The notes under the pieces: generated by a model
The model's database searches: none
The model's input: the letters and a program-made list of their open reading frames with translations, nothing else
What the model was told of the DNA's origin: nothing
Assembly (NCBI GenBank): GCA_029561555.1
Contig: JAKQXH010000044.1
Span: forward strand, 9,691 to 73,690
DNA from: Candidatus Omnitrophota bacterium
GTDB lineage: Bacteria > Omnitrophota > Omnitrophia > Omnitrophales > Omnitrophaceae
Direction: 5' to 3'
DNA length: 64,000 bases
Part shown: positions 1 to 64,000 of the stretch, piece by piece
How positions within the stretch are numbered: the first letter of the stretch is position 1
Layout of the letters: each line of letters begins with the position of its first letter
Program-made: the position numbers and the translations under genes

Positions 1-42
1 GAGACGTTTTCGTTTAATCAATATCCCGTTTCGTGGAGTTCG

Positions 43-3000
43 ATGAACATCGCATATGAAGAAGTGGTGTTTGGGTTAATTCCGCGATTGGTTGGAAAAC
101 TGGGAACGGCCAGAACAGATGAGGTAATCGCAGGGCTCAGCGAAGGGTTGACATTTCCGGTGGTGATCGGAGAGAGCCTTGAGATGAGGGTAAAGGGGAT
201 TGTAAAGGTTCTCTGCGCAAAAGCCCTGGATGAGATGAAAGACGTCCGGATCAAAACTCTCGAAGATCTTCTTGCCTTCAAAGATATCTTTGCGTGTTTG
301 ACGGCGGATTTAAAGGGAAATCTTACCGATTATGTCGCGCATCTTTCCGCTCAGGAGAAATCGACGCTGGAGAGCTGGATCAACAGCTGGAGTTTGGAGG
401 CATGGAATGCCGGCGGAAATTTATACCCGGTTCGCGACTATTTTTACCAGCAGTTGAACCAGATTGATTTTCTTACGGTGGATGGGGTAAAGGTGCCGGT
501 TTGGCAGATTTTGGCGATTGAAAACTTTCCCTGGTCGAAAGAATACGATGAAGAGCTTTTCGCAGGGCTTAAACGCCGTGACGTGAAGGAAGCTGAAACC
601 TGGACGGAGGCAGACGATTACCTGAATTTTCGCTTTGACGACGTCACGTATTACGATGCAAATGGGCTCAGTCAAGTCGGACGGATTGAAGTGATCGCAA
701 ACGTGATTCGTCGCCTGCTTTCCGCGGATCCGCTCCCGGAAGCCGCGAAAGAGGTGTTTTTTGTGAATCAGAACGGCATGAAGGAAGTCGATCCCGAAGC
801 CTTGCGAAAATATTTGAAGGGCGTTGAGGCGATGCAGAAGGCGGTGACCGCTCAAGCGCGGGAACTGTGCGAAGAAATTGCGGCGAAGCTTGAGGGGATG
901 CGGAAAGGCAAATACACGATCGAGGAAATTCAGGCGCTTTATGATGAGGTCCTGAAATTACGGGCTGATTTAATCGAGCTTCTCACGCAAAAAGCCAACA
1001 AACATGAACGGCAGGATGTGATTGCGGTCGAAGACAAGATTCAGCTGATTTTCCAGAAGAAGGTCTTTGATCTTTTTGTGGCCATGGTCGGCGACGCGGA
1101 TCTGATTATTAAAGTGGGCGGGCGCAATGTGACGATCCCCGCCAAGGAGATCACAGACGCCATGCTGGCTTATCTCAAGGACAAGTTTGGGGATTCTATC
1201 GCGGCGCATCATTTTGCCGCTTTTTACGGGGTCAGCATGGAAGATATCCGGGGTCTCGACAAACTCGAGCAGTTTTTAAGCAACCAGGTGGTGGCGCTTC
1301 CCAGGAATTCGGAATACGTTCAGATTATTTCTCAGATTTCCGAACTGGGATATCTCGAGCTTGCCGCTCAATTGGTGGAACGGTTTCAGGACGAAGTGGT
1401 CAAGGGGCGGCGCGTGGATATTGATCGTTTGATGGAACTTCTCACGGACCGTGATTTGGCGCTGGAGCGTGCCGCCGGTATGGCTGAGAAAAGCTATGAC
1501 GAAGCCGTCGCGGCGCTGGATGAAATTCTGGCGGAAGACGGGACTATCCCGGCAGGGGATGTCGCGGGGGTTTTTGAAGCCGTTCAGGATTTCAGGAATA
1601 AGGTGATTTCTGAATTGAACGATGCGCTGAGCGGTAAGGATGATGCGATGAAAGCGGAACTCGAAGCAATCGCTAACCGGCTCAATGAAAAGATGAAAAC
1701 GTATGTCGAAAAATTTTTCTCTGAACATGCGGTGCGGTTCGGGAAGAATACTTTTCTTTTGGACGGAGAAACGGTTGCCCAGTTTGAAGCCTTGTTGGAA
1801 TTGCTGGCGGCCAAATATCCGGGCCTTTTGATCGAAGACCCGGTGGTTTTAGATCCCGATATCCGGATTCAGCCCGTATCGGATATTTTCGTGGCAAAAA
1901 TCGACGGGATGAGCCTTAGCGTGGCCGGTTTGGATTCAGGGGTGGTGAAAGGAAACATGGAAATCGAGACGGGGATCTGGCTTCCTGTCCTGCCGATAAA
2001 CGATTACAACCCGAAAGATCGTCCTACGAGAGAGCTTGGATTGCGAATGCTTCTTGCGGAAACGATTGAACGCATGCTGGATCTCGGGGTTTCTCTTTTC
2101 AATAAGAAGGGCGCGTTCAACTGGAAGCGCTTTGCCGCAGCTTTGGAGAAATCGGATTATGAACTGGCCGTGGCGGGGATAGAAAATTTCTATGAAGAGG
2201 ATCTTCCGGCTTTCAACGAGTTTGTCGATTCCCTCCGGGATTCCCGCGGCGCTGTTTCCGTCGGAGATCTTTCCCAAGTTAGCGAACGTTATGAGGAATT
2301 GAGCCGGAAGTTGGAGTATCTGACGGAAATTACCGGTGATGAGGGAGCGGAAGCCTTGAACAGGTTGAAAGAAGTTTATGAGGAGGCAGTCAGTGTGCTG
2401 AATATCGGAGGGGTACTGGTGGATGTAAAAGCCTTGACGGCCGTGCTGGTTGAACTTGAAAAGAACGGAGAGCTTTCAGCGGAGTTTTCGGTATTGCTGA
2501 AAGAATTAGTCAAGGGGGATCGGAGCGTTTCGGAAGTTTCCGTCAAGACCGGTGTCGTCAGCGGTCTGATATCCGGCGGTGTGTCAAAAGAAAGCACGAG
2601 ACTTCAAGCGGCGGACGATGCGGATATGGAATTGGGACTGGAGGATGTTTCGTTTACCTTGGGCCAACTCGCAAATATTCCGTTTTGGGCAAGCCGGAGG
2701 AACAGAGACCTCCTTTCGGGACTTGATGTTACCCGGAAAGCAAAATATCTCTATCTGACGCTGATCCCTCCCGAGAAACTTCTGGGATTGCTGGATATGC
2801 GCGCGCTGGCGGCGGGAAGCGGAGTGACGGCCGGCGGAATGATGAAGTCCTCGATGCTGGCCATGGACAGCGCGATGGTGGTCGCGCCCGTGTTGAATGC
2901 GGAGGTGATCGGCTCTGAAATTCGCGGATCCGTCTTGGCGCCGGAAGCGAAGGATACTCTGAATCTCGAGTCAAAGTCAGTCGGATTTCTCGCGACAGAA

Positions 3001-3561
3001 CTCTTGCCTGCCTTGATCGGGAAAATGACCGCTATGGGACTTCCGATTTCCGGGCCTGCCGGTGAAGTGGACGGGAAACGGTTTGAACTGGCCCTTCAAG
3101 GCAAACTTCCTCCGGTGAGGATCAGCAGGTTTCCGATCGAGAAAAGAGCTTATCTGGTGACCAATATTTTCGAGCGAAAGGACCTTTGGGGGGATCTAGT
3201 CAGAGAATCCGCCCGTGAATTCGGAGCCGGGAAGTTCTGGAAGCGGGAGTTTGGCGTGAGCGAAAAATCGGCGAGAAGATCCCGTGATTTCAGATCGGAC
3301 GAAAAAAAGAAAAGCGCTTCGGAGTTGGACTTGGCCAGGCTCCTGAAATCCGATTTGATCCGAGAGTATTTAGGCGGGGGCGGGGAAGGGATAAAGTCCG
3401 GCGAGGCGGATCTGGACCCTTGGGAGGCTCAGGTTTTTATTTTGGCGCTGTCGTTCGGGAATTCCGGGAGCCGCCAATTTGACAAGAAGGACGACGGAGA
3501 GGAGAACACCCTTCTTGCATGGTATGAAGATCAGCTCGAGTTGGAAGAGGCGTTGGGATGA
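43..3561 (+). CDS. Large hypothetical protein (1172 aa); acidic, predicted helical, with no recognisable catalytic motif. The frame is open back to position 1, so the true start may lie upstream of the window.
   Basis: Long uninterrupted ORF with coding-like codon usage. No in-frame stop between nt 1 and 43. No P-loop, CxxC or TM segments recognised by eye. Followed by a hairpin plus T-run terminator. Confidence 0.5.
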   Translation: MNIAYEEVVFGLIPRLVGKLGTARTDEVIAGLSEGLTFPVVIGESLEMRVKGIVKVLCAKALDEMKDVRIKTLEDLLAFKDIFACLTADLKGNLTDYVAHLSAQEKSTLESWINSWSLEAWNAGGNLYPVRDYFYQQLNQIDFLTVDGVKVPVWQILAIENFPWSKEYDEELFAGLKRRDVKEAETWTEADDYLNFRFDDVTYYDANGLSQVGRIEVIANVIRRLLSADPLPEAAKEVFFVNQNGMKEVDPEALRKYLKGVEAMQKAVTAQARELCEEIAAKLEGMRKGKYTIEEIQALYDEVLKLRADLIELLTQKANKHERQDVIAVEDKIQLIFQKKVFDLFVAMVGDADLIIKVGGRNVTIPAKEITDAMLAYLKDKFGDSIAAHHFAAFYGVSMEDIRGLDKLEQFLSNQVVALPRNSEYVQIISQISELGYLELAAQLVERFQDEVVKGRRVDIDRLMELLTDRDLALERAAGMAEKSYDEAVAALDEILAEDGTIPAGDVAGVFEAVQDFRNKVISELNDALSGKDDAMKAELEAIANRLNEKMKTYVEKFFSEHAVRFGKNTFLLDGETVAQFEALLELLAAKYPGLLIEDPVVLDPDIRIQPVSDIFVAKIDGMSLSVAGLDSGVVKGNMEIETGIWLPVLPINDYNPKDRPTRELGLRMLLAETIERMLDLGVSLFNKKGAFNWKRFAAALEKSDYELAVAGIENFYEEDLPAFNEFVDSLRDSRGAVSVGDLSQVSERYEELSRKLEYLTEITGDEGAEALNRLKEVYEEAVSVLNIGGVLVDVKALTAVLVELEKNGELSAEFSVLLKELVKGDRSVSEVSVKTGVVSGLISGGVSKESTRLQAADDADMELGLEDVSFTLGQLANIPFWASRRNRDLLSGLDVTRKAKYLYLTLIPPEKLLGLLDMRALAAGSGVTAGGMMKSSMLAMDSAMVVAPVLNAEVIGSEIRGSVLAPEAKDTLNLESKSVGFLATELLPALIGKMTAMGLPISGPAGEVDGKRFELALQGKLPPVRISRFPIEKRAYLVTNIFERKDLWGDLVRESAREFGAGKFWKREFGVSEKSARRSRDFRSDEKKKSASELDLARLLKSDLIREYLGGGGEGIKSGEADLDPWEAQVFILALSFGNSGSRQFDKKDDGEENTLLAWYEDQLELEEALG

Positions 3562-3593
3562 AATAGAGGCTTTTTCGCGATAACCTTCACAAA

Positions 3594-3628
3594 GGGGCCG
3601 CCCAAAACCGGGCGGTCTTTTTGTTTTT
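3594..3628. terminator. Rho-independent terminator between the convergent genes at 43..3561(+) and lhgO(-).
   Basis: Stem GCCGCCC / GGGCGGT with loop AAAACC, followed by TCTTTTTGTTTTT. Confidence 0.55.
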
Positions 3629-4802
3629 AGGACTGCGGATTCAGGATTCTATCCGCGACGTGTTCGGCAAAGGCGAGGCTTGACGTCAGGCCGGGGGATA
3701 CGGCGTTCAGGATATGGGTCGAATCTTTGAAGTATTCCGCGACAAGGTCATTAACCATTTTCCCGCTTGAGTCCACCATTTGAGCCCGGATCCCGGCGCG
3801 CGCGGGAATGATATCGTCTGATTTAACTCCTGAGACCAATGATTGGATCTGCCTGAGAAAAGCTGATTTGGACAATGAGACCATGGCGTTGTCGAAAGCA
3901 ATACCGACGAATTCGGGGTTCATGAAAAGCCGGATGAACTGCCTCGAAAGAAATATTCCCGGCATTTCCCGCCATACCCATTCTTTATTATAAGCTTCCC
4001 GTCCGAAAGCAGGAACTGCGCTTGGGCCGGCAAGGACCCGCCCGTCGGTTTCCCGCGTGAGGTGAATGCTCAAAAAGGGAAAACGCAAATCCGGTGCCTG
4101 ATAAATCATCGAGCGGACGCCGCAGTTTCTGACTTCCATGTATTCGCCGCGGAAGGGGATAATCCGGTATTGTTTGCCGACGTCCATCATGTGCGCGATC
4201 GTGTCCGAGTGAAGCCCCGCACAATTGATGACGTGATCGGCCTCGATTTTCCCCTGGTTGGTGGAAACGGTTTTCCCGTCGATGCCGGTAACTTTTGTGC
4301 CGAAGCGGTAACGGATCCCCAGACCTTTCGCTTCTTGCGTGAGCGCTTCCATCAGTGCGGGGGCATCTACGGTTGCGCCCTGAGGCGAGAAGAGCGCGGC
4401 GATTCCCAGTGAAGCGGGCTCCCGCTCTTTCAATTCTTTTTGTGTGATTATTTTGAGTCCCGGGACTTCGCACTGCATTCCCATATCAAGAAGTTTTTCA
4501 AGTACGCAGCATTCTTTTTCCGTCCGGGCACTGACCAGGGTCCCGCATTCCTCCATCGGGACTTTCTTTTTTCGGCAGTACTCGCGGAGAAGCCGGTTCC
4601 CTTCGACGCACATACGGGCTTTCATGGAACCCGGTTTCTGATTGATGCCGGAGTGGATGACCCCGCTGTTGCGGCCGCTTTGATGCTGCCCGGCGGAGGG
4701 CTCTTTCTCGAGAATGGTGATTGGTCCCGCTTTCTTAAACGCTAATGCGCGCCCGATCGTGGTCCCAATGACTCCCGCACCGATAATCACAATATGCGCC
4801 AT
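3627..4802 (-). CDS. lhgO: L-2-hydroxyglutarate oxidase, FAD-dependent (LhgO/YgaF family).
   Basis: N-terminal Rossmann motif HIVIIGAGVIGTTIG; strong similarity to E. coli LhgO across HQSGRNSGVIHSGI...PGS.KA and IIPFRGEY. The ORF track begins 13 codons upstream at 4841; Met at 4802 was chosen because it places GxGxxG at the N-terminus. Confidence 0.8.
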   Translation of the reverse strand: MAHIVIIGAGVIGTTIGRALAFKKAGPITILEKEPSAGQHQSGRNSGVIHSGINQKPGSMKARMCVEGNRLLREYCRKKKVPMEECGTLVSARTEKECCVLEKLLDMGMQCEVPGLKIITQKELKEREPASLGIAALFSPQGATVDAPALMEALTQEAKGLGIRYRFGTKVTGIDGKTVSTNQGKIEADHVINCAGLHSDTIAHMMDVGKQYRIIPFRGEYMEVRNCGVRSMIYQAPDLRFPFLSIHLTRETDGRVLAGPSAVPAFGREAYNKEWVWREMPGIFLSRQFIRLFMNPEFVGIAFDNAMVSLSKSAFLRQIQSLVSGVKSDDIIPARAGIRAQMVDSSGKMVNDLVAEYFKDSTHILNAVSPGLTSSLAFAEHVADRILNPQS

Positions 4803-5025
4803 AACAAACCTTTCCAGTTGATGGAACCGCATTCCAATCAAATCCGGTTTGAATCCCGGACTTCTTGCCCGTTCGCGAAAACAATTGTATATTAAATTTA
4901 GATTTCCGCAAAAGATTCCGTAATTATATAGGAAGGTTTCGTCGAAGGAATCGAAGATGCATTTTTTGATTTTTTATCGAATGGTTTGACGTGTAAATTG
5001 TTTTTCACGGACACTCTCTCTTAAT

Positions 5026-6510
5026 ATGAGCAAAGTCTTCTTATTGAATCCGCCGATTAGCGCCAGGGAACGGTCCGGGGCGCTGGCTTCAGCCATCGGG
5101 CGAAGCATGCCTTACGGCTTAATCAGCCTTGCCGCCGTTTTGAGAAAATCGGGTTACGAGATCGATTTTTTTGATGCCGCGGCGCAGGGGGTCGGGATTG
5201 AAGAAACCGTGGAGAGGATTCTTTCCGGTTCTCCGGATTATCTCGGCATCAGTACGGTAACGATTTCCGTCGACCGGAGCGGAAAAATCGCGCAAAAAAT
5301 CAGAGCCCGCAACCCGAAGGTAAAAATTCTGGTCGGGGGGGCCCATATGAGTTCGGCGCCGGAAGAGACGATGAAACGTTTCCCGGATTTCGATATCGGC
5401 GTGATCGGAGAAGGGGAGTATTCGATTCTTGAATTGCTGAAAGCCCTTGAGGGAGGTTTGCCGATTAGAGAAATCCCCGGCATCATTTACCGGGAGGGCG
5501 GGAAAACCGTTTTAACCGCCAAAAGGCCCCCGATTATGAATTTGGACGCCCTTCCGATGCCGGCGTGGGATTTGATCCCCGATTTTGCCCAGGTCTATCG
5601 AGCTTCCGCGTCGTCGTATCTTCGTCTGCCGTCGACGACTTTGGTGACGTCCCGGGGATGTTCGGCGCGGTGTATTTTTTGCAACAGCCGGATGCTTTTC
5701 GGCGATTTCCGGAGTTTTAGCGCCGACTACGTGCTTGAGCAGATCCGCCATTTGAAAAGCAAATACCACATCAATGATATCAGCATTTATGACGATAATT
5801 TCCTGATCAGCCGCGACCGGGTGGCGAAAATTTGCGAAGGGATTCTCCGGGAGAAGATCAATATTACCTGGTCCTGCTATTCGCGGGTGGATCAGGGGGA
5901 TTTGGAATTGTTCCGGCTGATGAAAAAAGCGGGCTGCTGGCTGATCAGTTACGGAATCGAAAGCGGCTGCCAGCGGATCCTGAACCTGTTGAACAAGCGG
6001 GTGACTTTGGAACAGATCGAAAAGACGGTGACCCTCACGAAAAAGGCGGGGCTAAGGGTCCGTGGTTTTTTCATGATCGGGCATTTCGGGGAAACTCGCG
6101 AATCGATTCTGCAGACGATTGATTTTATGAGAAAAATCCCTCTCGATGATTTTAATTACACCGTCTTCACGCCGATGCCGGGGACTCCCGCTTATAATAT
6201 CGCGGACCGGTACGGAAAATTCGACCGGACCTGGAGCAAGATGAATTTTCAGTATATGGTGTTCGTTCCGAACGGCTTGACTGCCGATGAGATCGAACGG
6301 TATTCCAGACTGGGCTACCGGAAGTTTTATTTCAGAGCCAGGATTTTAATTCCCTATCTTCTGCTTTTGCTGACGCATCCGACGGGGATTCGAAGACTTT
6401 TTCACGGCCTGCAGGCCGTTTTATTGAGAGTTTTCGCGAAGAAGCATTGCACTCCCGTTGAGGAAGCGTTGGTTGCTTCGGGAAGCGGAGACTTCTGTCC
6501 TCCGGCGTAA
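5026..6510 (+). CDS. Cobalamin-binding (class B) radical SAM protein, paralog 1.
   Basis: N-terminal B12-binding-like Rossmann region (VFLLNPP...GLISLAAVL). Radical-SAM cluster SRGCSARCIFC (CxxxCxxC). About 490 aa, as in B12-rSAM enzymes. Confidence 0.8.
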   Translation: MSKVFLLNPPISARERSGALASAIGRSMPYGLISLAAVLRKSGYEIDFFDAAAQGVGIEETVERILSGSPDYLGISTVTISVDRSGKIAQKIRARNPKVKILVGGAHMSSAPEETMKRFPDFDIGVIGEGEYSILELLKALEGGLPIREIPGIIYREGGKTVLTAKRPPIMNLDALPMPAWDLIPDFAQVYRASASSYLRLPSTTLVTSRGCSARCIFCNSRMLFGDFRSFSADYVLEQIRHLKSKYHINDISIYDDNFLISRDRVAKICEGILREKINITWSCYSRVDQGDLELFRLMKKAGCWLISYGIESGCQRILNLLNKRVTLEQIEKTVTLTKKAGLRVRGFFMIGHFGETRESILQTIDFMRKIPLDDFNYTVFTPMPGTPAYNIADRYGKFDRTWSKMNFQYMVFVPNGLTADEIERYSRLGYRKFYFRARILIPYLLLLLTHPTGIRRLFHGLQAVLLRVFAKKHCTPVEEALVASGSGDFCPPA

Positions 6511-6551
6511 TGTGAATTCGGATTCGTTTCCCGGAAGACGGCAAACTGTTT

Positions 6552-8657
6552 TTATTCCCGGGGAATTGTGATGCCGGAAGGAAATACGGGCTTCCAATGA
6601 AAAACTTTGGATTCGGGGTTTTTGGGTTCGATTAGTTTTATATTTGAGAAAATCAGTTTTTCATTGTGTCTGGCAATCGCGTGAAGCCCGATCCTTCCGT
6701 TAAACTGACAAATTTTCGATATAACTTCCAAGCGGGCGATAATATTTTCATTGTAAAACAAAAAATAATCCGAATCGATTTTTCGGAACGAAAAGCGAAA
6801 ATTTCGTTGAAAGGCCCCGACGGCAAAGCAAATCGCCGGCGAGGTCTCTCCGTTCAAAACAATGCGGGTGTAAAGATAGTAAAGACTGGCGATGAATGCG
6901 GTATAATTTTGAGGGTCGCGGAGCCCTACGATGAGACCTCCGATAAATTCTCCGGTCATCTCGGCTTCGAATAAAGCAGGGGCGTGATTCTCCTGGCTTA
7001 TGAAAATAGGGAACCCTTTGATTTCAACCGGGGATTGTGTTTTAGGGTTTTCGGAAAATACAATGGTGTTTGCGGGCCCCGGGTGACCGAAACTTTCCAC
7101 CGCGTTTTCCTTCTCGGAAATTATTCTGGAGTACCAGAGGCTTTTGTCCGCTTTTTCCGTGAGATAAAGCGGGGTTTTTTCGGAACTTTGGCAGGATTGC
7201 CGGTCCAGCAATCCGTCCGGAATGGCTTTCGCGATTTTTTGAACCGCAGTCCCGCCGTAACAATAATCCGGATTTTTCCGGAAAAAACCCGAGACCTTTT
7301 GTGCGATTTGCGCCGTATTGTTTTGGGGTTTAAAAGCGGGAATGAGAACTTCTTGGATCTGCCGATATCCGTAACCGATTTGAAAGAGGCAGAAAAGGCC
7401 GCAGCAGGAAATGACCAAGGCGAATTTTGAAAATGTCTTTTTGGGGAAAGGTCCGGACAAGACATGAAGGGATCTGAAGACCGTTCCCAGAAGAATAAAA
7501 AACATGAAATTACCCGCATAGTAGTAATAAGTCGCCGAAGTTAAGTATTCGACGCCCCGGTAGGAGGCCAGCCCCAGAAATAGCATCAAAAGGTATGACG
7601 AAGCGAAAATTGCCAATGTGACGGATGCAAAATCTTTCCGCTTCGCATAATTGAAAAATGCGTAAGCGAAATTCACGATGATGCTTAACAGTGAAATGAC
7701 CGTCGAAAACCAGATTTCCCATTTGGGCATCTGAGAAAAATCCCAGACGATTCTTCCTCCGATATCCCAATCCAAGCGGAGATGAACCAGATTGGGCAGG
7801 CCGAATGCCGTTAGAAAAACTCCCGGAAGAGCGTAGATTTCTTTTATTCTCAGAAGATTGCTTTTCAGGAAACCGGGATTTGGATACAGGGTGCTTTCCG
7901 TCGGGGGGGCCGTCAATTGCAGCAGCAGTTCCCGATGGTTTAAAAGCAGGCTCAGGAGAACCGGCGCGAAAAATACCAGGCAGAGTTTCCAATCTGTTCC
8001 GTGGGACGGGGCGCTGTTTTTTTTGCGGTAAAAGCCGAAAAGACTTGTGCAAAGGAAGAAAAACCCGCAAGCGAACATTGTGGCAAAAATGATTTCATGA
8101 AATTGGCAGGCGATTAGGAAAAGGCCGCTTGCGCCGATAGAAGTTTTTGAGGAAAGGTCTTTCTCTCCGTTCCGGCAAAGCAGTCGAAGTCCCAGGCTTG
8201 CAAATAAAATGCTGAACATATAGGGACTGATGTGCCGATAGACAATCATTTCCATTCCCGTGTATTGAAAGAGAAAGGTTCCGGCCAGAAGAAATGAAAA
8301 CCATATCGGAGCGATGCAGCGGATGAGCAGAAATAGGCAGAAGCAGATAAGGGCGTGCAGGATAATGCTCAGCGCGCCGACGGCGTACAGATTGGTCCTG
8401 GAAAAGATGTCCAACAGGGCAAGCGTTCCCAGCGTTCCCGGCTTCATCCAAAGTCCCTTTTCCTGGTAAATATGCCGTGTCCTGGCGTAGTGGAACGAAT
8501 GAATAAAGTAGTCCCAATCGGAGTTAAAGTATTGGCGTTCGATCATGAAGAAATTCTGGTCCGAACGCGGGTAGGCGACAATGCCGTACCGGTAGATCCA
8601 AAAAGAAGCGATCAGGAAGAACAGCAGTATTACCCAATTTTTAGTGAGAATTTTCAT
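6552..8657 (-). CDS. Large polytopic membrane protein with a C-terminal soluble domain (GT-C / YfhO-like architecture), paralog A.
   Basis: At least 12 hydrophobic segments in the N-terminal two thirds, then a ~250-aa hydrophilic domain. Start chosen at MKILTKNWVILLFF (8657). The ORF track extends to 9038, which would overlap the upstream gene by 300 nt; an alternative start at 8726 (MNLPPE) is possible. Confidence 0.5.
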   Translation of the reverse strand: MKILTKNWVILLFFLIASFWIYRYGIVAYPRSDQNFFMIERQYFNSDWDYFIHSFHYARTRHIYQEKGLWMKPGTLGTLALLDIFSRTNLYAVGALSIILHALICFCLFLLIRCIAPIWFSFLLAGTFLFQYTGMEMIVYRHISPYMFSILFASLGLRLLCRNGEKDLSSKTSIGASGLFLIACQFHEIIFATMFACGFFFLCTSLFGFYRKKNSAPSHGTDWKLCLVFFAPVLLSLLLNHRELLLQLTAPPTESTLYPNPGFLKSNLLRIKEIYALPGVFLTAFGLPNLVHLRLDWDIGGRIVWDFSQMPKWEIWFSTVISLLSIIVNFAYAFFNYAKRKDFASVTLAIFASSYLLMLFLGLASYRGVEYLTSATYYYYAGNFMFFILLGTVFRSLHVLSGPFPKKTFSKFALVISCCGLFCLFQIGYGYRQIQEVLIPAFKPQNNTAQIAQKVSGFFRKNPDYCYGGTAVQKIAKAIPDGLLDRQSCQSSEKTPLYLTEKADKSLWYSRIISEKENAVESFGHPGPANTIVFSENPKTQSPVEIKGFPIFISQENHAPALFEAEMTGEFIGGLIVGLRDPQNYTAFIASLYYLYTRIVLNGETSPAICFAVGAFQRNFRFSFRKIDSDYFLFYNENIIARLEVISKICQFNGRIGLHAIARHNEKLIFSNIKLIEPKNPESKVFHWKPVFPSGITIPRE

Positions 8658-8722
8658 GAAAGGATGGACCGGTTTCCGGCTTGAGGGGCAGAAGGCTATG
8701 TCGGGGGTTTCCGGCGGCAAGT

Positions 8723-11080
8723 TCATGATGCGGTCGGGGAAGACGGACGGGTGTTTTTCTCGGGAAATGCTTTTCGATTGAAGGGGAGGGAGATCCTGAT
8801 TTGGAATAGCAACGCCAGGAATATTATTAGAAGCGTAGAAACGTAAATGACGGAAAATATTGCGATCACGTAACTGAAAATCGACATTAAACCGTTCCAG
8901 TATTTGAATTCCACAAGATGGCGCCCTTTTCCTAGCCGGACCGCTTTGAAAGCAAAATACGCTTTTTCGACCGGGACTTCTTTCCCGTCCACAAAGGCGT
9001 GCCAGCCGGGGTGCCATGCGTCGGCGTACACAAGCCAAGAACCTTTTTCCGCCGCAACAGTCACATCCAGGGACAGTTTATTCGCATTGAAATCGAGAAC
9101 GCGTATCGTTCCGTTTGCGGCCGGCGAAGGATCGGCGTTTGTGACGGTAGGCGGCAATCCGTCCCGTTTTGGCAGGAGAACGACTTGATCGATATTTGGA
9201 ATGTTGAGCAGCATCGGCCATGCCGAATTTTCATTGTCAAGATAAACGGCGTTGGGAATCAGCCGAAGTTTTGGGGATTCGATGCCGAGAATTTGCTTTA
9301 ACGCATTGTCACGCCGGAAGTTATAGATTTGTGATAGTTTGAGCGCTCCCGGCGACCACCAATCAGACCGATAGAAGGACCGGGCCGGATCCAGTTGAAT
9401 GAAATTATACATAATGGTGTGAAGGTTTTCGGGAAAGCAAGCTTGTTCCATCAGTTTGGTTGCGCGTATTTGATGATCGGAAACGGGGAGCTGGTATCTT
9501 TCGCTTTGGAAGCGCAGTGCGTTGACTTTGAAGCAACTGAGAGCCGAGTCGAACTCGGGTGCTACTTTCGGTGACTGCGCGTAAATCATCGCCTGAAACG
9601 AGAAAAGATCAAAAACAAAGGCGATCAAAAAAGCGATCGGGAACCACTGTCTTTCGGAGGTTCCGGCGGATCGGCCGGAACCGGATCGAAGCGGGAAACG
9701 CGCGAGTAAAAATGGGAGAACCAATGCTCCTGCGTAAACAAAAAGTCTGCCGATGAAAACAAAATGCCAAATTTTGATCAGTTCCGGGGTGAGAACAAAG
9801 TCGGAACGGGCCATGAGATTTTTCATGGGGAATTGTGTTGAGAGGGTTCCGAGTAATATCCAGATTGCAATAACCAAACCTGCCGAAAGAATTTTGTTGC
9901 GGGAAGACCAGAATTTTTCCCAGCCGAAACCGGCCGCGATAATGATCAAAACCTTTACAAGACCGTAAATCAGGCCAATATGACGGTAGTAGGACATGCC
10001 GGGAAGATGATAAACCATTTTGGCAAACAGTCCTCCCTGAGACAGGGCGATCAGAGCCGCAATGCAGGCGGTGATGCCCCAGAAGAGGAGATCCCTTTCT
10101 TTTAGAAGCGCCCAGGCGAAAAATAACAGCGGCAGAATTCCGATGTAAATAACGTTATCTAAAGGGCTGGCAATCAACAGGCAGGTGGGCCATCCGAAAA
10201 GGAATGAACGGATTACGTTAGTTAAACTCGGATTGCCTCCGTAGGTCAGAAAAGTATTCAAATCGGCCGTCTTTTTCAGCGAATCCCGCCCGGCTACGTT
10301 AAAGGAAACGTTCGCGAGAGAGTGCGTTTGATAATAGATCACAATGCCGGCCATCAATAAAAAGACGAAAAACGCGAGGTAATTGCCGGGGGATTTCCGG
10401 AAAAGAGATTTCCAAGCCGTCCGTTTTTGGGCGGAGAGGAAGGCGCTTAAGATCAAGAACAGATATGCCCAAAGGATCACGGCATAAACGCCGTCCAGGA
10501 ACCATGCAATGAAGGTGATGCCGCAGAGCCAGAGAAACTTCGGGTTACTTTCCTCGAAGAACCGGAGAAGGAGATAAATGGCGAGAGGGAGGAGGTAGAA
10601 AATTCTCAGGTCGAGAAAATATTGCGAATACCAAACCGTGCTTCCGATCGAGGCGAGGCACGTAAAAAGGACGGAGCTTTTTCTCCTGAAAAGCCGTGTT
10701 GAAAGGAGATACACCCCGGTTAGGAATAAGATCTGGTCAATGACAATGCTCCATTTGTAAAGCGATAAGACATCGGAAATGCGGCATAATTTTCCCAATA
10801 AAACCGCGAAATGGCTTGTTGCCGCTTGCATGAGGAAAAGAAATTCACTTGAGCCTCCAAAATTACCGTACGGAAGCCAGCCGGCAATCTGGCCGTTATG
10901 GAAGAATTCGTTATAGAAATGGAAGAAAATATGGAAGCCCACCAGGGTGTCGACCATCGGAATGAAGTTTTTTGCCAAGTAAAGGAGATTGACTCCTATC
11001 AGGACAATAAGCGAAACCAACAGGACGGGATTGATTCTTATTTTTAACAAGAGATTGCTTTGCTTTCGGAAGTGTTTCAA
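8723..11080 (-). CDS. YfhO-family-like polytopic membrane protein (GT-C-like), paralog B.
   Basis: 785 aa. Many N-terminal TM helices. C-terminal periplasmic-type domain ending in WHPGWHAFVDGKEVPV...LGKGRHLVEFKY followed by a final TM helix (IFSYVIAIFSVIYVSTLLIIFLALL). This topology and C-terminal motif are typical of YfhO-type proteins. Confidence 0.6.
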   Translation of the reverse strand: MKHFRKQSNLLLKIRINPVLLVSLIVLIGVNLLYLAKNFIPMVDTLVGFHIFFHFYNEFFHNGQIAGWLPYGNFGGSSEFLFLMQAATSHFAVLLGKLCRISDVLSLYKWSIVIDQILFLTGVYLLSTRLFRRKSSVLFTCLASIGSTVWYSQYFLDLRIFYLLPLAIYLLLRFFEESNPKFLWLCGITFIAWFLDGVYAVILWAYLFLILSAFLSAQKRTAWKSLFRKSPGNYLAFFVFLLMAGIVIYYQTHSLANVSFNVAGRDSLKKTADLNTFLTYGGNPSLTNVIRSFLFGWPTCLLIASPLDNVIYIGILPLLFFAWALLKERDLLFWGITACIAALIALSQGGLFAKMVYHLPGMSYYRHIGLIYGLVKVLIIIAAGFGWEKFWSSRNKILSAGLVIAIWILLGTLSTQFPMKNLMARSDFVLTPELIKIWHFVFIGRLFVYAGALVLPFLLARFPLRSGSGRSAGTSERQWFPIAFLIAFVFDLFSFQAMIYAQSPKVAPEFDSALSCFKVNALRFQSERYQLPVSDHQIRATKLMEQACFPENLHTIMYNFIQLDPARSFYRSDWWSPGALKLSQIYNFRRDNALKQILGIESPKLRLIPNAVYLDNENSAWPMLLNIPNIDQVVLLPKRDGLPPTVTNADPSPAANGTIRVLDFNANKLSLDVTVAAEKGSWLVYADAWHPGWHAFVDGKEVPVEKAYFAFKAVRLGKGRHLVEFKYWNGLMSIFSYVIAIFSVIYVSTLLIIFLALLFQIRISLPFNRKAFPEKNTRPSSPTAS

Positions 11081-11178
11081 GTTTTTAAATATTTGAGAAG
11101 CCGGGAAGCCTCTCCCCTCCCTTATTCCTCAAGAATACGCGTAATCTTATATTTCATTCAATAGGTTGAATCGGAAAA

Positions 11179-11208
11179 ATCGAGGGTTCCTCAGGGGCAA
11201 CCCTCGAT
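11179..11208 (-). terminator. Intrinsic terminator-like hairpin at the 3' end of the SPASM rSAM gene; the stop codon lies in the loop.
   Basis: Perfect 10-bp inverted repeat ATCGAGGGTT ... AACCCTCGAT. On the minus-strand transcript it is followed by ATTTTTCC. Confidence 0.45.
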
Positions 11209-12360
11209 TGACATAGGGGAAACTCCCCGAGGGCTCAAATATTCGGCCACGTAGGCGTCAAATTCAGCCGGGTCGAATTTCTTGCTTTTCAGCCCCTCAT
11301 CCACTGTAATTTTGAAATAATTGCGGAGAACGGAAGGCGTCAGGCTGAACATTAAATTGAGATCGTTTACGCACATCAGATAACAGGCCTTGCAGCCGTG
11401 ATCCAGGGAATGCCGGACGGCTTTCCGCATCCCGGTTTCTCTGAAATCCCACCCGTCAAATTTCCCGATGAATTGGATGCACGGATAAACTTTCCCGTCG
11501 CAATCGATGAATATCATGTGTCTCCCGCCGAAGCATTTGATGTATTCAAATTCCGGCGGATTCTTGGAGAGGATGACTTTCCGGGTGTAATCGGGCCAAT
11601 CCAGAATTTTTCGCATGACCGTCTCCGAAAAAAGGATGGGGTAGCCGCGTTTTTTATAGGCAATCAGTTTTTTGACCGCTTCCCGGTACTCGTCTACGGA
11701 GATGTCCAGGTTCTGATAATCCGCGTCGCTTTTTAAGCTCCTTTGAACGAAAAAGCCGAATTCGGTGTAAATATGAAAGCGTTTCGCGAATTCCAGGATT
11801 CCGTCTAAGGCGGCCAGATTGTTCCGGTTGACGGTGGTGTAAGTGTGAACATTCACCCCCGCTTTTTTTGCGGCTTTGATGGCTTTCATAATGGTCTCAA
11901 ATGTGCCGCTTCCGCGGTTTGAATCATTGCTGGGTTTGTTCCCGTCCCAACTGATGCAAATCGTTTTGATTTTCTTCACGGTTTCGATTTTTTTCTCAAC
12001 CAAACTTCCGTTGGTGCTGATCCCCAAAGTGATCCCCAAAGCATTGGCTTTGTCTACGATCCGGTCAATGTCTTCCCTCAGCAAGGGTTCCCCTCCGCTG
12101 AGCTGCAGAAAAGACATCCCCATCCGGGCCAATTCCTCTATGGCCGCGAGAGCTTGTTCCGTGGTGATCGGATTTTTCTCCCTTTTTCTGTTTTTGTAAT
12201 CACCGTAACAATAGGCGCAATCGAAATTGCACTGAGGGGTCAGGGAGAAAGTGACGACAAGCGGGAACGGTTTGTTGAGGGCTTTGGAATAGAGCAATCT
12301 TGAGAAGAAACGGGCCCTGGAGATCAATGTCGCGATGGGTGCTTGTTTTTGGCTGTTCAT
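11191..12360 (-). CDS. Radical SAM protein with a C-terminal SPASM/twitch Cys-rich domain, paralog 1.
   Basis: CNFDCAYC (CxxxCxxC) about 45 aa from the N-terminus. C-terminal Cys cluster CFGG...CDGKVYPC...GCKACYLMC. Paralogous to the ORFs at 18525, 23689 and 24743. Confidence 0.8.
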   Translation of the reverse strand: MNSQKQAPIATLISRARFFSRLLYSKALNKPFPLVVTFSLTPQCNFDCAYCYGDYKNRKREKNPITTEQALAAIEELARMGMSFLQLSGGEPLLREDIDRIVDKANALGITLGISTNGSLVEKKIETVKKIKTICISWDGNKPSNDSNRGSGTFETIMKAIKAAKKAGVNVHTYTTVNRNNLAALDGILEFAKRFHIYTEFGFFVQRSLKSDADYQNLDISVDEYREAVKKLIAYKKRGYPILFSETVMRKILDWPDYTRKVILSKNPPEFEYIKCFGGRHMIFIDCDGKVYPCIQFIGKFDGWDFRETGMRKAVRHSLDHGCKACYLMCVNDLNLMFSLTPSVLRNYFKITVDEGLKSKKFDPAEFDAYVAEYLSPRGVSPMSIEGCP

Positions 12361-12379
12361 CGGGTCCTCATTTTTAACT

Positions 12380-13834
12380 TTATTGTATGCAGAATTTTTC
12401 TTTAAGGAATCTTTTTATTTGCCGCCGGTTCAGAAAAATGAAGCGTCCGCTCAAAATGTCGAGTATTAAATTCGGAAAATGAGATCTTAGAAATTCCCAA
12501 TAAAAAATTTTTTCTCTCCGTCTCAGCTCTTTTTTGTCAAAATCCGGAGTCTCAACGATCGGAGCGTTGAATCGGTCGATATTTTTCCAGTAATCCGCTT
12601 GGAGATAGCCTTCCCGGACGGATTCGTCATACAGTTTGGTTCCGGGGAAAGGAGTGAAAAAGCTTGTTGCGACCATGCTGAACGGGAATTTCCGGATCAT
12701 TTTCAGGGTTTCGGAAAAACAATCTTTGTTTTCCCCCGGAATCCCCAGAATAAAAAAGCCGATAACGGGAAGTCCCGCTTGTTTGCAGGCGGTCAGGGCC
12801 CGGTAAATCGTTTCTTCGCTGAGCCCTTTTTTAATGACGTGATTCCGGATGAAAGCGCTCCCGGATTCAACGCCGATGCAAACATTGACGCAGCCCGCTT
12901 TTTTCATTAACCGGGCCAATCCCGCGTCCAAGTGATCGGCGGCGATTCCGTTGGGGGTGTTCCATTTGAATTTCAGTCCGCCGCTGAGAATCAATTCGCA
13001 TAACCGGATGATTCGGGATTTGTCGTATGTCAAATTGTCGTCCATGAAGAAGATTTCTCTCACCCGAAAGTCTTTTAGGAGAATTTTTATCTCTTCGAAG
13101 ACATTTTCGGCGCTTCTCCCTCTCCACTTGGTTCCATGAGATTGATACATGCTGCAAAAAGTGCATTTTCGGGGACAGCTTCTGCTGGTGATGATCGAAG
13201 CAGCGCGGTTTTGTCCCAGCCCGTAGAGGACGGCCGACGGGTTTTGCAGGTAGAATTCCATGGGGAGTAAGTCCCTGGCGGGGAAAGGAAGTTCGTCCAG
13301 TCTCAGGATGAATTCCGTTTTGGAGCACACTTTTATCGTGCCGTCTGCTTTATAGGCACAGCCGTCGAGTTTTATTTCTTCCGGTGACTTTCCCGACTCG
13401 ATATGGCGGACAAGAGCCAAAAAGGATTTTTCGCCTTCGCCGATTATGACGTAATCCACTTCAGGATGGGCTCCGGTTTCCCGGGGGAAAATGGTCGGAT
13501 GAATTCCTCCGATCACCGTGATAATGGTCTTGCTGATTTCTTTGGCGGATCTTGCTATCTCCAACGCGGTGTCAATCCGTAAACTGAAAGGGCAGGTAAT
13601 TCCGACGATGTCCGGCTTGAATTCTTTTATCCGATGAATAACGTCCTGTTTTGAAAGCCCGTAATGCCAGACAGCTCCGTTTTTCTTGACTTCCGAAGCT
13701 GCCGCATCCAATATGGCGGTACAATATCCGTGTTTCCGGAGATAGGCCGCCAAATAGGCGAGAGACAAAGGTTCTTTGATTAATAAATGCGGCGAGTAAT
13801 AATCGAAAGCGGGATTGATCAGCAGGATTTTCAT
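12380..13834 (-). CDS. Cobalamin-binding (class B) radical SAM protein, paralog 2.
   Basis: MKILLINPAF... B12-binding-like N-terminal domain. SRSCPRKCTFC radical-SAM motif. 20-bp gap to the downstream SPASM gene. Confidence 0.8.
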   Translation of the reverse strand: MKILLINPAFDYYSPHLLIKEPLSLAYLAAYLRKHGYCTAILDAAASEVKKNGAVWHYGLSKQDVIHRIKEFKPDIVGITCPFSLRIDTALEIARSAKEISKTIITVIGGIHPTIFPRETGAHPEVDYVIIGEGEKSFLALVRHIESGKSPEEIKLDGCAYKADGTIKVCSKTEFILRLDELPFPARDLLPMEFYLQNPSAVLYGLGQNRAASIITSRSCPRKCTFCSMYQSHGTKWRGRSAENVFEEIKILLKDFRVREIFFMDDNLTYDKSRIIRLCELILSGGLKFKWNTPNGIAADHLDAGLARLMKKAGCVNVCIGVESGSAFIRNHVIKKGLSEETIYRALTACKQAGLPVIGFFILGIPGENKDCFSETLKMIRKFPFSMVATSFFTPFPGTKLYDESVREGYLQADYWKNIDRFNAPIVETPDFDKKELRRREKIFYWEFLRSHFPNLILDILSGRFIFLNRRQIKRFLKEKFCIQ

Positions 13835-14104
13835 GAATTGCGCGTGATGAAGTGTCTCACCCTCCCCCGGAAAACGTTTGTAAAAATACCTTGATTATAA
13901 AGATAGAAAACCGGTCCCGGCGGTTTTACCGCAGCGTCCTACGATTAGTATAAAATAACTTCGGGAGTTGTTCCAATTAAGAATTCCGGAGGAGAATGGG
14001 GCCCGGTGGAAAGATCGGGAAGGCGGCCGTCTGTGGACGGAAGAGATTTGAGGGATAACGCTTGCGGTAAATACCAAAACGATATTAGAATCTGCTATTA
14101 AAAT

Positions 14105-17014
14105 ATGAAATGGAACCTCGGGAAAACGATTTTTAAAGAACGGGTCCGACCTACAACCGGTTTCTTTCCTTCCGGCTTTTTTCAGATTATCTTCGATCTT
14201 TCCCCGCGTTATTTTTTCTGCCTGATGTTGGGAATCCTGGGGCTTCATAGAGGGGCGGCTCAGCTCCTTGAAAACGGCGGATGGATCCGCTTGAATGTGT
14301 TGACGGGAGGGCTTTCCCCTTTTTTTACGACGCAATTCCTGATTGAGGTTTTTTGTGTCCCTGCCGCCGTGACGGCGGGAATACTGATTTTCACTCTGAC
14401 GAATCAAGCTTATGCTTTTCTTAAGATGTGCCCCGGCGACTGCGTGAAAAATACGGCCGGCAGTTTTGTTATTTTGGGGATCCCTTTTCTGACCGCCTTG
14501 TCTTCCGGCCGGATCTCGCTTTTGTTTGCGGGCTTATGGGGGAGCCTTTTCCTGTACCTGGTTTCAAACGGATTGAATCTTCTAATCCTGGGGATCCGGC
14601 GGAGACATCCGCAGATGGGATCCGAAAATCTTTGGGAGGTTTCGCTGATCCTGATTTTTATTGGTTTTTATTTGCTGGGGAAAATGGGGGGCGGGAGAGT
14701 TTGTGAGGGGAGTTTTGTTTTCGTGCTAATAGGCTTTTGCTTTTTCCTTCCAATCGCTGTTTTTGCGTTTGCCTATGGGCTGTCGGCCCGTTTGGGGCGA
14801 CATTTCCTTCCCCCATTGTTTGGAAGCTATGCGGTGATACTTGCGGTCGCTTTTGGATTTCTGACTTTTGACCTTTTCCGTTTTTTTTCATCCGGCAGCC
14901 CGGTCTTACTTTCGTCTGTAGCCGCATCTCTGGCGGCGGCAGGAGGCCTGATTTTGGGCTTTCGTCTCAAAAAAAATTTTGATCCGTTGAGCGGTTTGAA
15001 CCGGATTGCCTATTTTTTGGTGGTTCCCCTGATGATGATTTGCTATTTCAGTCCCCTGATGTTCAGCGCGGATCCGGATGCTCTGGGGAACTGGGGGAAT
15101 GTGATGCATAAAACTTCCACGACCGCATTTTGGACCGCGGAACTGTTCCTGCGAGGCGGGAAATATTTTGCGCAAATCACGTCACCGGGGATCGGCTGGA
15201 TGCTTTACAACGCATTGCTGATGAAATTGTTCCGGTATGATTACGCGTTGATTGTCAATGCGAAAATGCTTGTCTATGCTTTAGGCATGACCGGTTTTTA
15301 TCTCACCATTTATGTTTTTACGGGCCGGAAAATCGTCATCCCGTGCCTGCTGCTGGGTTTGGCCGGGTACATGCCCTTCTACTACGACTATAACAACTGG
15401 GACATGTGGCAGAGATATTTGTTTTATTGGCCCGGCATGGCGGCCTGCTTTTTTTACCTGAAGCGCGACGCGGAGGGGAGAAAAACCCATTGGATTCTCT
15501 TGTCGGCGGGGTTTCTGGCAGGACTCAACCTGGCTTCGGTTTGGGATGTTGCGCTGCTGGGAGGAGTGAATCTTTTTGTCCTTTTTGCCGCCGTCAATTT
15601 TTCGAACAATCCGTTAATTGAAAAATGGAAACGAAATTTAATCTTGGCAACGGGTTTCCTAATCGGCGCGGCTCCGTTTCTTCTTTTTGTCGCACGGCAT
15701 TGCGGCCTTTTCAATTATTTTGCCTATTATCTCTATTTAATCAAAGGATGCGGGGTCTATGCTTCGGGGCGTGTTTGGGAAAATCCGAGCATGGTTTTCT
15801 GGCCGACCCTGACTCACTCATTCGTGTATTTCAACTTCATGAACATCAAAATTATCCTCTCGTGTGTCGGGGTCCTGCTCCTGGTTTACCGGCTCCTTCA
15901 AAGACAGGTCGATGTTTTCACGAAGATGCTGGCGATTTTTATTTTACAGGATCTTTTTTTTATGGTGACCCGGTTTACCGGGGGCGGGGACGGGGGGACG
16001 CTTTTTTATAAATCGGCCATGTACGGGAGCGTGATTCTTTATGCGGTATTTGCTCAGTTTTTCAGAGCAAAGAATTATTTTCCGAGCTTATGTGTTTTGT
16101 TTGCGATCGTTTTTGCGCCGAACATGATTTATCCTATTTCAAGCAGCGATTATGAAACGGATTTCGGAAAGTACGCTTTTAATCCGACCGCGTATATCAA
16201 CGCGAGGGAAAGCCTGCCGGAAAAAATACGGGGACTCTCGACCTATGACCGAAAGAAACAGGACGAACGTTTCCGGGCAGTCAATGATCGTTTCCGGGCG
16301 GTTATTCGCATGACGCCGGGGACTTATTTTGATGACAGTCTGCCGCAGATGCCGCCTGATTTCTCGGATCACATCGGAATTTTATTTTTGAGAAATTATT
16401 GGGTAAGGCAATATGCCGCAACGAAGGCCTGCGCCGGGGATTTCCGGTTTTCGGAAGATTACGGCTATTTAAAATCCAATCAGGCTGCCGAGGAATTTAT
16501 CCGATCCAACAAACGCGATATCCCCGTTTCGGCGGATGTTTTGAATCCGCCGCAGGAGACGATAGCGATTGATGTGTTTGGCGATCTGGAGGCGAGGCGT
16601 AAACAATACCGGGACCGGTATTATGACCAATGCTATAAGGGGAATAGCGTCCAGGATGTTTCAATCCTTGCCCGGATGATATTCCCCGACAAATCGGGGG
16701 TGTCGTTATCCCTTGAAAATCCGAATCCGTCCGTTTTGATGGTTGTGGATTACCCGTACTTATCAAAAAATGCCCCCGCCCGGTTTCCTCTCAACCGGGT
16801 TGAAGTCGACGGGACCGAAGCTTCCGTCTATCCGACGATCAACGGAACGCAGGCTGTTTTAATTCCGTATGGACGACATACGGTTGTTGTAAGAAACCTT
16901 GCGAAATCGAAGGCATTTATTTTGAGTCTGCTGGGAGTTATGACGTTTGCGTCGATTGCCCTTTTATTTCTTTCCCATGGCATGAGCCGCTTTTTTTCGG
17001 GGCCTTCCGACTGA
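14105..17014 (+). CDS. YfhO-family-like polytopic membrane protein (GT-C-like), paralog C (969 aa).
   Basis: Multi-TM N-terminal half and a large hydrophilic C-terminal domain ending in ...VEVDGTEASVYP...GRHTVVVRN plus a terminal TM helix (FILSLLGVMTFASIALLFL). Only plus-strand gene inside the locus; convergent with the rSAM at 17066. Confidence 0.55.
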   Translation: MKWNLGKTIFKERVRPTTGFFPSGFFQIIFDLSPRYFFCLMLGILGLHRGAAQLLENGGWIRLNVLTGGLSPFFTTQFLIEVFCVPAAVTAGILIFTLTNQAYAFLKMCPGDCVKNTAGSFVILGIPFLTALSSGRISLLFAGLWGSLFLYLVSNGLNLLILGIRRRHPQMGSENLWEVSLILIFIGFYLLGKMGGGRVCEGSFVFVLIGFCFFLPIAVFAFAYGLSARLGRHFLPPLFGSYAVILAVAFGFLTFDLFRFFSSGSPVLLSSVAASLAAAGGLILGFRLKKNFDPLSGLNRIAYFLVVPLMMICYFSPLMFSADPDALGNWGNVMHKTSTTAFWTAELFLRGGKYFAQITSPGIGWMLYNALLMKLFRYDYALIVNAKMLVYALGMTGFYLTIYVFTGRKIVIPCLLLGLAGYMPFYYDYNNWDMWQRYLFYWPGMAACFFYLKRDAEGRKTHWILLSAGFLAGLNLASVWDVALLGGVNLFVLFAAVNFSNNPLIEKWKRNLILATGFLIGAAPFLLFVARHCGLFNYFAYYLYLIKGCGVYASGRVWENPSMVFWPTLTHSFVYFNFMNIKIILSCVGVLLLVYRLLQRQVDVFTKMLAIFILQDLFFMVTRFTGGGDGGTLFYKSAMYGSVILYAVFAQFFRAKNYFPSLCVLFAIVFAPNMIYPISSSDYETDFGKYAFNPTAYINARESLPEKIRGLSTYDRKKQDERFRAVNDRFRAVIRMTPGTYFDDSLPQMPPDFSDHIGILFLRNYWVRQYAATKACAGDFRFSEDYGYLKSNQAAEEFIRSNKRDIPVSADVLNPPQETIAIDVFGDLEARRKQYRDRYYDQCYKGNSVQDVSILARMIFPDKSGVSLSLENPNPSVLMVVDYPYLSKNAPARFPLNRVEVDGTEASVYPTINGTQAVLIPYGRHTVVVRNLAKSKAFILSLLGVMTFASIALLFLSHGMSRFFSGPSD

Positions 17015-17065
17015 ACCGGGGATTTTTCTTGGTTCTCGGGGGGTGTCCGTCAACTTGAGAAATGA

Positions 17066-18514
17066 TTATCCTTTTCCCCCGGTCATCAGGCTTCGCTTTC
17101 GCCACGCATAAATAAACACTTGCCCCCAATGCAGCCTGTTTTCGTGTTTGTTCCGGATAAAATAGCCGAGAAGAAAAAGAAGGTAAAACAAGGAATTCAG
17201 GGATTCAAGATGGACGGCCCATTTGAATGTTTTATAAGTCCAGGGATATCTGACGAAAAAGTAAAGGAGGAAATGCACATTCATGATTTTTCTTTTTTCG
17301 GGCAGATTCAGGGCGCTGGTTTTGTAGGCAAGCATGGGGATGTCCCGGATGGAGTAATCCTTACGGATCAATCCCTTCTTTTTGATGTAATCGGTAATGG
17401 CGGTCCCGGGATAGGGAATCAGCAGCATTGAGGCCGCGAGATCGGCTTTGCATTGAATGTTCAATTCAACCGTTTCGAGAGCATTGTCGAGTGTTTCATC
17501 CGGGAGGCAGAACATACTGCTGGTCCGGACGATAATCCCGTTTTCCTTGAGGACGGTCCCGCATTCGATCATTTCCGAATTCGAAATCGGTTTGTTCAGT
17601 ACCGTTCTTCGAAGCGCTTCATTACCGGTTTCAATCCCGAATGAGGCGGAATAGCAGCCTGCCTGTGCCAGTATTTTTGCCGTTTCCCGGTCGAGTATTT
17701 TGGCCCGCGTCATGCAGACAAAAGGGATTCCGACCTCTTTTTTGTATTCCGCAAGGAATTCCTTCAGCCAAATTTTGTCGAAAGTAAAAAGGTCGTCGAT
17801 AAAAAAAACGCTCGGAGAGGCATATTCCCCGATCGCGGCCAGAATTTCCCGCATGAAATTTCCGACGCTTTTGCGCCTGAGGTACCCGGTTTTGCCGATT
17901 GAATCTCTCAGGTAACTGTTGTAGCAGAAGCTGCAGGAAAACGGGCATCCTCTGCTTGAGATGAAGTAGCAGATCGCGTCCCGGCGGAGGGAAGGGTATC
18001 GCTTGAAATAAATATCCCGTGTTTCCAGAATTTCTTCCCGGTATTGAAAAAGGGGGGCCTGAGGGTTTTTGCGTATCGCGCCGCTTTCTGTTTTGTGGGC
18101 GATCCCGGGGATAGATGACCAGTCCGGCTTTTGTTTTTTTGCTTCATCAATGACGCGGCCCAGAACGGCCTCTCCGTCTCCGTAACAGGCCAGGCGGGCA
18201 TCCGTATCGGTCAGAATTTCTTCGGGAAACACTTGGGCATGGACTCCTCCGACGATTATCGGCGTTTCCGGGAATGCCCGGTGGATGCGCCTGGCGGTCT
18301 CCGAAAGCCACGAATGTTCCGTTGAAAAAACGGAAAATCCGATGATTGAAGGGCTAAGAAAGCGGAGCTTTTGAATCAAATCTTTTTCAAGGGCATCAAT
18401 CAGGATCTCGATACGACAGCCGGTTCTTTCTAGGTGGGCGTTTAGAGAGAGGATTCCGAAATAAGGCATGGGATATTGCTGAATGATCACAATATCCGGT
18501 TTTGCGGGCGTCAA
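17066..18514 (-). CDS. Cobalamin-binding (class B) radical SAM protein, paralog 3.
   Basis: B12-binding-like N-terminus. SRGCPFSCSFC motif. 10-bp gap from the upstream SPASM gene. Confidence 0.8.
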   Translation of the reverse strand: MTPAKPDIVIIQQYPMPYFGILSLNAHLERTGCRIEILIDALEKDLIQKLRFLSPSIIGFSVFSTEHSWLSETARRIHRAFPETPIIVGGVHAQVFPEEILTDTDARLACYGDGEAVLGRVIDEAKKQKPDWSSIPGIAHKTESGAIRKNPQAPLFQYREEILETRDIYFKRYPSLRRDAICYFISSRGCPFSCSFCYNSYLRDSIGKTGYLRRKSVGNFMREILAAIGEYASPSVFFIDDLFTFDKIWLKEFLAEYKKEVGIPFVCMTRAKILDRETAKILAQAGCYSASFGIETGNEALRRTVLNKPISNSEMIECGTVLKENGIIVRTSSMFCLPDETLDNALETVELNIQCKADLAASMLLIPYPGTAITDYIKKKGLIRKDYSIRDIPMLAYKTSALNLPEKRKIMNVHFLLYFFVRYPWTYKTFKWAVHLESLNSLFYLLFLLGYFIRNKHENRLHWGQVFIYAWRKRSLMTGGKG

Positions 18515-18524
18515 GGCCGGCCCC

Positions 18525-19586
18525 TTACCATTTGAAAGCGATTCCGGTCCGGATGCATCGCGAGCAAATGCCGATATTGCGGCGTCCGGTGGTTTTGTGA
18601 ATCAATCGCATCGATTGGACTTTTCCGCCGTTCCATATCTGCCTGAGAGAGGTTTCGCCCGGTTTGTATTTCCCGTAAGGCCTGTCTCCGCTCCATACCG
18701 CGTAATCGCAACAGGGGAGAACCGAACCGTCCCAGTCGATGGAAAGAACCTTCCAAAGCCAATCGCAGGCCAGATCCAACGGCGGCGACAAGTTCCCTTG
18801 GGGCCGTTCGACTTGTTCCATGCCCCGGGGGTCGCCGGGGCGCACATTGAAGAAAGTGCCGAGACGTTCCGAAAATTTCCGCATCAGTTCGAGTTCGTGT
18901 CTGTTGTGTTCGTATAAAATATAATCGATCAAAACAGTGGTCGGGTTTCCTTGTTTTTGATTTAACCGGACAAACGTTTCAATGTTTTTTTTGACGGTTT
19001 CAATATCCCCGCGCCGGTGTTCGATTCGGTGAACCGGTTGGGTGAACCCGCTGACGTGGATTTTGATGAAATCCAGCCCCGCGGCGATCAGTTCGCCCGA
19101 GCGCTTTTCGTCCAGCAGGATGCCGTTTGTCGCGATCATAGTCGCGACGCGGTTTTTTGTCGAAAAAGCGATGATTTCGGCAAGCGGCCTGTAGATGAGA
19201 GGCTCGCCGTTGATGTAAGGGACGGACAGGAACAGGCGGTCTTTTACTTCGTTTAGGATTTCCTCATAGAGGGCCCGAGGCATTTGCCCTTTGGGCATGA
19301 AACCGCCGGGATTCCCGGGGTTCTGATCGTAAATGTCTCCTTGGCCGGTCCGGCAGTACACACAGGACTCATTGCATTCGTTCCAGAGCTCGAAATTAAT
19401 CATCAAAGGGGTCGGGGCCGATTTTTTCAGGCGAAGAAAATAAGCCAGGTAACAATGCAGGGCGTTCAGGATTTTTTTCGGGGTGAGTTTCCTTTTTTTC
19501 AGCAGAAAAAAGGGGATGTAGAATTTCAGGAAACGGTACTGATGCCTTCTGGCGTATCGATTTGATTCCGATCCCGTGCCGGACAT
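18525..19586 (-). CDS. Radical SAM / SPASM-twitch domain protein, paralog 2.
   Basis: CNESCVYC CxxxCxxC cluster. C-terminal Cys-rich region (CDWLW...LPCCDY...CSRC). Paralogous N-terminal pattern PL.I....LT..CN..C.YC. Confidence 0.75.
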   Translation of the reverse strand: MSGTGSESNRYARRHQYRFLKFYIPFFLLKKRKLTPKKILNALHCYLAYFLRLKKSAPTPLMINFELWNECNESCVYCRTGQGDIYDQNPGNPGGFMPKGQMPRALYEEILNEVKDRLFLSVPYINGEPLIYRPLAEIIAFSTKNRVATMIATNGILLDEKRSGELIAAGLDFIKIHVSGFTQPVHRIEHRRGDIETVKKNIETFVRLNQKQGNPTTVLIDYILYEHNRHELELMRKFSERLGTFFNVRPGDPRGMEQVERPQGNLSPPLDLACDWLWKVLSIDWDGSVLPCCDYAVWSGDRPYGKYKPGETSLRQIWNGGKVQSMRLIHKTTGRRNIGICSRCIRTGIAFKW

Positions 19587-19598
19587 GGTTTGTTCGGG

Positions 19599-20558
19599 TT
19601 ATAACCCGACTGAGTTTCTGATGATGTAGTTCGGCCGTTTGGCGACGTCCCGGTAAATCCGGCCGAGATACAAACCGAAAACGCCGATGGTAAACAAAAC
19701 GATGCCGTTCAGAAAGAAAATAGAACTCATGATGGCCGTCCATCCGGGCATATCATTGCGTCCGAGCAGCTTGTTCAGCAGAATGACCACAAAGCACGCG
19801 AAGGAAAGAAATGAGATGGCAAATCCGAGAAAAAGCGACAACCGGAGAGGGGCGGCCGAGAAGGTGATGACACCCCTTTCAAATTCTTTCATGGGACCCC
19901 ACCCGAGCAGGGGGAAGTGAGTCTGTCCCTTGTGCCGGGCTTCTCTTTCGTAGAAAACGTTTTCCTGCTTGAACCCGATCCAGTGCACCAGACCGCGCAT
20001 GAAAGGATCGTATTCTTCGAGCCGGACCAACTCACTGACGGCCCTCCTCGATAAAAGCTTGAAATCCCCGGAGTTGGGGAGAATCTTGGTTTCGGAGATC
20101 AGATTCAGAAAGCGATAAGCCATTCCGGTGAGAAATAGCTTGACCGGATTTTCCCCTTTCCGTTTGGTCCTTGTCGAGTGGACGATTTCCGCGCCGTTGC
20201 GCCATTTCTCGACCATGGCGGGAATCACTTCGGGGGGGTCCTGAAGATCGCAATCCATATATACGACGGCGTCTCCGGATGCCGCCCTTAAGCCCGCCAA
20301 AGCGCATTGATGGACCCCGAAACACCGGGACATATTGATGATCTTGACGGCCGGGTCCTTTTCCCGTTCTTTCAGGAGGATATCAAGTGAATTGTCCGTG
20401 GAATCGTCATTAACGAAAATCATTTCGTAATCAAGGGAGAGATGTTTTGCGACAGCACGGACCCGCTTGATCAGTTCTTCAAAGACTTCCGCTTCATTGC
20501 GGAAAGAAAACACAATGGACAGCAGCATGGGCACCCTCCTTTTTCTGCGGGGCAGCAA
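19599..20558 (-). CDS. GT2 glycosyltransferase of the polyprenyl-phosphate sugar synthase type (GtrB/CsbB/DPM1-like) with a C-terminal TM anchor.
   Basis: LSIVFSFRNE...FVNDDSTDNS...DCDLQDPPE (DxD region). Two C-terminal hydrophobic helices. 319 aa, typical of the GtrB/ArnC family. Confidence 0.75.
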   Translation of the reverse strand: MLPRRKRRVPMLLSIVFSFRNEAEVFEELIKRVRAVAKHLSLDYEMIFVNDDSTDNSLDILLKEREKDPAVKIINMSRCFGVHQCALAGLRAASGDAVVYMDCDLQDPPEVIPAMVEKWRNGAEIVHSTRTKRKGENPVKLFLTGMAYRFLNLISETKILPNSGDFKLLSRRAVSELVRLEEYDPFMRGLVHWIGFKQENVFYEREARHKGQTHFPLLGWGPMKEFERGVITFSAAPLRLSLFLGFAISFLSFACFVVILLNKLLGRNDMPGWTAIMSSIFFLNGIVLFTIGVFGLYLGRIYRDVAKRPNYIIRNSVGL

Positions 20559-20620
20559 TTTTCAGGCGCTATTGTGACATAAAACGGCCCCGTATTGAAC
20601 CAAGAAATAACTTTAACCGG

Positions 20621-22192
20621 TTAATCCGACGCTTGCCCGGGAGGGTTTGGTCTGTCCTTGAATTCCGTCAATCCCGAAAAGGCGCTTAAAAAAAAGCGGA
20701 ACGAAACGGCCGTTTCCCTCTTTATCACGCTATAGTAAAAAAATTGAACGAGTTTCACGAAAAGAGAGACCGCCAAGACGCAATACCCGGAGAATTTCCC
20801 GAGACGTTTTAAAAGGCTTTCGGTTTTTCGGAATTTTCCGGGACGAAAATCCAGGACCGAAAGATTGTCCCAAATTCTCCGGAAGCGGGCGTATGATGCA
20901 AAATACGCGTAAAGCAAATCCCTCCGGATTTCCGCCTCCGTGCTGCCGGGCGGGACATAAGAGAAAGGGGTCGGCTTGAAAGGATTTTCGATCAGCAGTG
21001 ATACCGAATTGAAATTTTCCCAAAGCCCTTTAACGTTTAAACGGTTCTGCTTTTTTGCGATTTCGTACAGTTCCGTTCCGGGGAAGGGGGTGGCGTTGTT
21101 GTAGCGGACAACGTCCAGTTTTAATTTTTGATCCATCCGGACGGAAGCCATTCTGTTTTCGCGGCTGTCGCCGGGAAGTCCGAAGATGAAAGTCGCGCGG
21201 ATCTTGAAACCCGCTTGTTTTGCCTGTCGGACCGCATCGGCCATTTGAGCGCTGGTTTCTCCCTTTTTGATCGTTTTGAGAACATCGTCGGTGGCGGCTT
21301 CCAGGCCGAAACTGATGGTGTCGAATCCGCTCACGCGAAGCTCTTGCAATAGAGCGGCATCGATATTGTCCGCCCGGGCTTGACAGTCAAACCGCATTTT
21401 TTTGTGCAACTCCTTTTCCCGGATTCCTTTCAGCAGAGCGCAGACTTTGTTCCGGTCAATCAGAAAACTGTCGTCCAGGAAGGAGATGTTGCGAAGATGG
21501 TACCGGCTGCCGAGAAGTTCCAATTCTTCGAAAACGGCTTCAGCGGGCCGGAAACGGAATTTCAGGCCGGTCACGATACGATTACTGCAAAAGATGCATT
21601 TGAAGGGGCAGCCTCTGGAGCTCATGATGAACCCGAGGTCATAAGATTCCGGAGAGAATAAATGATACGGGAATAAAGGGTAATCGGAAAGATCGTCGTG
21701 CGGGAAAAGTCTTTGATTGTGGATGATTTTCCCGCTCTGCTTGCGGGAAAGGTTCGGGATGTGAGAGACGGGACTTCCGTTTTTCAGGCACCGGTATAAT
21801 TCCGGCAGCGTTCGCTCGGATTCTCCGCTGAGGACAAAATCGACATGATCATACGCCAAGGACTCTTCGGGGAGCGCGGTTGGGTGGATGTTTCCGAACA
21901 AAATAATAGAGTCGGGATACAATGTCTTTAGAATTTTCGAAAGTTCGATCGCGCGTTTGAAGCTTGCCGTCAGTACGCTGAATCCGAAAATATAAGGTTT
22001 TTCCAGTCGCGCGATCGTTTCCGCAATGCGCGGTAAGATGCGGTCTTCAATTTGCTCGTCGATATAATGGGGGGTGATTCCTTCCCGTTCCAAAAACGCC
22101 ATCAGATAGCCGATGCCGATCGGGATCCAGCGGGGCAGGAACGGCTGAAACAATCTGAGTGTGTCTTTGGAAGATGGGTTGATGAGAATCAT
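20621..22192 (-). CDS. Cobalamin-binding (class B) radical SAM protein, paralog 4.
   Basis: MILINPSS... N-terminal B12-like domain. SRGCPFKCIFC motif. 523 aa. Confidence 0.8.
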   Translation of the reverse strand: MILINPSSKDTLRLFQPFLPRWIPIGIGYLMAFLEREGITPHYIDEQIEDRILPRIAETIARLEKPYIFGFSVLTASFKRAIELSKILKTLYPDSIILFGNIHPTALPEESLAYDHVDFVLSGESERTLPELYRCLKNGSPVSHIPNLSRKQSGKIIHNQRLFPHDDLSDYPLFPYHLFSPESYDLGFIMSSRGCPFKCIFCSNRIVTGLKFRFRPAEAVFEELELLGSRYHLRNISFLDDSFLIDRNKVCALLKGIREKELHKKMRFDCQARADNIDAALLQELRVSGFDTISFGLEAATDDVLKTIKKGETSAQMADAVRQAKQAGFKIRATFIFGLPGDSRENRMASVRMDQKLKLDVVRYNNATPFPGTELYEIAKKQNRLNVKGLWENFNSVSLLIENPFKPTPFSYVPPGSTEAEIRRDLLYAYFASYARFRRIWDNLSVLDFRPGKFRKTESLLKRLGKFSGYCVLAVSLFVKLVQFFYYSVIKRETAVSFRFFLSAFSGLTEFKDRPNPPGQASD

Positions 22193-22195
22193 GGC

Positions 22196-23620
22196 TTACT
22201 TTTGATTCATTTTGCTCAGCATATGAAAACCGGTCTTAATGGTTCGATAGGCTTCTTCGGGTTTGATATGAAGAAGCCGTTTCAGAAGATATCCGGGCCG
22301 GCGGTAAAAGTTCCTGACCGCCTTCCGGCGCATTTGCTCCAGGGTTTCATATGAATAATCTTTTGTCCAAGCCAAAAGCGGCATGGCGGGGGCCGGTTGC
22401 ATCGCGTATTCTCTCCAGAAATCTCTTTGAAGAATCCCTTGCTCCAGCGCCATTTGGTAAGCCTCGGTTCCCGGGAGGATGTTGAATATCGCGTATTCCA
22501 GATAGGTCGGCTTGATTTCCTGCGCGAGCTTGATGGTCTCGCCCATCTCTTCAAGCGTTTCTCCGGGGTTTCCCAAAATAAAATAGGCGACGGTGTCGAT
22601 TCCGCATTGATTGGTCAACGCGAAACACTTTCGGATCATGCCGACGTCCGTTTCTTTCTTCAAAATTTTCAGAACCCGGTCCGTGCCGGCTTCGACTCCG
22701 TATTGAATTCTCTGGCAGCCCGCTTTTTTTATTAATTTCAGCATCTCGAGGTTGACCGCGTTGACTCGGCCCCGGAAAGACCATTTGAATTTTAATTTTC
22801 TTTGAAGGACTTCGGTCGCGAATTCGATTACGCGTTTGACGTTCAGGTTGAAAGTCTCGTCGTAGAACTCCACTTCTTTAATGCCTAAATCGAGGTAGAT
22901 CTCAATTTGTCGAAGCACCTTTTCCATGGACAGTAAACGGATGCGGCTGAAGTCCAATTTGCAAAAGATGCAATGAAAAGGGCATCCCCGTGCGCTGATG
23001 GCCGTGGCCATCGGGTTGTTGGTCAGGAAAGACCGGTATTTTTTATAGGGCAGGAGCGTGAGGTCGGGAATGGGCAGGGAATTCAGGTCTTGGAGTTGAA
23101 ATTCTTTGAATGAATCCAAATCATCCGCTAAGTTTTCTGATGTGTAAAGCCCCGAAATCCTTCCAAGACTCTCATTTCCCCCGAAATTCCGGCACAGTTC
23201 GGAAAAAGGAATCTCTCCGTCCCCCAGAACGACGGAATCGATTCCCGGCAACCGGAGGGATTCTTTCGGGAAAATCGAAAGATGCGGACCGCCCCAGCAA
23301 ATATGCGCGGAGGGGAGAGCTTTTTTTATGATTTGCGTCACGCGAAAAGCGGAATAAAGTTTGAAGGTCACGACGGTGATCCCGACAATGTCCGGCCGGT
23401 AATCCGTTACCAGGCGGATTAACTCTTCTTCGCCGAGGCACTCCAGCTGATTGTCGAGCAGTTTTACTTCAATGTGCGGTTGATTTTTCAGATAGGTCCC
23501 GACGGAAAGAATCCCTAAGGGAGGCTTTTTTTCCATCGCCTCATGGACTTCGTTCATGGTGGTGGCGATCCGTTCCGAAAGATGAGGATTGATCAAAAGG
23601 ATTTTTAGTCTGCCCGCCAT
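22196..23620 (-). CDS. Cobalamin-binding (class B) radical SAM protein, paralog 5.
   Basis: LKILLINPHL... B12-like domain. ARGCPFHCIFC motif. 3-nt gap to paralog 4. Confidence 0.8.
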   Translation of the reverse strand: MAGRLKILLINPHLSERIATTMNEVHEAMEKKPPLGILSVGTYLKNQPHIEVKLLDNQLECLGEEELIRLVTDYRPDIVGITVVTFKLYSAFRVTQIIKKALPSAHICWGGPHLSIFPKESLRLPGIDSVVLGDGEIPFSELCRNFGGNESLGRISGLYTSENLADDLDSFKEFQLQDLNSLPIPDLTLLPYKKYRSFLTNNPMATAISARGCPFHCIFCKLDFSRIRLLSMEKVLRQIEIYLDLGIKEVEFYDETFNLNVKRVIEFATEVLQRKLKFKWSFRGRVNAVNLEMLKLIKKAGCQRIQYGVEAGTDRVLKILKKETDVGMIRKCFALTNQCGIDTVAYFILGNPGETLEEMGETIKLAQEIKPTYLEYAIFNILPGTEAYQMALEQGILQRDFWREYAMQPAPAMPLLAWTKDYSYETLEQMRRKAVRNFYRRPGYLLKRLLHIKPEEAYRTIKTGFHMLSKMNQK

Positions 23621-23688
23621 TTTTTTATCCGCGCGTCGTGCGCTGTTTTAACGAAAAAACGATTTAACTTGCGATAAACAATCGCAGG

Positions 23689-24720
23689 TCAGCGGCTTTT
23701 TAGAGTGCTGATCACTTGTCCTGCGAGAACTTTGAGGTCCAGGCTTGCGATTTTATTGAATTCATTATAGCAGGGGAAGTAACAAGTTTTGCAGGCGTGC
23801 CCGGAACAGTGTTCCCAAGCCTTTTCAATGCCGACTTTCCTGAAGTCCAGGGCGTCAAAGGCGTCGATTAACTGAACGCAGGGATAGGTTCGCCCGTCCG
23901 CGTCGATGAACATCATGAAACGGCCGGCGAAACAGCGTATGTAATCAAAATCGGGTTCTTGCCCCATGACAATGCGTTGATGAGGATCCGGCCAATCGGC
24001 CGCGTAGCGGTAAACGGCTTCCGAGAACAAAATCGGGGCTCCTTGTTTTTTAAGTTCCGCGACCCGGTTGGCCGCTTTCCGGAAAAGGTTTTGCTCGGCC
24101 ATGTATCGGTCCGATTCGCTTTTCCCGCCGGATTGATGAAAGAGAAAATTGAATTCCGCCTGCATCCTTTTTTCCCGGGCCAGGTTGACGATCCAGTCCA
24201 CCGCGTCTGTGTTGTGCCGGGTGATGACCGTTGTCGTGTGAACTTTTATCCCGGCCCGGAGTGCCGCGTCGATTCCCGCCATGATTTCTTCGAAAGATCC
24301 CGTTCCCCGGTTTGCGTCGTTCATTTCCTTGGGCCCGTCGATGGAAACGGTGACCATGTCGATGTCTTTCAGATCCGGAAGCCGCCGGGGGATCAAAATC
24401 CCGTTGGTGTTCATCCCGCATTCAATTCCGCAGTCTTTGATCTTCCGGATGAGAAAGCCGATGTCGTTGCGGAGGAGAGGCTCTCCGCCTCCCAGCGTGA
24501 TGGAACGCGTGCCGAGTTTCCGGAGCCCGTCAATCAGGCCGGAGAGTTCTTCCGTCGTGAAGTCCGCATCCTTTCGCCCGAAATATTGGCCGTAGCAGTA
24601 GCCGCACTTCAGATTGCACCGGAAGGTCGTGTTCAAGACAACAACGAGGGGGGTTCTTCCCCCGGTAAACCGGTCTTTTAAGAGTGTTGCGAAAAATGCG
24701 GCGCGATTGTAAAAGCCCAT
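23689..24720 (-). CDS. Radical SAM / SPASM-twitch domain protein, paralog 3.
   Basis: CNLKCGYC motif. C-terminal CFAG...DADGRTYPC...GHACKTCYFPC Cys cluster, collinear with paralog 1. Confidence 0.8.
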   Translation of the reverse strand: MGFYNRAAFFATLLKDRFTGGRTPLVVVLNTTFRCNLKCGYCYGQYFGRKDADFTTEELSGLIDGLRKLGTRSITLGGGEPLLRNDIGFLIRKIKDCGIECGMNTNGILIPRRLPDLKDIDMVTVSIDGPKEMNDANRGTGSFEEIMAGIDAALRAGIKVHTTTVITRHNTDAVDWIVNLAREKRMQAEFNFLFHQSGGKSESDRYMAEQNLFRKAANRVAELKKQGAPILFSEAVYRYAADWPDPHQRIVMGQEPDFDYIRCFAGRFMMFIDADGRTYPCVQLIDAFDALDFRKVGIEKAWEHCSGHACKTCYFPCYNEFNKIASLDLKVLAGQVISTLKSR

Positions 24721-24742
24721 GCGGTTCCTCTGTTTTAGTGCG

Positions 24743-25780
24743 TCAAGATTTCACATAATTCCATATAACGGCAGGATTCAGATCCATCAAAAGCCCGAAC
24801 TCATGATGATAAATTTGATAGCAGGCTTTGCAGGGGTGCCTGGATGCCGTTTGCCATGCCCGCGCGACTCCCGTCTCGAGAACATTGTCCGCGTCAATTT
24901 TACCGATCAGATGCGGGCAGGCCCATAAGGTCCCGTCCGGGTCGATGATCCCGAAGAATTTTCCCGCCGGGCATCCCGGCATCCCCTCCGGCGGAGGGGC
25001 GTTCACGACGCCTTCGATCGAGAAATCTTTCCAGCAGTTTAAAACGCTTTGAAAGGCTTTTGCGGAAGTCAGGATCGGGGCGCCTTCCTTTTTCCTTCGG
25101 ATAATATGAAGAAGCGCGTTCCGGAATTCTTCCGTGGAGGGTTTGAATTCGTCCTCCGGAAGGCTGTTCCCGAAAATGTTGGAGATCACAAGGGAAAATT
25201 CCGTTTTGAAGCCGTACCGACGGGCCAGATCCAGCAGGTAATCGATGTCATTCAGATTATGTTTGCTGAGGACCGTATTCGAATGAACACGAATGCCGGC
25301 TTTCCTCGCCGCGATAATGCCGTTGAGGGCCTTTGCCGCGGTTCCCGCGCCCCGAAGCCGGTCATGATGCTCGGGCCGGCCGTCGAGACTGACGGCCAGG
25401 GAATCCGGTCGGGATCTTGCCGTTTTTAATTCCGAGAGAAACTGGGGGATGAGGATCCCGTTTGAATTCAGCGTGGAATACATTCCCAGGGAATTGACGA
25501 ATGCGATCAGTTCGCCGATGTCTTTCCGCAATAGCGGCTCTCCGCCGCCGAAACTGATTCGTTGACAGCCGTTTTGGCGGAGCGCCAGGATTATTTCCTT
25601 GACCTTTTCCGTGGACAGTTCGTTTTCACCGCTCCGGTTGTAATATTCCGCATAACAATGCCTGCAACGTGAATTGCAGCGGTTCGTCAGGTTGATGATG
25701 ACGGTTAAGGGAACATTTTTCCGGAGCAATTTCGACCGGAGCAGTCCAAAGAAAAATCGACAGCTTTTCAGGATTGCCAT
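24743..25780 (-). CDS. Radical SAM / SPASM-twitch domain protein, paralog 4.
   Basis: CNSRCRHC motif. C-terminal Cys cluster (CPAGKFFGIIDPDGTLWACP...CKACY). Confidence 0.8.
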   Translation of the reverse strand: MAILKSCRFFFGLLRSKLLRKNVPLTVIINLTNRCNSRCRHCYAEYYNRSGENELSTEKVKEIILALRQNGCQRISFGGGEPLLRKDIGELIAFVNSLGMYSTLNSNGILIPQFLSELKTARSRPDSLAVSLDGRPEHHDRLRGAGTAAKALNGIIAARKAGIRVHSNTVLSKHNLNDIDYLLDLARRYGFKTEFSLVISNIFGNSLPEDEFKPSTEEFRNALLHIIRRKKEGAPILTSAKAFQSVLNCWKDFSIEGVVNAPPPEGMPGCPAGKFFGIIDPDGTLWACPHLIGKIDADNVLETGVARAWQTASRHPCKACYQIYHHEFGLLMDLNPAVIWNYVKS

Positions 25781-25789
25781 GAAGAAGCG

Positions 25790-27307
25790 CTACTCCAGAT
25801 ATTCCCGAAGATAACCCAGGAAAAATCCCGGGTTCTGAAAGAACCCCATGTCATGCGCGAGGGCCATGTAAAATCGCGGCCGCTTCAGGGCGTCGAGCAG
25901 GAGGCTTTTCCGATTGATCCGGGCAAATTCCTCCATGGCCCCGTCGAGGACCCGCTTTTTTTCTTCCGCATCAATGCCTTCGGTCAGAGAAGAAGCGGTG
26001 CTGATATGGCAACGGTCCCGGTATTCGGCCAAGCCCTGAGGATTTTTCCTTGCGAGAAAATCCGCAAGTTCGGTTCCCGCGGCGGGCGTGGCCAGATAAG
26101 GATAAACGATATAAGGCTTGATTTCCTTGATGAGATTGACGGTGTCCCGTATTTCTTTCGTGCCTTCCCAGGGGAGGCCGACCATGCAGAAAGCGACCAT
26201 GTAGAGGCCGTGCTTGCGGATCAATTTCGCGCATCGGCGCACGTCATCCACCGTGTTGCCTTTTTTGATCAGTTCCCGGATGCCGGGATTTCCGACCTCC
26301 ACGCCGACCGCGATATGCTGTCCGCCGGCTTTCTTCATCATGGACAGCGTTTTATCGTCCGCCATTTCCGCCCGCGTCTGTGCCGACCAAAAAAGCGGAA
26401 GGCGGCGACGGAGAAGCAGGTCGCAGAATTCGAGGGCCCGGTCTTTTTGAATGAAGAAAATGTCATCGCAGATATAAAAGTATCTTGTGCCAAAACGCCG
26501 GTACACGCTTTCCATTTCATCGACCATGTTTTTCGCGGAGCGGAGGCGGGGTTTGTATCCCCAGCTCGTGTGACACCCGCAGAAGACGCAATCGAAGGGG
26601 CATCCCCTTGAACCGTAAATTCCCTGGAATGAGTGGGGAGGTGTTTTTTCGGCACCGTAGAGGAGGTGCCGGGCGGGAAAGGGAAGCCAGTCTAAATCTT
26701 CAAGCGGGGGCCGGTCTTCATTGTGAACCATGCCGCCGTTTTTCTTCCAACTGAGGCCTTTGATTTTCGAAAAGTCGTTTGATTTTGACGCCAACGCTTG
26801 AACCAGTTCAACTGCGGTGACTTCCGGCTCCTTCCTCAGGGCGAAATCCATGACGGAAACGTCCGCGTTCGTGCTGGGGTCGATGGCACAGTGCAGTCCG
26901 CGGTTGGTGCAGCCTTCAAAGACGGTTTTAATGGCGGGGTCCAGTTCTTTCGCTGTTTTTGCGATTTTGTTTCCCGCGGTGAGCGTGGTGCTGAAAACGC
27001 TGAGGAATAACAGGTCCGGCCGGTATTGCCGGATGAATTGCCGTATTTCTTCCCAAATCGGGTCCCCGTCGTCGTGCAATCGCCGGTCGTATTCTTCCGC
27101 GAGCTCCGTGAGGGCTTTAATGTTCAGATGGTTGGTGTTTCCGAGAATGGTTTTTTTGTGCGGATCAAAATCCGCGTTGTAAATCAAGATATCGTTAAAT
27201 CCGGCCTTTTCGAGTACGGCCGCGATGTAACAGCAGGAAGGGGGATAGTGAACGAGGGATGCCCTTTGCAAACGGTAAAAGGGAGGGTTGATGATCAGAA
27301 TTTTCAT
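25790..27307 (-). CDS. Cobalamin-binding (class B) radical SAM protein, paralog 6.
   Basis: MKILIINPPF... B12-like domain. SRGCPFDCVFC motif. 9-nt gap to SPASM paralog 4. Its start overlaps the upstream SDR gene stop (ATGA). Confidence 0.8.
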   Translation of the reverse strand: MKILIINPPFYRLQRASLVHYPPSCCYIAAVLEKAGFNDILIYNADFDPHKKTILGNTNHLNIKALTELAEEYDRRLHDDGDPIWEEIRQFIRQYRPDLLFLSVFSTTLTAGNKIAKTAKELDPAIKTVFEGCTNRGLHCAIDPSTNADVSVMDFALRKEPEVTAVELVQALASKSNDFSKIKGLSWKKNGGMVHNEDRPPLEDLDWLPFPARHLLYGAEKTPPHSFQGIYGSRGCPFDCVFCGCHTSWGYKPRLRSAKNMVDEMESVYRRFGTRYFYICDDIFFIQKDRALEFCDLLLRRRLPLFWSAQTRAEMADDKTLSMMKKAGGQHIAVGVEVGNPGIRELIKKGNTVDDVRRCAKLIRKHGLYMVAFCMVGLPWEGTKEIRDTVNLIKEIKPYIVYPYLATPAAGTELADFLARKNPQGLAEYRDRCHISTASSLTEGIDAEEKKRVLDGAMEEFARINRKSLLLDALKRPRFYMALAHDMGFFQNPGFFLGYLREYLE

Positions 27308-28299
27308 TGTTTTTTATCTCGTTGCGCTAAGGATCGCATCCAGCGGATCGTTTTTTCCAGATCGAAAGCGATGGGCCCCGGAGCAAATCCCAGTTCCCGC
27401 TTTGCTTTTTCATTCGAATAAAAATGATACCGGCCGAGATAGGAATTGACCGATTTCAGGCTCAAGGGCATTGTTTTCTTGGTTATGACGGACAATGCGT
27501 CGAACCCCAATCCCGCGGTTCGGAGAAAAAACATGGGCAAGGGAAACCGGATGCGTTTTTCTCCGAAAAGAGAATCGATTTGCCCGACAATGTCTCTGAA
27601 TCTCATATTCGCGTTTGACAAAATGTATCGCCCGAACGTTTTTCCTTTTTCAAGCGCAAGCCGGTGCCCTTCGGCGACATCTTCAACTCCCACCAGATTG
27701 ATGCCTCCGGGAAGATAGAAGGGCCAGTTTTTCAACTTGGCTATTATAGCATTTGAAGGAGTGATGCGAAAATCATCCGCTCCGATAACGGTCGAGGGAC
27801 AGACGGTGACGAGAGGAAGCTTTCTTTCTCTGGCGAAGGATAAAAGCTCTATCTCGGATCTCAGTTTGGCTTCCACGTAGGCGGATCCCGGGGTTTCGTT
27901 CCAGGATGTTTCGTCGAGCAAACGGGAAGGGGATAAGGAAGCGCCGACGGCGGCGACCGAACCGGTGTAAATGAATTTCCGAACGCCGGCATTCAGGGAA
28001 GCTTTGGCGGTATTGAGGCTGCCTTCGATCGCGGTTTTCAGGATTTCTTCTTTCCGGCAGGGATCGGTCGAGTAAACGGCTGCGGTATGAATGACGCCTT
28101 CACATTGGGCTAGAGCGTCCGTCAGACTTTTCAGATTAAGGATATCTCCTTCGACGATTTCAAAATTTCCCTTCAGGTTTTCCAGGGCTTTCCGATTGCT
28201 GCCGGGACGGCAAAAAGCTTTGACGCGATATCCGCAGTGAAGCAGATTTTTTACCACATGGCTTCCGATGTGACCGTTTGCCCCCGTGACGAGAATCAT
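27304..28299 (-). CDS. NAD(P)-dependent epimerase/dehydratase (extended SDR).
   Basis: MILVTGANGHIGSHVV Rossmann motif at the chosen start (28299). The ORF-track extension to 28521 overlaps the upstream GT2 and looks non-coding. The chosen start forms a 4-nt ATGA-type overlap with the GT2 stop. Confidence 0.7.
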   Translation of the reverse strand: MILVTGANGHIGSHVVKNLLHCGYRVKAFCRPGSNRKALENLKGNFEIVEGDILNLKSLTDALAQCEGVIHTAAVYSTDPCRKEEILKTAIEGSLNTAKASLNAGVRKFIYTGSVAAVGASLSPSRLLDETSWNETPGSAYVEAKLRSEIELLSFARERKLPLVTVCPSTVIGADDFRITPSNAIIAKLKNWPFYLPGGINLVGVEDVAEGHRLALEKGKTFGRYILSNANMRFRDIVGQIDSLFGEKRIRFPLPMFFLRTAGLGFDALSVITKKTMPLSLKSVNSYLGRYHFYSNEKAKRELGFAPGPIAFDLEKTIRWMRSLAQRDKKQ

Positions 28300-29276
28300 T
28301 CTTTTGGAAATGGATTCCTGCCGGATATTGACCGAAACAGGTGAAAGAGACAGTTCCATATTCCGGAAAAGATCCCCATGACGCAGACGATATCGCGGAC
28401 GAGAATGACACCGGTGCTTTTTGCGAGCGGGAGGCGGTTTTGTCTGAGGAAAAGCAGGAAGCTCCGGTTGAGGATGACGATTGCGGCCATGCCGGCCAGG
28501 GAGAGAAGGGGATGTTTCCACAGCGCGGCCAGCGTGATCATCGTCAGGACGGTTTCCAGATAAATCCCCTGTCCCTGGTGGGTCTTGGAGAAAATCATGC
28601 CAGGATGGCAGTAATAGGACCAGACCGTGTCTCTCGCGAAGCGGAACTGCTGTTTGAGATATCCTCGCAGGGAATTTTTAAAATGATGAAGGACCCCGTT
28701 GTCTTTGTCCCAGTAAATTTCGTATTTTTGGCTGATTTTGAAAGAAAGACGGAGGTCCTCGCAGACATACCGTTCCGGGAATTTTCCGCATTCGTAGAAA
28801 ACATCCCGGGTACAGGCAAAATTATTCGCAACCAGCGTTTTAACGAAAGCGGGAGTGTTTTTCCTTCTGTGCGCCAATTCCAGATGGGCGAACCGCTCGA
28901 TAAAAGAATTCCCTTCGGAGCCGGAGTACCCTCCGCCGACGCATCGGACCCGAAAGGATTCTATGTCACGCAGGATGTTCGCGAGCCAGTTTTCCGGGAG
29001 TATGACATCCGCGTCCGTGAAGGCGAGAATTTCCCCGGATGAGGCATCGGCCCCCCGGTTTCTCGCGGCCCCCACGCCTTGATTTTTTTCGCTGCGTGTG
29101 ACTTTTGCGTAACGGGCCGCGATTGATGCGGTCTCGTCCGTGGAGGCGTCATCCGCGACAATGATTTCAAAATCGAGGAAAGTCTGCCGGATGAGCGATT
29201 CAAGGCATTTGTCGATGAATCCTGCCGCGTTATAGGCCGGAATAACGACGGATATTTTCGGCATGATGGTCGTCAA
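28296..29276 (-). CDS. GT2 glycosyltransferase with a C-terminal membrane domain.
   Basis: PKISVVIPAYN...DDASTDET...DADV motifs typical of the GT-A fold. Three or more hydrophobic helices in the last 80 aa. An alternative start at 29264 (MPKIS) is possible. Confidence 0.7.
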   Translation of the reverse strand: MTTIMPKISVVIPAYNAAGFIDKCLESLIRQTFLDFEIIVADDASTDETASIAARYAKVTRSEKNQGVGAARNRGADASSGEILAFTDADVILPENWLANILRDIESFRVRCVGGGYSGSEGNSFIERFAHLELAHRRKNTPAFVKTLVANNFACTRDVFYECGKFPERYVCEDLRLSFKISQKYEIYWDKDNGVLHHFKNSLRGYLKQQFRFARDTVWSYYCHPGMIFSKTHQGQGIYLETVLTMITLAALWKHPLLSLAGMAAIVILNRSFLLFLRQNRLPLAKSTGVILVRDIVCVMGIFSGIWNCLFHLFRSISGRNPFPKE

Positions 29277-30204
29277 ATCCGATGCAGCCGTTCAGAATGT
29301 ACGGCGGGCGGCCCTTGACTTCGTCGAAGATCCGGATGATGTACTCGCCGAGAAATCCCATGACCGTCAGCTGCACGCCTCCCAGCAGGGTGATCCCGAC
29401 CACGATGGAAGCCCAGCCGGGGATGCGGTGCTGGAAATTGAAGATGGTGTTTGCGATCAGATAGACGGAATAGAGAAGGCTTGAGATCGAAACGAAAAAC
29501 CCGATCAGGATCGAAATCTTCAGGGGGATTTCGGAAAACGAAATAATCCCGTCCATGGCGAGGTGCAGGAGCTTGAAGAAGGTGTATTTGGGCTTTCCCG
29601 CGAAGCGTTTGTCCCGGTCATAACGGATTCCCGTCTGCCTGAATCCGACCCAGCTCCTCAATCCTCTGATAAAACGGTTTCGTTCGGGGATTGCGTTGAT
29701 TAAGTTGGCGACTTTCCGGTCAACGAGGCAGCAGTCTCCGCTATCGAGGGGGATCTCTGTTTTGGAAATGGCTTTCAGCAGGCGGTAGTACGTTTTGTAG
29801 AGGATACGCATCAGAAGCGGGTCCTTGCGCGTCGCGCGGACCGCGTAAACGACCTGATAACCTTCGCGCCATTTTTCGAGAAACCGGGGAATGATTTCCG
29901 GCGGGTCCTGAAGGTCTCCGTCGAGAATGATCACGGCGTCTCCCCGCGAAAACTGAAGCCCGGCGGTAATGGCCATTTGATGCCCGAAATTTCTCGAAAA
30001 GGAGAGAATTTTGACTTTAGGGTCAGAACGGTTGAACCCCTGAAGAATCTCAAGAGACCGGTCCCGGCTTGCGTCATTGATGAAAATAATTTCGTAATCC
30101 AGATCGAGGGCCGCCAATACGTTTCGAGTCCGTTCGTAGAGGTGGGGAAGGACTTCTTCCTCGTTGTAAATCGGGAAAATAACCGATAATAAATTTCCGC
30201 TCAT
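29230..30204 (-). CDS. GT2 polyprenyl-phosphate sugar synthase (GtrB/CsbB/ArnC-like) with C-terminal TM helices.
   Basis: LSVIFPIYNEE...IFINDASRDRS...DGDLQDPPE. C-terminal hydrophobic hairpin. Paralogous to the GT2 at 19599..20558. Confidence 0.75.
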   Translation of the reverse strand: MSGNLLSVIFPIYNEEEVLPHLYERTRNVLAALDLDYEIIFINDASRDRSLEILQGFNRSDPKVKILSFSRNFGHQMAITAGLQFSRGDAVIILDGDLQDPPEIIPRFLEKWREGYQVVYAVRATRKDPLLMRILYKTYYRLLKAISKTEIPLDSGDCCLVDRKVANLINAIPERNRFIRGLRSWVGFRQTGIRYDRDKRFAGKPKYTFFKLLHLAMDGIISFSEIPLKISILIGFFVSISSLLYSVYLIANTIFNFQHRIPGWASIVVGITLLGGVQLTVMGFLGEYIIRIFDEVKGRPPYILNGCIGFDDHHAENIRRYSGL

Positions 30205-30300
30205 TGACGATGGCTCCGATTCTCGAGCCGCAGTATAGCCTACTCTTTTTGTTTTGAATAGTCCAAATTGGCCCGCTTCAAATTGTTTTTTTGGGGGAAA

Positions 30301-31715
30301 TCAACGTTGGGAATCGATTAAATACCGGAGAATAATTCTGGCTTTTTTGGCGAAATCCGCCCGTGAAACGTAAAGGCGCATCATTTTGAGGGCGAAGAAT
30401 AATTCATAGACCGTTTTGAGAACAAAACGGGGCAGTGCGAATAAAGCTCTTCGAGCCGGAACCGCGGAATACAGAAAGGGGAAATTGACGAAAAGGGGGA
30501 AAAGACGCATGAGTTTTTGAATGGCTTTATTTTCCCTGGGGGACATTTCTAAAATGGATTGTGTGAAAAAATCGTCCGGGATTTTCTTTTCCGCATTGGG
30601 AACGTAATGTCCGTGAGCGATTGCATACTCGGTCAGCGCCAGGCCGGGAAAGGGGACGAAAATATTCGCGAGCCCCATGGACGGCTTGGCTTTGATATTC
30701 AGTTCCAGTGTCTTCAGCATTTGCCCGAAGCTTTCGCCGGGGAGCCCGATAATATTTCCGATCCGGTACCGGATTTTGTATTGGGTGAGCAATTCGGCTG
30801 TTTTGAAAATTTGCGAGTCCGACATTTGGCGTTTGAGGACCGTATTTCGCATGAATTCGTCTCCCGATTCGATGCTCCAGTTCACGACAATGCATCCGCT
30901 GTCGCGCAGGGCCCGGGCGATTTCCTCGTCGACCAGATTGGCCCGGATATTGCAGGTGTAGGGGAGTCCGATTTCTTTCGGGAAACGTTCGCAAAATTCA
31001 GGAACCATTTCTTGTCGATAATGAACGTGTCGTCGTTGAATACGACCGTCAGCAGGGGATATTTTCCCCGAACCAGCCGGATTTCGTCGAGAAGGTAGCC
31101 GACACTTTTTTTCCGTATTACGGATCCGCAAGTCTTGAAAATTTCCCGGAATTTGTGATTGAAACAATAGGTGCAGTCATAAGGGCATCCCCGGCCTGAC
31201 AGGAACTGTTTGGACGGCATATTCCGTAGAGTGGGATCCACGCGGTAGACGATGTCCCGGTCCGGAAAAGGCAGCCGGTCCAATTCGGCGAAAGGATGAA
31301 ATTCCGACGGGCCGGGGCTTCCTTTGGGAGCGATATTTTTACGGGACCTGAAACCGCTTTGGATGTAATCGAGAAGCGCGATTTCTCCTTCCCCGGCGCA
31401 GAAAGCGTCAATCGTGGAATCCTTGATGCAGTCCCAGTCGAAAGTGGGGCCCGGCCCTCCGATCAGAGAGTTGGCTTTCAGCGTTTGCTTGGCGATTTTA
31501 TCGAATTCCCTGAACGAGGGGACGGCAAAGGAAAAAGCGGAATACAAAAGCAGGTCCGGCGCGAGGCTCCGGATGGTCTGAAGCGCTTTTGCTTGACGGG
31601 GCCCCCGAACAAAATGGACTTCAATGCCGTTCTGCTTCAGGACGCTGGAGAGAGAATAAATCCCGTGGCGGTCGTAAAAATGGCTGAGGGAATCAAAAAA
31701 AACGACGGTGGTCAA
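30301..31715 (-). pseudogene. Cobalamin-binding radical SAM paralog 7, disrupted by a single -1 frameshift near 31003 (or an assembly error).
   Basis: ORFs 30882..31715 (N-terminal B12-like domain plus GRGCPYDCTYC) and 30301..31167 (radical-SAM C-terminal half) overlap in different frames. Together they align end-to-end with intact paralogs (...DKKW | PEFCERFPKEIGL...). Confidence 0.65.
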
Positions 31716-31736
31716 TATCGGGCTCCTTGCATGATG

Positions 31737-34157
31737 TTAATAATTTACCGGCACGTCCCTGACAAATTTATTGTAACCGGTTTTAGGGCGGAGGTAAATT
31801 CCCGAGAGGAGCCAGAGGATGCCGAAGAGCCAGAAGAGGGAATTGATTTCGAAAAAGGCGTACAGGGCGGATAATACGGGAGAGTGAAACGTAAAATGAA
31901 TAAGATTCGGACCTTTTGAAAGCGGGACGGCCTTGTAAGCGAGGTTGGCTTTGAATACGGTCACGGGTTTACCGTTTACAGTGGCTTTCCAGCGGGGATG
32001 CCAGGTGTCGCTGTAAAGCAGCCAGGCGGATTTCAGGTCCGGCGGCATATTGACGGCGAGATTCAGGCGGTTCGCGTCAAAAAACAGGATCCGGTAAGGT
32101 CCCGTCAGGCGGGCGTTGAGGGAAACCGGTTTTTCGGGAGCCCATTCAATGGTCCCCGGAATATTCTTCGGGCTTCGGCCCGGGCGATGCAGGAACGGGA
32201 TGTCGCCGTTATAGTCGGGACGGTTCATCTGAGCGGATGTCCATAAATCCTGCTCGGCAAAATAAATATCGGGGAAGACATACGCGGTTTCGAAGAATTG
32301 AATCTTGTCTTCCGTCAGCCCCGCTATTTTCCCGGAGGCGGGATGGGACAGCGGGAAATCGAGTTTTTTGAGTTCTTCAAAACCTGCCGGTGGAGTCGAA
32401 GTGTCGCGGAGGGACTGTCCCCAGTAAGTTTTCATGTATGAATCAAGCGGCAGGAGCCAGTGATCGGTCCGGTATGCATTGCCGATTTCATCCTGAAACG
32501 TGAAGGACTGAAGCGAGAAATAAGCCGCGCCATAGGAGACCCGTTTTTGGCAGAAGAAGGTGCGCAATTCGCCGGAATTCGGCGAGGCGATGCGCCGCGT
32601 CGCGTAAGGCATGGGCTGGAAAGCAGTGATTTTGGCTTCTTTTTGGTTAAGAGAGACGGTCCTGAGGCAGGTTTCCGAAAATTTGTATTCGCCCAGGTCC
32701 CAAAGATGGAGAGCCAGGGCTATAAAGAGAATGACCCGGGAATATTTTTTAAATTGAGGAGCCGCGCCCGAAATAACTAAAACGCCTGAAATGATCGCAA
32801 GAATAGCCGCGCTGACTGCCCGGGCGGTTATCACCCTGGGCAGGAAGGTCCAGGCGAATTTCGAAAGGCCGTTTGGAACAATAATGGCGAGAAGGACCCT
32901 GAGAGTTTCATGGTTTTTGAGAAGGATGAGGGCGTTGGCCGAAACGGCAAAGAGAACCGCTCCGACAAAGAAAAAGCGGAATTTGGATTTTTTGATTCTG
33001 TCCATAGCGGCGGCATGCGTGAACATCCCGTCCAGTCCCGCGCCCGCCAGGAGACAGAGAAAATATTTCGCGAAAAGAGTAACCAGCGAGAGATGCCGGA
33101 AGAATTTCATTCCGGGCCAGGCGTAATAAAAAAATACGGCCAGCGGCGTGCCCATGGCAAAGAGAGAGATTAAAACCGCCGCGAGGAGGAAATGGGCGTT
33201 TTTCCTGCGAAGCGTGAATAGTCCCAGCAGGGCGAGTGAGATCCCGAGAATTCCGATGTAGAGATTGTAGTCGACGCAGGGGGAAATTCTCAGAAACGAT
33301 TCCATCCAGCAGCCGGGGTTGAGCGTTCCTCCGTATTCGAGGAAATACTTTAAGGGAACGGTTCCGTCGGGATTTCGTCCGAGATAATATTTGGTCAGGA
33401 GGCCGGTTTCGGTCCGGAGCAAGAGCAGGACGGCGAACAATGAAAATAAAACAGCGGCAATAGCGGCAACGGAGGCCATGCTGAATTTAAGAGAAAAGAT
33501 CTTTTTGCGAATCTCACGGGGATTGCAAACGGTATAGGAGGAGAAATAGATAGCGATTACCAACGATAGGACGGGCGGATAGTAGGGTAGATTTGCGAGC
33601 ATTTGAACCGCAAATAAATTTCCCGCAAGAGCCAGATATCTCCATTGTCCCTGTTCGAGAAATCGATGGAGGAGGTCGAGCATGAGAGGCATTGCGTAGT
33701 AGAAATGAAAATTAAACCAGACCTGTCCCGCCCAAATGCAGGAACCCATGACGGACACGGCGGTGAAAAAAGCGGCAGCCGGCGAAAGGAATCTTCTCGC
33801 AAAGAGCCATGTTCCAACCAATAGCAGAAGTTCGTCAAAGAAAATCCCGGCATTGAAAATCTGAATAAAATTAATTCCTTTCAGGAGTGGGGTCGCCAGC
33901 AGCAGGACATTTTGCAGAATTCCGGCTTGAATGGCGTACCACCAGGTCGCGACCGTTCCGTGAGTCATGAAGGGCATCCATTGAGGGATTTCACCGTACA
34001 TGACGGCGTGATTCAGGAAGTAATACTGAAGGGTAAAGTATTCGAATGTGTCATGTCCGTTAGGGATACGGTTTTTAAAGTTCAGGAAAAGAATGAGACT
34101 GAATTCCAGGCAGAGGATTAAAAAGAAAAGAATGCGGTCGAGCCGGGCTGTTTTCAA
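31737..34157 (-). CDS. YfhO-family-like polytopic membrane protein (GT-C-like), paralog D.
   Basis: 806 aa. Many TM helices. C-terminal domain ending in WLLYSDTWHPRWKATVNGKPVTVFKANLAYKAVPLSKGPNLIHFTF plus a terminal TM helix. TTG start overlapping the stop of the upstream B12-rSAM (TTGA). Confidence 0.6.
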   Translation of the reverse strand: MKTARLDRILFFLILCLEFSLILFLNFKNRIPNGHDTFEYFTLQYYFLNHAVMYGEIPQWMPFMTHGTVATWWYAIQAGILQNVLLLATPLLKGINFIQIFNAGIFFDELLLLVGTWLFARRFLSPAAAFFTAVSVMGSCIWAGQVWFNFHFYYAMPLMLDLLHRFLEQGQWRYLALAGNLFAVQMLANLPYYPPVLSLVIAIYFSSYTVCNPREIRKKIFSLKFSMASVAAIAAVLFSLFAVLLLLRTETGLLTKYYLGRNPDGTVPLKYFLEYGGTLNPGCWMESFLRISPCVDYNLYIGILGISLALLGLFTLRRKNAHFLLAAVLISLFAMGTPLAVFFYYAWPGMKFFRHLSLVTLFAKYFLCLLAGAGLDGMFTHAAAMDRIKKSKFRFFFVGAVLFAVSANALILLKNHETLRVLLAIIVPNGLSKFAWTFLPRVITARAVSAAILAIISGVLVISGAAPQFKKYSRVILFIALALHLWDLGEYKFSETCLRTVSLNQKEAKITAFQPMPYATRRIASPNSGELRTFFCQKRVSYGAAYFSLQSFTFQDEIGNAYRTDHWLLPLDSYMKTYWGQSLRDTSTPPAGFEELKKLDFPLSHPASGKIAGLTEDKIQFFETAYVFPDIYFAEQDLWTSAQMNRPDYNGDIPFLHRPGRSPKNIPGTIEWAPEKPVSLNARLTGPYRILFFDANRLNLAVNMPPDLKSAWLLYSDTWHPRWKATVNGKPVTVFKANLAYKAVPLSKGPNLIHFTFHSPVLSALYAFFEINSLFWLFGILWLLSGIYLRPKTGYNKFVRDVPVNY

Positions 34158-35662
34158 GCGAATTTCCTCGTCAGGGTATGGGATGCCATTTCGCGAATGT
34201 GGGTTTCCGTTTCAGGGCCGAATTTTCTCCGGATCATCTCGAGGTATTCCGGGTTTTTGAAATAAGTCTGGAATGCCCGGTCGCGGAAGCGGACGACTTC
34301 AGCGCTTGAAAGATATTTCGTCGGAAGAGGCAGCATGTCTTCCGAATGCTGGGAGTATCCGCCCCAGGTTTTGGGAAGAGGCCAGCCTTCTTTCAGCGCT
34401 TGCCGGTACAGATCGGAGCCCGGATAGGCCATGGTGCAGTAAAAATTGGCGAATTCACAGTTTAATTCCGTTGCCAGGTCGAGCGTTTCCTGCATGGATC
34501 GGAGATCGTCTTCCGGCAGGCCGAAAATATAGTTTCCGATGACGTGAATTCCGGTCGCGTTTACTTCCCGCATGGCCTTGAAAATATCTTCCTGGACAAA
34601 TCCTTTTTGAACGTCGTCCCGCACCCGCGAACTGCCGGCTTCGATTCCGAACGCAAGCCAGTTCATGCCCGCGCGCTTCATTTTTTCGCACAATCCCTTC
34701 CGGAGCGTGTCGACGCGGGCGTACGCCCAAAGATTGAGATCGTATCCCCGTCCGATGATCAGGTCGCAAATCCCTTCGACATGCTTTTCGTTCAGCACAA
34801 ACATTTCATCGGCGATTTTGATGTTTCGGACGCCGTATCGGGAAACGAGAAGATCGATTTGCGTGATGACCCATTGCGGGCTCCAGTAACGGTAGGTGTT
34901 GACGTCCTCCCGGTTTCCGGAAAGCTTTTCTCCGCTTTTGAAAGGCGCGTGAATGCAGCAGAAACTGCAGCGGTAGGGACATCCCAACGTGGTGTAAAGG
35001 GCCGCGTAGGGTTCGCGTTTCAGATGACCGAAGCAATGCCAGTTGTGGGCGCGGTATCGGTTCATGGGGAGAAGGTCCCAAGCCATTGCCGGGATGCCTT
35101 CGTCCAAATTTTTTACGAGCGGCGCCGGGGGATTTGAGTCAATCACGCCGTTGTTGCGGTACCACAATCCCCGTACTTTACCGAGATCACCGGGACGGTC
35201 GGATTTGAGCGCTTCGATGAGATCCGTCAGTGTGTACAGGCATTCCCCGTCACAGACAAAATCCGCGTTTTCATCCCGAAGCGTTCTCTCGGGCAGCGCG
35301 GCGACGTGCCCGCCGGCGAGCAGAATTTTCATCTCCGGCGTTCTTTGTTTGATTGCCGAACAGGCGGCCGAGGCAGCCGGCATATTTTGAGTGGAAGCGG
35401 AAGGCTGATGACCGTAGACAATGACAGCGGCAAGCAGAGGATTGATTTCGGAGACCCGCCGGGCTGTTTCATCGGGGCCGAGCCCTTCGGCGTTTGCGTC
35501 TAGGATTTCGATTGAAAACCCCTTGTTTCGGGCAAATCCCGCCATGATCCCGATCCATACGGGGGGTTCTATGGCGGCGAGACTTCTTCCAAGGGTTTGA
35601 TAGACCTGTGACCGGTTTCCGGGATTGATCAGCAGGAGGTCCGGTTTTCGGGAAGAGGTCAT
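34154..35662 (-). CDS. Cobalamin-binding (class B) radical SAM protein, paralog 8.
   Basis: LLLINPGN... B12-like N-terminus. TLGCPYRCSFC motif. 502 aa. Confidence 0.8.
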   Translation of the reverse strand: MTSSRKPDLLLINPGNRSQVYQTLGRSLAAIEPPVWIGIMAGFARNKGFSIEILDANAEGLGPDETARRVSEINPLLAAVIVYGHQPSASTQNMPAASAACSAIKQRTPEMKILLAGGHVAALPERTLRDENADFVCDGECLYTLTDLIEALKSDRPGDLGKVRGLWYRNNGVIDSNPPAPLVKNLDEGIPAMAWDLLPMNRYRAHNWHCFGHLKREPYAALYTTLGCPYRCSFCCIHAPFKSGEKLSGNREDVNTYRYWSPQWVITQIDLLVSRYGVRNIKIADEMFVLNEKHVEGICDLIIGRGYDLNLWAYARVDTLRKGLCEKMKRAGMNWLAFGIEAGSSRVRDDVQKGFVQEDIFKAMREVNATGIHVIGNYIFGLPEDDLRSMQETLDLATELNCEFANFYCTMAYPGSDLYRQALKEGWPLPKTWGGYSQHSEDMLPLPTKYLSSAEVVRFRDRAFQTYFKNPEYLEMIRRKFGPETETHIREMASHTLTRKFA

Positions 35663-35666
35663 GGGC

Positions 35667-36383
35667 TTATTCCGGGGAGGAAGTTTTCCATTGGCTGTAG
35701 ATTTTCTGGAATTCCTTCAACCGTTCCGGCGTGCCGATATCGTAGAGTTTTTCCGGATTGACGTAGGCGTAAAATTCGTCCGGGCTGAGAGAAGGGAAAA
35801 GGTCTTTTTCGAAAGAAAAAGACCTTCCGGACGGGATTTGCTCCAATATCCGCCGGGTGAAAACATAAATACCCGCGTTCAAATAATTTCCCGGTTCTTT
35901 TTCGCAAAAGGAAAGGATCTGTCTGTCGAGGCCGATCTTGATGCTGCCTGCGTCGGTTCTCGAGCGGTCATCCGGCGTGACCACGGCGGTTGCCAGCACT
36001 TTGTTCTGTTCATGAAACTCCAGAAGGGAGTGATAATCGACCGGGCAGAACGAGTCTCCGTTTAGAACGAGGAAAAAAGGGTTTTTTAGAAAGGGTTCGC
36101 AATTTTTAACGGCTCCCGCGGTTCCGAGGGCTGTTTTCTCCCGGGAAAAATGCAAAGAGAGGCCTTTCCGCTTTTGAAAATATTGCTCAATGATTTCTCC
36201 CTTGTAGCCGGTCGCGAGGATGAATTTTTCGAAGCCGTAGGGGGCGATGCTGTTGATCAGAATTTCAAGGAACGGACTTTGCCCGATCGTGACCATGGGC
36301 TTCGGTATCTTGTCGGTGACGGGTTTGAGACGCTTCCCGATGCCTCCGCACAAGATAATAAGATCAACGTCTTGGGGCTCCAT
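35667..36383 (-). CDS. hddC: Sugar-1-phosphate nucleotidyltransferase, heptose-1-phosphate guanylyltransferase (HddC)-like.
   Basis: ILCGGIGKRLKP (GGxGxRL nucleotidyltransferase signature). 238 aa, short single-domain form. Immediately upstream of a GHMP kinase. Confidence 0.55.
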   Translation of the reverse strand: MEPQDVDLIILCGGIGKRLKPVTDKIPKPMVTIGQSPFLEILINSIAPYGFEKFILATGYKGEIIEQYFQKRKGLSLHFSREKTALGTAGAVKNCEPFLKNPFFLVLNGDSFCPVDYHSLLEFHEQNKVLATAVVTPDDRSRTDAGSIKIGLDRQILSFCEKEPGNYLNAGIYVFTRRILEQIPSGRSFSFEKDLFPSLSPDEFYAYVNPEKLYDIGTPERLKEFQKIYSQWKTSSPE

Positions 36384-36391
36384 GCCGGTTG

Positions 36392-37417
36392 TCAGAAAGT
36401 CCTTTCGCGCAGCAGACGGTCCGTTTTTCGCCGGTTGGGACGGTAAAAAACGATTTGGGAGCCGTTGCTTTCAAGCCGGAAGGGAACCGCAATGAGTTTT
36501 TTGAGCTTCTCGCGGATTTGTTTGTGGTTGTCCGGTTTTGCGAAAAAGAGAATAAATCCTCCTCCCCCGGCGCCGATCAATTTTCCTCCGATGGCGCCCG
36601 CATTGAGGCCTGCTTCGTAGATTTGATCGATTTCGGGAGTCGTCACCCCTTCGGCGAGGCTCCTTTTGAGCATCCAGGATTCATGGAGGAGTTTTCCGAA
36701 ATCCGAAAGATCGTTTCCTCCTCCTAAAATTCCCAGCCCCCGCTCGACCATCTGCCGCATGGAAGCAAGGTCTTCGTTTTTCTTTTCGATGTTTTCGATT
36801 TTTTTCTTGGCGATTTCGGATGCGGTGCGGGAGAACCCCGTGAAAAAGAGCATCAGATGATTTTGAAAATCCTCGAGACGCTCACCGTTCAGGATAACCG
36901 GCTCGACGGTAAAGGTTCCGTCCGGTTTGAAGTTGATTTTGTTCAAGCCTCCGAAGGCCGCCGCGACCTGATCCTGCGATCCGACATTTTCCTTCAGGAC
37001 ATCTCGCTCGATATGAATGGCGTCCAGCGCCAGCTGTTTTTTTGTGGGCATGATTTCCTTGAGCCCATACAGGGCGTGCAGGAGTCCGACGCTGAAAGAG
37101 GAACTGGATCCGGTACCGGTCCTGGCCGGAAGATCGCCGTCATGATGGATTTCAACGCCTTCTTCGATCCCCATGAATTTGAGCGCTTCCCGGACGGCCG
37201 GGTGCTGAATTTCATCCCTGGATTTCACCAGTTCTACTTTGGAATACACGATGCGGCTTTTGTGCTCAAAAAAGGGAGGCAGAAAACGGCACGAAAGATA
37301 GCAGTATTTATCGATGGTCGTCGAGAGGACGCACCCTCCGTGTTTTTCGTACCACGCGGGGTAGTCCGTCCCCCCGCCAAAAAAAGAAATTCGGTAAGGC
37401 GTGCGGCAGATAATCAT
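36392..37417 (-). CDS. hddA: GHMP-family sugar kinase, D-glycero-D-manno-heptose 7-phosphate kinase (HddA)-like.
   Basis: N-terminal RTPYRISFFGGGTDYP motif characteristic of HddA-type GHMP kinases. GHMP ATP-binding region GAGGGGF. 341 aa. Confidence 0.55.
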   Translation of the reverse strand: MIICRTPYRISFFGGGTDYPAWYEKHGGCVLSTTIDKYCYLSCRFLPPFFEHKSRIVYSKVELVKSRDEIQHPAVREALKFMGIEEGVEIHHDGDLPARTGTGSSSSFSVGLLHALYGLKEIMPTKKQLALDAIHIERDVLKENVGSQDQVAAAFGGLNKINFKPDGTFTVEPVILNGERLEDFQNHLMLFFTGFSRTASEIAKKKIENIEKKNEDLASMRQMVERGLGILGGGNDLSDFGKLLHESWMLKRSLAEGVTTPEIDQIYEAGLNAGAIGGKLIGAGGGGFILFFAKPDNHKQIREKLKKLIAVPFRLESNGSQIVFYRPNRRKTDRLLRERTF

Positions 37418-37435
37418 GAAAACCCCTCTTTCGGA

Positions 37436-38365
37436 TTAAAGTCCGGTCCCGCAGAAGCTATTGTGATTTTCAAGAAACCATTCTACGGTTTCTTCCAGCC
37501 CCTTTTCAAGCTTTGTGAATTTAAAACCCGGAAAGCGTTTTGGGAATAGGTTGCTTTTCAGGACTCTGACTCTCTGGCCTTCGGGTTTGCTTTTATCAAA
37601 ACGGATTTTTCCTTTGAATTTCATGGCTCCGGCGATTATTCCGGCAAGATCTCTGATTTTGATTCCGGAGTCCGGCGCCAGGATAACCGTGTCCGGGCTT
37701 TCGATGGATTGACCGGTTTTCAGGATCAACCGCGCGACATCGCCCGAGAAAACAAATTGCCGTACGGCCTCTCCGCTTCCCCAAACCACCAAGGTTTTTC
37801 CGCTTTGTTTGGCGTGAAAACATTTATGGATTAACGCGCTCAGGACGTGGCTATTTTCCAAATCCCAGTGGTCATGCGGCCCGTACATCGTGACGGGCGT
37901 GACGGTCGTGAAGCGGCAACCGTGCTGTTCCCAGAGCAAACGGGTCTGGATGTCCAGCATCCGTTTCGCGCAGCCGTATCCCAGATTCCCGGGGAACGGC
38001 AGGCCGGAATGGAGATCGGTTTCCCGGGTCGGACGCCCGGAGTAAAAAGGGAACGCGCAACTTGAAAGAAGGGACACCAAGCCTTTGACTTTGTGCTTTT
38101 GGGCGGAGGCGAGAACATTGGTGTTGATTTGAATGTTGTCCGCGAAAAAATCCGCGTTCCTTTCGGCGTTGATTTTGACTCCGCCGACTTTTGCCGCAAG
38201 ATGCAGGACCCGGTCCGGCTTTTTATCGCCAAAGATGCGGTCAGTCTGTTTGGCGTCCCGAAGGTCTCCGTTTTGACTCGTCAGAAACGTCGCGCCCGGA
38301 ACAATTTTCCGTACCGCGTGCCCCAGGAGTCCGCTCCCTCCGGTTACGAGGATTTTTTCCTGCAT
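37436..38365 (-). CDS. GDP-L-fucose synthase-like NDP-sugar 3,5-epimerase/4-reductase (Fcl/ColC family).
   Basis: ILVTGGSGLLG...LAAKVGG...LLSSCAFP...YGCAK pattern parallels Fcl (LAAKVGG / GSSCIYP / YxxxK). Start chosen at MQEKILVTGG (38365); the ORF-track extension to 38725 is non-coding-like. Confidence 0.6.
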   Translation of the reverse strand: MQEKILVTGGSGLLGHAVRKIVPGATFLTSQNGDLRDAKQTDRIFGDKKPDRVLHLAAKVGGVKINAERNADFFADNIQINTNVLASAQKHKVKGLVSLLSSCAFPFYSGRPTRETDLHSGLPFPGNLGYGCAKRMLDIQTRLLWEQHGCRFTTVTPVTMYGPHDHWDLENSHVLSALIHKCFHAKQSGKTLVVWGSGEAVRQFVFSGDVARLILKTGQSIESPDTVILAPDSGIKIRDLAGIIAGAMKFKGKIRFDKSKPEGQRVRVLKSNLFPKRFPGFKFTKLEKGLEETVEWFLENHNSFCGTGL

Positions 38366-39528
38366 GAAGCCTCCAGTACGATTTTTGAGATGAAATCCAC
38401 CCCTTGGGCGTCGAGGGCGGGATTGTTGGGAAGAAAGATGCCGCATTGATAAAGCTGATCCGCAACGGGGAAATCGGGCTTTCCGTAGCGGTTGAACCAG
38501 AACGGGTGGCGTCCGAGATTGCCGGCCGTGAAAAGACGCGTTTCGATTCCGTTTTTGGTCAATGCGGCGGCCAGGGAGTGACGTTCGACCGAATTTTTGG
38601 CCAGCATGCAGAAGGAAATGCTGGAGAGCGTGGCATCCGGGTCTTTGCATTGCTGAATGCGAAATCTTTCTCCCAGATGCTTTTGATAACGCAAATGATT
38701 GGCGTGGCGCCTGGAAATCATCCATTCGAGTTTCTCAAGCTGCCGGAGTCCAAGGAAAGCATTCAGGTCCGTCGATCTTAAGTTGAGGCCGGGTTCGTAA
38801 AAGACGAAAGGCTTGTGATCGTCGTTCACGCGGTATTTTTTGACCAGTTTCTGATGGGAGACCGGATCCAGGTCTTTGCTCCAGCCGTGGCTTCTGAGCA
38901 TCAGGAGAAGATCCCGGAAGAGGGGATTGTCCGTGGAAACCATTCCGCCTTCGATTGTGGACATCTGATGCCCGAAATAGAAAGAGAAGCTGGACATGTC
39001 GCCGAAGGTGCCGATTTTTCTTCCGAAAAAGGTGGACCCGATGGAGGCACAGGCGTCTTCAAGCAGGATGAATCTGTATTTTTTCTTGAGTGCCATCACG
39101 GCGTTCATTTTATGCGGGATGCCGAGCACCTGGACCATTGTGACGGCCGAGGGCTCATGTTTTTTAAGGAGTTTTTCGAGATGATCCAGATTTAACCCGA
39201 ATGTGTCCGGATCGGATTCGCAGAGAATCGGCTCGAAACCGAATTGAATGGCCGGCGCAATCGTGGTTACCCATCCGGTGGCCGGGACGATTACTTTTTT
39301 GTTCTTCAGTTTTCCGGAAAGGAGAAGGGCATAATACATCAGCAGGTTGGCCGAAGATCCCGAATTGCAGAACGCGGAAAACTTCCGTCCGATCCATCGG
39401 CTCCATTGATTTTCAAAGAGAACGTTCAACTTGTCCTTGGTCAGTCGGGGAGTCCCTTTCAGCCATTCGATCAGGCGGTCAATGTCTTTTTGGTCGATGG
39501 TGTCTTCCGCGAGATGAAATCGAAGCAT
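38344..39528 (-). CDS. DegT/DnrJ/EryC1/StrS-family PLP/PMP-dependent enzyme with His at the canonical lysine position (ColD/E1-like sugar 3-dehydratase candidate).
   Basis: SGSSANLL...DACASIG...SFSFYFGHQMSTIEGG aligns with the SFHxxKxxxxxEGG aminotransferase motif, with H replacing K. Start chosen at MLRFHLAED (39528). Confidence 0.6.
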   Translation of the reverse strand: MLRFHLAEDTIDQKDIDRLIEWLKGTPRLTKDKLNVLFENQWSRWIGRKFSAFCNSGSSANLLMYYALLLSGKLKNKKVIVPATGWVTTIAPAIQFGFEPILCESDPDTFGLNLDHLEKLLKKHEPSAVTMVQVLGIPHKMNAVMALKKKYRFILLEDACASIGSTFFGRKIGTFGDMSSFSFYFGHQMSTIEGGMVSTDNPLFRDLLLMLRSHGWSKDLDPVSHQKLVKKYRVNDDHKPFVFYEPGLNLRSTDLNAFLGLRQLEKLEWMISRRHANHLRYQKHLGERFRIQQCKDPDATLSSISFCMLAKNSVERHSLAAALTKNGIETRLFTAGNLGRHPFWFNRYGKPDFPVADQLYQCGIFLPNNPALDAQGVDFISKIVLEASCRKKSS

Positions 39529-39556
39529 TGCAAACCCTCCGTTATCTGATTGTGAT

Positions 39557-40591
39557 CTAAAACGGTCCTTTGAATTTTGTCGTGAGCAAAGGGACTTCTT
39601 TCTCCGCGGGAAAGTTCCGGCCCAGCATTTCACACACGGCTTGCGCGATCGTTTTCGCATTGGGATAGAAAATGTTCTCGAGCGGTTTGCTGACCGGGCA
39701 AACGACGGGCGCCATTCCCATCCGCCGGACGGGTGCTTTGAGACTTTTAAACCCTTTTTCCGCGGCAAGGGCGGCGATCTCGGCGCTTGCGCCGCAGGCC
39801 GTCCAGCTCGTATCGATCACAAGCAGGCGCCCCGTTTTTTCGATTGACTTCAAAATAACGCTCTCTTCCAGAGGAACCAGCGTGACCGGATCAATGATTT
39901 CGACGTCGATCCCTTCTCCGGCCAGAAATTCCGCGGCCTTCAAGCTCTCGACGACCATGTAGGAATTCGCGACGATCGTAATGTCTTTCCCCTCACGCCT
40001 GATGTTTGCCTTCTTCAGAGGAATTTCATAATAACCGTCGGGCACTTCGCCCGGGATGTCGTAAAGCAGGCGGTGTTCGATGACGGCGACCGGATTTGGG
40101 TCCGCGATGGCGGCGAGCAGAAGACCTTTCGCATCATAGGCGGTTGTGGGCATGACGACTTTCAGACCGGGGACATGCATGAGAAGCGACTGGGGGCTTT
40201 GCGAGTGCTGGGAACCCTGCCCCCAGCTCCGGCCGATTACGGCGCGGATCACGATCGGGACGCTCATCTGGCCGCCGAACATGTAACGCCATTTGGCGGC
40301 GATGTTGAAGAGTTGGTCCAGCGCGAGATAAAGAAAATCGCAGCGGATATGGATGTGGACGGGTCTCATCCCCGCCAGCGCGGCGCCGATGGCCACGCCG
40401 GTCATCGCGGCTTCCGAAAGCGGGGTGTCGAAAACTCTTTCGCGGCCGAAACGGTCGACCAGGTTCTTAGTGCTGCCGAATACCGCCTTGTGATCGTCGA
40501 CCCCGATTCCCATGATCAAGACGGAAGGATCCCTCTCCATCGCCGCCGTCAGGGCATCTAGGATGGCTTGTCCGTAATTACGCAGACTCAT
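39557..40591 (-). CDS. Thiamine-diphosphate-dependent dehydrogenase E1 beta subunit / transketolase C-terminal-like.
   Basis: Pyrimidine-binding and C-terminal transketolase-like domains (VFDTPLSEAAMTGVAIGAALAG...). ATGA overlap with the E1 alpha gene. Confidence 0.7.
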   Translation of the reverse strand: MSLRNYGQAILDALTAAMERDPSVLIMGIGVDDHKAVFGSTKNLVDRFGRERVFDTPLSEAAMTGVAIGAALAGMRPVHIHIRCDFLYLALDQLFNIAAKWRYMFGGQMSVPIVIRAVIGRSWGQGSQHSQSPQSLLMHVPGLKVVMPTTAYDAKGLLLAAIADPNPVAVIEHRLLYDIPGEVPDGYYEIPLKKANIRREGKDITIVANSYMVVESLKAAEFLAGEGIDVEIIDPVTLVPLEESVILKSIEKTGRLLVIDTSWTACGASAEIAALAAEKGFKSLKAPVRRMGMAPVVCPVSKPLENIFYPNAKTIAQAVCEMLGRNFPAEKEVPLLTTKFKGPF

Positions 40592-41580
40592 TTCGGCTCC
40601 TCGAACAGATCTTCATACAGGCATTCCGGAGCGGGGAAAGGACTTTGTTCGGCGAAAGAAACGGCATCTTCGATCTCTTCCGAGATTTCTTTTTCCCATT
40701 CCGAAAATTGAAGATCGGATATCGAAAAGTGCTTCCGCAGAAATTCTTCCGAACGCGCAAGAGGGTCCCGCTGAATGGCCTGCCGGAGTTTTTCCGGTTC
40801 CCGGTAGGCCTCGGCATGGTCTTTGCCGATTCCCACGTGTTCGTAAATTCGGTAAGTCATGTATTCAAGAAGGACCGGCGCGGGATTTTCTTTTATGCGG
40901 GAAACGGCTTCTTTCATGGTTGAGTAAACTTCGGAAACATTGTTTCCGTCGAAGCGGCAGCCTTGAACGCCCAGGCCTTCCCCGAGGCGGTAGAGTTCTT
41001 TCTGCGTGTGACGGTCTGAGACACGGGAGTGGACGGCGTAGTTGTTGTTTTCGCAGACGTAAATAATCGGAAGCTTCTTGAGGACCGCAAAATTCATGCT
41101 TTCGAAAAACACGCCTTCGTCTACCGCGCCGTCGCCGAAGAAGGCCACCGCAACGCGGTCTTCTTTTTTGATTTTGGCCGCAAGCGCGTCGCCCGTTGCG
41201 ACGGGAATGGTGCTTGCGACGATGGCGGAGCAGCCCATCAGACCGGTTTCCGGTGCGGCCAAATGCATGGAGCCGCCCTTGCCCCGGGAGCAGCCGGTAT
41301 TTTTGGCGTAGAGTTCGGCAAACAACTTTTTAAGGTCACCGCCCCTGCCGATGTAAATGCCGTGTCCCCGGTAGGTGCCGTAGAGGTGGTCGGCGGGACT
41401 GAGCGCGAGGGAGACTCCCGCGGAAACGGCTTCCTGCCCGACGGACAAATGAATCGGGCTTTGGATTTTATCGCTCGGATAAATTTCGGCTACTTTCAGT
41501 TCGGCCAGCCGGATTTTGAGCATGGTCCGGTGAAGCGCGATGCTGATGTTCCGGTCGGGTTTCTGATTTCTAGTCGGCAT
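40588..41580 (-). CDS. Thiamine-diphosphate-dependent dehydrogenase E1 alpha subunit.
   Basis: TPP-binding motif GDGAVDEGVFFESMNFA...ENNNYA (GDG-x-N). Similar to pyruvate/acetoin dehydrogenase E1 alpha. Confidence 0.7.
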   Translation of the reverse strand: MPTRNQKPDRNISIALHRTMLKIRLAELKVAEIYPSDKIQSPIHLSVGQEAVSAGVSLALSPADHLYGTYRGHGIYIGRGGDLKKLFAELYAKNTGCSRGKGGSMHLAAPETGLMGCSAIVASTIPVATGDALAAKIKKEDRVAVAFFGDGAVDEGVFFESMNFAVLKKLPIIYVCENNNYAVHSRVSDRHTQKELYRLGEGLGVQGCRFDGNNVSEVYSTMKEAVSRIKENPAPVLLEYMTYRIYEHVGIGKDHAEAYREPEKLRQAIQRDPLARSEEFLRKHFSISDLQFSEWEKEISEEIEDAVSFAEQSPFPAPECLYEDLFEEPK

Positions 41581-41633
41581 AAGTAGTTTTGGTTCCGGAT
41601 TTTACCATACGGCAAAGATTCGGCATATTTTTA

Positions 41634-42569
41634 TCAAACGTTCGCGTATTGAGTCCGTTTGATGATGCGGTAGCACTTGAGCAATTCCTGAATGCCGGCA
41701 TCCAGGGAAACATCGGGTCTGAACCCGGATTTTTCGATTTTTTCGTTGCTGACGATATAATTTCTCTGGTCGGGGTCTTTGCCGACTTCGGAGGCGGTGA
41801 TGGCGAAATGGGGGACGTGTTTTTTGATCGCTTCGCAAAGCTGACGCTTCGAAAGATTGCAGTCGCTGAGTCCCACGTTGTAAGTTTCCCCCTTCATTTT
41901 CTCGAAGGAATTCATTCCGTGCAGAAAGGCTTTTGCGACGTCCCGGACGTGGATGTAATTCCGGATGAAATCGGCTTCGAAAAGGACGACGAATCCGTCG
42001 AATACGGCCCGGTACACGAAATCATTCACCAGGAGATCCAGTCGCATCCGGGGACTGACGCCGAATGCCGTCGCAAGCCGGAACGTAATGCTCTCGCCCG
42101 AATCGAGAATCATTTTCTCGGCTTCGACCTTGAGGCGGCCGTATAGCGAAATTGGGTTCAAAGGTGTTTTCTCGTCGCAGGCAATACCGGTTTGTCCGAT
42201 GCCGTAACCGCTGTTGGTGGTCGGGTAAATAATTCTCTGATGCCTGCCGCGCATTTTGAGCAATTCTTTGACGGAATCAACGATGACTCCCCGGGCGGTG
42301 CAGGGGTCTTTCGAGCAAAGCGGTGCGCCGGTCAGACAGGCCAGCGGGAAAAGATAATCCGCGTCCTTGACGAGCTTTTCCATCAGCTTTGCGTTGCGGA
42401 CATCCCCGCGGACGACCTGGAACCGGGGATTCGCGCAACAGTCGAGCAGGGAAGCCTGCCGGAACATGAAATTGTCGACGACGGTGACTTCGTGATTTTC
42501 CCGAAGCAGTAAAGGAACGAGGACGGAACCGATATAGCCCGCGCCTCCGGTGACCAGTATTTTTGCCAT
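41634..42569 (-). CDS. NAD-dependent NDP-sugar epimerase/dehydratase (extended SDR; RmlB/GalE-like).
   Basis: MAKILVTGGAGYIGSVLV Rossmann motif. YGRLK (YxxxK) catalytic dyad. Confidence 0.7.
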   Translation of the reverse strand: MAKILVTGGAGYIGSVLVPLLLRENHEVTVVDNFMFRQASLLDCCANPRFQVVRGDVRNAKLMEKLVKDADYLFPLACLTGAPLCSKDPCTARGVIVDSVKELLKMRGRHQRIIYPTTNSGYGIGQTGIACDEKTPLNPISLYGRLKVEAEKMILDSGESITFRLATAFGVSPRMRLDLLVNDFVYRAVFDGFVVLFEADFIRNYIHVRDVAKAFLHGMNSFEKMKGETYNVGLSDCNLSKRQLCEAIKKHVPHFAITASEVGKDPDQRNYIVSNEKIEKSGFRPDVSLDAGIQELLKCYRIIKRTQYANV

Positions 42570-42665
42570 TTTTGATCAACTCCTTTTGATGATTGATGTC
42601 TTGAATATCGGCATTTTGCGAAAAATTATTTCAGCGCGGATTTTTATCGTGAAATCCGGTCCTCA

Positions 42666-42721
42666 AAATTTAGTGCCAACAAAATAGTTCCCTGAAAAAT
42701 CGGAAATAATAGGAGGCTCCC
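42666..42721. repeat. Direct repeat, copy 1 (~56 bp): an orphan duplicate of the 3' end of the GT2 gene at 42831..43562.
   Basis: AAATT(T/C)AGTGCCAACAAAATAGTTCCCTGAAAAAT(C/T)GGAAATAATAGGAGGCTCC found twice, 160 bp apart, with 54 of 56 positions identical. Confidence 0.8.
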
Positions 42722-42825
42722 TCAATGAGCATCGAACTTACGCGACTACAAGGAGCGTCAAGTTCGCCATGCGAATTGATCCCAGCAAGGCGCGGCCAAG
42801 CGGCTTGCGTGGGACTTTCATTTGC

Positions 42826-42881
42826 TAAATTCAGTGCCAACAAAATAGTTCCCTGAAAAATTGGAAATAATAGGAGGCTCC
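42826..42881. repeat. Direct repeat, copy 2 (~56 bp); encodes the last ~16 codons and stop of the GT2 gene at 42831..43562.
   Basis: Same sequence as copy 1; overlaps the GT2 C-terminus (...GASYYFQFFRELFCWH*). Confidence 0.8.
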
Positions 42882-43562
42882 CCACTTGAATATCTTCAGC
42901 TTCCTCACCCCGCCGATTCTCGGAGGTTCGTCTCCCGGGATTTCACCGATGCGGAGTTTCCGCTTCAGCGCCCGGACCGAAAGCAGGGGTTCCCAGCTGA
43001 CTTTCGTCCGGAAAAGTCTTTCGGCCGTCGAGTAGCCTTCGTCTTTGTTTAATTCAAGATCATAAATCAGGCGGGTTTTATAGGCCCGGTAGATGACCAT
43101 GGCGTCCGTGTAATGTCCCTTGTAAAGGAGATTGATCGTATTCGTGAACAGCCGGTTCCCGAATGCCGTCACCGGGTCGTCGTCTTCGCTTTTGGCCCCT
43201 TCAAGGTAGCGGGACACAATGACCATGTCATAACCTTCCTTCATTTTGGCGATCAGGGGCGGGATGAGTTCGGGGATGGAATTCCCGTCGGGACTGAACG
43301 TGATGACGACATCGCCTTCGATGTAGGGGAGGACTTCGTTATATCCCTGCCGGAATCCCGGTTTTTGCTGAACATAGACAAAATACCCGTTTTCCCTGGC
43401 GTATTCAATGGTCCCGTCGGTGGATCCTCCGTCGAGAATGATAATCTGCTCGCACCATTCTTTCCTGACTTTCGGCATAATTGCTTTCATGCCGTCGATT
43501 TCGTTGAGAGTCGGAACCAGTAATGTTGTTTTCATCCGTATCCAATCGCTTTTGATTAGCAA
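42831..43562 (-). CDS. GT2 glycosyltransferase (dolichyl/polyprenyl-phosphate glycosyltransferase-like, soluble form).
   Basis: LLVPTLNE...ILDGGSTDGT...ITFSPDG motifs of the GT-A fold. 243 aa. First gene of the long minus-strand gene array. Confidence 0.65.
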   Translation of the reverse strand: MLIKSDWIRMKTTLLVPTLNEIDGMKAIMPKVRKEWCEQIIILDGGSTDGTIEYARENGYFVYVQQKPGFRQGYNEVLPYIEGDVVITFSPDGNSIPELIPPLIAKMKEGYDMVIVSRYLEGAKSEDDDPVTAFGNRLFTNTINLLYKGHYTDAMVIYRAYKTRLIYDLELNKDEGYSTAERLFRTKVSWEPLLSVRALKRKLRIGEIPGDEPPRIGGVRKLKIFKWGASYYFQFFRELFCWH

Positions 43563-43735
43563 ACGATAGCAATTTGAATTAGTTTACCCCGACTTTGCGG
43601 TTTTCGGCAGTACTTTTTTGCTGAGGGGAGTTCTCGGGAAATTTTTCCCGCCTCGCGCGAGGGCCGATTCGAGAGGTCGGTAAGTATTCCTACAGAAAGC
43701 AAGGGAAGCGCCGTAAATTTTGACAGGAGAAAACC
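43563..43735. promoter_or_regulatory. Divergent intergenic control region between the long minus-strand accessory operon and the plus-strand accessory operon.
   Basis: 173-bp non-coding gap between divergently oriented first genes. No specific -35/-10 could be assigned with confidence. Confidence 0.35.
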
Positions 43736-44047
43736 ATGTATAAGAAGTGTATCTTGACGGGGTTATTGCTGCTGTTTTTTTTGTCGACGACTCCGTCTCC
43801 GGCCGTTGCCGACGACGCGGAAAATATCGCGGGCTTTACCAGCGGTTTTTCCCGGGTCCTGACCAGCGCTTTTCAACTGCCTCTTAAGCTGGTCAACGAT
43901 ACTTTCACGCAGCCTTTTCCTCTCGGAGTGCTTTACGGTGTTATCGACGGGACCGTCAGCACGGTGACCAATTTGGTCGGAGGGACTTTTGAAATGGCCG
44001 CGGCAGCCGCGCCTTACGCGAAATACGCCTGGATTGCCGCATTGTAA
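43736..44047 (+). CDS. Small secreted hypothetical protein (103 aa) with an N-terminal signal peptide.
   Basis: MYKKCILTGLLLLFFLSTTPSPAVA|DD: a classic n-h-c signal peptide. GGAG RBS 8 nt upstream. Confidence 0.5.
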   Translation: MYKKCILTGLLLLFFLSTTPSPAVADDAENIAGFTSGFSRVLTSAFQLPLKLVNDTFTQPFPLGVLYGVIDGTVSTVTNLVGGTFEMAAAAAPYAKYAWIAAL

Positions 44048-44104
44048 TTTCGCCTTTAAATTTGATTTTTGCCCCGGATGAATTCGGAGCTATAATTCAC
44101 CTTC

Positions 44105-44971
44105 ATGATGCGGATATTCGAGTACCAGACGGAATTTTTCCCGGAAGATCCTGTCCCGACGGAATGGTCCGCTTGCCGGGTGTTGAAGCAGACCCCTTTG
44201 GAAAATCCGGTAAATTATTTGGCCGCGCCGTGGGCGGTGCTGATGAACAAAGGGAAATTGGAGTCCGCTTCGAAAATGCGGATCGGGGGAGGGTTTACGG
44301 TTTGTCAGCATTCGAGATATTACGAACTGATTCCTTTATTGAAAACAATCGGGGTCGACACCCTGTTTTGCCCGCATGTTTCCGAAAAGGGAACGGACGG
44401 CATCCGCCTTTTTCCGTTTCCCCATTACGCCGTCAACGGAACCGCTCCGGGGAAAATCAAGGATTTGTTTTACGCTTTCGTCGGGATTGACAGTACGACG
44501 CCGGGAGGATCGGAGTTGAGGCGGAAAATATTTTTGATGAGCCATCCGCCCGGAACGGTTGTGATCGAGCGGAAGCGGTGGCACTGGCTGCGCGAAAACG
44601 GATGGGGGGATTTCCCGGAAGAGGAACAGATTCGGGAAAGGCGGGAGTATCGGGACCTGCTCTCCCGGTCGGAATTTTCTCTCTGCCCCCGCGGATTCGG
44701 CGCCGGCACGGTGAGATTTTGGGAGTCGCTCGCGGCCGGGGCGGTGCCGGTTCTTCTGTCGGATTTTTTAAAATTGCCGGAAGGCGTCGATTGGGAGCAG
44801 TGCATTGTGCGGATTCCGGAGGAAGAGGTGTCGCGTGTGCCGGAAATCCTTTCCGGGATTTCCAAGCCTCGGCGCGCGGAGATGAGCCGGAACTGCCGGG
44901 GAATTTATGCGCGGTTTTCAGGCGAAAATTTTGTGAGTGCCATCCGGGCTGTCTATCGTGAAACTTTTTAG
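44105..44971 (+). CDS. Exostosin-like (GT47-type) glycosyltransferase domain protein.
   Basis: C-terminal region FSLCPRGFGAGTVRFWESLAAGAVPVLLSD resembles the exostosin-family motif (F.L.P.G...R..E.L..G.IPV). Confidence 0.45.
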   Translation: MMRIFEYQTEFFPEDPVPTEWSACRVLKQTPLENPVNYLAAPWAVLMNKGKLESASKMRIGGGFTVCQHSRYYELIPLLKTIGVDTLFCPHVSEKGTDGIRLFPFPHYAVNGTAPGKIKDLFYAFVGIDSTTPGGSELRRKIFLMSHPPGTVVIERKRWHWLRENGWGDFPEEEQIRERREYRDLLSRSEFSLCPRGFGAGTVRFWESLAAGAVPVLLSDFLKLPEGVDWEQCIVRIPEEEVSRVPEILSGISKPRRAEMSRNCRGIYARFSGENFVSAIRAVYRETF

Positions 44972-45767
44972 TTTTTACACTCCGTCCCACGGGATATTCA
45001 AGGACCGGTGGTTTCTCCCTTCGTTGAGGGAGAAGTACGAATTGATTTTCGAAGAATGTCCGCAGGAGTGCGAGGCGGCCGAGTTCATGGCCGGGGGCTG
45101 GCTGGCGACGATGATGCGAAAAGTGGATTTGATCATCCGCGCGATTCAAGGCAATTTCGGCGAGGTTTTTATTTATTCCGACATGGACGTCCAGTTTTTC
45201 AGGCCCATGAGAGAGCTGATTTTGAGGCGAATGGCGGGGAATGATATGGCGATTCAGCAGAATGCCCCTCTTGAAAGTCCCGCTGAGCAACTTTGCGCGG
45301 GATTTTTTGCCTGCCGGGCGAACCGGAAAACCTTGAATCTTTGGAGGACGGTCAGGGATTGCGTGGAAAGACTGGGAGATAGCGGGCCGGTTAACGAACA
45401 ATCCGTTTTGAACGGGTTGCTTGCAGGTGAAGATTCGCAATTACGCTGGATGCTGAACCGGTTTCGTGGGGGCGACTCTTTCCCCGGCGGTTTCTTTTTT
45501 CTGAAAAAGTTTTTCGCCCGGGCTCTAATTTCCCGCATAACGCGGTGCCGGAATTTCCTGAATTGGGAATTTCTCCCCCGTGAGTTTTTCGGAGGGGGCG
45601 TGTTCACCGGAAAAATCTGGAATCCGGGCGAGGAGCTTGAGATTCCCGACAATATTATTTTGCATCACGCAAATTGGACGGTTGGGGTGCGGAATAAAGT
45701 CGCCCAGCTGGAATACGTTCAAGAGAAGGTCCGGCAGAGAGAACTCTGCCCGGACTTAGGGGGTTGA
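44937..45767 (+). CDS. Hypothetical nucleotide-diphospho-sugar transferase-like protein.
   Basis: DxD-containing segment IYSDMDVQF. Size and context fit a putative glycosyltransferase. 35-nt overlap with the upstream gene; the start is uncertain. Confidence 0.4.
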   Translation: MPSGLSIVKLFSFYTPSHGIFKDRWFLPSLREKYELIFEECPQECEAAEFMAGGWLATMMRKVDLIIRAIQGNFGEVFIYSDMDVQFFRPMRELILRRMAGNDMAIQQNAPLESPAEQLCAGFFACRANRKTLNLWRTVRDCVERLGDSGPVNEQSVLNGLLAGEDSQLRWMLNRFRGGDSFPGGFFFLKKFFARALISRITRCRNFLNWEFLPREFFGGGVFTGKIWNPGEELEIPDNIILHHANWTVGVRNKVAQLEYVQEKVRQRELCPDLGG

Positions 45768-45768
45768 A

Positions 45769-46422
45769 ATGATTCCGGGGCGTTATTTGGCGGAGACGGG
45801 GAGGAAATATTTCGAATGGCAGAATCGCGGCGGGATCAACCGCGGCGTGATCAACGCGAGAAAATTTTCCCGGTACCTTGATCCCCGGGATACGGTACTG
45901 GATTTCGGATGCGGGGGAGGGCATCTGCTTTCGCAAATCCGGTGCCGGAAGAAAATCGGGATCGAAGTGAATCCGGCGGCCCGCGCGGAAGCAGAACAAT
46001 ACGGTTATGAAATTCACGACGGCCTTGATGCGGTCGTGCCGGCATCCGTCGATGCCGTTATCATGAATCACTCGCTGGAGCATCTGGCGGATCCGCTTGA
46101 GACACTCCGGAAAGTGCGAAGGGTCCTCGGGGACGGCGGGAAACTGATCTGCTGCGTTCCGATGGAAGATTGGCGGACTCAAAAAAGGTATCGGAAGAAC
46201 GATGTGAATTGTCACTTGTACGCTTGGACCCCTCAGTCTTTGGGTAATTTACTGAAAGAGGCGGGGTTCGGGATCGGGGAGATCAAAATTTATACGCATG
46301 CATGGCCTCCCGGGGTTTTTTTTCTGAACCGGGTCTTGCCTTTGGCTGTTTTTGATTGGATTTGCCGGATTTACGCGATTTGCAAGAAACGCCGGCAGAT
46401 GATTGCGGTGGCGGTGAAATAA
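45769..46422 (+). CDS. Class I SAM-dependent methyltransferase.
   Basis: Motif I VLDFGCGGGHLL. 217 aa. Confidence 0.7.
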   Translation: MIPGRYLAETGRKYFEWQNRGGINRGVINARKFSRYLDPRDTVLDFGCGGGHLLSQIRCRKKIGIEVNPAARAEAEQYGYEIHDGLDAVVPASVDAVIMNHSLEHLADPLETLRKVRRVLGDGGKLICCVPMEDWRTQKRYRKNDVNCHLYAWTPQSLGNLLKEAGFGIGEIKIYTHAWPPGVFFLNRVLPLAVFDWICRIYAICKKRRQMIAVAVK

Positions 46423-46447
46423 AAGGGCCGGGATAACGGGGAAATTC

Positions 46448-47647
46448 ATGAAAGCGGAAGAGGATAAAAAAATCTGCGTTAAAACGGGTTGTTGCTGCTC
46501 CCGCCGGTTTTTGGACGCCGAAAAGCAAAAGCGTTTTTTTTTGGCAAACGATTATTTGCTTACGGAAGATGTCTCGCGGGCCGATGTCATTATTTTTAAT
46601 TCCTGCGGGGTAACGGAATTAACCCGTCTGGAGTCGCTCGGTGCCCTGAAACGGATTCTGGACGGAAAGCCGGAACGCGCGAGACTTTTTGTGGGGGGGT
46701 GCCTGCCCGGGATCTGGCCTCGGGATATTTCGGGGTTGTCGGTTGACGGTATTTTTACGCCGCAAACGGCATGCGATTTGGATTCTTTTTTTCGAGGGCC
46801 GGTGAAGTGGGATGATGTGGCCGACGGAAATACTTTCAACTCTCCGAAGGTCGTGCGCTCTTTCTGGGGGCAGGTTTGGAAATTGGGGCTTGTGTTTTCG
46901 GTTTCCAGAATGATTTTCGATCGTTACATGAATTCCCTGGGAAAATTTTTTCTGAGAATTAACCACGGGTGTCTTGGGCGCTGCTCTTATTGCGGTCACC
47001 GTTTTTCCACCGCCGGGCTGCGAAGTAAACCTCTGAGGATTCTAAAAGAGGAATTCCGCGAGGGGCTGCGAAAAGGGTACCGTTCGTTTGTGCTCTCCGG
47101 GGAAGATACCGGCTGTTGGGGAATGGATTCCGGGGACACGGTATTTCATCTGCTGGAGGAACTGACCGCGATTCCCGGCGATTGCCGGATTGCCGTCAAT
47201 GATTTCAATCCCCGCTGGCTGGTCGGGAAAACGGATCGCCTCAAAGAAATTTTGCAGAAAGGGAAAATCGTCCAGCTGCAATTACCGGTTATTTCCGGAA
47301 GCGGAAAACTTCTTGAAGCGATGAACCGCGGGTATTCGCGGGAGGAGCTGATGAGCGTTCTGCTCGAGCTCCGGGCGCGTTTCCCGCGCCTTGTGCTGTT
47401 GACCCAGATGATCGTGGGCTTCCCCGGCGAGACCGAAGCGGATGTCCGGGAGACGGAGGAACTCCTCAAGGCCGTTCGGTTCGATTACGCGCATTTTTTC
47501 GCTTTCACGCCCATCCCCGGAACGGAGGCGTGCGAATTGCCGGGACGGGTTGATTCCGAAACGATCCGCCGGCGGAAAAACCGGCTTGAAAATCTGCAGT
47601 GCCGGATCGCCGTCCGGCGCTTATTTTCAAGGAAGTTCCTTCGATGA
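46448..47647 (+). CDS. Methylthiotransferase (MiaB/RimO/MtaB)-like radical SAM enzyme lacking a TRAM domain.
   Basis: N-terminal MTTase-type Cys triad (VKTGCCCS / IFNSCGVT / VGGCLPG). Radical-SAM cluster HGCLGRCSYC. 399 aa, with no C-terminal TRAM-like extension. Confidence 0.6.
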   Translation: MKAEEDKKICVKTGCCCSRRFLDAEKQKRFFLANDYLLTEDVSRADVIIFNSCGVTELTRLESLGALKRILDGKPERARLFVGGCLPGIWPRDISGLSVDGIFTPQTACDLDSFFRGPVKWDDVADGNTFNSPKVVRSFWGQVWKLGLVFSVSRMIFDRYMNSLGKFFLRINHGCLGRCSYCGHRFSTAGLRSKPLRILKEEFREGLRKGYRSFVLSGEDTGCWGMDSGDTVFHLLEELTAIPGDCRIAVNDFNPRWLVGKTDRLKEILQKGKIVQLQLPVISGSGKLLEAMNRGYSREELMSVLLELRARFPRLVLLTQMIVGFPGETEADVRETEELLKAVRFDYAHFFAFTPIPGTEACELPGRVDSETIRRRKNRLENLQCRIAVRRLFSRKFLR

Positions 47648-47669
47648 AGGAGTTGACGGGGCCGGAAAC

Positions 47670-48575
47670 ATGCTGACTATTTTTACCGTTCCGAAGCCTT
47701 TTGAAGGGGAGGCCGGAATGATTCAGAGAAACGCGATTCAAAGCTGGCTTTTCGCGTGTCCCGGCGCGCAGGTCATCTTATGCGGGAACGAATCCGGAGT
47801 CCGGGACGCGGCGTCCGAATTCGGACTCGAGCATATCCCCTCGATTGCATGCAATGCTTACGGGACCCCGCTTCTCGATTCCGTCTTTGGGGAAGTCTTG
47901 AAAATCAGCCGGCATTCGCTGATGTGCTATGTCAACGCGGACATCCTTTTACTGGAAGATTTTTGTCCCGCCGTCCGCCGGATTCGGTTCGGGAAATTTC
48001 TGATGATTGCCCGCCGCTGGGATTTGGAAAAAATTCCGGGATTGGATTTTCAACGCGTGAATTGGCAATCTGAATTGCGGGAATGTCTGCTCAAGCAGGG
48101 AACGCTGCATCATGTTTTCGGATGCGATTGTTTCGTTTATTCAAAAGGGTGGCTTTCCAGTATGCCGCCGTTTGCGGTGGGGCGCGCTCGATGGGATAAT
48201 TGGGTGATTTACCGGGCAAGGAGTCTGAATGTGCCGGTCGTTGACGCGACCCGGGCCGTAACAATTGTTCATCAGCCCCATGGATACGCTCATGTCCCGG
48301 AACCCGGTGGGGGCAAATGGGAAGGACCGGAAACGGATGAAAACGACCGTTTGACGGGCGGATTGAAATACCAGTTTTATTTTCACGACGCGACGCATGT
48401 GCTGACAAAAAGATTTTTACTGCCGGCCATGGACGACGCCTGCCTGAAGCGGTACGCAGAACGAGCGGACATTTTAGGTAAGCAGAAGAGGACTTTTTTT
48501 GACAAGAGCATTATCGGGATGTGTTCCTTTTGGAGAAAACTCCGGAATGGAGTCACCAATGCCGTTGCAAAATGA
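47670..48575 (+). CDS. Hypothetical protein (302 aa), possibly a glycosyltransferase-like enzyme.
   Basis: Coding-like ORF. Start chosen at MLTIFTVPKPFEG (47670), just after the stop of the upstream gene. No diagnostic motif recognised. Confidence 0.45.
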   Translation: MLTIFTVPKPFEGEAGMIQRNAIQSWLFACPGAQVILCGNESGVRDAASEFGLEHIPSIACNAYGTPLLDSVFGEVLKISRHSLMCYVNADILLLEDFCPAVRRIRFGKFLMIARRWDLEKIPGLDFQRVNWQSELRECLLKQGTLHHVFGCDCFVYSKGWLSSMPPFAVGRARWDNWVIYRARSLNVPVVDATRAVTIVHQPHGYAHVPEPGGGKWEGPETDENDRLTGGLKYQFYFHDATHVLTKRFLLPAMDDACLKRYAERADILGKQKRTFFDKSIIGMCSFWRKLRNGVTNAVAK

Positions 48576-48625
48576 CTTCCTTTCCCGTATAATTCCCTAA
48601 CTAATTTAAAGTAGCCGAACATATT

Positions 48626-48650
48626 GCAGATTCTACGGAATCTGTTTTTA
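48626..48650 (+). terminator. Rho-independent terminator ending the plus-strand accessory operon.
   Basis: GCAGATTC-TACG-GAATCTG hairpin followed by TTTTTA, 50 bp after the stop at 48575. Confidence 0.6.
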
Positions 48651-48820
48651 ACTGACCGGGAATCATCAAGTTAAGAGCTTTTAGGTCGGACACTTCGGGT
48701 TTTTCCATACTTGATCCGTAGAGTGAAGATTATTTCTGCATTTTCCTGTGCCGGATACGGACGGGGAAATTTTAAGGAAGCCGTGTTGTGGCTGTTGCGT
48801 GGGTATCCAAAAGGGAAAAC

Positions 48821-50104
48821 ATGAGAACTTTAAAGGTTGGATTAATCGGATTGGGGCAGATCGGCGGGGGAGTTTACCGGCTTCTCAGCGGGAAAAGCGC
48901 TTTCCTGAAGGAACAGGCCGGCGTTTTTTTTGATCTCACCGCAATTTCCGAAAAGGATCCGAAAAGACTGAAAATCCTTTCCGCGAGATTCCGGAAACGC
49001 GTCATGCCGGCCGAGAAATTAATCCGGTCCCGGGATGTTGATTGCGTGATCGAACTGATCGGGGGAATTCATCCGGCTAAGGAATTTATCCTGGGCGCTC
49101 TCCGGAACGGGAAAGACGTTGTGACGGCCAATAAGGCTTTGATCGCGGAACACGGAAAAGAAATTTTTGCCGCGGCCGGAAAATATAACCGCCGTGTTTT
49201 TTTTGAAGCGAGCGTCGGGGGAGGAATCCCCGTCATCAAAGCCCTTCGCGAAGGATTGATCGGAAACCGCATCGAGAGCGTATTCGGCATTATTAACGGA
49301 ACTTCGAATTATATTTTGACCCGCATGAGCCGGGAAGGACTCGGTTTTTCGGAAGCGCTGGCCTTGGCCCAGAAGGAAGGGTACGCGGAGAAGGATCCGA
49401 CTTTGGACGTCGAAGGGATTGATTCCGCGCACAAGTTGTCCATCCTGGCGTCGCTTGCATTCCGGGAACCCGTGTCGCTTTCGGATATCGCCTGCGAAGG
49501 CATCCGGGGGATCGATCACAGCGATATCGCTTTCGCGGCTCAATTCGGGTACGTGATCAAGCTTCTCGCCATCGGGAAAAAAACCGCCGCCGGGATTGAA
49601 GCGCGTGTTCAGCCGACTCTCGTTCCTCGGAACCATATGCTTGCCAAGGTGGACGGCCCGTTGAACGCGGTTTTTCTTCAGGGGGACGAGGTGGGAGATA
49701 TTCTACTCTACGGAAGAGGGGCCGGCTCGAAACCGACCGCAAGCGCGGTGATAAGCGATCTTGCGGATATTGCCTTGGGACGGAAAATGGTTTTTAATCC
49801 GTGGGGGGCCCAAAGACGGGTCGGGACCAAACCGGTTTCAGCCATTTCATCCCGTTATTATTTCCGCTTTTCGGTGATTGACCGGCCGGGTGTGCTGGCC
49901 AGGATTTCCGGCGTTTTAGGCTCGAATCAGGTCAGCATTTCCGATGTGATCCAGACGGAACGGAAATCCGGAAACGTCGTGCCGCTGATCATGCTGACGC
50001 ATGATACGGATGAAAAAGCGGTGAAACAGGCCATCAGGCGGATTCAAAGCTTGCCGGTCGTAAAAGGCAGGCCGCAGGTTCTCAGAATCGAAAATGAAAA
50101 TTAG
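48821..50104 (+). CDS. hom: Homoserine dehydrogenase with a C-terminal ACT domain.
   Basis: LKVGLIGLGQIGGGV NAD-binding N-terminus. NGTSNYIL motif. ACT-like C-terminus. The ORF track begins 11 codons upstream (48788). Confidence 0.8.
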   Translation: MRTLKVGLIGLGQIGGGVYRLLSGKSAFLKEQAGVFFDLTAISEKDPKRLKILSARFRKRVMPAEKLIRSRDVDCVIELIGGIHPAKEFILGALRNGKDVVTANKALIAEHGKEIFAAAGKYNRRVFFEASVGGGIPVIKALREGLIGNRIESVFGIINGTSNYILTRMSREGLGFSEALALAQKEGYAEKDPTLDVEGIDSAHKLSILASLAFREPVSLSDIACEGIRGIDHSDIAFAAQFGYVIKLLAIGKKTAAGIEARVQPTLVPRNHMLAKVDGPLNAVFLQGDEVGDILLYGRGAGSKPTASAVISDLADIALGRKMVFNPWGAQRRVGTKPVSAISSRYYFRFSVIDRPGVLARISGVLGSNQVSISDVIQTERKSGNVVPLIMLTHDTDEKAVKQAIRRIQSLPVVKGRPQVLRIENEN

Positions 50105-51179
50105 TCGGCGAATTTCTTCCAAAAGAATCGGAATCATCGAACGGTATCAGGAATTTCTCCCCGTCACGGAAAAAACTCCCATCGTTTCCCTGAACGAAGG
50201 AAACACCCCTCTGATTTTGAGCGAAGCCCTGCCGAAACTTCTGGGACTGGACGCCAAGATCTACTATAAATTCGAAGGACTGAACCCGACGGGATCGTTC
50301 AAGGACCGTGGGATGACCATGGCCGTCTCGAAAGCGCTCGAAGAGGGCGTTCGGGCGGTGATGTGCGCTTCAACGGGGAACACTTCGGCGTCCGCAGCGG
50401 CTTACGCGACCCGCTCCGGAATGGCCTGCTACGTTCTGATCCCCGACGGAAAGATCGCCAAGGGGAAATTGATGCAGGCCTTTCGCTATGGCGCCAAAGT
50501 GATTGCAATCCGGGGGAATTTTGACGAGGCCTTGGAGTTGGTGAAAAAAATAACCGCGAAGCACCCCATCAAACTTGTGAATTCCATCAATCCCTTCAGG
50601 ATCGAAGGACAGAAAACTGCCAGTTTTGAAATCATCGACGAGCTCGGCGACGCCCCGGAATATCACGCGCTTCCCGTCGGAAATGCCGGCAATATCACGG
50701 CGTATTGGAAAGGATACCGGGAATATCATTCCGCGGGTAAATCCGAAATTTTACCCCGGATGCTCGGATTCCAGGCGGCGGGAGCGGCTCCGATTGTTTT
50801 AGGGGCTCCGGTCGCGAAGCCCCATACCATCGCGACGGCGATCCGTATCGGAAATCCGGCGAGCTGGGAGACGGCGGTCCGGGCCCGGGACGAATCCGGA
50901 GGATTGATCGAATCCGTGACGGATGAAGAAATCACCTGGGCATACCGTTTTATTGCCGAAAAAGACGGGGTTTTTGCCGAACCCGCTTCGGCGGCGGGAG
51001 TGGCCGGCGTGATCCAATTGGCTCGGCGCGGGTATTTTGAAAAAGGGACGCGCATTGTCATTACTTTGACGGGATCCGGTCTGAAGGATCCTGATTTCGC
51101 GCTCGGATTTGACGACAAAATGGAAAATGTCTCCGCGGATATTGCGGACGTGCTTCGGGTCTTAAATTTAAAACCGTGA
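50094..51179 (+). CDS. thrC: Threonine synthase.
   Basis: PLP-lysine motif GSFKDRG. About 360 aa, short form. Confidence 0.8.
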   Translation: MKISRRISSKRIGIIERYQEFLPVTEKTPIVSLNEGNTPLILSEALPKLLGLDAKIYYKFEGLNPTGSFKDRGMTMAVSKALEEGVRAVMCASTGNTSASAAAYATRSGMACYVLIPDGKIAKGKLMQAFRYGAKVIAIRGNFDEALELVKKITAKHPIKLVNSINPFRIEGQKTASFEIIDELGDAPEYHALPVGNAGNITAYWKGYREYHSAGKSEILPRMLGFQAAGAAPIVLGAPVAKPHTIATAIRIGNPASWETAVRARDESGGLIESVTDEEITWAYRFIAEKDGVFAEPASAAGVAGVIQLARRGYFEKGTRIVITLTGSGLKDPDFALGFDDKMENVSADIADVLRVLNLKP

Positions 51180-51192
51180 CCGGGGAGAAGAC

Positions 51193-52434
51193 ATGAAGGA
51201 CTTATTCGAAGGAAATGCCGGAGTGAGTGCGGGAATGAAATTTATCGTCCTGGTCCCGGACGGGGCTCCGGATCAGACGTATGAAGAGCTGCAGGGGAAA
51301 ACGCCTCTGGAAGTCAGCCGGATTCCCAATCTTGACGCGTTGGCCCAGGCCGGATGCGTCGGGCTTGCCAAAACCGTTCCGGATTCGCTGGGGTCCGAAG
51401 GAGAGGTCGGAAAGCTTTCCGTTTTGGGATACAACCCGAAAGAATGTTATACCGGCCGTGCGCCTCTGGAGGCGGCGAGTCTGGGGATTGAACTGGGCGC
51501 GGACGAAGTGGCTTTCTGCATGAATTTTGTGACGGAATCCGACGGTCGTCTCGTGGATTACACGGCGGGGCATATTTCTTCGGAAGAAGGCGGCGTTTTG
51601 ATCAAGTACTTGAGCCAGAAACTCGGCAGTGATTCCGTGAGATTTTATCCGGGCGTCGGATGCAAGAACATCGCGGTGATTAAAGATCGGATGGGGCTGA
51701 GGGGCCTTTCGGCTTCCTGTCCTTCTCCTTCGCAAATTTTGGGGAACAAACTGGAGTCGTCCTGGCCGAAGGGACCGGGGGACGAATTGTTGCGGAAGCT
51801 GATGCTGGACGGGAAGAAATTACTGGCCGCGCACGAAATCAATCAGGTCCGGCTGGATCTCGGAGAAAACCCGGCCAACATGATTTGGTTCTGGGGACAG
51901 GGGGTGACGCCGCAGATGCAGACTTTCCGGGAACGTACCGGATTGAAAGGCGGGGTGGTTTCCGCGGCGGATCTTTTACGCGGGATTGCCAACCTTGCCG
52001 GTCTGCAGATCATAGACGTTCCGGGTATTACCGGAAAAATCGATACCAATTACGAGGGAAAAATTCATTACGGTCTGGAATCGCTGAGGACCCATCATTT
52101 TATTTTCATCCATGTCGATGCCATGACGGACGCCGCCCGCGAAGGAAATCTGAAAGCGAAGATTCAGGCGCTGGAAGATTTTGACCGGATTGTCGTCGGG
52201 GAAACGAGGCATTATCTCGAAAAAAATCCCGACACGCGCGTTTTGGTCCTGCCTTCCTGCGCGTCCTCCTGCCGCCTCAAGGGATATCTGAAAGGCGCGG
52301 TGCCTTTTATTCTCTGCGGGAGGGGAATCTCTTCGAACGGGATCGAGCATTACAACGAAGTTCAGGCGCAGGTCTCGGATCTGCGGTTTGACGAGGGTTT
52401 CAAAGCGATCGATTATCTTTTGAAAAACGGATGA
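51193..52434 (+). CDS. Cofactor-independent phosphoglycerate mutase (archaeal ApgM)-like protein; 'proposed homoserine kinase' family.
   Basis: MKFIVLVPDGAPD... metalloenzyme / PhosphMutase architecture. 413 aa. Located directly after hom-thrC, as in the family annotated as proposed homoserine kinase. Confidence 0.6.
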   Translation: MKDLFEGNAGVSAGMKFIVLVPDGAPDQTYEELQGKTPLEVSRIPNLDALAQAGCVGLAKTVPDSLGSEGEVGKLSVLGYNPKECYTGRAPLEAASLGIELGADEVAFCMNFVTESDGRLVDYTAGHISSEEGGVLIKYLSQKLGSDSVRFYPGVGCKNIAVIKDRMGLRGLSASCPSPSQILGNKLESSWPKGPGDELLRKLMLDGKKLLAAHEINQVRLDLGENPANMIWFWGQGVTPQMQTFRERTGLKGGVVSAADLLRGIANLAGLQIIDVPGITGKIDTNYEGKIHYGLESLRTHHFIFIHVDAMTDAAREGNLKAKIQALEDFDRIVVGETRHYLEKNPDTRVLVLPSCASSCRLKGYLKGAVPFILCGRGISSNGIEHYNEVQAQVSDLRFDEGFKAIDYLLKNG

Positions 52435-52446
52435 AGTATAATTTTG

Positions 52447-52468
52447 CCGCATGTTTTTATGCGGATTT
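52447..52468 (+). terminator. Weak terminator-like hairpin after the thr operon.
   Basis: CCGCAT-GTTTTT-ATGCGG followed by ATTT; the T-run is poor. Confidence 0.25.
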
Positions 52469-52523
52469 AGAACCGGCACGGACAATATAATTTTCGAGGA
52501 CGCCCAAAATCCTTCGGAGGTAA

Positions 52524-54194
<1,671 letters not shown>

Positions 54195-54197
54195 ACT

Positions 54198-55022
54198 TTG
54201 GAGAATTCAGCGGTTAGACAGGTTCGCGCGGGTTCGGTCGTGGCGGGGGGGAAGGACCTGTTTTTGATCGCGGGCCCTTGCGTGATCGAAGATGAAAAAT
54301 CCGTGTTTCGCCATGCGGGAAAAATCGTCCGTATCGCGGAAAAACTCAGGATGCCGTATATTTTCAAAGCGAGTTTTGATAAGGCAAACCGTTCTTCCGC
54401 GAAATCTTTCCGGGGCCCCGGACTCGAACAGGGGCTTGAGATCCTGTCGAAAGTGAAACGGGAATTCGGCGTTCCCGTTCTGAGCGATGTGCATTGCGTG
54501 AGCCAGGCGGAAGCGGCGGGTACAGTTTTGGATGTGATTCAGATCCCCGCTTTTTTGTGCCGGCAGACGGATTTGCTTGTGGCGGCCGCTCAAACGGGCA
54601 AGACGGTGAACGTGAAGAAGGGACAATTCATGGCCCCCTGGGACATGAAGAATGCGGTTGAAAAGATCGAAAAAGCGGGAAATAGGAATATTCTTCTTAC
54701 GGAACGGGGGGTTTCTTTCGGGTACAATACGCTGGTGAGCGATTTTCGCGCGATCCCGGTTTTGCGGGGGCTGGGCTATCCGGTGATATTTGACGCCACT
54801 CATTCGGTTCAGAGACCCGGAGGTCTGGGACAGGTTTCCGGCGGGGACCGCGAATTCATCCCGCTGCTGGCCCGGTGCGGAGTGGCGGCTGGATGCGACG
54901 GAATATTTCTTGAAGTTCATGAAAATCCTTCCCGTGCCAAGAGCGACGGGCCGAATTCAGTTCCGCTCCGGGAGCTCGAGGGACTGCTTAGAAACTTGCT
55001 GCGATTGCGCCGGGCGCTTTGA
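54198..55022 (+). CDS. kdsA: 3-deoxy-8-phosphooctulonate (Kdo-8-P) synthase.
   Basis: LFLIAGPCVIEDE...KASFDKANRSS, the typical DAHP/KDO8P synthase family pattern. 274 aa. Confidence 0.85.
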   Translation: MENSAVRQVRAGSVVAGGKDLFLIAGPCVIEDEKSVFRHAGKIVRIAEKLRMPYIFKASFDKANRSSAKSFRGPGLEQGLEILSKVKREFGVPVLSDVHCVSQAEAAGTVLDVIQIPAFLCRQTDLLVAAAQTGKTVNVKKGQFMAPWDMKNAVEKIEKAGNRNILLTERGVSFGYNTLVSDFRAIPVLRGLGYPVIFDATHSVQRPGGLGQVSGGDREFIPLLARCGVAAGCDGIFLEVHENPSRAKSDGPNSVPLRELEGLLRNLLRLRRAL

Positions 55023-55050
55023 AAAAAACTAAAGGCAGGAACGTGACGCT

Positions 55051-56019
55051 ATGAAAATGAGTCCAATTCAGATTGCTAAAAGAGTTTTAAAAATCGAGGC
55101 CAAAGCGATTCAGGGCATTGTGCCGAGAGTCGGGAGAAGTTTTGAGGAGGCGGTTGAGATTATTTTAAAAAGTTCCGGTCGGGCGGTGATCACCGGAATG
55201 GGCAAACCCGGCTTGATCGGCCGGAAGATTGCCGCGACGCTTGCGTCGACCGGGACGCCCAGCCTTTTTTTGCATCCGGCGGAGGCCATTCACGGGGATT
55301 TGGGAATGGTCACCAAACAGGATGTGGTGATCGCGATTTCCAACAGCGGGGAAACGGAGGAAATCGTCAAGCTGCTTTCGACGATCAAAAAATTGGGGAC
55401 GAAATTGATCGCCATGACCGGGAATCTGAAATCCACGCTGGCTCGCAATGCGGACGTTATTTTGGATATCGAAATTCATCGGGAGGCCTGTCCTCTGGGG
55501 CTTGCCCCTACGGCGTCGACGACCGTCGCGCTCGCCGTGGGAGACGCTCTGGCGATGGCGCTTCAGCAGAAGCGAGGATTCAAAGAGGAAGATTTCGCGC
55601 TTTATCATCCGGGCGGGTCGCTTGGGAAGAAACTGCTTAAGGTGAAAGATATTATGCGGACGGGGAAATCCCATCCGACCGTTTACGAAGGGACTCCTCT
55701 CCGGGAAGCGCTTCTTGCCATTACGGCGGCCCGGGCGGGATCCTGCACGATTGTGGACCGGAAAGGGCGGTTAAAAGGGATTTTTACCGACGGAGATCTG
55801 CGGCGTCACCTGGAGGGGGATGAGGGGGCGATTTTGGGGAAGACGGTTGAGGCCGTTGCGACCCTCAATCCTTACTGCATTCACAAGGAAAAACTTGCCG
55901 CCGAAGCTCTAAACCTTCTCCGTGAGAAGAAAATAGACGAACTCCCGGTCGTGGATGACCGGAAAAAGGCCGTTGGATTGCTGGATGTCCAGGATTTACT
56001 CAAAGCGGGTTTTGTTTGA
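55051..56019 (+). CDS. kdsD: Arabinose-5-phosphate isomerase (KdsD/KpsF; SIS domain plus CBS pair).
   Basis: SIS domain (VITGMGKPGLIGRKIAATLASTG). C-terminal tandem CBS region. 322 aa. Confidence 0.8.
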   Translation: MKMSPIQIAKRVLKIEAKAIQGIVPRVGRSFEEAVEIILKSSGRAVITGMGKPGLIGRKIAATLASTGTPSLFLHPAEAIHGDLGMVTKQDVVIAISNSGETEEIVKLLSTIKKLGTKLIAMTGNLKSTLARNADVILDIEIHREACPLGLAPTASTTVALAVGDALAMALQQKRGFKEEDFALYHPGGSLGKKLLKVKDIMRTGKSHPTVYEGTPLREALLAITAARAGSCTIVDRKGRLKGIFTDGDLRRHLEGDEGAILGKTVEAVATLNPYCIHKEKLAAEALNLLREKKIDELPVVDDRKKAVGLLDVQDLLKAGFV

Positions 56020-56044
56020 CGGAATTATAGGCCTCTCCTATAAT
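56016..56044 (+). promoter_or_regulatory. Sigma70-like promoter (TTGACG-17 bp-TATAAT) containing an 8-bp palindrome, immediately upstream of the acyltransferase gene.
   Basis: TTGACG at 56016-56021, a 17-nt spacer, TATAAT at 56039-56044. The spacer and -10 form ATTATAGG-CCTCT-CCTATAAT. Start codon at 56055. Confidence 0.4.
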
Positions 56045-56054
56045 CCTATGCTTT

Positions 56055-57002
56055 ATGAAACATAGGCGCCGGCGCTTTTTCCTTTATCTATTGTTACGCT
56101 GCTGGATTGCGTTTATCCGGCTTTGGCCCCGTTCTTGGGCGCTTATTTTAGCCAAGAGTATCGGCCGGGCGGCTTATTTTTCGATTTGGGTTCAGCGGCG
56201 GCCCGTATTGGCACATCTGAGGACGGCCTGGAAATCGGAAAAGAACGAATCCGAGATTCGGGCGATCGGGAGACGGGTATTTGAAAATCTTGCCATGATG
56301 GCCTGCGATGTCATCCGTTTTCCCCGTTTGACGGCGAGAACGCTTGATCGATGGCTTTCCTGCGATTCCGGAATATTTGCTAAAATCGACCGGATTCTCG
56401 AACACGGGAAAGGGGTCATTATCCTTACCGGGCATTTGGGGAATTGGGAACTTCTCGCGGGCGCTTTCGGCGTAAAAGGCTATTCGGGCGCCGTGGTGGG
56501 ACGAAGGATTTATTACGAACCTTATAACGAAATCATTGTTGGATTACGGCGGGGGGTCGGGGTTGAAACGATTTACCGTGACGAGAGTCCCCGGAAAATA
56601 TTGAGGATTCTTTCTCAAAACCAGATTCTCGGAATTGTTGCGGATCAGGATGTCGACAGCGTGGAAGGTATATTTGTCCCGTTTTTTGGGATCCCGGCCT
56701 ATACGCCGACGGCTCCGGCGAAAATGGCCCTTGCATCGGGGGCGCCTATTGTTCCCGCCTGCGTTATTCGCGAGGGGAAACGTTACCGGATGCTGATGGG
56801 GGAACCGATTTATCCGAAACCGAATAGCAACAAAGAGCAAGCGGTCCGGGAGATGACGGAGAACTGGTCCCGGGAGATTGAAGCGTATATCCGGCGTTAT
56901 CCCGATCAGTGGGGTTGGATGCATGACCGGTGGAAAACGAAACCGGAAGAAGCGGACGCGGGTGCCGCGGCGGATGAAATAAAACTTATGGGAGGCCGAT
57001 AA
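56055..57002 (+). CDS. lpxL: Lipid A late acyltransferase (LpxL/LpxM/HtrB family, lysophospholipid acyltransferase superfamily).
   Basis: N-terminal TM anchor. HxxxxE-type motif region ILTGHLGNWEL. 315 aa. Context with kdsA/kdsD/lpt genes. Confidence 0.65.
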   Translation: MKHRRRRFFLYLLLRCWIAFIRLWPRSWALILAKSIGRAAYFSIWVQRRPVLAHLRTAWKSEKNESEIRAIGRRVFENLAMMACDVIRFPRLTARTLDRWLSCDSGIFAKIDRILEHGKGVIILTGHLGNWELLAGAFGVKGYSGAVVGRRIYYEPYNEIIVGLRRGVGVETIYRDESPRKILRILSQNQILGIVADQDVDSVEGIFVPFFGIPAYTPTAPAKMALASGAPIVPACVIREGKRYRMLMGEPIYPKPNSNKEQAVREMTENWSREIEAYIRRYPDQWGWMHDRWKTKPEEADAGAAADEIKLMGGR

Positions 57003-57008
57003 CACAGA

Positions 57009-57905
57009 ATGATCAGACGGTTTGTTCTAGCCAGTATTTTTCTCGCGTTGGCGTATCTTGCGTTTCTTTCGTTCCGTCTATGGTTTGAGACGGTCGAACG
57101 GAAGGAAGGCGTGAGTCTGAAAAGCGAGGAGATTGAGCACCATAAGGTGTACAGTTTTTCTTTTTCCAAATACACGACGACGGGAAAGAAAGAACTCGAG
57201 ATCGAAGGGGACAGCGCGAATATTTTGGCGAAGACCGTTGCGTTGAGTAACGTGATTGCCAAGGCCTATGCGAACGACACTCCCGTAACCGTTACCGCGG
57301 ACGAGGGAATGTTCGATAAATCTTCCAATACGGTTCATTTGCAGAAAAATGTGATCGCGACGACTCAGGAGGGCGCGCGGCTTCTTTCTCCGTCCCTCAA
57401 TATTCACCCGACCGAGAAATCTCTGGATACCGCGGATCAGGTGACCGTAAGAAAAGACAATATCGACGTGCAAGGGACCGGCGCGTCGGGCGATTCTCAG
57501 CTCAAGACCGTGAAATTTCACAAAAATGTCACCGTGGTAATTCAGAATACCGATCCGAAAAGTTCCGTGCCGACCGTGATCACTTGCGACGGGCCCCTGA
57601 ATATCGATTACACCAACCACATTGCGTATTTCAATAAAAACGTGGTGACGACGGATCATCGGGGGAAACTGACGGCCGATAAGATGGATGTCTATTACGA
57701 TCAGGCTTCGAAACAAATCGATCATATCGTTGCAACGGGAAACGTAGTGATCATGACACCGGAAGGAAACGCGACCTACAGCGACGAAGTCGTCTATTAC
57801 GCGAAAGAAGGCCGGGTGGTCATCGGCGGCGGGACCGAAGCGGTTTATTTTCCCGGGAGCGAAAACGGGACCGAGACTCCCGCGTTTTTAAGCGAGAAGA
57901 AATAG
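57009..57905 (+). CDS. LptC/LptA-like LPS transport protein (N-terminal TM anchor plus OstA-like beta-jellyroll repeats; possibly fused LptC-LptA).
   Basis: N-terminal TM helix FVLASIFLALAYLAFL. Two OstA_N-like segments. Directly upstream of lptB. Confidence 0.55.
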   Translation: MIRRFVLASIFLALAYLAFLSFRLWFETVERKEGVSLKSEEIEHHKVYSFSFSKYTTTGKKELEIEGDSANILAKTVALSNVIAKAYANDTPVTVTADEGMFDKSSNTVHLQKNVIATTQEGARLLSPSLNIHPTEKSLDTADQVTVRKDNIDVQGTGASGDSQLKTVKFHKNVTVVIQNTDPKSSVPTVITCDGPLNIDYTNHIAYFNKNVVTTDHRGKLTADKMDVYYDQASKQIDHIVATGNVVIMTPEGNATYSDEVVYYAKEGRVVIGGGTEAVYFPGSENGTETPAFLSEKK

Positions 57906-57916
57906 AGGAGAAAATC

Positions 57917-58642
57917 TTGGAACTTTTAGAGACCGTGGACCTTGTCAAATCCTATCATGGGCGTTGCGTCGTCAACCGTGTGTCGATTCAAATCGGGCAG
58001 GGAGAGATTGTGGGGCTTTTGGGGCCGAATGGGGCCGGTAAGACGACGACGTTCCATATGATTGTCGGGGTTATTCATCCCGAGCAGGGACAGATCTTAT
58101 TCCGCGGGGAGGATATTACTCAGCTTCCGATTTACAAACGGGCTCGCCTGGGGATCGGATATCTTGCGCAGGAGCCTTCGATTTTTAGAAAGCTGACCGT
58201 CGAAGAAAATATTATGGCGATTCTTGAAACGTTAGATATTTCCCAGGAGGAACGCGAAAAACGACTAAAAAAACTTCTGAACGATTTGGATATCGCCTAT
58301 CTCGCTAAAAGCAAAGCGTATACGCTTTCCGGAGGGGAGCGGAGGCGGCTTGAAATCACAAGAGCCCTGGTTACCAACCCGTCGTTGATTTTGCTGGACG
58401 AACCGTTCAGCGGCGTGGATCCGATCGCGGTCTTTGAAGTCCAAAAAATTCTGGGGAGATTAAAATCTCAGGGACTGAGTATTTTGCTTACGGATCACAG
58501 CGTGAGAGAAACTCTGGCGATCACGGATCGATCTTACATTATCTATGAAGGAAAAGTGGAAGTCTCGGGGACTTCGCAATTTTTATCGACGGATAAGAAG
58601 GCCCGCGAGATTTACTTGGGAGAAAGGTTTTCGCTAGCGTAA
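57917..58642 (+). CDS. lptB: LPS export ABC transporter ATP-binding protein LptB.
   Basis: Walker A GPNGAGKTT. ABC signature LSGGERRRLEI. 241 aa. Conserved lptC/A-lptB-hpf-ptsN context. Confidence 0.85.
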   Translation: MELLETVDLVKSYHGRCVVNRVSIQIGQGEIVGLLGPNGAGKTTTFHMIVGVIHPEQGQILFRGEDITQLPIYKRARLGIGYLAQEPSIFRKLTVEENIMAILETLDISQEEREKRLKKLLNDLDIAYLAKSKAYTLSGGERRRLEITRALVTNPSLILLDEPFSGVDPIAVFEVQKILGRLKSQGLSILLTDHSVRETLAITDRSYIIYEGKVEVSGTSQFLSTDKKAREIYLGERFSLA

Positions 58643-58678
58643 GGCGGGGCTTAAAAAAATCAATAAGGAGGAACGGCT

Positions 58679-59239
58679 TTGGAAATTCGGATTATCGGGA
58701 AACACATGGAAGTGACGGACCGTATGCGGGAGCATATGGAGGAGAAGCTTGAGAAACTCGCAAAGTACCTTTACAAAGTTGTGGAAGTGCAAATCGTCTT
58801 GAAGAGGGAAAAATATCTTTGTATCGTGGAAATCACGGTTTTGGGGAAAGGCCTTCGGATTTACAGCGAGGCGCGGAGCGAGGATAATTTCTTTACGGCC
58901 TTTGATATGGTTCAGGAAAAAGTTCTGGCCCAGTTGAAGAAGAGGAGAGAAAAACTCAAGGATCATAAATGCCGGGGAAGAGAAAAGAGAAATGCCCGGG
59001 AAGAAGGGTTGTTTGAGTCTCTGTTGACGGCGGGAACCGAGCCGGAAGCAAAGGGGAGGGGGAAGATCCTCAAAGACCGGGACGCTTCTGAGTTAAAACC
59101 GATGTCGGCGGAAGAGGCAAGGGCTTTGCTTGAGGCTTCCGAAAAGAATTTTGTTGTTTTTCGGAATTTTAAAACGCTGAAATTAAATGTAATTTACCGT
59201 CGAACGGACGGCAACTTTGGCTTAATCGAACCGGAATAG
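58679..59239 (+). CDS. hpf: Ribosome hibernation-promoting factor (long HPF).
   Basis: MEIRIIGKHMEVTDRMREHMEEKLEKLAKY..., the typical RaiA/HPF N-terminal domain plus C-terminal extension. TTG start with an AAGGAGG RBS. Confidence 0.8.
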   Translation: MEIRIIGKHMEVTDRMREHMEEKLEKLAKYLYKVVEVQIVLKREKYLCIVEITVLGKGLRIYSEARSEDNFFTAFDMVQEKVLAQLKKRREKLKDHKCRGREKRNAREEGLFESLLTAGTEPEAKGRGKILKDRDASELKPMSAEEARALLEASEKNFVVFRNFKTLKLNVIYRRTDGNFGLIEPE

Positions 59240-59266
59240 GAATAATAGGAGTGGGAAGGAGCGAAT

Positions 59267-59731
59267 ATGAAGATCACGGATATTCTGAGTAAACAGGCGA
59301 TTAAAATCGGGCTGGACGCTTCCAATAAGGAAGAGGCCCTGAAAGAGCTCGTCGATGTCTTGACGACGGTCAAAGATGTGGGGGACAAGAAAGCGATCGT
59401 GAAAGCGCTGATCGAACGGGAAAACCTGGGTTCGACGGGGATCGGACAGGGGATCGCAATTCCGCACGGGAAGACCGATCGGGTGAATGAATTGATCGCG
59501 GTTTTGGGGATCAGCAAAAAAGGGGTCAATTTCGAGGCTCTGGACGGAGAGCCGGTTTTTATTTTCTTTCTGCTGGTCGCGCCCAGGGATTCTGCGGGAC
59601 CTCACCTGAAGGCCCTTGCCAAGATTTCCCGTCTTTTGAGAGACAATTACATCTGCGAACTCCTCCGGAATTCAAAAGACGAAAAAGAGGCATATGACAT
59701 TATCCGGAACGAAGAAGAAAAACGGCATTAA
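59267..59731 (+). CDS. ptsN: PTS EIIA-Ntr (nitrogen regulatory IIA protein).
   Basis: PTS EIIA type-2 fold with GIGQGIAIPHGKTD (active His). 154 aa. Confidence 0.8.
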   Translation: MKITDILSKQAIKIGLDASNKEEALKELVDVLTTVKDVGDKKAIVKALIERENLGSTGIGQGIAIPHGKTDRVNELIAVLGISKKGVNFEALDGEPVFIFFLLVAPRDSAGPHLKALAKISRLLRDNYICELLRNSKDEKEAYDIIRNEEEKRH

Positions 59732-59764
59732 GCAATAGCCTTCCGGAAAACAAGAGGTATCGAT

Positions 59765-61054
59765 ATGCCCGAACAGAGGAAGCCTCGGTTTTTTAAATGG
59801 TTCTACCCGGGGATGGGGATCAAACGCTGGATTTCCGTCTGCACGTCAGGATTGTTTCTGATTGTTTTGGTCGCCGTTTATACAATCCGGTCTTTTTCGA
59901 AAAATAATGTTCTTTTGGCCGCTTTTTCCACGGCCCTTGTGATTTTCGGCGTTTTTCTGATCTATACCGGGATTCAGAACATGCTGAGGATTTTTGTGAA
60001 GACTCTGATGCCGGAGCGGAAGGAAGAATTGGTGGATCTGGTCTATCAGAAGAGGCAGGAGCGATTTCTGGAGCGGGGCCCCCGTGTGGTCGCAATCGGA
60101 GGGGGGACGGGACTTTCGACCCTCCTGCAGGGATTGAAAAAATACACCAAAAACATTACGGCCATTGTCACGGTGACGGATACCGGCGGGAGTTCGGGGC
60201 GTCTTCGCGACGAATTGGATATTCTGCCTCCCGGTGATATCCGGAACTGTTTGGTCGCGCTTGCCGACGCGGAACCTTTGATGCTCCAGCTTTTTCAGTA
60301 TCGATTTGAAAACGGATCGGGGTTGAAGGGGCACAGCTTCGGGAATCTTTTTATTACGGCATTATCCAAAGTGACCGGGGATTTTGATAAAGCCATTAAA
60401 GAGTCCAGCAAGGTGCTTGCGATTCGCGGGCATGTGATTCCGTCCACTTTGGAAAAAGTTTCTCTGGTCGGGGAATTTTTTGACGGGGCGGTTTTGAAAG
60501 GAGAAACGAATATCACGGGTCGGGGGATGCCGATCAAACGGGTATGGCTCGAGCCCGAGAATTGTCACGCGACGCCCGAATCACTCGACGCGATCGAAAA
60601 CGCGGACGTCATTATTTGCGGACCGGGAAGCCTTTTTACGAGCGTGCTTCCCAATCTTTTGATTTCGGAAATCCTGCAAAAGATTTTATCGTCGGAAGCC
60701 AAGAAATTTTATGTCGCGAATGTCATGACCCAACCCGGTGAGACGGACGGGTTTTCGGTTTTTGATCATTTGGAATCGTTGATCCGGCACACCGATCCGC
60801 GCCTGGTGGATACGGTTTTTGTCAACACGGATCCGGTTCCCGAGAATCTTCTGACGAAATATCAAAGTCAGAACGCATCTCAGGTGCGGATCGATATCGA
60901 GAAAATCCGGGAACGCGGATATGAAGTCGTGGAAGGCAGCATGGTTAAATTCGGAGAGCAGGTTCGGCACGATCCGGAGTTGCTCGCAAAACTAATGTTC
61001 GAAAAGTTACTGGAAATGAACGCGCAGAAAGATCGTGTGACCGTCGAAAGGTAA
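59765..61054 (+). CDS. YvcK/UPF0052 (CofD-like) family protein with an N-terminal membrane anchor.
   Basis: Two N-terminal TM helices, then VVAIGGGTGLSTLL...VTVTDTGGSSGRLR, typical of the YvcK gluconeogenesis-factor family. Confidence 0.7.
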   Translation: MPEQRKPRFFKWFYPGMGIKRWISVCTSGLFLIVLVAVYTIRSFSKNNVLLAAFSTALVIFGVFLIYTGIQNMLRIFVKTLMPERKEELVDLVYQKRQERFLERGPRVVAIGGGTGLSTLLQGLKKYTKNITAIVTVTDTGGSSGRLRDELDILPPGDIRNCLVALADAEPLMLQLFQYRFENGSGLKGHSFGNLFITALSKVTGDFDKAIKESSKVLAIRGHVIPSTLEKVSLVGEFFDGAVLKGETNITGRGMPIKRVWLEPENCHATPESLDAIENADVIICGPGSLFTSVLPNLLISEILQKILSSEAKKFYVANVMTQPGETDGFSVFDHLESLIRHTDPRLVDTVFVNTDPVPENLLTKYQSQNASQVRIDIEKIRERGYEVVEGSMVKFGEQVRHDPELLAKLMFEKLLEMNAQKDRVTVER

Positions 61055-61067
61055 GCCGTACAAAAAT

Positions 61068-61367
61068 ATGAGACAGGATAAAAATCCGCAGCAGGACGGG
61101 GCGCTGCACCAGAAAAAGATTACGGTGACGAATAAACTCGGGCTTCATGCGCGTCCGGCGGCGATGTTCGTGGAATTGGCTAAGAAATTCGAAAGCCTGA
61201 TCACGATACGCAAGGGCCGGCAGAAGGTGGACGGAAAATCAATCATGGGCCTGATGACGCTTGCGGCCGGGCCCGGTACGGAGATTACCCTAATGGCCGA
61301 GGGGCATGACGCCAAAGAGGCGATTCAGGGGCTCGGGAAATTATTTGAAACGAATTTCGGAGAATAA
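61068..61367 (+). CDS. ptsH: Phosphocarrier protein HPr (NPr-type in this Ntr context).
   Basis: GLHARPA active-site His15 motif. 99 aa. Confidence 0.8.
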   Translation: MRQDKNPQQDGALHQKKITVTNKLGLHARPAAMFVELAKKFESLITIRKGRQKVDGKSIMGLMTLAAGPGTEITLMAEGHDAKEAIQGLGKLFETNFGE

Positions 61368-61370
61368 GAC

Positions 61371-63116
61371 ATGATTTCAATTCAGGGGATCCCGGTGTCG
61401 CCGGGAATCGCAATCGGCAAGGCTCTGGTCCTTCATCGGGAGGATTTGGTAGTTCCCAACCGGTTGATCGGCGATGAGCAGATCCCTCAGGAGATTGCCA
61501 AATTTGAAGACGGGTTGACGAAAACCCGCGCGGAAATTTTGGGCATTCGCCGCAAGATCTCCCAGGAGCTCGGACGGGAGCATTCCGATATTTTTAACGC
61601 GCACCTTTTGATTCTCGAAGACCGCACGCTGATCGAGGATGTGATCCTGAAAGTGAAAGAAGATAAGGTCAACACGGAATACGCCTTCAGCCAAGTGATT
61701 CAAAGATATTTTCAGGCGTTTTCGAAGATCGATGACGAATACCTCCGCGAAAGAATCGCTGATATCAAGGACATCAGCCGGCGAATCCTGCAGAATCTGA
61801 TGGGAGAGACGCGCGACATCCTTGGGAAGCTAAAAGAGCCCGTGATTGTGATCGCCCACGATCTTTCTCCTTCGGATACAGCCGTGATGGCCCGGGACAA
61901 AGTTCTCGGATTTGCCACCGACGTCGGCGGGCCGACGTCTCATACGGCGATCATGGCGCGTTCCCTTGAAATTCCGGCGATCGTGGGGTTGGACCGGATC
62001 AGCAAGGATGTGGTCCCCGGCGATGTGGTGATCTTGGACGGGAATCACGGCTTGATCGTCGTCAATCCGGATCCGGAAACGATCGAACGGTATCGGTTGG
62101 ATGAGAAGAAATTCATTGAAATCAACCGGGAATTATCGAAGCTCAAAGATTTCAAAGCCGAAACGCTGGACGGTCATGCGGTCAAATTAGTCGCCAATAT
62201 CGAATTCCCGACGGAAATTCCTTCGGTCCTGGCGCACGGGGCGGACGGAATCGGCCTGTACCGGACGGAATATTTTTACTTGAACCGGAATGACCTCCCT
62301 TCGGAAGAGGAGCAATTCGAAGCCTACAAATCGGTCGCCGAACGCATGAATCCTTATCCGGTCGTCGTTCGCACGTTGGATTTGGGGGGAGATAAATTCC
62401 TCTCTTCGCTTGAGCTTCCGTATGAAATGAATCCTTTTCTGGGATGGCGCGCGATCCGTTTTTGTCTGACGCGCGTGGACATTTTTAAAACTCAAATGAG
62501 GGCCATCCTCCGGGCGTCCAAGTACGGAAATCTCAAAATCATGTATCCCCTGATTGCGAACGTGCAGGAGTTGCGGCAGGCGAATCAACTTTTGGAGGAA
62601 TGCCGCCAGGAACTTCGCTCGGACGGGACGGCTTTTGACGAAAAGATGGAAGTGGGGGTGATGATCGAAATCCCTTCCGCGGCCCTGACCAGCGACATCC
62701 TTGCCAAGGAAGTGGATTTCTTCTCGATCGGTACGAATGATCTGATTCAATATTCTCTCGCGATTGACCGCGTGAATGAAAAAATCGCCTATCTATACGA
62801 GCCAACGCATCCGGCCATTCTTAAACTAATCAAAACGGTGGTTCAGAACGGTCATGCCAACGGAATTTGGGTCGGGACCTGCGGGGAAATGAGCGGGGAT
62901 CCCATTCTGGCGATTCTTCTGGTGGGATTGGGGATTGACGGGATCAGCACCAGTCCTTTAATCCTTCCGAAAGTCAAAAAAGCGATTCGGGCTGTGACGT
63001 ACGAACAGGCCAAAGAATTAGCCGAAACGGCATTTCGGTTCTCCACAGGGGAAGAAATCCGGCACTTTCTGGACGAGAGAATCCGGGAAGCCGTTCCCGA
63101 GCTGATCGAAGAATAA
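61371..63116 (+). CDS. ptsI: Phosphoenolpyruvate-protein phosphotransferase (PTS enzyme I).
   Basis: 581 aa. PEP-utilising enzyme motifs (GGPTSHTAIMARSLEIPA; CGEMSGDP). Confidence 0.85.
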   Translation: MISIQGIPVSPGIAIGKALVLHREDLVVPNRLIGDEQIPQEIAKFEDGLTKTRAEILGIRRKISQELGREHSDIFNAHLLILEDRTLIEDVILKVKEDKVNTEYAFSQVIQRYFQAFSKIDDEYLRERIADIKDISRRILQNLMGETRDILGKLKEPVIVIAHDLSPSDTAVMARDKVLGFATDVGGPTSHTAIMARSLEIPAIVGLDRISKDVVPGDVVILDGNHGLIVVNPDPETIERYRLDEKKFIEINRELSKLKDFKAETLDGHAVKLVANIEFPTEIPSVLAHGADGIGLYRTEYFYLNRNDLPSEEEQFEAYKSVAERMNPYPVVVRTLDLGGDKFLSSLELPYEMNPFLGWRAIRFCLTRVDIFKTQMRAILRASKYGNLKIMYPLIANVQELRQANQLLEECRQELRSDGTAFDEKMEVGVMIEIPSAALTSDILAKEVDFFSIGTNDLIQYSLAIDRVNEKIAYLYEPTHPAILKLIKTVVQNGHANGIWVGTCGEMSGDPILAILLVGLGIDGISTSPLILPKVKKAIRAVTYEQAKELAETAFRFSTGEEIRHFLDERIREAVPELIEE

Positions 63117-63237
63117 GAAGAATTGTTGTCCTCCCTTCGGGTGAGCGCAAAAAAAACATGCGGGGCAAGGCCGGTATTGATTCGGAACGTTGCATCCGAG
63201 TCTTCGAAAATATTTTGGGATAAAACGGCGAACGGGA

Positions 63238-64000
63238 ATGAAAAACAAAAAGCGAATTGCCGAAAATTCCGGGAAAATGCTGAAACTGCTGGAAGCGTTT
63301 CCGTCCCAGCTTCTTGACGCGTATCGCATCGGGGTCTCCTTCCGGGGGCTTTCGCGCATGCCGTCACTGAAAACGATCGTTTTTTCGGGTGTCGGAGGGT
63401 CGGCTATCGGAGCCGATGTGGTCAAGGATCTTCTGCGGAACCGTTCGAAAGTTCCGGTTTCCGTCAGCCGCAGCTACCGGCTTCCCGCGTTTGTGGATTC
63501 CGGGACGTTGCTGGTCGTGAGCAGCTACTCCGGAAATACCGAAGAGACGCTTCATGCATACGAGGAAGGACGGCGGAGGAGGGCGAAAATAATCGCCGTG
63601 AGTTCGGGCGGGAAACTTGAGGTTTTGGCTTCGCGCTTCGGTACGCCGCAGATCAAGTTACCCTGCGGGATCCCGCCCCGGATGACCATCGGATATTCCG
63701 TCATCCCGATTTTGCTGATTTTGGACCGTTTGGGGGTGGCGTCTTTGTTACGGAAAGATTTTAACGAAACAGTCGGCGTTTTGGAGAAACAGCGAAACGA
63801 GCTGGCGACCGGCATTTCAAGCCGGAATGAAGCGGTTTCTTTGGCCGAAAAGCTTCAGGGGAAGGTCCCCGTGATTTACGCTTCCGATCATTTGGAGGCC
63901 GTATGCCTCCGATGGCGGGGGCAAATTGAGGAGAATGCGGAGGCGCTGGCGGCGCATCATTTGATTCCCGAGATGAATCACAATGAAATCGCGGGATGGG
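63238..64000 (+). CDS. Bifunctional phosphoglucose/phosphomannose isomerase-like SIS-domain protein (3'-partial; continues beyond the window).
   Basis: ATG at 63238 with the frame open to the window end. SIS-type motif IVFSGVGGSAIGADV...VVSSYSGNTEETL. Confidence 0.5.
   Translation, partial: MKNKKRIAENSGKMLKLLEAFPSQLLDAYRIGVSFRGLSRMPSLKTIVFSGVGGSAIGADVVKDLLRNRSKVPVSVSRSYRLPAFVDSGTLLVVSSYSGNTEETLHAYEEGRRRRAKIIAVSSGGKLEVLASRFGTPQIKLPCGIPPRMTIGYSVIPILLILDRLGVASLLRKDFNETVGVLEKQRNELATGISSRNEAVSLAEKLQGKVPVIYASDHLEAVCLRWRGQIEENAEALAAHHLIPEMNHNEIAGW

Follow-up and report, generated by a model that had tools for sequence, protein, structure and literature searches.

An rSAM-rich locus of an uncultured Omnitrophota bacterium is probably a biosynthesis island for a cell-envelope glycan

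What would a bacterium make with 13 radical-SAM (rSAM) enzymes encoded in one cluster? In an uncultured Omnitrophota bacterium, a cluster of ~43 kb within the window (the whole stretch of 64,000 nucleotides that we analyzed) encodes this number, including a MiaB-like enzyme at 44105..47647. The interval 5026-35662 holds genes for eight B12-binding rSAM enzymes, four SPASM/twitch-type rSAM enzymes, three GT2 enzymes, and four large polytopic membrane proteins, and the 12 rSAM genes among its 22 genes represent a density far beyond chance (binomial probability 6e-19 to 1e-10 for an assumed background rSAM share of 1-5%). The first-pass annotation, whose coordinates are ORF boundaries, ended at 35662; the unit extends past this point to ~47.6 kb as a block with one transcription direction that includes a GDP-heptose-type sugar-nucleotide cassette. 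Lipopolysaccharide genes (kdsA, kdsD, lpxL-like, lptC/A/B) lie ~10 kb downstream. The locus is probably a biosynthesis island for a cell-envelope glycan (or glycoconjugate), for which we infer both the rSAM chemistry and the acceptor, and the most likely function of the 43-kb cluster is to produce heptose-type sugars with heavy modification and to attach these outside the inner membrane. The main reading of the first-pass annotation was an rSAM-tailored envelope glycan or glycolipid; the cassette, polyprenyl-phosphate GT2s, and GT-C folds described below support it, whereas the YfhO label fits just two of the four membrane proteins, and a GtrA-type flippase is missing from the window.

The cassette comprises B12_8 and the DPM-synthase-like GT2_4 (both listed further below) and the following genes.

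35667..36383, minus strand: sugar-1-phosphate nucleotidylyl (guanylyl) transferase, ManC/HddC-like (PF00483; mannose-1-phosphate guanylyltransferase 148 bits and HddC 125 bits, both below cut-off)
36392..37417, minus strand: GHMP sugar kinase, heptose-kinase-like, HddA/WcbL type (HddA model 136 bits, below cut-off; top PDB entries are the heptose kinases 3k85, 4usk, and 4n3o)
37436..38365, minus strand: SDR_2, GDP-L-fucose-synthase-like epimerase/4-reductase (Fcl model 195 bits; PDB GDP-fucose synthases, E 1e-71)
38344..39528, minus strand: ColD-type PLP/PMP-dependent sugar 3-dehydratase, DegT family (top PDB entry ColD 2gms, E 2e-45)
39557..40591, minus strand: ThDP-dependent E1 beta subunit, stand-alone (PF02779, PF02780; PDH E1 beta 310 bits against a 321-bit cut-off)
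40588..41580, minus strand: ThDP-dependent E1 alpha subunit (PF00676 229 bits; PDH E1 alpha 306 bits against a 394-bit cut-off)
41634..42569, minus strand: SDR_3, close homologue of PDB 6vo6 (E 8.6e-112, ~56% identity over residues 3-310)

Close homology suggests how the first steps would run. The heptose-kinase-like GHMP kinase and the guanylyltransferase-like enzyme would produce a GDP-activated heptose-type sugar, which would be oxidized at C4 by the Cj1427-like dehydrogenase and then deoxygenated at C3 by the ColD-type dehydratase. In the latter enzyme, a histidine replaces the Schiff-base lysine (His187 in SFSFYFGHQ, aligned to His188 of ColD), and PDB 6vo6 is presumably Cj1427. In vitro, Cj1427 and a PLP 3-dehydratase convert GDP-heptose to the 4-keto and then the 3-deoxy-4-keto sugar, and the capsular GDP-heptose pathways of Campylobacter jejuni combine the Cj1427 C4-dehydrogenase and the PLP 3-dehydratase with C3/C5 epimerases and C4 reductases (PMC10680097). 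Our locus shares with these pathways the heptose-kinase-like GHMP kinase, the guanylyltransferase-like enzyme, the 56% homologue of 6vo6, the ColD-type 3-dehydratase, and the GDP-fucose-synthase-like reductase. Unlike them, it adds the ThDP-dependent E1 alpha/beta pair and a B12-type rSAM enzyme, has no cupin-type C3/C5 epimerase, and would deliver its product to polyprenyl-phosphate GT2 and GT-C enzymes instead of capsule-polymerizing glycosyltransferases. GmhA and GmhB are absent from the window; GmhA-like and GmhB-like genes lie inside the cyanobacterial version of the cassette, and Zixibacteria have a HAD fusion.

By analogy, the E1 alpha/beta pair, for which the window contains no E2 or E3 partner, may add a two-carbon branch to the 4-keto-3-deoxy sugar, as proposed for AviB1/AviB2. 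AviB1/AviB2 of avilamycin and Pau11/Pau12 of paulomycin are precedents for such a stand-alone pair without E2 and E3 (PMC4753412), and ThDP enzymes are known to carry out carboligation on 4-keto-3,6-dideoxy sugars (PMC9306805). As with YerE and ErwE (yersiniose, erwiniose), a 4-keto-3-deoxy nucleotide sugar would be produced next to a ThDP enzyme; the substrate here is likely a GDP-heptose derivative, unlike the CDP- or TDP-hexoses of these systems, and the genes belong to an envelope locus in uncultured anaerobes, unlike the avilamycin and paulomycin antibiotic clusters. Reduction by the GDP-fucose-synthase-like SDR would follow, and B12_8 would alter the sugar, most likely by C-methylation of an unactivated carbon and otherwise by a radical rearrangement.

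Conservation supports a place for B12_8 in this chemistry. Eight loci from at least five phyla contain the cassette together with B12_8, at 45-69% identity; it recurs in Planctomycetota, Acidobacteriota, Cyanobacteriota, and Zixibacteria. In seven loci, the B12_8 homologue adjoins the same cassette genes. B12_8 is a conserved cassette member in at least five phyla, and its family spans >120 clusters at 66-86% identity. The core cassette of one cyanobacterium and one acidobacterium is embedded in clusters of the O-antigen/EPS type, together with rml genes, GT1/GT4, and Wzx. The first-pass annotation knew of no described system of this composition; we likewise found no published description of the cassette or the locus in the literature, which is no proof that none exists, and regard the cassette, with its one rSAM enzyme common to at least five phyla, as undescribed.

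How would the sugars leave the cytoplasm? Four GT2 genes and one SDR gene bear on this question.

19599..20558, minus strand: GT2_1, PgfS/ArnC/GtrB-like polyprenyl-phosphate glycosyltransferase (PF00535; two C-terminal TM helices; PgfS 240 bits and ArnC 126 bits, both below cut-off)
27304..28299, minus strand: SDR_1, HpnA-like NAD-dependent sugar epimerase/reductase (PF01370; TIGR03466 229 bits against a 368-bit cut-off)
28296..29276, minus strand: GT2_2, GT2 with C-terminal TM helices (PF00535 119 bits; TM segments 251-314; MftF-like at 98 bits, below cut-off)
29230..30204, minus strand: GT2_3, PgfS/ArnC-like polyprenyl-phosphate glycosyltransferase (PgfS 271 bits and ArnC 179 bits, both below cut-off; C-terminal TM helices; 40% identical to GT2_1)
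42831..43562, minus strand: GT2_4, soluble dolichol-phosphate-hexose-synthase-like GT2 (AglJ and Dol-P-hexose transferase models, below cut-off)

The three GT2 genes counted in the first-pass annotation were confirmed (at 19599-20558, 28296-29276, and 29230-30204), and all four proteins resemble polyprenyl-phosphate glycosyltransferases. The closest PDB entries to GT2_4 are DPM synthase (5mlz), ArnC, and GtrB. GT2_4 orthologues (68-76% identity) lie immediately upstream of homologues of the membrane protein MEM_4 in six related loci, and the cassette of locus L076 holds another at 75%. Family resemblance and this conserved gene order suggest that the four GT2s (one DPM-synthase-like, two PgfS/ArnC-like) load the cassette sugar and others onto polyprenyl phosphate. 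The loaded sugars would then be flipped, and GT-C enzymes would transfer them to a periplasmic acceptor; none of the following is encoded in the window: a GtrA/ArnEF-type flippase, Wzx, Wzy, a ligase, or an ABC exporter. The GT-C candidates are the large membrane proteins.

6552..8726, minus strand: MEM_1, GT-C-fold glycosyltransferase of an unnamed family with a C-terminal lectin/CBM-like beta-sandwich, by model fold (likely start ATG at 8726 rather than TTG at 9038)
8723..11080, minus strand: MEM_2, YfhO-like GT-C membrane protein (PF09586 37 bits against a 28.5-bit cut-off, a match confined to the C-terminal 70 residues)
14105..17014, plus strand: MEM_3, orphan polytopic membrane protein of 969 aa (~14-16 hydrophobic segments)
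31737..34157, minus strand: MEM_4, YfhO-like GT-C glycosyltransferase (PF09586 23.8 bits, below cut-off; GT-C fold in model)

All four had been annotated as YfhO-like. This description stands for MEM_2, the only one above the Pfam cut-off, which aligns with the MEM_4 family in hhalign with 100% probability over 681 columns, and for MEM_4, many of whose homologues carry PF09586. MEM_1 belongs to another GT-C family, and MEM_3 is an orphan that has no Pfam match and among 5.8 billion proteins matches only itself; its hhalign probability was 84% for the MEM_1 family (143 TM columns) and 34% for the YfhO-like C-terminus. By profile or modeled fold, three of the four are predicted GT-C enzymes, and MEM_3 is possibly a fourth, as yet unproven. 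The transferring set would thus comprise two YfhO-like proteins, one of the new lectin-bearing family, and possibly MEM_3. Characterized YfhO enzymes modify teichoic acids in Firmicutes; the present host, by contrast, is Gram-negative. The closest glycosylation parallel is provided by three-component systems (GtrB/GtrA/GtrV, CsbB/GtcA/YfhO, ArnC/ArnEF/ArnT, PgfS/PgfM; pentofuranose, PMC11127046), in which a GT2 links a monosaccharide to polyprenyl phosphate, and the transfer of this sugar by a GT-C enzyme takes place outside the cytoplasmic membrane. The scheme is matched by GT2_1 and GT2_3 (PgfS/ArnC-like), GT2_4 (DPM-synthase-like), and the two YfhO-like proteins. Unlike these systems, the locus has four GT2s and three or four GT-C proteins, no small flippase gene, a lectin-like domain on a GT-C protein of an unnamed family, and twelve interleaved rSAM genes, which no described three-component system has. 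Mycobacterial assembly by Ppm1 and PimE/Mpt/Emb/Aft is similar in that a soluble DPM-synthase-like GT2 supplies the polyprenyl-phosphate sugar and several paralogous GT-Cs each add a sugar outside the membrane (PMC3485146, PMC12041525); AftA, AftB, AftD, and PimE are fold matches, but nothing is shared in sequence beyond the fold, the phylum and the envelope differ, and the rSAM tailoring has no mycobacterial counterpart.

The same sugar chemistry could instead end on a protein (S-layer, pilin, or adhesin) and not in a polysaccharide or on LPS, with GT-Cs acting as in Pmt, PglB, and PgfS/PgfM, an outcome that we consider unlikely. The top structural matches of the MEM_1 and MEM_4 models are indeed protein glycosyltransferases (Pmt2, Pmt4, STT3B, PglB), the top score of GT2_1 and GT2_3 is PgfS from a Streptococcus mutans protein glycosylation system, and that of GT2_4 is AglJ from S-layer N-glycosylation. 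However, the GT-C fold does not discriminate between acceptors, as ArnT, AftA, AftB, and AftD match too; no conserved candidate acceptor protein is encoded beside the locus; and the MEM_4 paralogues of relatives, in tandem arrays of up to five, suit stepwise glycan assembly better.

The rSAM enzymes fall into two groups, of which the B12-binding one is listed first.

5026..6510, plus strand: B12_1, class-B-type rSAM (PF02310 74.9 bits, PF04055 83.6 bits; CSARCIFC at residue 212; best NCBIfam match HpnJ, 206 bits against a 578-bit cut-off; closest PDB entries AprD4, 9ccb, OxsB, TokK)
12380..13834, minus strand: B12_2, class-B-type rSAM (PF02310 88.7 bits, PF04055 88.3 bits; best NCBIfam match the Sden_1168 P-methyltransferase family, 203 bits against 575)
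17066..18514, minus strand: B12_3, class-B-type rSAM (PF02310 51.5 bits, PF04055 66.3 bits; CPFSCSFC motif)
20621..22192, minus strand: B12_4, class-B-type rSAM (PF02310 65.2 bits, PF04055 81.2 bits)
22196..23620, minus strand: B12_5, class-B-type rSAM (PF02310 69.3 bits, PF04055 79.3 bits)
25790..27307, minus strand: B12_6, class-B-type rSAM with a divergent B12 domain (PF04055 72.6 bits; PF02310 29.0 bits, below the 32.1 cut-off)
30301..31715, minus strand: B12_7, class-B-type rSAM, frameshifted (two ORFs, both halves 53% identical to the intact orthologue of locus L022)
34154..35662, minus strand: B12_8, class-B-type rSAM of a large, highly conserved family (cassette member; PF02310 and PF04055)
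11191..12360, minus strand: SP_1, rSAM with SPASM-like Cys cluster (PF04055 93.7 bits; SPASM 17.8 bits, below cut-off; six C-terminal Cys; 43% identical to SP_3)
18525..19586, minus strand: SP_2, rSAM with a clear SPASM/twitch domain (PF13186 44.4 bits against a 21.5-bit cut-off; sole PDB relative BtrN)
23689..24720, minus strand: SP_3, rSAM with SPASM-like Cys cluster (PF04055 98.7 bits; SPASM 18.0 bits, below cut-off; closest PDB entries cytosylglucuronate decarboxylase BlsE and MoaA)
24743..25780, minus strand: SP_4, rSAM with twitch-like cluster (PF04055 101.5 bits; C-terminal Cys 270, 288, 317, 320; no SPASM match in Pfam; 36% identical to SP_3)

Both counts given in the first-pass annotation were borne out. 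The eight B12-type proteins, one of them frameshifted, carry PF02310 (below cut-off in one) and PF04055, and all keep CxxxCxxC; at 22-32% identity to each other, they are old paralogues. All four SPASM-type proteins (343-389 aa) have a C-terminal cluster of 4-6 Cys, although SP_2 alone passes the Pfam SPASM cut-off, two fall just under it, and one has no match. The B12_7 split reflects a single 1-nt deletion near 31004-31008 (frame change at 30990-31014 relative to the L022 orthologue); it also occurs on an independent JGI contig, and the orthologues in three related loci are unbroken.

No rSAM enzyme of the locus reaches the cut-off of any curated NCBIfam family, and the reaction type is therefore a guess. 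Class-B-like enzymes also include non-methylases, such as AprD4, OxsB, BchE, and HpnJ. The closest solved relatives (AprD4, OxsB, BlsE, BtrN) act on sugars or nucleosides. A sugar-tailoring role, proposed earlier for the whole set, gains support from conserved synteny for B12_8; for the other eleven, proximity suggests a sugar substrate, and these seven B12-type and four SPASM/twitch enzymes may tailor either nucleotide sugars or lipid-linked sugars in the cytoplasm. Every Desulfobacterota locus has a B12-type rSAM gene within 10 kb of the MEM_4 homologue, as do some loci of other phyla. Among relatives in Omnitrophota, the YfhO-like gene is frequently accompanied by ordinary SAM methyltransferases and no rSAM gene, which argues that the rSAM enzymes are not integral to the GT-C system.

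GenK and Fom3 are class B sugar-acting rSAM enzymes of antibiotic pathways, with the same domain architecture. Might the product be a natural product akin to orthosomycins, aminoglycosides, or moenomycin, a bioactive oligosaccharide or phosphoglycolipid that is secreted, and not a structural part of the envelope? The nearest characterized analogues do come from antibiotic pathways (AprD4, BtrN, BlsE, and OxsB, which share the domain architecture, as well as AviB1/AviB2 and Pau11/Pau12), and secondary-metabolite loci typically show such a density of tailoring enzymes. Identity to the antibiotic rSAM enzymes is limited to the core fold, however (E 1e-26 at best), and family membership does not hold; antibiotic clusters have one to three rSAM genes, compared to up to twelve in the envelope-type locus here. 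Periplasm-facing GT-Cs and polyprenyl-phosphate GT2s are hallmarks of envelope glycan assembly, the window has no exporter, regulator, or resistance gene, the core cassette resides in O-antigen/EPS-type clusters in the cyanobacterium and acidobacterium, and 60-69% conservation across phyla suits a primary envelope function. Together these points make a secreted product quite improbable.

We think it very improbable that the rSAM enzymes tailor a membrane lipid (a hopanoid side chain or a membrane-spanning or branched tetraether) and the glycosyltransferases add head groups only, with HpnJ/HpnR, GrsA/B, Hbs/Hgm, Tes, and Mss as model enzymes. HpnJ is the top NCBIfam match for most B12 paralogues, and SDR_1 is HpnA-like, but model scores are about a fifth to a third of cut-off (HpnJ 100-206 bits against 578) or lower still for Tes (24.8 bits against 450). 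Tetraethers are modified by AhbD-like SPASM enzymes (Hbs) that are paired with B12 rSAM enzymes (Hgm), and 12 Omnitrophota genomes reportedly encode Hbs homologues; the SPASM proteins of the locus, at their length, are unlike the extended Hbs type (bioRxiv 10.1101/2023.10.20.563219). Moreover, the window lacks shc, hpnH, tes, mss, and plasmalogen genes, and B12_8, the sole rSAM enzyme with conserved context, belongs to a sugar-nucleotide cassette. Hpn/Grs-like lipid tailoring, the alternative offered by the first-pass annotation, is unsupported: all hopanoid and tetraether family models score far below cut-off, and the window lacks lipid-core genes. A RiPP locus with an overlooked precursor peptide is largely refuted already and barely credible, as the matches of SPASM/B12 rSAM enzymes to peptide maturases (ApyD, rSAM_ocin_1, PapB, StsB) all fall far under cut-off, the nine intergenic gaps contain no plausible small ORF, in agreement with the earlier reading that there is no precursor, and the window has no leader peptidase, LanT-type transporter, or RRE domain.

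At the far end of the locus lie divergent accessory genes.

44105..47647, plus strand: GT47/exostosin-like protein, PF03407 nucleotide-sugar transferase, class I methyltransferase, and MiaB-like rSAM without a TRAM domain (Pfam, NCBIfam)

Their membership of the unit is uncertain, because none was found beside MEM_4 or B12_8 homologues elsewhere. Other loci in metagenomes combine B12 and SPASM rSAM genes with GT2 and DegT genes.

Twelve of the 22 genes between 5026 and 35662 encode radical SAM (rSAM) enzymes, a proportion far above chance for any plausible background, and the whole unit, with a MiaB-like gene included, contains thirteen. Eight of these genes carry a B12-binding domain by family assignment and one of the eight is frameshifted, a count from the first-pass annotation with which ORF listing and Pfam and NCBIfam scans agreed. 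A CxxxCxxC motif and the radical SAM core (PF04055) were found in all eight, and the N-terminal, Rossmann-like B12-binding domain (PF02310) scored above the Pfam cut-off in seven, counting the N-terminal half of the frameshifted gene.

B12-binding rSAM genes, with domains assigned by Pfam
B12_1, 5026-6510, plus strand: B12-binding domain and radical SAM core
B12_2, 12380-13834, minus strand: B12-binding domain and radical SAM core
B12_3, 17066-18514, minus strand: B12-binding domain and radical SAM core
B12_4, 20621-22192, minus strand: B12-binding domain and radical SAM core
B12_5, 22196-23620, minus strand: B12-binding domain and radical SAM core
B12_6, 25790-27307, minus strand: radical SAM core; PF02310 at 29.0 bits against a cut-off of 32.1
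B12_7, 30301-31715, minus strand: B12-binding domain and radical SAM core; frameshifted
B12_8, 34154-35662, minus strand: B12-binding domain and radical SAM core

By architecture, the eight proteins would be class B-type rSAMs, with predicted use of cobalamin and transfer of methyl groups. The commonest chemistry of class B rSAMs is C-methylation of an unactivated carbon. Architecture leaves the chemistry unfixed, however, because AprD4 has the same architecture and is a dehydratase (NCBIfam NF033070 description). With NCBIfam cut-offs as the yardstick for placing the B12 rSAMs relative to characterised class B families, no rSAM in the window reached a curated cut-off; the top match was to HpnJ (206 bits versus 578), and the B12 rSAMs also fell below the cut-offs for HpnR, BchE, PhpK, BzaD, Mmp10-type, ApyD, KedN5, TsrM, and ladderane-type families. 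The nearest solved relatives of the window rSAMs were AprD4, OxsB, BlsE, and BtrN, which act on sugars or nucleosides and lend weak but consistent backing to a role in sugar tailoring. Pairwise identity among the eight B12 rSAMs was only 22–32%, indicating that they are old paralogues or independent acquisitions and not products of recent amplification. For the six paralogues other than B12_7 and B12_8, the best matches elsewhere reached 39% among 68 genomic loci annotated by similarity to window genes, a level at which these six look like lineage-specific accretions. Rfam and tRNA scans found no cobalamin riboswitch or other RNA.

The four SPASM/twitch-type rSAM genes (SP_1 to SP_4) named at first pass encode proteins of 343–389 amino acids, each of which does carry a C-terminal cluster of four to six cysteines, with the SPASM cut-off being passed only by SP_2.

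SPASM/twitch-type rSAM genes, with scores against PF13186
SP_1, 11191-12360: about 18 bits against a cut-off of 21.5
SP_2, 18525-19586: 44.4 bits, the sole member above the cut-off
SP_3, 23689-24720: about 18 bits against a cut-off of 21.5
SP_4, 24743-25780: no match

SP_1, SP_3, and SP_4 are mutually 34–43% identical, and a metagenome scan with their alignment found no close orthologues (best 36% by tblastn and 40% by ORF comparison), so this module appears to be lineage-specific. The scan also returned other loci in which SPASM-type and B12 rSAMs are combined with GT2, DegT, and AsnB-like genes. Other rSAM-dense metagenome contigs exist (L082, L083, L084, L085, and L087); L085 has about nine SPASM-type rSAM ORFs and two DegT genes within 21 kb, and in L087 three B12 rSAMs and two SPASM-like ones accompany three GT2s and genes for an AsnB-like protein, a methyltransferase, and a PLP decarboxylase.

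Four large membrane proteins had all been described as YfhO-like, a description that probably holds for only MEM_2 (8723-11080) and MEM_4 (31737-34157). These two proteins form a single family (hhalign probability 100% over 681 columns) that matches the YfhO model PF09586 at the C-terminus, with MEM_2 scoring 37 bits versus a cut-off of 28.5 in a match restricted to the last 70 profile positions and MEM_4 scoring 23.8 bits, under that cut-off. The marks of a GT-C fold were seen, namely a polytopic N-terminal module with the GT-C core and, in the first extracytoplasmic loop, an acidic residue that is conserved. No PF09586 match was present in MEM_1 (6552-8726) or MEM_3 (14105-17014). MEM_1, the start of which is probably at 8726, belongs to another GT-C family, in which it was placed by fold search alone; kinship with YfhO was rejected, as profile comparison was negative and none of 32 family members had a Pfam match. 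The family is small (157 representatives among 1.84 billion proteins) and, as judged from modelling, would be new among GT-C enzymes, with a domain that resembles a lectin. MEM_3 (plus strand, 969 residues, ~14–16 hydrophobic segments), which is transcribed convergently to the long minus-strand operon, is an orphan: only MEM_3 itself came back when 5.8 billion proteins were searched, and profile comparison gave nothing beyond weak, local matches to both GT-C families found here.

The glycosyltransferases GT2_1 (19599-20558) and GT2_3 (29230-30204) are PgfS/ArnC-like, and the nearest structures to GT2_4 (42831-43562), a soluble protein whose gene is set off from the minus-strand block by a 260-bp gap, are dolichol-phosphate mannose synthase, ArnC, and GtrB, with all scores being below equivalog cut-offs. 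By resemblance, the GT2 polyprenyl-phosphate glycosyltransferase component of a three-component system appears to be present. No GtrA/ArnEF-type flippase ORF was found among the scanned window genes, and the gaps are too small for one; such a gene may lie elsewhere.

The gene content reported for 5026-35662 stands, but the unit is larger than that interval, as the minus-strand block runs on unbroken from 35662 to 42569. This extension and B12_8 form a sugar-nucleotide cassette of GDP-heptose type. It includes a sugar-1-phosphate guanylyltransferase-like gene and a GHMP kinase whose best relatives in the PDB are D-glycero-D-manno-heptose kinases; the best NCBIfam matches were HddA (136 bits versus 600) and HddC (125 bits versus 300), both below the equivalog cut-offs. 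Of the cassette SDR proteins, SDR_2 is GDP-fucose-synthase-like, and SDR_3 (41634-42569) shares ~56% identity with PDB 6vo6 along its entire length. We take 6vo6 to be C. jejuni Cj1427, in which case SDR_3 is probably a Cj1427-type C4-dehydrogenase. The best structural relative of the DegT-family protein is ColD (E 2e-45), and its His187 aligns with ColD His188, which replaces the PLP-binding lysine of aminotransferases, as in ColD/E1-type 3-dehydratases. A ThDP-dependent E1 beta/alpha pair stands alone, with no E2 or E3 within the window, and neither a GmhA isomerase nor a GmhB phosphatase is in the window's cassette. Downstream of the locus are kdsA, kdsD, an lpxL-like gene, lptC/A, and lptB, which indicate a Gram-negative envelope with LPS. 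The window's housekeeping proteins match NCBI entries HNV85603-HNV85615, from a MAG of Candidatus Omnitrophota, without a difference, and the host is thus far uncultured.

The same cassette surrounds a B12_8 homologue in three more genomes, a cyanobacterium (L074), an acidobacterium, and a Zixibacteria MAG (L076), as genes for SDR_3, nucleotidyltransferase, GHMP kinase, SDR, E1 alpha, E1 beta, DegT, and B12 rSAM proteins. The cyanobacterial cassette also has SIS (GmhA-like) and HAD (GmhB-like) genes, which complete the known route to GDP-D-glycero-D-manno-heptose there, and in Zixibacteria the nucleotidyltransferase carries a fused HAD domain. The cyanobacterial and acidobacterial cassettes sit among GT1, GT2, GT4, rml, and Wzx genes with no YfhO, which is an O-antigen/EPS-type setting. 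In all, the cassette with its B12-type rSAM occurs in at least five phyla, and the B12_8 family is both very large, at more than 120 clusters, and highly conserved, at 66–86% identity. DegT and Fcl-like genes are 48–61% identical to those of the window in L020 and L075 but only 29–35% identical in L028, L074, and L076, suggesting that the latter cassettes use a different step, perhaps that of an aminotransferase.

Homologues of MEM_4, all of them unnamed proteins, come from uncultured bacteria throughout, in Smithella and other Desulfobacterota, Omnitrophota, Planctomycetota, Acidobacteriota, and Verrucomicrobiota. In six loci, the gene immediately upstream of the YfhO-like gene is a GT2_4 orthologue (68–76% identity), and B12_8 orthologues lie beside the YfhO-like gene in Planctomycetota and an unclassified bacterium (59–63%) and in a deltaproteobacterium (49%). 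B12 rSAMs were seen within 10 kb of the YfhO-like gene at all Desulfobacterota loci but at only a minority of the rest; one Omnitrophota relative has ordinary SAM methyltransferases near the YfhO-like gene instead of B12 rSAMs. The YfhO-like genes are often tandem, with two to five paralogues per array. MAGs of Smithella (L003 10001-19809) and Desulfosudaceae (L002 4782-12394) have arrays of three to five YfhO-like GT-C paralogues, preceded in Smithella by an rSAM-E1 alpha-E1 beta-GT2 block and with a B12 rSAM gene directly upstream in Desulfosudaceae.

Together, these genes suggest a pathway whose type is well supported, and we infer all of its chemistry past activation, C4 oxidation, and C3 deoxygenation. 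First, based on close homology, a GDP-heptose-type sugar would be activated, oxidised at C4, and then deoxygenated at C3, an oxidation-deoxygenation sequence shown for GDP-heptose in vitro with C. jejuni enzymes (PMC10680097). Second, by analogy, the resulting 4-keto-3-deoxy intermediate would gain a branch from the E1 alpha/beta pair; acceptors of this type are used by the ThDP carboligases of yersiniose-type pathways (PMC9306805), and the stand-alone E1 alpha/beta pairs AviB1/AviB2 and Pau11/Pau12 have been proposed to add a pyruvate-derived C4 acetyl branch (PMC4753412). The Fcl-like SDR could then reduce or epimerise the branched product, again by analogy. Third, conserved synteny, the only basis for this step, suggests that B12_8 acts on a cassette intermediate; its nearest solved relatives are AprD4 and OxsB, and its reaction would most likely be C-methylation of an unactivated carbon, or otherwise a rearrangement or dehydration. 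Fourth, family resemblance and gene order suggest that the DPM-synthase-like GT2_4 moves the sugar onto polyprenyl phosphate and that a YfhO-like GT-C protein transfers it in the periplasm. GT2_1, GT2_3, and the remaining membrane GT2 may form parallel donor-transferase pairs with the other GT-C proteins (four GT2s in all, against three or four GT-C proteins), and the remaining rSAMs would tailor the sugars of these pairs. The acceptor may be LPS, another polysaccharide, or a protein. We considered whether a heptose, a C2 branch, and radical methylation might yield the known higher sugars erwiniose or caryophyllose but dropped this idea, as YerE-type enzymes that use a CDP-hexose and longer keto-acid donors account for those sugars (PMC9306805).

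Biosynthesis of an envelope glycan by this route is our preferred reading. A more far-reaching one, held tentatively and at somewhat less than even confidence, is that there is a widespread, undescribed class of bacterial envelope sugars that are heptose-derived, 3-deoxy, C-branched by a ThDP E1 pair, and C-methylated or rearranged by a dedicated cobalamin-type rSAM, and that this Omnitrophota lineage has expanded the scheme to a glycan built outside the membrane by GT-C enzymes from polyprenyl-phosphate sugars, each with its own rSAM set. Protein glycosylation, in which the chemistry is the same and only the acceptor differs, seems unlikely. A secreted natural product is a distinctly poor prospect, as it fits badly with GT-C enzymes, with the lack of export or resistance genes at the locus, and with conservation of the cassette core across phyla. 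Tailoring of a lipid by the rSAMs, with the glycosyltransferases being secondary, had been offered as an alternative at first pass, and the Hbs/Hgm pair, with its homologues in bacteria, is a concrete precedent for it, but it finds no support in scores or neighbouring genes and is more improbable still: the window has none of the hopanoid/tetraether core genes shc, hpnH, tes, and mss, and models of such families scored far below cut-off. A RiPP locus is essentially excluded, since a search of every gap for a precursor peptide, which the first reading had also judged absent, yielded no plausible small ORF.

The building blocks of the preferred envelope-glycan pathway are of known kinds, namely three-component polyprenyl-phosphate-sugar/GT-C glycosylation, C. 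jejuni GDP-heptose modification, ThDP sugar branching, and sugar-acting rSAMs. As first supposed, no system of this composition was found in the literature, which also yielded no description of a cassette in which GDP-heptose activation and ColD-type deoxygenation are combined with an E1 pair and a B12-type rSAM, of such a cassette being coupled with a GT2 of DPM-synthase-like type and a YfhO-like GT-C protein, of a thirteen-rSAM locus devoted to an envelope glycan, or of a lectin-bearing GT-C family. To our knowledge, nearly all known cases in which rSAMs tailor sugars belong to antibiotic pathways. If the far-reaching reading is correct, class B and SPASM radical chemistry would here, for the first time, be central to the primary biosynthesis of a cell-surface glycan. 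Conserved as it is across at least five phyla, the cassette would suggest that a new family of higher-carbon surface sugars exists, and it would offer enzymologists many class B enzymes with a tractable, predictable substrate, and the cassette provides a directly testable one for the uncharacterised, very widespread B12_8 family. Anaerobic candidate phyla may carry surface chemistry that standard annotation of glycan genes misses, and in Omnitrophota, which are suspected to be host-dependent, a surface glycan is a plausible determinant of interaction.

The frameshift in B12_7 is a single-base deletion near 31004-31008, as judged against an intact orthologue with 53% identity on either side, and the gene is also split on an independent JGI metagenome contig (digester sample 3300009696), which carries this sequence too. 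Intact orthologues (51–54% identity) occur in three Desulfobacterota loci; in MAGs of Desulfosudaceae (L002 12582-15769) and Smithella (L003 2267-5812), they adjoin a gene for a PMT_2-type (ArnT-like) GT-C protein. The window has no PMT_2 gene, and loss of this partner might explain the decay of B12_7.

At the left edge of the locus, 3627-4841 (minus strand) encodes an L-2-hydroxyglutarate oxidase (350 bits versus an NCBIfam cut-off of 299). Because Cj1427-type C4-dehydrogenases regenerate NAD+ by converting alpha-ketoglutarate to L-2-hydroxyglutarate (PMC10680097), this oxidase could recycle their by-product; it is not kept adjacent to the cassette at other loci, and we did not retain it as a member of the unit. 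Just upstream of the locus, 43-3561 (plus strand) is a 1172-residue ORF with one hydrophobic segment and no Pfam domain. Beyond GT2_4, a divergent plus-strand group at 44105-47647, which may or may not belong to the unit, consists of a GT47-like gene, a PF03407 gene, a methyltransferase, and the MiaB-like rSAM. The first two (44105-45767) encode an exostosin/GT47 C-terminal region and a PF03407 nucleotide-diphospho-sugar transferase, families that are mostly eukaryotic, and neither had an NCBIfam match. The divergent promoter region between GT2_4 and the GT47-like gene holds a 103-residue ORF (43736-44047, plus strand) with a typical signal peptide (MYKKCILTGLLLLFFLSTTPSPAVA/DD) and no Pfam match; the gene calls of the JGI contig include it as well. 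The thirteenth rSAM (46448-47647, plus strand) is MiaB/RimO-like, with UPF0004 and the rSAM core but no TRAM domain (214 bits versus a 251-bit cut-off), and its 3′ end is overlapped by ~200 nt by a 377-residue ORF of no family (47442-48575, plus strand).

Follow-up and report, generated by a model that had tools for sequence, protein, structure and literature searches.

Separately conserved radical-SAM enzymes, rather than copies of one gene pair, in a cell-surface glycan island of a Candidatus Omnitrophota bacterium

Introduction

Eight radical-SAM genes in a Candidatus Omnitrophota bacterium stand next to one another as four couples, each made of a short radical-SAM gene (S1 to S4) and a B12-type radical-SAM gene (B1 to B4). 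A sequence-only reading of this DNA took the couples as a single two-gene module that had been expanded by duplication into four copies. Are they copies of one pair, or different enzymes that were brought together? Here, we address this question from the layout of the locus, the sequence families of the proteins, and the neighbours that their orthologs keep in other lineages.

Results

Layout of the radical-SAM genes in the glycan island

The window (the whole stretch of 64,000 nucleotides analysed) contains a cell-surface glycan island of ~40 kb, at about 5000-47600, which carries 13 radical-SAM genes and adjoins the LPS/KDO-Lpt locus just downstream (54198-58642). All eight ORFs are present where the sequence-only reading had placed them, all on the minus strand: S1 (11191-12360) with B1 (12380-13834), B2 (17066-18514) with S2 (18525-19586), B3 (22196-23620) with S3 (23689-24720), and S4 (24743-25780) with B4 (25790-27307). 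The gaps between partners, which had been put at 9-68 nt, were computed from the ORF coordinates as 19, 10, 68 and 9 nt. Each of the eight proteins has a CX3CX2C motif and matches PF04055 (Radical_SAM) above threshold in Pfam (8/8). Co-transcription and the presence of two radical-SAM architectures, both claimed earlier, are supported for these genes, and enzymes of the two architectures very probably act in one pathway.

The main minus-strand run has the order B4, S4, S3, B3, a lone B12-domain gene (20621-22192), a GT2 glycosyltransferase gene, S2 and, as its last gene, B2. Because the gaps between S4 and S3 (22 nt) and between B3 and the lone gene (3 nt) are as small as those within the pairs, the partition of this run into pairs is arbitrary. 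The B1 and S1 genes are separated from the run by a plus-strand gene (14105-17014), called as a gene in the JGI and Logan contigs, whose 969-aa product has ~15 TM segments and no Pfam match.

Sequence families of the short and the B12-type genes

The four short genes had been labelled SPASM. The label is weak: only in S2 is PF13186 over its cut-off (44.4 bits), and the domain is sub-threshold (about 18 bits) in S1 and S3 and absent in S4 by Pfam. Since four C-terminal cysteines are conserved family-wide in the short genes, with a fifth in some groups, a twitch domain fits the genes called SPASM. The twitch-type proteins S1, S3 and S4 (Radical_SAM 101.5 bits in S4) share 34-43% identity in full-length BLASTP alignments, with S1 and S3 at 43%, and the S tree has the topology ((S3,S1),S4), in which S1 is the sister group of S3 and the orthogroups of S1, S3 and S4 have bootstrap values of 100%, 100% and 89%, respectively. 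S2 belongs to a distinct family, large and found across many phyla. It shares 22-27% identity with S1, S3 and S4 over only ~180 residues of the radical-SAM core (BLASTP) and forms a long separate branch in the tree. The nearest solved relative of S3 is the sugar-tailoring enzyme BlsE, with GDGT-MAS also among its matches, and the best PDB sequence match of S2 is BtrN (E 1e-4).

Among the paired B proteins, which are 22-32% identical to one another (BLASTP), B1, B2 and B3 exceed the PF02310 (B12-binding) cut-off of 32.1 bits with 88.7, 51.5 and 69.3 bits. B4 is sub-threshold at 29.0 bits; its AF2 model has a Rossmann-type N-domain, and we describe it as an AprD4/MgmA-like radical-SAM protein with an N-terminal Rossmann (B12-like) domain. 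The sugar-tailoring enzyme AprD4 is the nearest solved relative of B4 and the best PDB sequence match of all four paired B proteins, probably as simply the nearest solved member of their subclass. The closest solved structures indicate the fold class and not the reaction, since identity is only 20-23%.

As the sequence-only reading had noted, four further B12-type radical-SAM genes have no short radical-SAM neighbour. They lie at 5026-6510, on the plus strand at the island's left edge, and on the minus strand at 20621-22192, 34154-35662 and 30301-31715; Pfam matches were obtained for 5026-6510 and 20621-22192. The protein of 20621-22192 has one predicted TM segment near its C-terminus (residues 464-482) and, in a screen for membrane-anchoring tails, was the only B protein with a clear hydrophobic segment. 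The gene at 30301-31715, the ninth B12-domain radical-SAM gene, is split by a one-base deletion into two overlapping ORFs, each with half the domains; in lineage L002 it is an intact ORF of 471 aa, with a single G difference near window position 31000.

Conserved neighbours in other lineages

Synteny was compared across 10 lineages with an S3 ortholog. Orthologs of B4, S4 and S3 are in one gene run in 10/10 lineages and contiguous in the order B4-S4-S3 in 8/10, with S4 directly after B4 in 9/10; S3 is the most conserved gene of this triad, and the B4 orthogroup has a bootstrap of 100%. The ortholog clusters of B4 and those of S3 agreed in the length of their longest contig in 17 of the 29 cases where contigs reached 10 kb or more.

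Two glycosyltransferase genes, GT2a and GT2b, accompany the triad in nine of the 10 lineages, and the contig of the tenth stops at B4. GT2a (29230-30204, minus strand; orthologs at 44-65% identity in nine lineages) encodes a GtrB-family polyprenyl-phosphate glycosyltransferase with two C-terminal TM segments. It matches Synechocystis GtrB sll0501 (5ekp) over its full length (residues 6-310, E 1.9e-89) and, further down, ArnC (7e-44) and DPMS (2e-17). The GT2b protein (28296-29264, minus strand; orthologs at 34-55%, also in nine lineages) has Glycos_transf_2 at 119 bits in Pfam and two C-terminal TM segments as well, and it weakly matches MftF-like and EpsD-like transferases in NCBIfam. Between GT2b and B4 lies an HpnA-like NAD-dependent sugar epimerase/dehydratase gene (27304-28299, minus strand; Pfam Epimerase 98.6 bits; 331 aa in the JGI and Logan contigs), with an ortholog in the same position in Planctomycetia L013.

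The island also encodes four big polytopic membrane proteins of 9-15 TM segments each; two have YfhO matches, and no family match was found for the other two. The YfhO-like protein of 8723-11080 (minus strand; 37 bits, cut-off 28.5) has about 11 TM segments and is encoded directly downstream of S1, and a 77% identical ortholog follows S1 in L059. That of 31737-34157 (minus strand), a putative GT-C glycosyltransferase, has about 11 TM segments, an additional terminal one, and a sub-threshold YfhO score of 23.8 bits.

Taken together, the recurrent unit joins B4 and the two BlsE-like twitch enzymes S4 and S3, normally with GT2a, GT2b and a large YfhO/PMT/DUF6541-like polytopic membrane protein. 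A third twitch paralog (S1 or S5 type) is usually present, to which additional B12-domain enzymes, for example B1, may be added. Where S1 occurs elsewhere, it usually comes just after S3, in the orders S3-B1-S1 (L060), S3-S1-B1 (L062) or S3-S1 (L010). This core gene set recurs across distant bacterial phyla and appears to be undescribed so far; we found no paper describing the cassette or system.

S2 has other company. The GT2 gene next to it (19599-20528, minus strand) encodes a GtrB/PgfS/ArnC-like enzyme of the polyprenyl-phosphate glycosyltransferase type. This protein has two C-terminal TM segments and scores 240 bits against PgfS and 126 bits against ArnC in NCBIfam, neither of which reaches the cut-off. 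A GT2 gene of this type adjoins the S2 ortholog in all four other contexts, with orthologs at 46-55% identity in L080, L083 and L084, and no B2-type gene adjoins S2 in any of the four. In L083, the GT2 and S2 reading frames share 14 nt, and the couple is isolated among housekeeping genes. The GtrB-like GT2 gene and S2 thus form a second, simpler recurrent unit.

Discussion

A proposed role in tailoring lipid-linked sugars

What would such a collection of enzymes do? Our preferred explanation, which we regard as probable, is that the island is a mosaic of anciently diverged, individually conserved enzymes, in which radical-SAM proteins would tailor a sugar destined for or linked to polyprenyl phosphate, followed by transfer through YfhO-like proteins. 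The tailoring chemistry is our inference. At the cytoplasmic face of the membrane, undecaprenyl phosphate would be charged by a GtrB-like GT2 with a common sugar taken from its nucleotide-sugar donor. Cytoplasmic radical-SAM enzymes may then abstract hydrogen from the sugar, either while it is lipid-linked or shortly before, at the nucleotide-sugar stage, and remodel it in successive steps, for example deoxygenation or dehydration, oxidation or epimerisation, decarboxylation and C-methylation. The tailored lipid-linked sugar would be flipped across the membrane (the scanned ORFs included no recognisable GtrA-, Wzx- or MATE-type flippase), and GT-C-like membrane proteins may hand it on to an acceptor in the envelope, which could be LPS. 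Lineage-specific decorations may be added by the additional B12-domain and twitch genes of this island. Radical-SAM chemistry on lipid-linked sugar head groups has precedents in HpnJ and calditol synthase (Cds) (PMC13459092), and three-component systems with auxiliary enzymes that alter a lipid-linked sugar have been described (PMC11127046).

Alternatively, the radical-SAM enzymes might tailor soluble nucleotide sugars only, giving for example C-methyl, deoxy or branched sugars, with the GT2 and GT-C proteins merely using the finished donors. We hold this as a tentative second choice. The island has the toolkit for it: the block at 34154-43562 (minus strand; Pfam and NCBIfam matches) comprises a B12-domain radical-SAM gene together with genes for an HddC/ManC-like NTP-transferase, an HddA-like GHMP kinase, an Fcl-like epimerase, a DegT aminotransferase, the beta and alpha subunits of a TPP-dependent E1, another epimerase and an AglJ-like GT2. 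Much of the block is also found next to an S2 ortholog of Rhodospirillales L080, and part of it next to the triad of L013; in the P0123 contig, as in L080, S2 orthologs have nucleotide-sugar genes around them. Furthermore, BlsE, AprD4 and BtrN, the nearest solved relatives, use soluble sugar substrates. However, minimal cassettes, such as the GT2-S2 unit of L083 and the seven-gene cassette of L010, lack nucleotide-sugar genes and are tightly linked to a GtrB-like gene; in L010, the input sugar must therefore be a common one. A common UDP-sugar as substrate is compatible even with these cassettes, and what sets the alternative apart from our preferred explanation is solely the stage of the chemistry.

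Origin of the paired genes

The duplication proposal would have an ancestral pair of a twitch/SPASM and a B12 radical-SAM gene duplicated four times, with inversion of the gene order, each pair being an obligate catalytic unit, for example for oxidation or epimerisation plus C-methylation. Every short gene of this locus indeed touches a B12-type gene within 9-68 nt, and B2-like genes of Daviesbacteria adjoin S5-type genes. Two of the pairs also recur elsewhere, S4-B4 in nine of 10 lineages and S1-B1, in both orders, in L059, L060, L062 and L063. The adjacencies B3-S3 and B2-S2, however, were seen in this lineage only, which largely refutes the proposal for them: no B3 ortholog was found beside S3 in the nine other lineages, B3 being a lineage-specific accessory here, and the constant neighbours are S4 for S3 and the GtrB-like GT2 gene for S2. 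Nor do the genes keep to fixed partnerships: three short radical-SAM genes accompany a single B12-type gene in both L008 and L010, S1 occurs without B1 in L010, and in L014 B1 lies between S4 and S3 without S1.

The statement that the pairs are clearly paralogous fails on the identities reported above and on the separate family of S2. In the B tree, B1 and B3 (B1 orthogroup bootstrap 99%) lie apart from B4, which does not contradict ((S3,S1),S4), but co-duplication gains no positive support, because the relevant deep B nodes have bootstraps of 24-42% and B4 joins the B2 group at 100%. B2 itself shares a clade (100%) with the split gene 30301-31715 and the Daviesbacteria genes. B1 and B3 are each nearer to the lone gene 5026-6510, their best BLASTP match in the window (32% and 30%, respectively), than to each other, and B3 clusters weakly with it in the tree (42%). 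When the S and B labels were shuffled over the 12 radical-SAM slots, every S fell beside a B in 44 of 495 arrangements (8.9%), and a one-to-one pairing was possible in 32 (6.5%); the pairing pattern alone is not significant. Finally, the orthogroups of S3, S1, S4, B4 and B1 each extend across several phyla, so the duplications are ancient and long precede this genome. Expansion of one module into four copies is thus unsupported by families, synteny or trees, and we consider it improbable. The eight genes are old, separately conserved enzymes and not four copies of one pair.

Lipid and peptide substrates

Quite unlikely, in our view, is a role in membrane-lipid modification of the hopanoid or ether-lipid kind, with HpnJ-, HpnH- and HpnA-like enzymes acting on a lipid or its polar head group. 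HpnJ is the top or near-top NCBIfam match of most B proteins, at 100-206 bits, the S proteins have weak matches to HpnH (61-67 bits), HpnA matches 27304-28299 with 228 bits and HpnB matches GT2b weakly; GDGT-MAS among the S3 matches, and HpnJ and Cds as enzymes of lipid-linked sugars, point the same way. These scores nevertheless fall far under the curated cut-offs (HpnJ 577.6, HpnH 225, HpnA 367.65), and no NCBIfam model exceeded its own. In addition, the window showed no gene for squalene, hopene or ether-lipid synthesis, GT2a is a full-length GtrB homolog, and GT-C-like transferases accompany the cassette at every locus.

A RiPP maturation cluster, in which the pairing of B12 radical-SAM C-methyltransferases with SPASM radical-SAM enzymes is common, is suggested by the numerous RiPP maturases that NCBIfam matches below threshold, ApyD, PapB, StsB and the RiPP C-methyltransferase family among them, but is hardly credible here: the intergenic gaps of the run (3-96 nt) leave no room for a precursor gene, the radical-SAM core of the S proteins starts near residue 30 and so leaves no N-terminal peptide-recognition domain, the context consists entirely of glycan genes and showed neither a protease or transporter nor a leader-like ORF, and BlsE and AprD4 rank ahead of RiPP enzymes as the closest solved relatives.

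The radical-SAM genes form one continuous run

The eight ORFs that the sequence-only reading had grouped into four adjacent pairs are all present and all on the minus strand: the short radical-SAM genes S1 (11191-12360), S2 (18525-19586), S3 (23689-24720) and S4 (24743-25780), and the B12-type radical-SAM genes B1 (12380-13834), B2 (17066-18514), B3 (22196-23620) and B4 (25790-27307). The short gaps between the named partners were likewise confirmed (19, 10, 68 and 9 nt for S1-B1, B2-S2, B3-S3 and S4-B4, respectively), as were four extra B12-type genes at 5026-6510, 20621-22192, 34154-35662 and 30301-31715, the last of which is split by a frameshift. The CX3CX2C motif is present in the eight named genes and in the lone B genes, and their PF04055 matches (55-101 bits, cut-off 29.5) place them in the radical SAM superfamily. 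PF02310, the B12-binding domain, passes its cut-off in B1, B2 and B3 and falls just short of it in B4 (29.0 vs 32.1 bits). From these domain matches, the B proteins appear to have the class-B architecture, in which an N-terminal B12-binding Rossmann domain precedes the radical-SAM core. Counting a MiaB-like gene at 46448-47647, 13 radical-SAM genes are found in the island, the glycan gene region of about 40 kb that holds all these genes.

While the partners of each pair do adjoin, they do not form discrete pairs. The genes belong to one continuous, tightly spaced minus-strand run, which in transcription order consists of GT2, GT2, epimerase, B4, S4, S3, B3, the lone B gene at 20621, GT2, S2 and B2. 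The gaps between S4 and S3 (22 nt) and between B3 and the lone B gene at 20621 (3 nt) are as small as those within the pairs. When the S and B labels were shuffled over the 12 radical-SAM slots, each S gene stood beside a B gene in 8.9% of the shuffles and a one-to-one pairing arose in 6.5%; the pairing in the window alone is therefore not compelling. Across 11000-30500, the frequency of promoter-like sites did not exceed that in shuffled sequence, and terminator-like matches were mostly intragenic. The B and S proteins are cytoplasmic radical-SAM proteins, and a check for hydrophobic tails and amphipathic N-termini, as possible marks of membrane association, found a convincing hydrophobic segment only in the product of 20621-22192.

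The split gene (30301-31715, minus strand), a ninth B12-domain radical-SAM gene, is read as two overlapping ORFs via a one-base deletion (GG to G) near 31000. Its counterpart in a 99.92% identical Logan contig (L002) is an intact ORF of 471 aa. The frameshift is common to the window and a JGI contig (L001), and positions 13689-34720 of the window are 100% identical to a JGI metagenome contig. The gene is either a fresh pseudogene or the product of an assembly error common to both.

A cassette of glycosyltransferase and radical-SAM genes recurs across phyla

At E <= 1e-30, the S family has at least 471 representatives. There are at least 94 ortholog clusters of S3 (46-89% identity) and at least about 100 of B4, and 17 of the 29 S3 clusters whose contigs reach 10 kb or more have a B4 counterpart listed with the same longest-contig size. 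Synteny was compared in ten independent lineages, namely this Omnitrophota genome, a second Omnitrophota MAG, two Daviesbacteria (Patescibacteria), a Planctomycetia MAG, a Desulfobacteraceae MAG, a hydrothermal "Deltaproteobacteria" MAG, a Proteobacteria MAG and two unclassified contigs; a long-read MAG (L082) whose genes are broken by frameshifts was left out. Orthologs of B4, S4 and S3 lie within one gene run in all ten lineages, eight of which have them side by side in this order. The two exceptions are L014, in which a B1 ortholog stands between S4 and S3, and L008, in which the order is S4, S3, S5, GT2, GT2, B4 (S5 being a further grouping of the S family). Orthologs of both GT2a (29230-30204) and GT2b (28296-29264) accompany this triad in the same run in nine lineages, and the tenth contig stops at B4. 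A third S paralog of the S1 or S5 type usually follows S3. In the inspected loci (L006, L008, L010, L012, L014 and L016), the cassette is flanked by a protein of 650-810 aa that is YfhO-, PMT_2- or DUF6541-like or has no family assignment. Taken together, these comparisons demonstrate that the linkage of the triad (B4, S4, S3) with the GtrB-family gene, the second GT2 gene and a gene for a big polytopic protein is conserved.

The other genomes treated the pairs of the window unequally. S4 and B4 remain linked within the triad. S1 and B1 are often linked: their orthologs adjoin in L059, L060 (S3, B1, S1), L062 (S3, S1, B1) and L063, and S1 occurs without B1 in L010 and B1 without S1 in L014. 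No B3 ortholog was found beside S3 in the other lineages examined. S2 itself is 100% identical to an NCBI protein from a Candidatus Omnitrophota MAG. It has orthologs in many phyla, a large family of proteins of about 341 aa, and the S2 neighbour in four of four other contexts is a GT2, 46-55% identical to the one at 19599-20528 where measured; none of the four has a B2-type gene beside S2. Thus, the linkage of S2 with a GtrB-like GT2 is conserved, and B3-S3 and B2-S2 are lineage-specific juxtapositions. In the Omnitrophica contig L083, GT2 and S2 share a 14-nt overlap and form an isolated pair amid housekeeping genes. Beside them (L083 9089-13341) are defence-type genes, an AAA_21/RloB pair and a CBASS-like SMODS/DncV-like nucleotidyltransferase with a Cap15-like effector.

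Comparison of this Omnitrophota genome with Daviesbacteria gives identities of 64% for S3 and 66-67% for B4. The closest relatives of S3 (72-74%) are in the Desulfobacteraceae MAG and an unclassified MAG, and the S3 of the other Omnitrophota MAG is 69% identical. The high cross-phylum identity of the triad, together with the nearest S3 being outside Omnitrophota, suggests that the cassette moved by horizontal transfer.

The pairs are not supported as copies of one unit

The sequence-only reading explained the four pairs as copies of one S+B unit, a two-gene module duplicated four-fold. In all-against-all BLASTP, S1, S3 and S4 are true paralogs (34-43% identity over about 340 residues). S2 falls outside this family, as it aligns with the other three at 22-27% identity over about 180 residues, in the radical-SAM core only. 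The B proteins are weakly alike (22-32% identity), and the best in-window match of both B1 and B3 is the unpaired gene 5026-6510.

Neighbour-joining trees (simple distances, numpy-based, 100 bootstraps) were built with homologs from the related loci included. The S tree recovered the orthogroups S3 (100%), S1 (100%) and S4 (89%) in the topology ((S3,S1) 73%, S4) 92%. The S5 grouping, which has no member in this genome, had weak support (50%), and S2 with its Rhodospirillales ortholog formed a long separate branch. In the B tree, B4 (100%) and B1 (99%) were orthogroups, B2 clustered with the split gene 30301-31715 and Daviesbacteria genes (100%), B4 joined this B2 group (100%), and 34154-35662 clustered with a Rhodospirillales gene (100%). 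B3 grouped with 5026-6510 at only 42%, and the deeper nodes had 24-45%. Because every orthogroup spans several phyla, the duplications are much older than this genome.

The B tree gives no supported match to the S tree. With S2 outside the S family, no supported congruence of the trees, and B3-S3 and B2-S2 unlinked in the other loci compared, the duplicated-module explanation is not supported: two of the four pairs do not fit it, and it has no tree support. Two radical-SAM architectures adjoining inside a dense radical-SAM run are not evidence of module duplication.

The S proteins resemble twitch enzymes and the B proteins resemble class-B enzymes

The S proteins had been labelled as SPASM proteins. 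A SPASM domain, with two auxiliary 4Fe-4S clusters, was defined by the seven-Cys motif CX9-15GX4C...CX2CX5CX3C...C and a PF13186 match over the gathering score. The label did not hold as a general one: PF13186 exceeds its cut-off of 21.5 only in S2 (44.4 bits), reaches about 18 bits in S1 and S3, and does not match S4. Just four C-terminal cysteines are conserved across all S groups, S2 included (263, 281, 310 and 313 in S3 numbering, C-x17-C...C-x2-C), with a fifth in the S3, S1 and S5 groups. A twitch domain is a truncated SPASM domain with one auxiliary cluster, about four cysteines (a CX~17C hairpin and CX2C) and a fold like that of the twitch enzymes; BtrN, MoaA, SkfB and BlsE are radical-SAM examples. 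As the seven-Cys motif is absent, the S proteins are predicted from their cysteines and fold likeness to have the twitch arrangement, with one auxiliary cluster. The four-Cys pattern of the S groups and S2 resembles the twitch pattern of BtrN (2-deoxy-scyllo-inosamine dehydrogenase, PDB 4m7t), and BtrN was the sole PDB sequence match of S2. S3 is related, at 20% identity only, to BlsE (PDB 7vob), a twitch radical-SAM cytosylglucuronate decarboxylase of blasticidin S; the BlsE pathway makes a nucleoside antibiotic, whereas the setting of S3 is an envelope glycan.

Among solved structures, the closest relative of each of the four paired B proteins is the dehydratase AprD4 (radical-SAM 1,2-diol dehydratase, apramycin, PDB 6fd2), with the methylase MgmA close behind. 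These structure matches are at 14-23% identity, and AprD4 and the class-B methylases (MgmA, CysS, TsrM, TokK and GenK) score nearly equally, so that the B proteins may methylate, dehydrate or rearrange their substrate. AprD4 is not known to use cobalamin. No NCBIfam methylase model was over its cut-off in the B proteins, and none of the NCBIfam matches to the radical-SAM, GT2 and sugar genes was over its curated cut-off, so these matches serve as family-level hints. The nearest solved relatives of the B and S proteins alike are carbohydrate-tailoring enzymes.

Glycosyltransferases and membrane proteins

GT2a is a full-length homolog of Synechocystis GtrB (5ekp, E 1.9e-89, residues 6-310) and also matches ArnC (7e-44). 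The GT2 at 19599-20528 is 40% identical to GT2a and matches PgfS with 240 bits. Both have two C-terminal TM segments; a GT2 catalytic domain, two C-terminal TM helices and full-length homology to GtrB together indicate an enzyme of the GtrB/ArnC/DPMS type. Four polytopic proteins with 9-15 TM segments are encoded at 6552-9038, 8723-11080, 14105-17014 and 31737-34157. The YfhO family matches 8723-11080 with 37 bits (cut-off 28.5) and 31737-34157 with 23.8 bits, no Pfam family matched 6552-9038 or 14105-17014, and a PDB sequence search with the YfhO-like protein gave no match. These results partly support GT-C membership of the putative transferases.

No Pfam family of a GtrA-, Wzx-, MATE- or ArnE/F-type flippase was found in the ORFs scanned, and the spaces between genes leave no room for another one, save at 43562-44105. 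This divergent gap of 543 nt between the island arms contains only a 103-aa ORF with a signal-peptide-like N-terminus (43736-44047, plus strand). The flippase could be encoded elsewhere, or within one of the family-less polytopic proteins. One of these, 14105-17014 (plus strand, 969 aa, about 15 TM segments, no family match), lies between B1 and B2, where it interrupts the minus-strand genes, and may be the missing flippase or have a GT-C role; the strong negative AT skew at 14001-16000 (-0.27) is due to this opposite-strand gene. The minus-strand ORFs 6552-9038 and 8723-11080 overlap by 316 nt, and the real start of the membrane protein 6552-9038 is probably well downstream of the first TTG. 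Likewise over-long are the ORF calls at 38344-39768 and at 27304-28521, for which JGI and Logan give 331 aa.

A possible radical-SAM stage in lipid-linked sugar modification

In the mechanism that we regard as most likely, the GtrB-like enzyme would build a polyprenyl-phosphate sugar from a common nucleotide sugar, since minimal cassettes (seven genes in L010) have no sugar-nucleotide genes. The radical-SAM enzymes would then rework that sugar stepwise, on the carrier or just ahead of loading. The tailored sugar would be flipped across the membrane, and the YfhO-like GT-C enzymes would pass it to an envelope acceptor. More tentatively, and as a reading short of likely, the cassette (GtrB-like GT2, second GT2, B4, S4 and S3, to which S1/S5 and B1 may be added) could be an unrecognised pathway in which successive radical-SAM steps, such as deoxygenation, decarboxylation, C-methylation or ring contraction, rebuild the sugar on polyprenyl phosphate itself, and which has spread horizontally among anaerobic Omnitrophota, Patescibacteria/Daviesbacteria, Planctomycetia, Desulfobacterota and Proteobacteria MAGs. 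A serious variant, which we regard as unlikely, would keep the pathway wholly at the level of nucleotide sugars. Radical-SAM chemistry on lipid-bound sugars has precedents in HpnJ and the calditol synthase Cds (PMC13459092), and auxiliary enzymes that edit a lipid-linked donor are known from three-component systems (PMC11127046).

Like the three-component systems (GtrB/GtrA/GtrC, CsbB/GtcA/YfhO, ArnC/ArnT and PgfS/PgfM), the island has a GtrB-family GT2 with two C-terminal TM helices and, in the operon of this GT2, YfhO-like polytopic proteins. Both also share the idea of auxiliary enzymes diversifying a lipid-linked sugar; one variant has a polyprenyl-phosphoribose synthase, a MATE flippase, GT136 and auxiliary epimerases (PMC11127046). 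Unlike those systems, the island has no recognised flippase, and it has up to 13 radical-SAM genes, of which we found no report for three-component systems.

A hopanoid- or lipid-type pathway, with sub-threshold NCBIfam matches as its sole support, was rejected. In the HpnI/HpnK/HpnJ and Cds systems, as in the pathway proposed here, a GT2 loads a sugar on a lipid and a radical-SAM enzyme of the B12-domain type is then proposed to rearrange the sugar (PMC13459092). Most B proteins have HpnJ as their best or nearly best NCBIfam match, yet with scores three- to five-fold under the cut-off. Unlike the hopanoid and Cds systems, the island has no hopanoid or GDGT genes, and its lipid would be a polyprenyl-phosphate carrier from which GT-C enzymes hand the sugar on. 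As for the identity of single genes with Hpn proteins, HpnJ (100-206 bits vs 577.6), HpnH (61-67 vs 225) and HpnA (228 vs 367.65) all stay below the equivalog level. A RiPP maturation cluster is excluded because there is no room for a precursor gene, the S proteins have no recognition domain, and the surroundings are entirely glycan genes.

Three-component glycosylation and radical-SAM sugar tailoring are each already known. In the open-access full-text literature, we found no published account of both joined in a conserved cross-phylum cassette, and no curated family model names the cassette proteins. If the lipid-linked pathway is right, the envelope-decoration route from a GtrB-type synthase through a flippase to a GT-C would gain an unsuspected stage of radical chemistry, kept at 50-75% identity across phyla as far apart as CPR bacteria and Omnitrophota. 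It would provide a new type of lipid-linked donor for YfhO-type GT-C enzymes and an oxygen-independent counterpart of DprE1/DprE2 or ArnD editing. It would also give a function to several hundred unannotated "radical SAM protein" entries, predict new surface sugar structures on uncultivated anaerobes, and offer compact test systems of two to seven genes.

Other genes of the island and its surroundings

The island also codes for an HpnA-like epimerase, an HddA-like GHMP kinase, an HddC/ManC-like nucleotidyltransferase, an Fcl-like epimerase, a DegT aminotransferase and the alpha and beta subunits of a TPP-dependent E1, together with more GT2, GT47-like and methyltransferase genes. A second conserved block (34154-43562, minus strand) has a counterpart next to the S2 ortholog of a Rhodospirillales MAG (L080, 1-11140), where the B12 radical-SAM protein, the HddA-like GHMP kinase and the epimerase are 52%, 56% and 54% identical to those of the window; NTP-transferase and E1 alpha/beta genes are also there, accompanied by two GT2 genes and a gene for a 661-aa membrane protein. 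Part of the block (AglJ-like GT2, E1 alpha and beta, epimerases) stands beside the triad in the Planctomycetia locus L013. The E1 alpha/beta pair suggests that the product of the block may include a two-carbon branched-chain sugar.

Directly after the island, a housekeeping LPS locus on the plus strand (52530-63116) contains pyrG, kdsA, kdsD (SIS+CBS), a lipid A acyltransferase gene, lptC/lptA and lptB, as well as hpf, a ptsN-like EIIA gene, a CofD/YvcK-like gene and ptsI. With kdsA, kdsD, the acyltransferase gene, lptC/A and lptB in this position, the host is therefore an LPS-making diderm, which hints at LPS as a possible acceptor.

The thirteenth radical-SAM gene (46448-47647, plus strand) is MiaB/RimO-like (UPF0004 and Radical_SAM) and lies in the plus-strand arm of the island, after GT47-like, nucleotide-diphospho-sugar transferase and methyltransferase genes. 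Its end is overlapped by about 200 nt by a 377-aa ORF with no family match (47442-48575). At the other side, the ORF 43-3561 (plus strand) encodes 1172 aa, matches no Pfam family and has one predicted TM segment. Its homolog in the related metagenome contig L059 (7258-11667) is 80% identical and at least 1469 aa long, and this contig is syntenic with the left part of the island, having the big ORF, a DAO oxidoreductase gene, a lone B12 radical-SAM gene, a YfhO-like gene, S1 and B1.

Follow-up and report, generated by a model that had tools for sequence, protein, structure and literature searches.

The GDP-heptose pathway of the Campylobacter jejuni capsule comprises Cj1423 (HddC), Cj1424 (GmhA), Cj1425 (HddA), Cj1427 (C4-dehydrogenase), Cj1430 (epimerase) and Cj1428 (reductase), and Cj1427 reoxidises its tightly bound NADH with 2-oxoglutarate. 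The C3-dehydratase of HS:5 takes the product of this 2-oxoglutarate-dependent GDP-heptose C4-dehydrogenase in vitro to give GDP-D-glycero-4-keto-3-deoxy-heptose, and D-glycero-3-deoxy-heptoses of this kind have been made only in vitro (PMC10680097). Precedents for ThDP-dependent branching of 3-deoxy-4-keto sugar nucleotides are provided by YerE, which transfers a pyruvate-derived C2 unit onto CDP-3,6-dideoxy-4-keto-glucose (PMC9306805), and by AviB1/AviB2 and Pau11/Pau12, E1 alpha/beta-like pairs for which the same branching has been proposed (PMC4753412).

The window analysed here, a stretch of 64 000 nt from a Candidatus Omnitrophota bacterium, contains three tightly packed minus-strand ORFs at exactly 35667–38365 that encode an NTP-transferase, a GHMP kinase and an Fcl-type SDR. 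An earlier note on this DNA treated the three as a unit; they are real and contiguous, but constitute an arbitrary slice of a larger one, being the sugar-activating end of a cassette of nine genes (34154–43562, minus strand; Table 1) that is conserved across many uncultured bacterial phyla. The predicted product is most likely an unusual 3-deoxy GDP-heptose, probably carbon-branched, and we think it rather probable that the cassette both makes and exports a tailored GDP-sugar of this kind, a 3-deoxy heptose that is C-branched and/or C-methylated.

Organization of the cassette

Table 1. Genes of the cassette and the adjoining membrane protein gene, in order of transcription
Feature	Coordinates	Strand	Length	Principal match
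GT2 glycosyltransferase, AglJ/dolichyl-phosphate hexose transferase-like (first cassette gene)	42831..43562	(-)		Pfam Glycos_transf_2
SDR1, Cj1427-type NAD-dependent sugar-nucleotide C4-dehydrogenase	41634..42569	(-)		PDB 6vo6, 376.5 bits
ThDP-dependent E1 alpha-like subunit	40588..41580	(-)		Pfam E1_dh, 229 bits
ThDP-dependent E1 beta-like subunit	39557..40591	(-)		Pfam Transket_pyr + Transketolase_C
DegT-family ColD/E1-type enzyme, putative PMP/PLP-dependent C3-dehydratase	38344..39528	(-)		ColD 2gms, 158.5 bits
Fcl/GFUS-like SDR, putative 4-keto-sugar epimerase/reductase	37436..38365	(-)	309 aa	NCBIfam Fcl, 194.8 bits
HddA/WcbL-like GHMP anomeric sugar kinase	36392..37417	(-)	341 aa	NCBIfam HddA; 3k85/WcbL/4n3o
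HddC/ManC-like sugar-1-phosphate nucleotidyltransferase	35667..36383	(-)	238 aa	NCBIfam; 5xhw
B12-binding radical-SAM enzyme (final conserved gene of the cassette)	34154..35662	(-)		Pfam B12-binding + Radical_SAM
YfhO-like polytopic membrane protein, candidate GT-C transferase	31737..34157	(-)		Pfam YfhO, 23.8 bits (gathering score 28.5)

The three focal translations match exactly the deposited proteins HNV85630.1, HNV85629.1 and HNV85628.1 of a Candidatus Omnitrophota MAG, and the gene starts are thus consistent with PGAP; the mechanical ORF of the Fcl-like gene extends to 38725, with homology starting at MQEKILVTGGSG. The gaps are 8 nt between the transferase and kinase genes, 18 nt between the kinase and Fcl-like genes and 4 nt between the transferase gene and the downstream B12 radical-SAM gene, and the start of the Fcl-like gene overlaps the end of the DegT-like gene before it by 22 nt, in close agreement with the '5–19-nt gaps or an overlap' first reported. 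The motifs listed at that time are all found in the translations (as CGGIGKRL, RISFFGGGTD, HLAAKVGG, LLSSCAFP and YGCAK), and the matches to Pfam NTP_transferase (E 6.9e-32), GHMP_kinases_N (E 4.6e-12), GHMP_kinases_C (E 9.4e-14) and Epimerase (E 3.6e-41) are far beyond chance. LPS genes lie on the flanks of the cassette locus, and a genuine PGI/PMI is encoded just outside the window.

Two NCBIfam models match the GT2 protein under cut-off, AglJ at 80 bits and dolichyl-P hexose transferase at 55.5 bits. The chain in the best structural match of SDR1 is a C. jejuni 313-aa protein encoded between a Cj1428-like reductase and hddA/gmhA/hddC, and SDR1 is 54 % identical over 308 aa to the C. jejuni Cj1427 orthologue. 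This protein, which the earlier note did not use, would make a GDP-4-keto sugar without 6-deoxygenation, and its similarity to Cj1427 is the strongest support for the heptose-type interpretation. The E1 alpha-like subunit carries the GDG...NN ThDP motif and scores 306 bits with the NCBIfam PDH E1 alpha model, under its cut-off of 394; its stop is overlapped by 4 nt by the start of the E1 beta-like gene, and the window encodes neither an E2 nor an E3 partner. In the DegT-like protein the His of FYFGHQMST replaces the PLP lysine and lines up with His188 of ColD, the residue altered in structures 3b8x and 2r0t. An aminotransferase role is disfavoured by this His and by ColD being the best solved relative.

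The best NCBIfam family for the B12 radical-SAM protein is HpnJ, at 164.6 bits against a cut-off of 577.6; among solved structures AprD4 is its best relative (47.8 bits). The nearest families (HpnJ, AprD4 and BchE) are distant and differ in their chemistries, a point against the favoured pathway. The start of the YfhO-like gene overlaps the radical-SAM stop by 4 nt, although the sequence of this protein is not conserved in related loci, and the L001 and L092 cassettes (locus numbers are explained below) carry PMT_2-type GT-C proteins instead; it is a weakly supported candidate for a GT-C transferase that uses a lipid-linked sugar.

Family placement of the focal proteins

Of the NCBIfam models, HddA gives the kinase its highest score (136.4 bits), while fucokinase reaches 78.4, galactokinase 60.3 and mevalonate kinase 59.4; the best solved relatives of the kinase are heptokinases (PDB 3k85, 124 bits; WcbL, 114; C. 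jejuni 4n3o, 106). The WcbL residues R13, D22, S118–120, Q162 and D163 (PMC4691232) are kept as R9, D18, SSSS and QD. Across phyla the kinase has more than 8000 homologues that share about 65 % identity, and gmhA-linked kinases are interspersed within the clade; the identity to C. jejuni HddA itself is only 28 %, which counts against the favoured pathway. For the transferase, mannose-1-P guanylyltransferase (148.3 bits) and HddC (124.9) lead RmlA-long (49.2), the best solved relative is Yersinia pseudotuberculosis HddC (5xhw, 116.7 bits), and the protein is probably a guanylyltransferase. The earlier placement of the kinase with HddA rather than with fucokinase or galactokinase, and of the transferase away from RmlA, is therefore borne out. 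HddA is nearest to the kinase and HddC/mannose-1-P guanylyltransferases to the transferase, but since all three focal proteins lie far under the NCBIfam equivalog cut-offs (300 for HddC, 600 for HddA and 500 for Fcl), they are better described as HddC-, HddA- and Fcl-like than as members of these families.

The Fcl-like SDR has Ser-x-Cys, YxxxK and His, whereas N, G or W takes the place of this His in most Fcl-like proteins of related loci. Its scores with human GFUS (244 bits, the best solved relative) and E. coli Fcl (144) exceed those with MlghC (114) and DdahC (72), and by this measure it is far nearer to true GDP-fucose synthases than to these Campylobacter heptose reductases; identity to Cj1428 is 26 %. 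The earlier analogy with the Campylobacter Fcl-like reductases that give 6-deoxyheptoses fails, since a 4,6-dehydratase is absent; entry to the 4-keto level would instead be through the Cj1427-type C4-dehydrogenase, followed by the ColD-type 3-dehydratase.

Related loci

From 494 matching stretches in a collection of species-representative genomes, 80 related loci were kept, among which SDR1 relatives are 59–69 % identical; L numbers denote related loci. Other metagenomic contigs share the gene order of the cassette. L091 carries all nine genes in that order at 55–77 % identity; L092 has eight of the nine, without an adjacent orthologous transferase; and L093 has seven in rearranged order plus a distant E1 alpha, with a transferase only 35–44 % identical. 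Orthologues of the E1 alpha-like (61–65 % identity) and E1 beta-like (71 %) proteins are found in L091 and L092, those of the DegT-like protein (60–66 %) in L091–L093, and those of GT2 (51–77 %) in L001, L004, L008, L012, L016, L018, L032, L046, L084, L091 and L092; the radical-SAM orthologues are 45–66 % identical. Variants of the cassette occur in Omnitrophota CP070837, Planctomycetota, Brocadiaceae, Firestonebacteria, Nitrospiraceae, Pelotomaculum, a gammaproteobacterium and Helicobacter sp. Fcl-like orthologues (55–76 % identity) immediately follow the His-type DegT gene, and the DegT/Fcl overlap is kept in the syntenic loci.

The DegT position is His in 22 related loci (the window type) and Lys in 11. 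The ThDP enzyme accompanies 16 of the 22 His-type loci as against 1 of the 11 Lys-type, B12 radical-SAM orthologues (≥40 % identity) 17 as against 1, and GT2 12 as against none, in counts drawn from kindred, non-independent loci and from ORF and tblastn calls that miss genes in short or high-GC contigs. The earlier note linked the modified sugar to the neighbouring radical-SAM enzymes in general, and this pattern supports the link for the adjacent enzyme only, as a conserved member of the cassette. In sister loci, split transketolase genes take the place of E1 alpha/beta.

Nature of the sugar

Neither GmhA (from E. coli and C. jejuni) nor GmhB (from E. coli) gave a tblastn match in the window, as had been stated for the locus; the sole SIS protein there is of the KdsD type (SIS+CBS, 55051–56019). 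A search of the longer contig found neither gene in about 5 kb upstream or 10 kb downstream of the window, and both are thereby missing from some 79 kb surrounding the cassette. Among 55 kinase-bearing related loci, however, gmhA is present in nine and gmhB in four, among them L020 and L033, both complete cassettes of the window type, and a heptose substrate is therefore likely. The Fontivita locus (L056) has gmhB without gmhA, and C. jejuni gmhB is located away from the capsule heptose locus (PMC10680097), which suggests that unlinked gmh genes are normal.

The best-surviving alternative, though an unlikely one, is that the same cassette and chemistry act on a hexose, the kinase giving mannose-1-phosphate or another hexose-1-phosphate and the product being a GDP-3-deoxy branched hexose (colitose- or yersiniose-like, with O6 kept). 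GmhA and GmhB would then be unneeded, in keeping with their absence from the window, its flanks and 46 of the 55 related kinase loci, but in at least 11 loci, dispersed over the clade of the window kinase, an orthologous kinase is linked to gmhA and/or gmhB. The transferase scores slightly higher with the mannose-1-P guanylyltransferase model than with HddC, and the PGI/PMI lies just beyond the window; the normal route to GDP-mannose is nevertheless through phosphomannomutase, and a dedicated anomeric kinase at about 65 % identity across phyla better fits a heptose route. Mannose occupies the sugar pocket in WcbL crystals (PMC4691232), whereas Campylobacter tailoring enzymes favour a C7 sugar (PMC7949155) and Cj1427, the only characterised relative of SDR1, was studied on GDP-heptose.

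Less probable again is that a higher-carbon sugar phosphate is first assembled by the ThDP enzyme, whether E1 alpha/beta or the sister loci's split transketolase, and then activated by the kinase and transferase; the sugar would not be a standard heptose and would carry no branch. An analogy exists in lincomycin biosynthesis, where LmbR, LmbP and LmbO make the GDP-octose and HddA-/HddC-like pairs activate non-heptose higher sugars; the sister-locus transketolase is of the chain-extending type, and gmhA would be dispensable. A ketose product would still require an isomerase and a phosphatase, however, neither of which is in the cassette, and the ThDP enzyme tracks the 3-dehydratase and not the kinase, which occurs without it in Lys-type loci; this fits action on a 3-deoxy-4-keto intermediate. 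Although the Fcl-like protein keeps all GFUS catalytic residues, has human GDP-fucose synthase as its best solved relative and has some orthologues labelled GDP-L-fucose synthase by JGI, it is very improbable that the three genes merely provide GDP-L-fucose or GDP-colitose in the ordinary way (salvage-type kinase, pyrophosphorylase and true GDP-fucose synthase), unconnected to the radical-SAM neighbours, since GDP-mannose 4,6-dehydratase is absent from the window, the kinase resembles HddA (136 bits) more than fucokinase (78 bits), the Fcl score of 194.8 bits is under the equivalog cut-off of 500, and orthologues of the Fcl-like gene belong to the same cassette, where they overlap the DegT gene of the His type.

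Predicted pathway

In the favoured 3-deoxy GDP-heptose pathway, the focal genes would supply sugar activation and final reduction. A GmhB-type phosphatase encoded elsewhere would take off the 7-phosphate, and the HddC/ManC-like transferase would make the GDP-sugar; we infer GDP because the closest characterised relatives (Cj1427, ColD, GFUS and HddC/ManB) all use GDP-sugars. By analogy with the 3-deoxyheptoses made in vitro, the route would be C4 oxidation, by the Cj1427-type SDR, and then C3 deoxygenation, the ColD-type enzyme using PLP and glutamate to remove the 3-OH and releasing 2-oxoglutarate that could feed the preceding oxidation. The E1 alpha/beta enzyme may next place a two-carbon acyl branch from pyruvate on the 3-deoxy-4-keto sugar, as YerE does in yersiniose and as proposed for AviB1/AviB2, after which the Fcl-like enzyme would epimerise and reduce a keto group and the B12 radical-SAM enzyme would act on an unactivated carbon, either methylating it or bringing about a rearrangement, the order from dehydration to this step being provisional. 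If the ThDP enzyme acylates C4, the need for a C4 reductase is not obvious, making the Fcl-like step less certain. Finally, the AglJ/DPM1-like GT2 could move the finished sugar from GDP to polyprenyl phosphate, for use by a GT-C transferase (the YfhO-like candidate) on an acceptor outside the cytoplasm.

Comparison with known systems

Like GenK/GenD1 C-methylases, HpnJ and AprD4, the window radical-SAM protein has B12-binding and radical-SAM domains and is encoded with sugar-tailoring genes; HpnJ and AprD4 both act on sugars, although the matches to them are very distant. We know of no B12 radical-SAM enzyme shown to act on a nucleotide sugar, and a literature search found none tied to GDP-heptose. 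As in lipid-carrier glycosylation of the ArnC/ArnT and DPM1/PMT types, the cassette opens with a small AglJ/DPM1-like GT2 and has GT-C membrane proteins within or adjoining it (YfhO-like here, PMT_2 in L001 and L092), but the scores concerned are all under family cut-offs and no flippase was identified.

With the yersiniose (YerE/YerF), AviB1/AviB2 and Pau11/Pau12 systems the cassette shares a ThDP enzyme gene beside those for a 3-dehydratase and a ketoreductase. It differs in that the nucleotide is probably GDP rather than CDP or TDP and the substrate probably a heptose that keeps O6, and in that branching by its E1 pair is predicted by analogy, sister loci having the split transketolase. The GDP-L-colitose (ColD, ColC) and C. 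jejuni HS:5 3,6-dideoxyheptose pathways likewise pair a His-for-Lys PLP/PMP 3-dehydratase with a subsequent Fcl-family enzyme acting on a GDP-4-keto sugar, but both begin with a 4,6-dehydratase and yield 6-deoxy sugars, whereas the 4-keto group here would come from a C4-dehydrogenase and O6 should therefore be kept.

The C. jejuni capsule pathway, the layout of which is seen directly in L089, has the same HddA-type kinase and HddC-type transferase, followed by Cj1427-type C4 oxidation and Fcl-family reduction. Identity to the C. jejuni counterparts is only 28 % for the window kinase, 34 % for the transferase and 26 % for the reductase, however, and the locus is without gmhA and the RmlC-type Cj1430 epimerase. 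It adds instead the 3-dehydratase, ThDP E1 alpha/beta, B12 radical-SAM enzyme and polyprenyl-P GT2, and its Fcl-like enzyme keeps the epimerase Cys/His pair.

The sugar-nucleotide genes and their cassette

The genes for an HddC/ManC-like nucleotidyltransferase, an HddA/WcbL-like GHMP kinase and an Fcl/GFUS-like SDR are present on the minus strand exactly as an earlier note on this DNA had described them, and all of the motifs quoted there can be read in the translations. The deposited proteins to which the three products are identical belong to one Candidatus Omnitrophota MAG; for the third gene the ORF as called mechanically extends to 38725, the deposited HNV85628.1 being the 309-aa form. 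Pfam identifies an NTP_transferase domain in the transferase (111 bits, E-value 7e-32), two GHMP kinase domains in the kinase (E-values about 1e-12 to 1e-14) and an Epimerase domain in the Fcl-like SDR (E-value 4e-41), and as judged from sequence the assignment of the trio is unambiguous at the family level. The genes are tightly packed, with gaps of 8 and 18 nt within the trio, 4 nt between the transferase stop and the next gene, and a 22-nt overlap between the start of the Fcl-like gene and the gene upstream of it.

Synteny rules out the trio as a self-contained unit. Fcl-like orthologues (55-76 % identity) are found within versions of a cassette on three related contigs, L091, L092 and L093, and in L091 the cassette is complete and in the same order: GT2, SDR1 (a Cj1427-type C4-dehydrogenase), E1 alpha, E1 beta, a DegT-family protein with His at the Schiff-base Lys position, Fcl-like SDR, kinase, transferase and B12-dependent radical-SAM enzyme (B12-rSAM). 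This shared gene order identifies the trio as a slice of a nine-gene unit. The cassette genes are 55-77 % identical across these contigs, with the exception of the transferase (35-44 %), and the overlap of the DegT and Fcl-like genes is kept in all three. The phyla over which the cassette is spread include Omnitrophota and Firestonebacteria, Nitrospirota and, among the anammox bacteria, Planctomycetota; complete genomes with the cassette include Omnitrophota CP070837 and Fontivita pretiosa NZ_CP191258. Three contexts, in a closed Omnitrophota genome and in MAGs of Brocadiaceae and of Firestonebacteria, each hold the kinase, a Cj1427-like SDR, a DegT protein, an Fcl-family SDR and a B12-rSAM together, plus E1 alpha/beta or, in its place, a split transketolase. 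The trio on its own is ordinary; it is the conserved, widely spread and biochemically tractable cassette that is of interest.

For a broader comparison, a scan with SDR1 found matching stretches at 494 places in a collection of species-representative genomes, the best 80 of the 494 being analysed. There are 87 loci with an SDR1 of at least 50 % identity, and the kinase is within reach in 55 of these.

Features of the cassette, its surroundings and related loci (window positions unless a locus is named)
Feature	Position	Strand	Remarks
Nine-gene cassette	34154-43562	-	
Cassette B12-rSAM	34154-35662	-	best family HpnJ
Transferase	35667-36383	-	238 aa; product identical to HNV85630.1
GHMP kinase	36392-37417	-	341 aa; product identical to HNV85629.1
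Fcl-like SDR	37436-38365	-	309 aa; product identical to HNV85628.1
DegT-family gene	38344-39528	-	closest structure ColD, 158 bits
E1 beta-like and E1 alpha-like ThDP pair	39557-41580	-	directly upstream of predicted 3-dehydratase gene
SDR1	41634-42569	-	376.5 bits to PDB 6vo6
Second SDR of operon	27304-28326	-	HpnA-like, 229 bits (cut-off 368)
Apparent split B12-rSAM	30301-31715	-	B12-binding N-terminal ORF 30882-31715; radical-SAM C-terminal ORF 30301-31167; overlap ~286 nt, different frames
Further radical-SAM genes	5026-27307, 46448-47647		at least 11 beyond cassette rSAM; at least 7 with B12-binding domains
LPS genes	54198-58642	+	KdsA-type Kdo-8-P synthase, KdsD (SIS+CBS), lipid A acyltransferase, LptC/LptA-like, LptB ATPase
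SIS match	55321-55458		
Tail of ~1872-aa protein	43-3561	+	no Pfam match; L094 (longer-contig flank) 2918-8536
Other large ORFs	6552-9038, 14105-17014		no Pfam match
Genes beyond window 3' end	L086 (longer-contig flank) 11868-16185		about 0.5-5 kb past the end; bifunctional PGI/PMI (362.9 bits, cut-off 295), AglF/RmlA-like NTP-transferase, SAM synthetase, SAH hydrolase
NUDIX hydrolase in cassette	L004 13132-13650		Firestonebacteria
NUDIX hydrolase in cassette	L092 15584-16063		groundwater

Kinase and transferase

The kinase scores highest among NCBIfam models with HddA (136.4 bits), ahead of fucokinase (78.4), galactokinase (60.3) and mevalonate kinase (59.4), and among solved structures with 3k85 (124 bits), WcbL (114) and C. 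jejuni 4n3o (106), ahead of Fkp (51); its nearest characterised GHMP subfamily is HddA/WcbL and not the fuco-, galacto- or mevalonate kinases, at 28 % identity to C. jejuni HddA. The catalytic and ligand residues of WcbL are R13, D22, S118-S120, Q162 and D163 (PMC4691232), and alignment finds this set kept in the window kinase as R9, D18, GTGSSSS and SQDQ. More than 8000 homologues, many of them about 65 % identical, occur in Omnitrophota, Elusimicrobiota, Chloroflexota, Bdellovibrionota, Firestonebacteria and Brocadiaceae, where NCBI labels them simply 'kinase' and JGI heptose-7-P kinase by KO transfer.

The transferase has the NTP_transferase fold and the GGxGxRL motif (as CGGIGKRL), and its NCBIfam ranking runs from mannose-1-P guanylyltransferase (148.3 bits) and HddC (124.9) down to RmlA-long (49.2) and GalU (39.3). 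The closest structure is HddC of Y. pseudotuberculosis (5xhw, 116.7 bits), and guanylyltransferases as a group are closer to the protein than are RmlA, GalU or GlmU. The four downstream enzymes have relatives that use GDP, and from this alone we infer that the transferase would use GTP and heptose 1-phosphate.

Grouping of the kinase with fucokinase or galactokinase, or of the transferase with RmlA, which the earlier note had held would count against its assignments, was not seen. The names HddA-like, HddC-like and Fcl-like given there are apt as those of the nearest families and fail as statements of membership, all three proteins lying far below the equivalog cut-offs (136.4 against 600 bits for HddA, 124.9 against 300 for HddC NF049965 and 194.8 against 500 for Fcl NF047922); the transferase is also below that of mannose-1-P guanylyltransferase (148.3 against 440).

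Heptose or hexose

An anomeric kinase is required by the heptose route, whereas GDP-mannose is normally made without one, and in the window an hddC-like gene adjoins the kinase. The observation that no GmhA or GmhB gene lies inside the locus holds more widely, no homologue of either being found in the window or in ~15 kb of additional flanking sequence from the longer contig (~5 kb upstream, ~10 kb downstream). The sole SIS protein of the window is not GmhA, since it is a SIS+CBS protein of the KdsD type beside kdsA, and a SIS-like protein beyond the window is excluded as a substitute because it passes the PGI/PMI cut-off. Among the 55 kinase-bearing related loci, gmhA is present in nine and gmhB in four. 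These linked loci include two complete cassettes of the window type (Pelotomaculum, L020, and a gammaproteobacterium, L033), and in Fontivita (L056) gmhB lies between the transferase and the kinase, with no gmhA in the locus. A neighbour-joining tree with C. jejuni HddA as its root has the gmhA-linked kinases scattered over that half to which the window kinase belongs. We note that gmhB of C. jejuni itself lies outside the capsule locus (PMC10680097). The substrate of the cassette is fairly likely to be a heptose and not a hexose.

A predicted C4-keto sugar and 3-dehydratase

Directly upstream of the trio, and in one operon, lie the genes for the DegT-like protein, E1 beta, E1 alpha and SDR1. 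The structure matched by SDR1, PDB 6vo6, we take to be Cj1427 on the grounds of sequence and locus context. The closest cluster to the 6vo6 chain is a 313-aa C. jejuni protein, and the gene of this protein is found between that of an Fcl-like reductase and those of a GHMP kinase, SIS protein and NTP-transferase, with an RmlC-type epimerase upstream, which is the layout of the capsule heptose genes Cj1430-Cj1423 (PMC10680097). SDR1 and the C. jejuni Cj1427 orthologue share 54 % identity over 308 aa, the similarity being full-length, and in our own reading of the sequence SDR1 has TNSGYG at the position of the dehydratase acidic pair. The product of Cj1427, together with the HS:5 C3-dehydratase, gives GDP-D-glycero-4-keto-3-deoxy-heptose in vitro (PMC10680097).

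The His of FYFGHQMST in the DegT-like protein aligns with His188 of ColD, located through the mutant entries 3b8x and 2r0t (H188N, H188K), at the position where DegT aminotransferases carry the Schiff-base Lys. The protein is predicted to be a PMP/PLP-dependent 3-dehydratase, and the His at this position excludes an aminotransferase making an amino sugar. No E2 or E3 partners for the E1 alpha/beta pair were found in the window.

The earlier note had also invoked the 6-deoxyheptoses of Campylobacter. A route of that kind, with a 4,6-dehydratase and the Fcl-like reductase, is ruled out for the trio, as no such dehydratase was found in the window and SDR1 is Cj1427-like.

The Fcl-like SDR

Fcl is the best NCBIfam model for this protein, and the structures closest to it are human GFUS (244 bits) and E. 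coli Fcl (144). It is not closest to the Campylobacter GDP-heptose C4-reductases, 7anh (114 bits) and 7anc (72), which are MlghC and DdahC respectively (PMC7949155), and is 26 % identical to Cj1428. The catalytic set SSC, YGCAK and GPHD corresponds to STC, YSYAK and GPHD of the human enzyme, and an alignment of 54 family members confirms the Ser-x-Cys, YxxxK and epimerase His. In most related loci the epimerase His position of the Fcl-family protein is occupied by N, G or W, which suggests that these are reductase-only like the Campylobacter enzymes; the window protein has a complete epimerase Cys/His pair. No Gmd partner (GDP-mannose 4,6-dehydratase) was found in the window, the other SDRs there being Cj1427-like and HpnA-like. 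In a 3-deoxygenated sugar C5 is the sole epimerisable carbon, as for ColC in the colitose pathway. The probable role of the Fcl-like enzyme is to give the product an L configuration, or else to reduce a branch carbonyl.

Co-occurrence among related loci

When the SDR1 loci are sorted by the DegT residue at the Schiff-base Lys position, 22 are of the His type and 11 of the Lys type. Of the 22 His-type loci, 16 have a ThDP enzyme, as does one of the 11 Lys-type loci (Fisher p 8e-4); the numbers are 17 and one for a B12-rSAM orthologue (p 5e-4), and 12 and none for an AglJ/DPM1-like GT2 (p 2e-3). Owing to the relatedness of the loci, the p-values are descriptive only. ORF clusters 6, 20 and 22 were left out as antisense artefacts in high-GC loci. 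The 3-dehydratase, ThDP enzyme and rSAM travel together across related loci, as would be predicted were a 3-deoxy-4-keto sugar the substrate of the ThDP enzyme. Of the neighbouring radical-SAM enzymes for which the sugar had been proposed as a substrate, it is the adjacent B12-rSAM that finds support in this co-occurrence with the 3-dehydratase and ThDP enzyme.

A second cassette type, found in Verrucomicrobiota, Kiritimatiellia and Lentisphaerota (L019, L021, L024, L063, L064 and others), has a Cj1427-like SDR accompanied by a kinase of 44-49 % identity, a DegT aminotransferase of the Lys type, a GT4 and an Fcl-like protein with Trp at the epimerase His position, and lacks both ThDP enzyme and rSAM; its product is probably a 4-amino sugar. 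Two related cassettes also contain a small NUDIX hydrolase, absent from the window, that may act on a nucleotide-sugar intermediate or by-product.

Possible export and the radical-SAM neighbourhood

The first cassette gene encodes a GT2 resembling AglJ and dolichyl-P hexose transferases, and a PgfS/ArnC-like GT2 is encoded further down the operon. GT-C-type membrane proteins are encoded after or inside the cassette, YfhO-like in the window (scoring under the Pfam cut-off) and, in the related loci L001 and L092, of the PMT_2 type. It is reasonable to suppose that the sugar would reach an envelope acceptor on a lipid carrier, in the manner of ArnC/ArnT. The window also contains a set of LPS genes beside the glycan locus; the organism is a diderm, and its LPS could serve as acceptor of the modified sugar.

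HpnA and HpnJ belong to the hopanoid sugar/cyclitol branch. The HpnA-like second SDR of the operon and the cassette rSAM, nearest to HpnJ, raise the possibility of an rSAM-driven sugar rearrangement and not a methylation. Two overlapping ORFs further along resemble a single B12-rSAM gene interrupted by a frameshift, be it a pseudogene, a sequencing error or a case of programmed frameshifting. The other radical-SAM genes of the window include one with a SPASM domain and one of the MiaB-like UPF0004 type, and are interleaved with GT2 genes and those of two or three YfhO-like membrane proteins. The SAM synthetase and SAH hydrolase genes past the 3′ end place SAM-cycle functions near this locus of about a dozen radical-SAM genes. 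At the other end of the window, a LytTR-type two-component system precedes the ~1872-aa protein.

Predicted product and comparison with known pathways

It is possible, if rather doubtful as a complete scheme, that the cassette makes an undescribed sugar: a D-glycero-3-deoxy-heptose in GDP-activated form, with an acyl or hydroxyalkyl branch installed by the ThDP enzyme, modified by the B12-rSAM while nucleotide- or lipid-linked and then passed by way of a polyprenyl-phosphate carrier and a GT-C protein to the envelope, in a pathway common in uncultured phyla, which in the window would be the seed of a locus holding about a dozen other rSAM enzymes. Should this prediction be false, the trio is an ordinary, correctly recognised sugar-nucleotide module. 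If it is true, there is a natural and widespread pathway to 3-deoxy-D-glycero-heptoses, until now obtained only from Campylobacter enzymes mixed in vitro, and the tailoring enzymes of GDP-heptoses come to include ThDP enzymes of the E1 type and a B12 radical-SAM enzyme. B12 radical-SAM enzymes would have in nucleotide- or lipid-linked sugars a substrate class without precedent for them, the large HddA-like kinase family would gain an evidence-based context, and eight soluble enzymes with predictable substrates would offer a testable entry to an opaque rSAM-rich glycan locus.

None of the cassette enzymes falls outside the known families, and for the first half of its route the cassette has a precedent in Campylobacter. 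What is new is the combination of C4-dehydrogenase, 3-dehydratase, E1-type ThDP enzyme and B12-rSAM on a predicted GDP-heptose scaffold, of which full-text literature searching found no description. Parallels to the predicted ThDP step are YerE, which uses CDP-3,6-dideoxy-4-keto-glucose (PMC9306805), and the E1-like AviB1/B2 and Pau11/12, proposed for similar sugar branching (PMC4753412). The window ThDP enzyme resembles YerE and AviB1/B2 in being encoded with the predicted enzymes of a 3-deoxy-4-keto sugar nucleotide and without E2/E3, and the predicted pathway, if true, would extend the branching logic of yersiniose to seven-carbon sugars and bring a new substrate class to radical-SAM enzymology.
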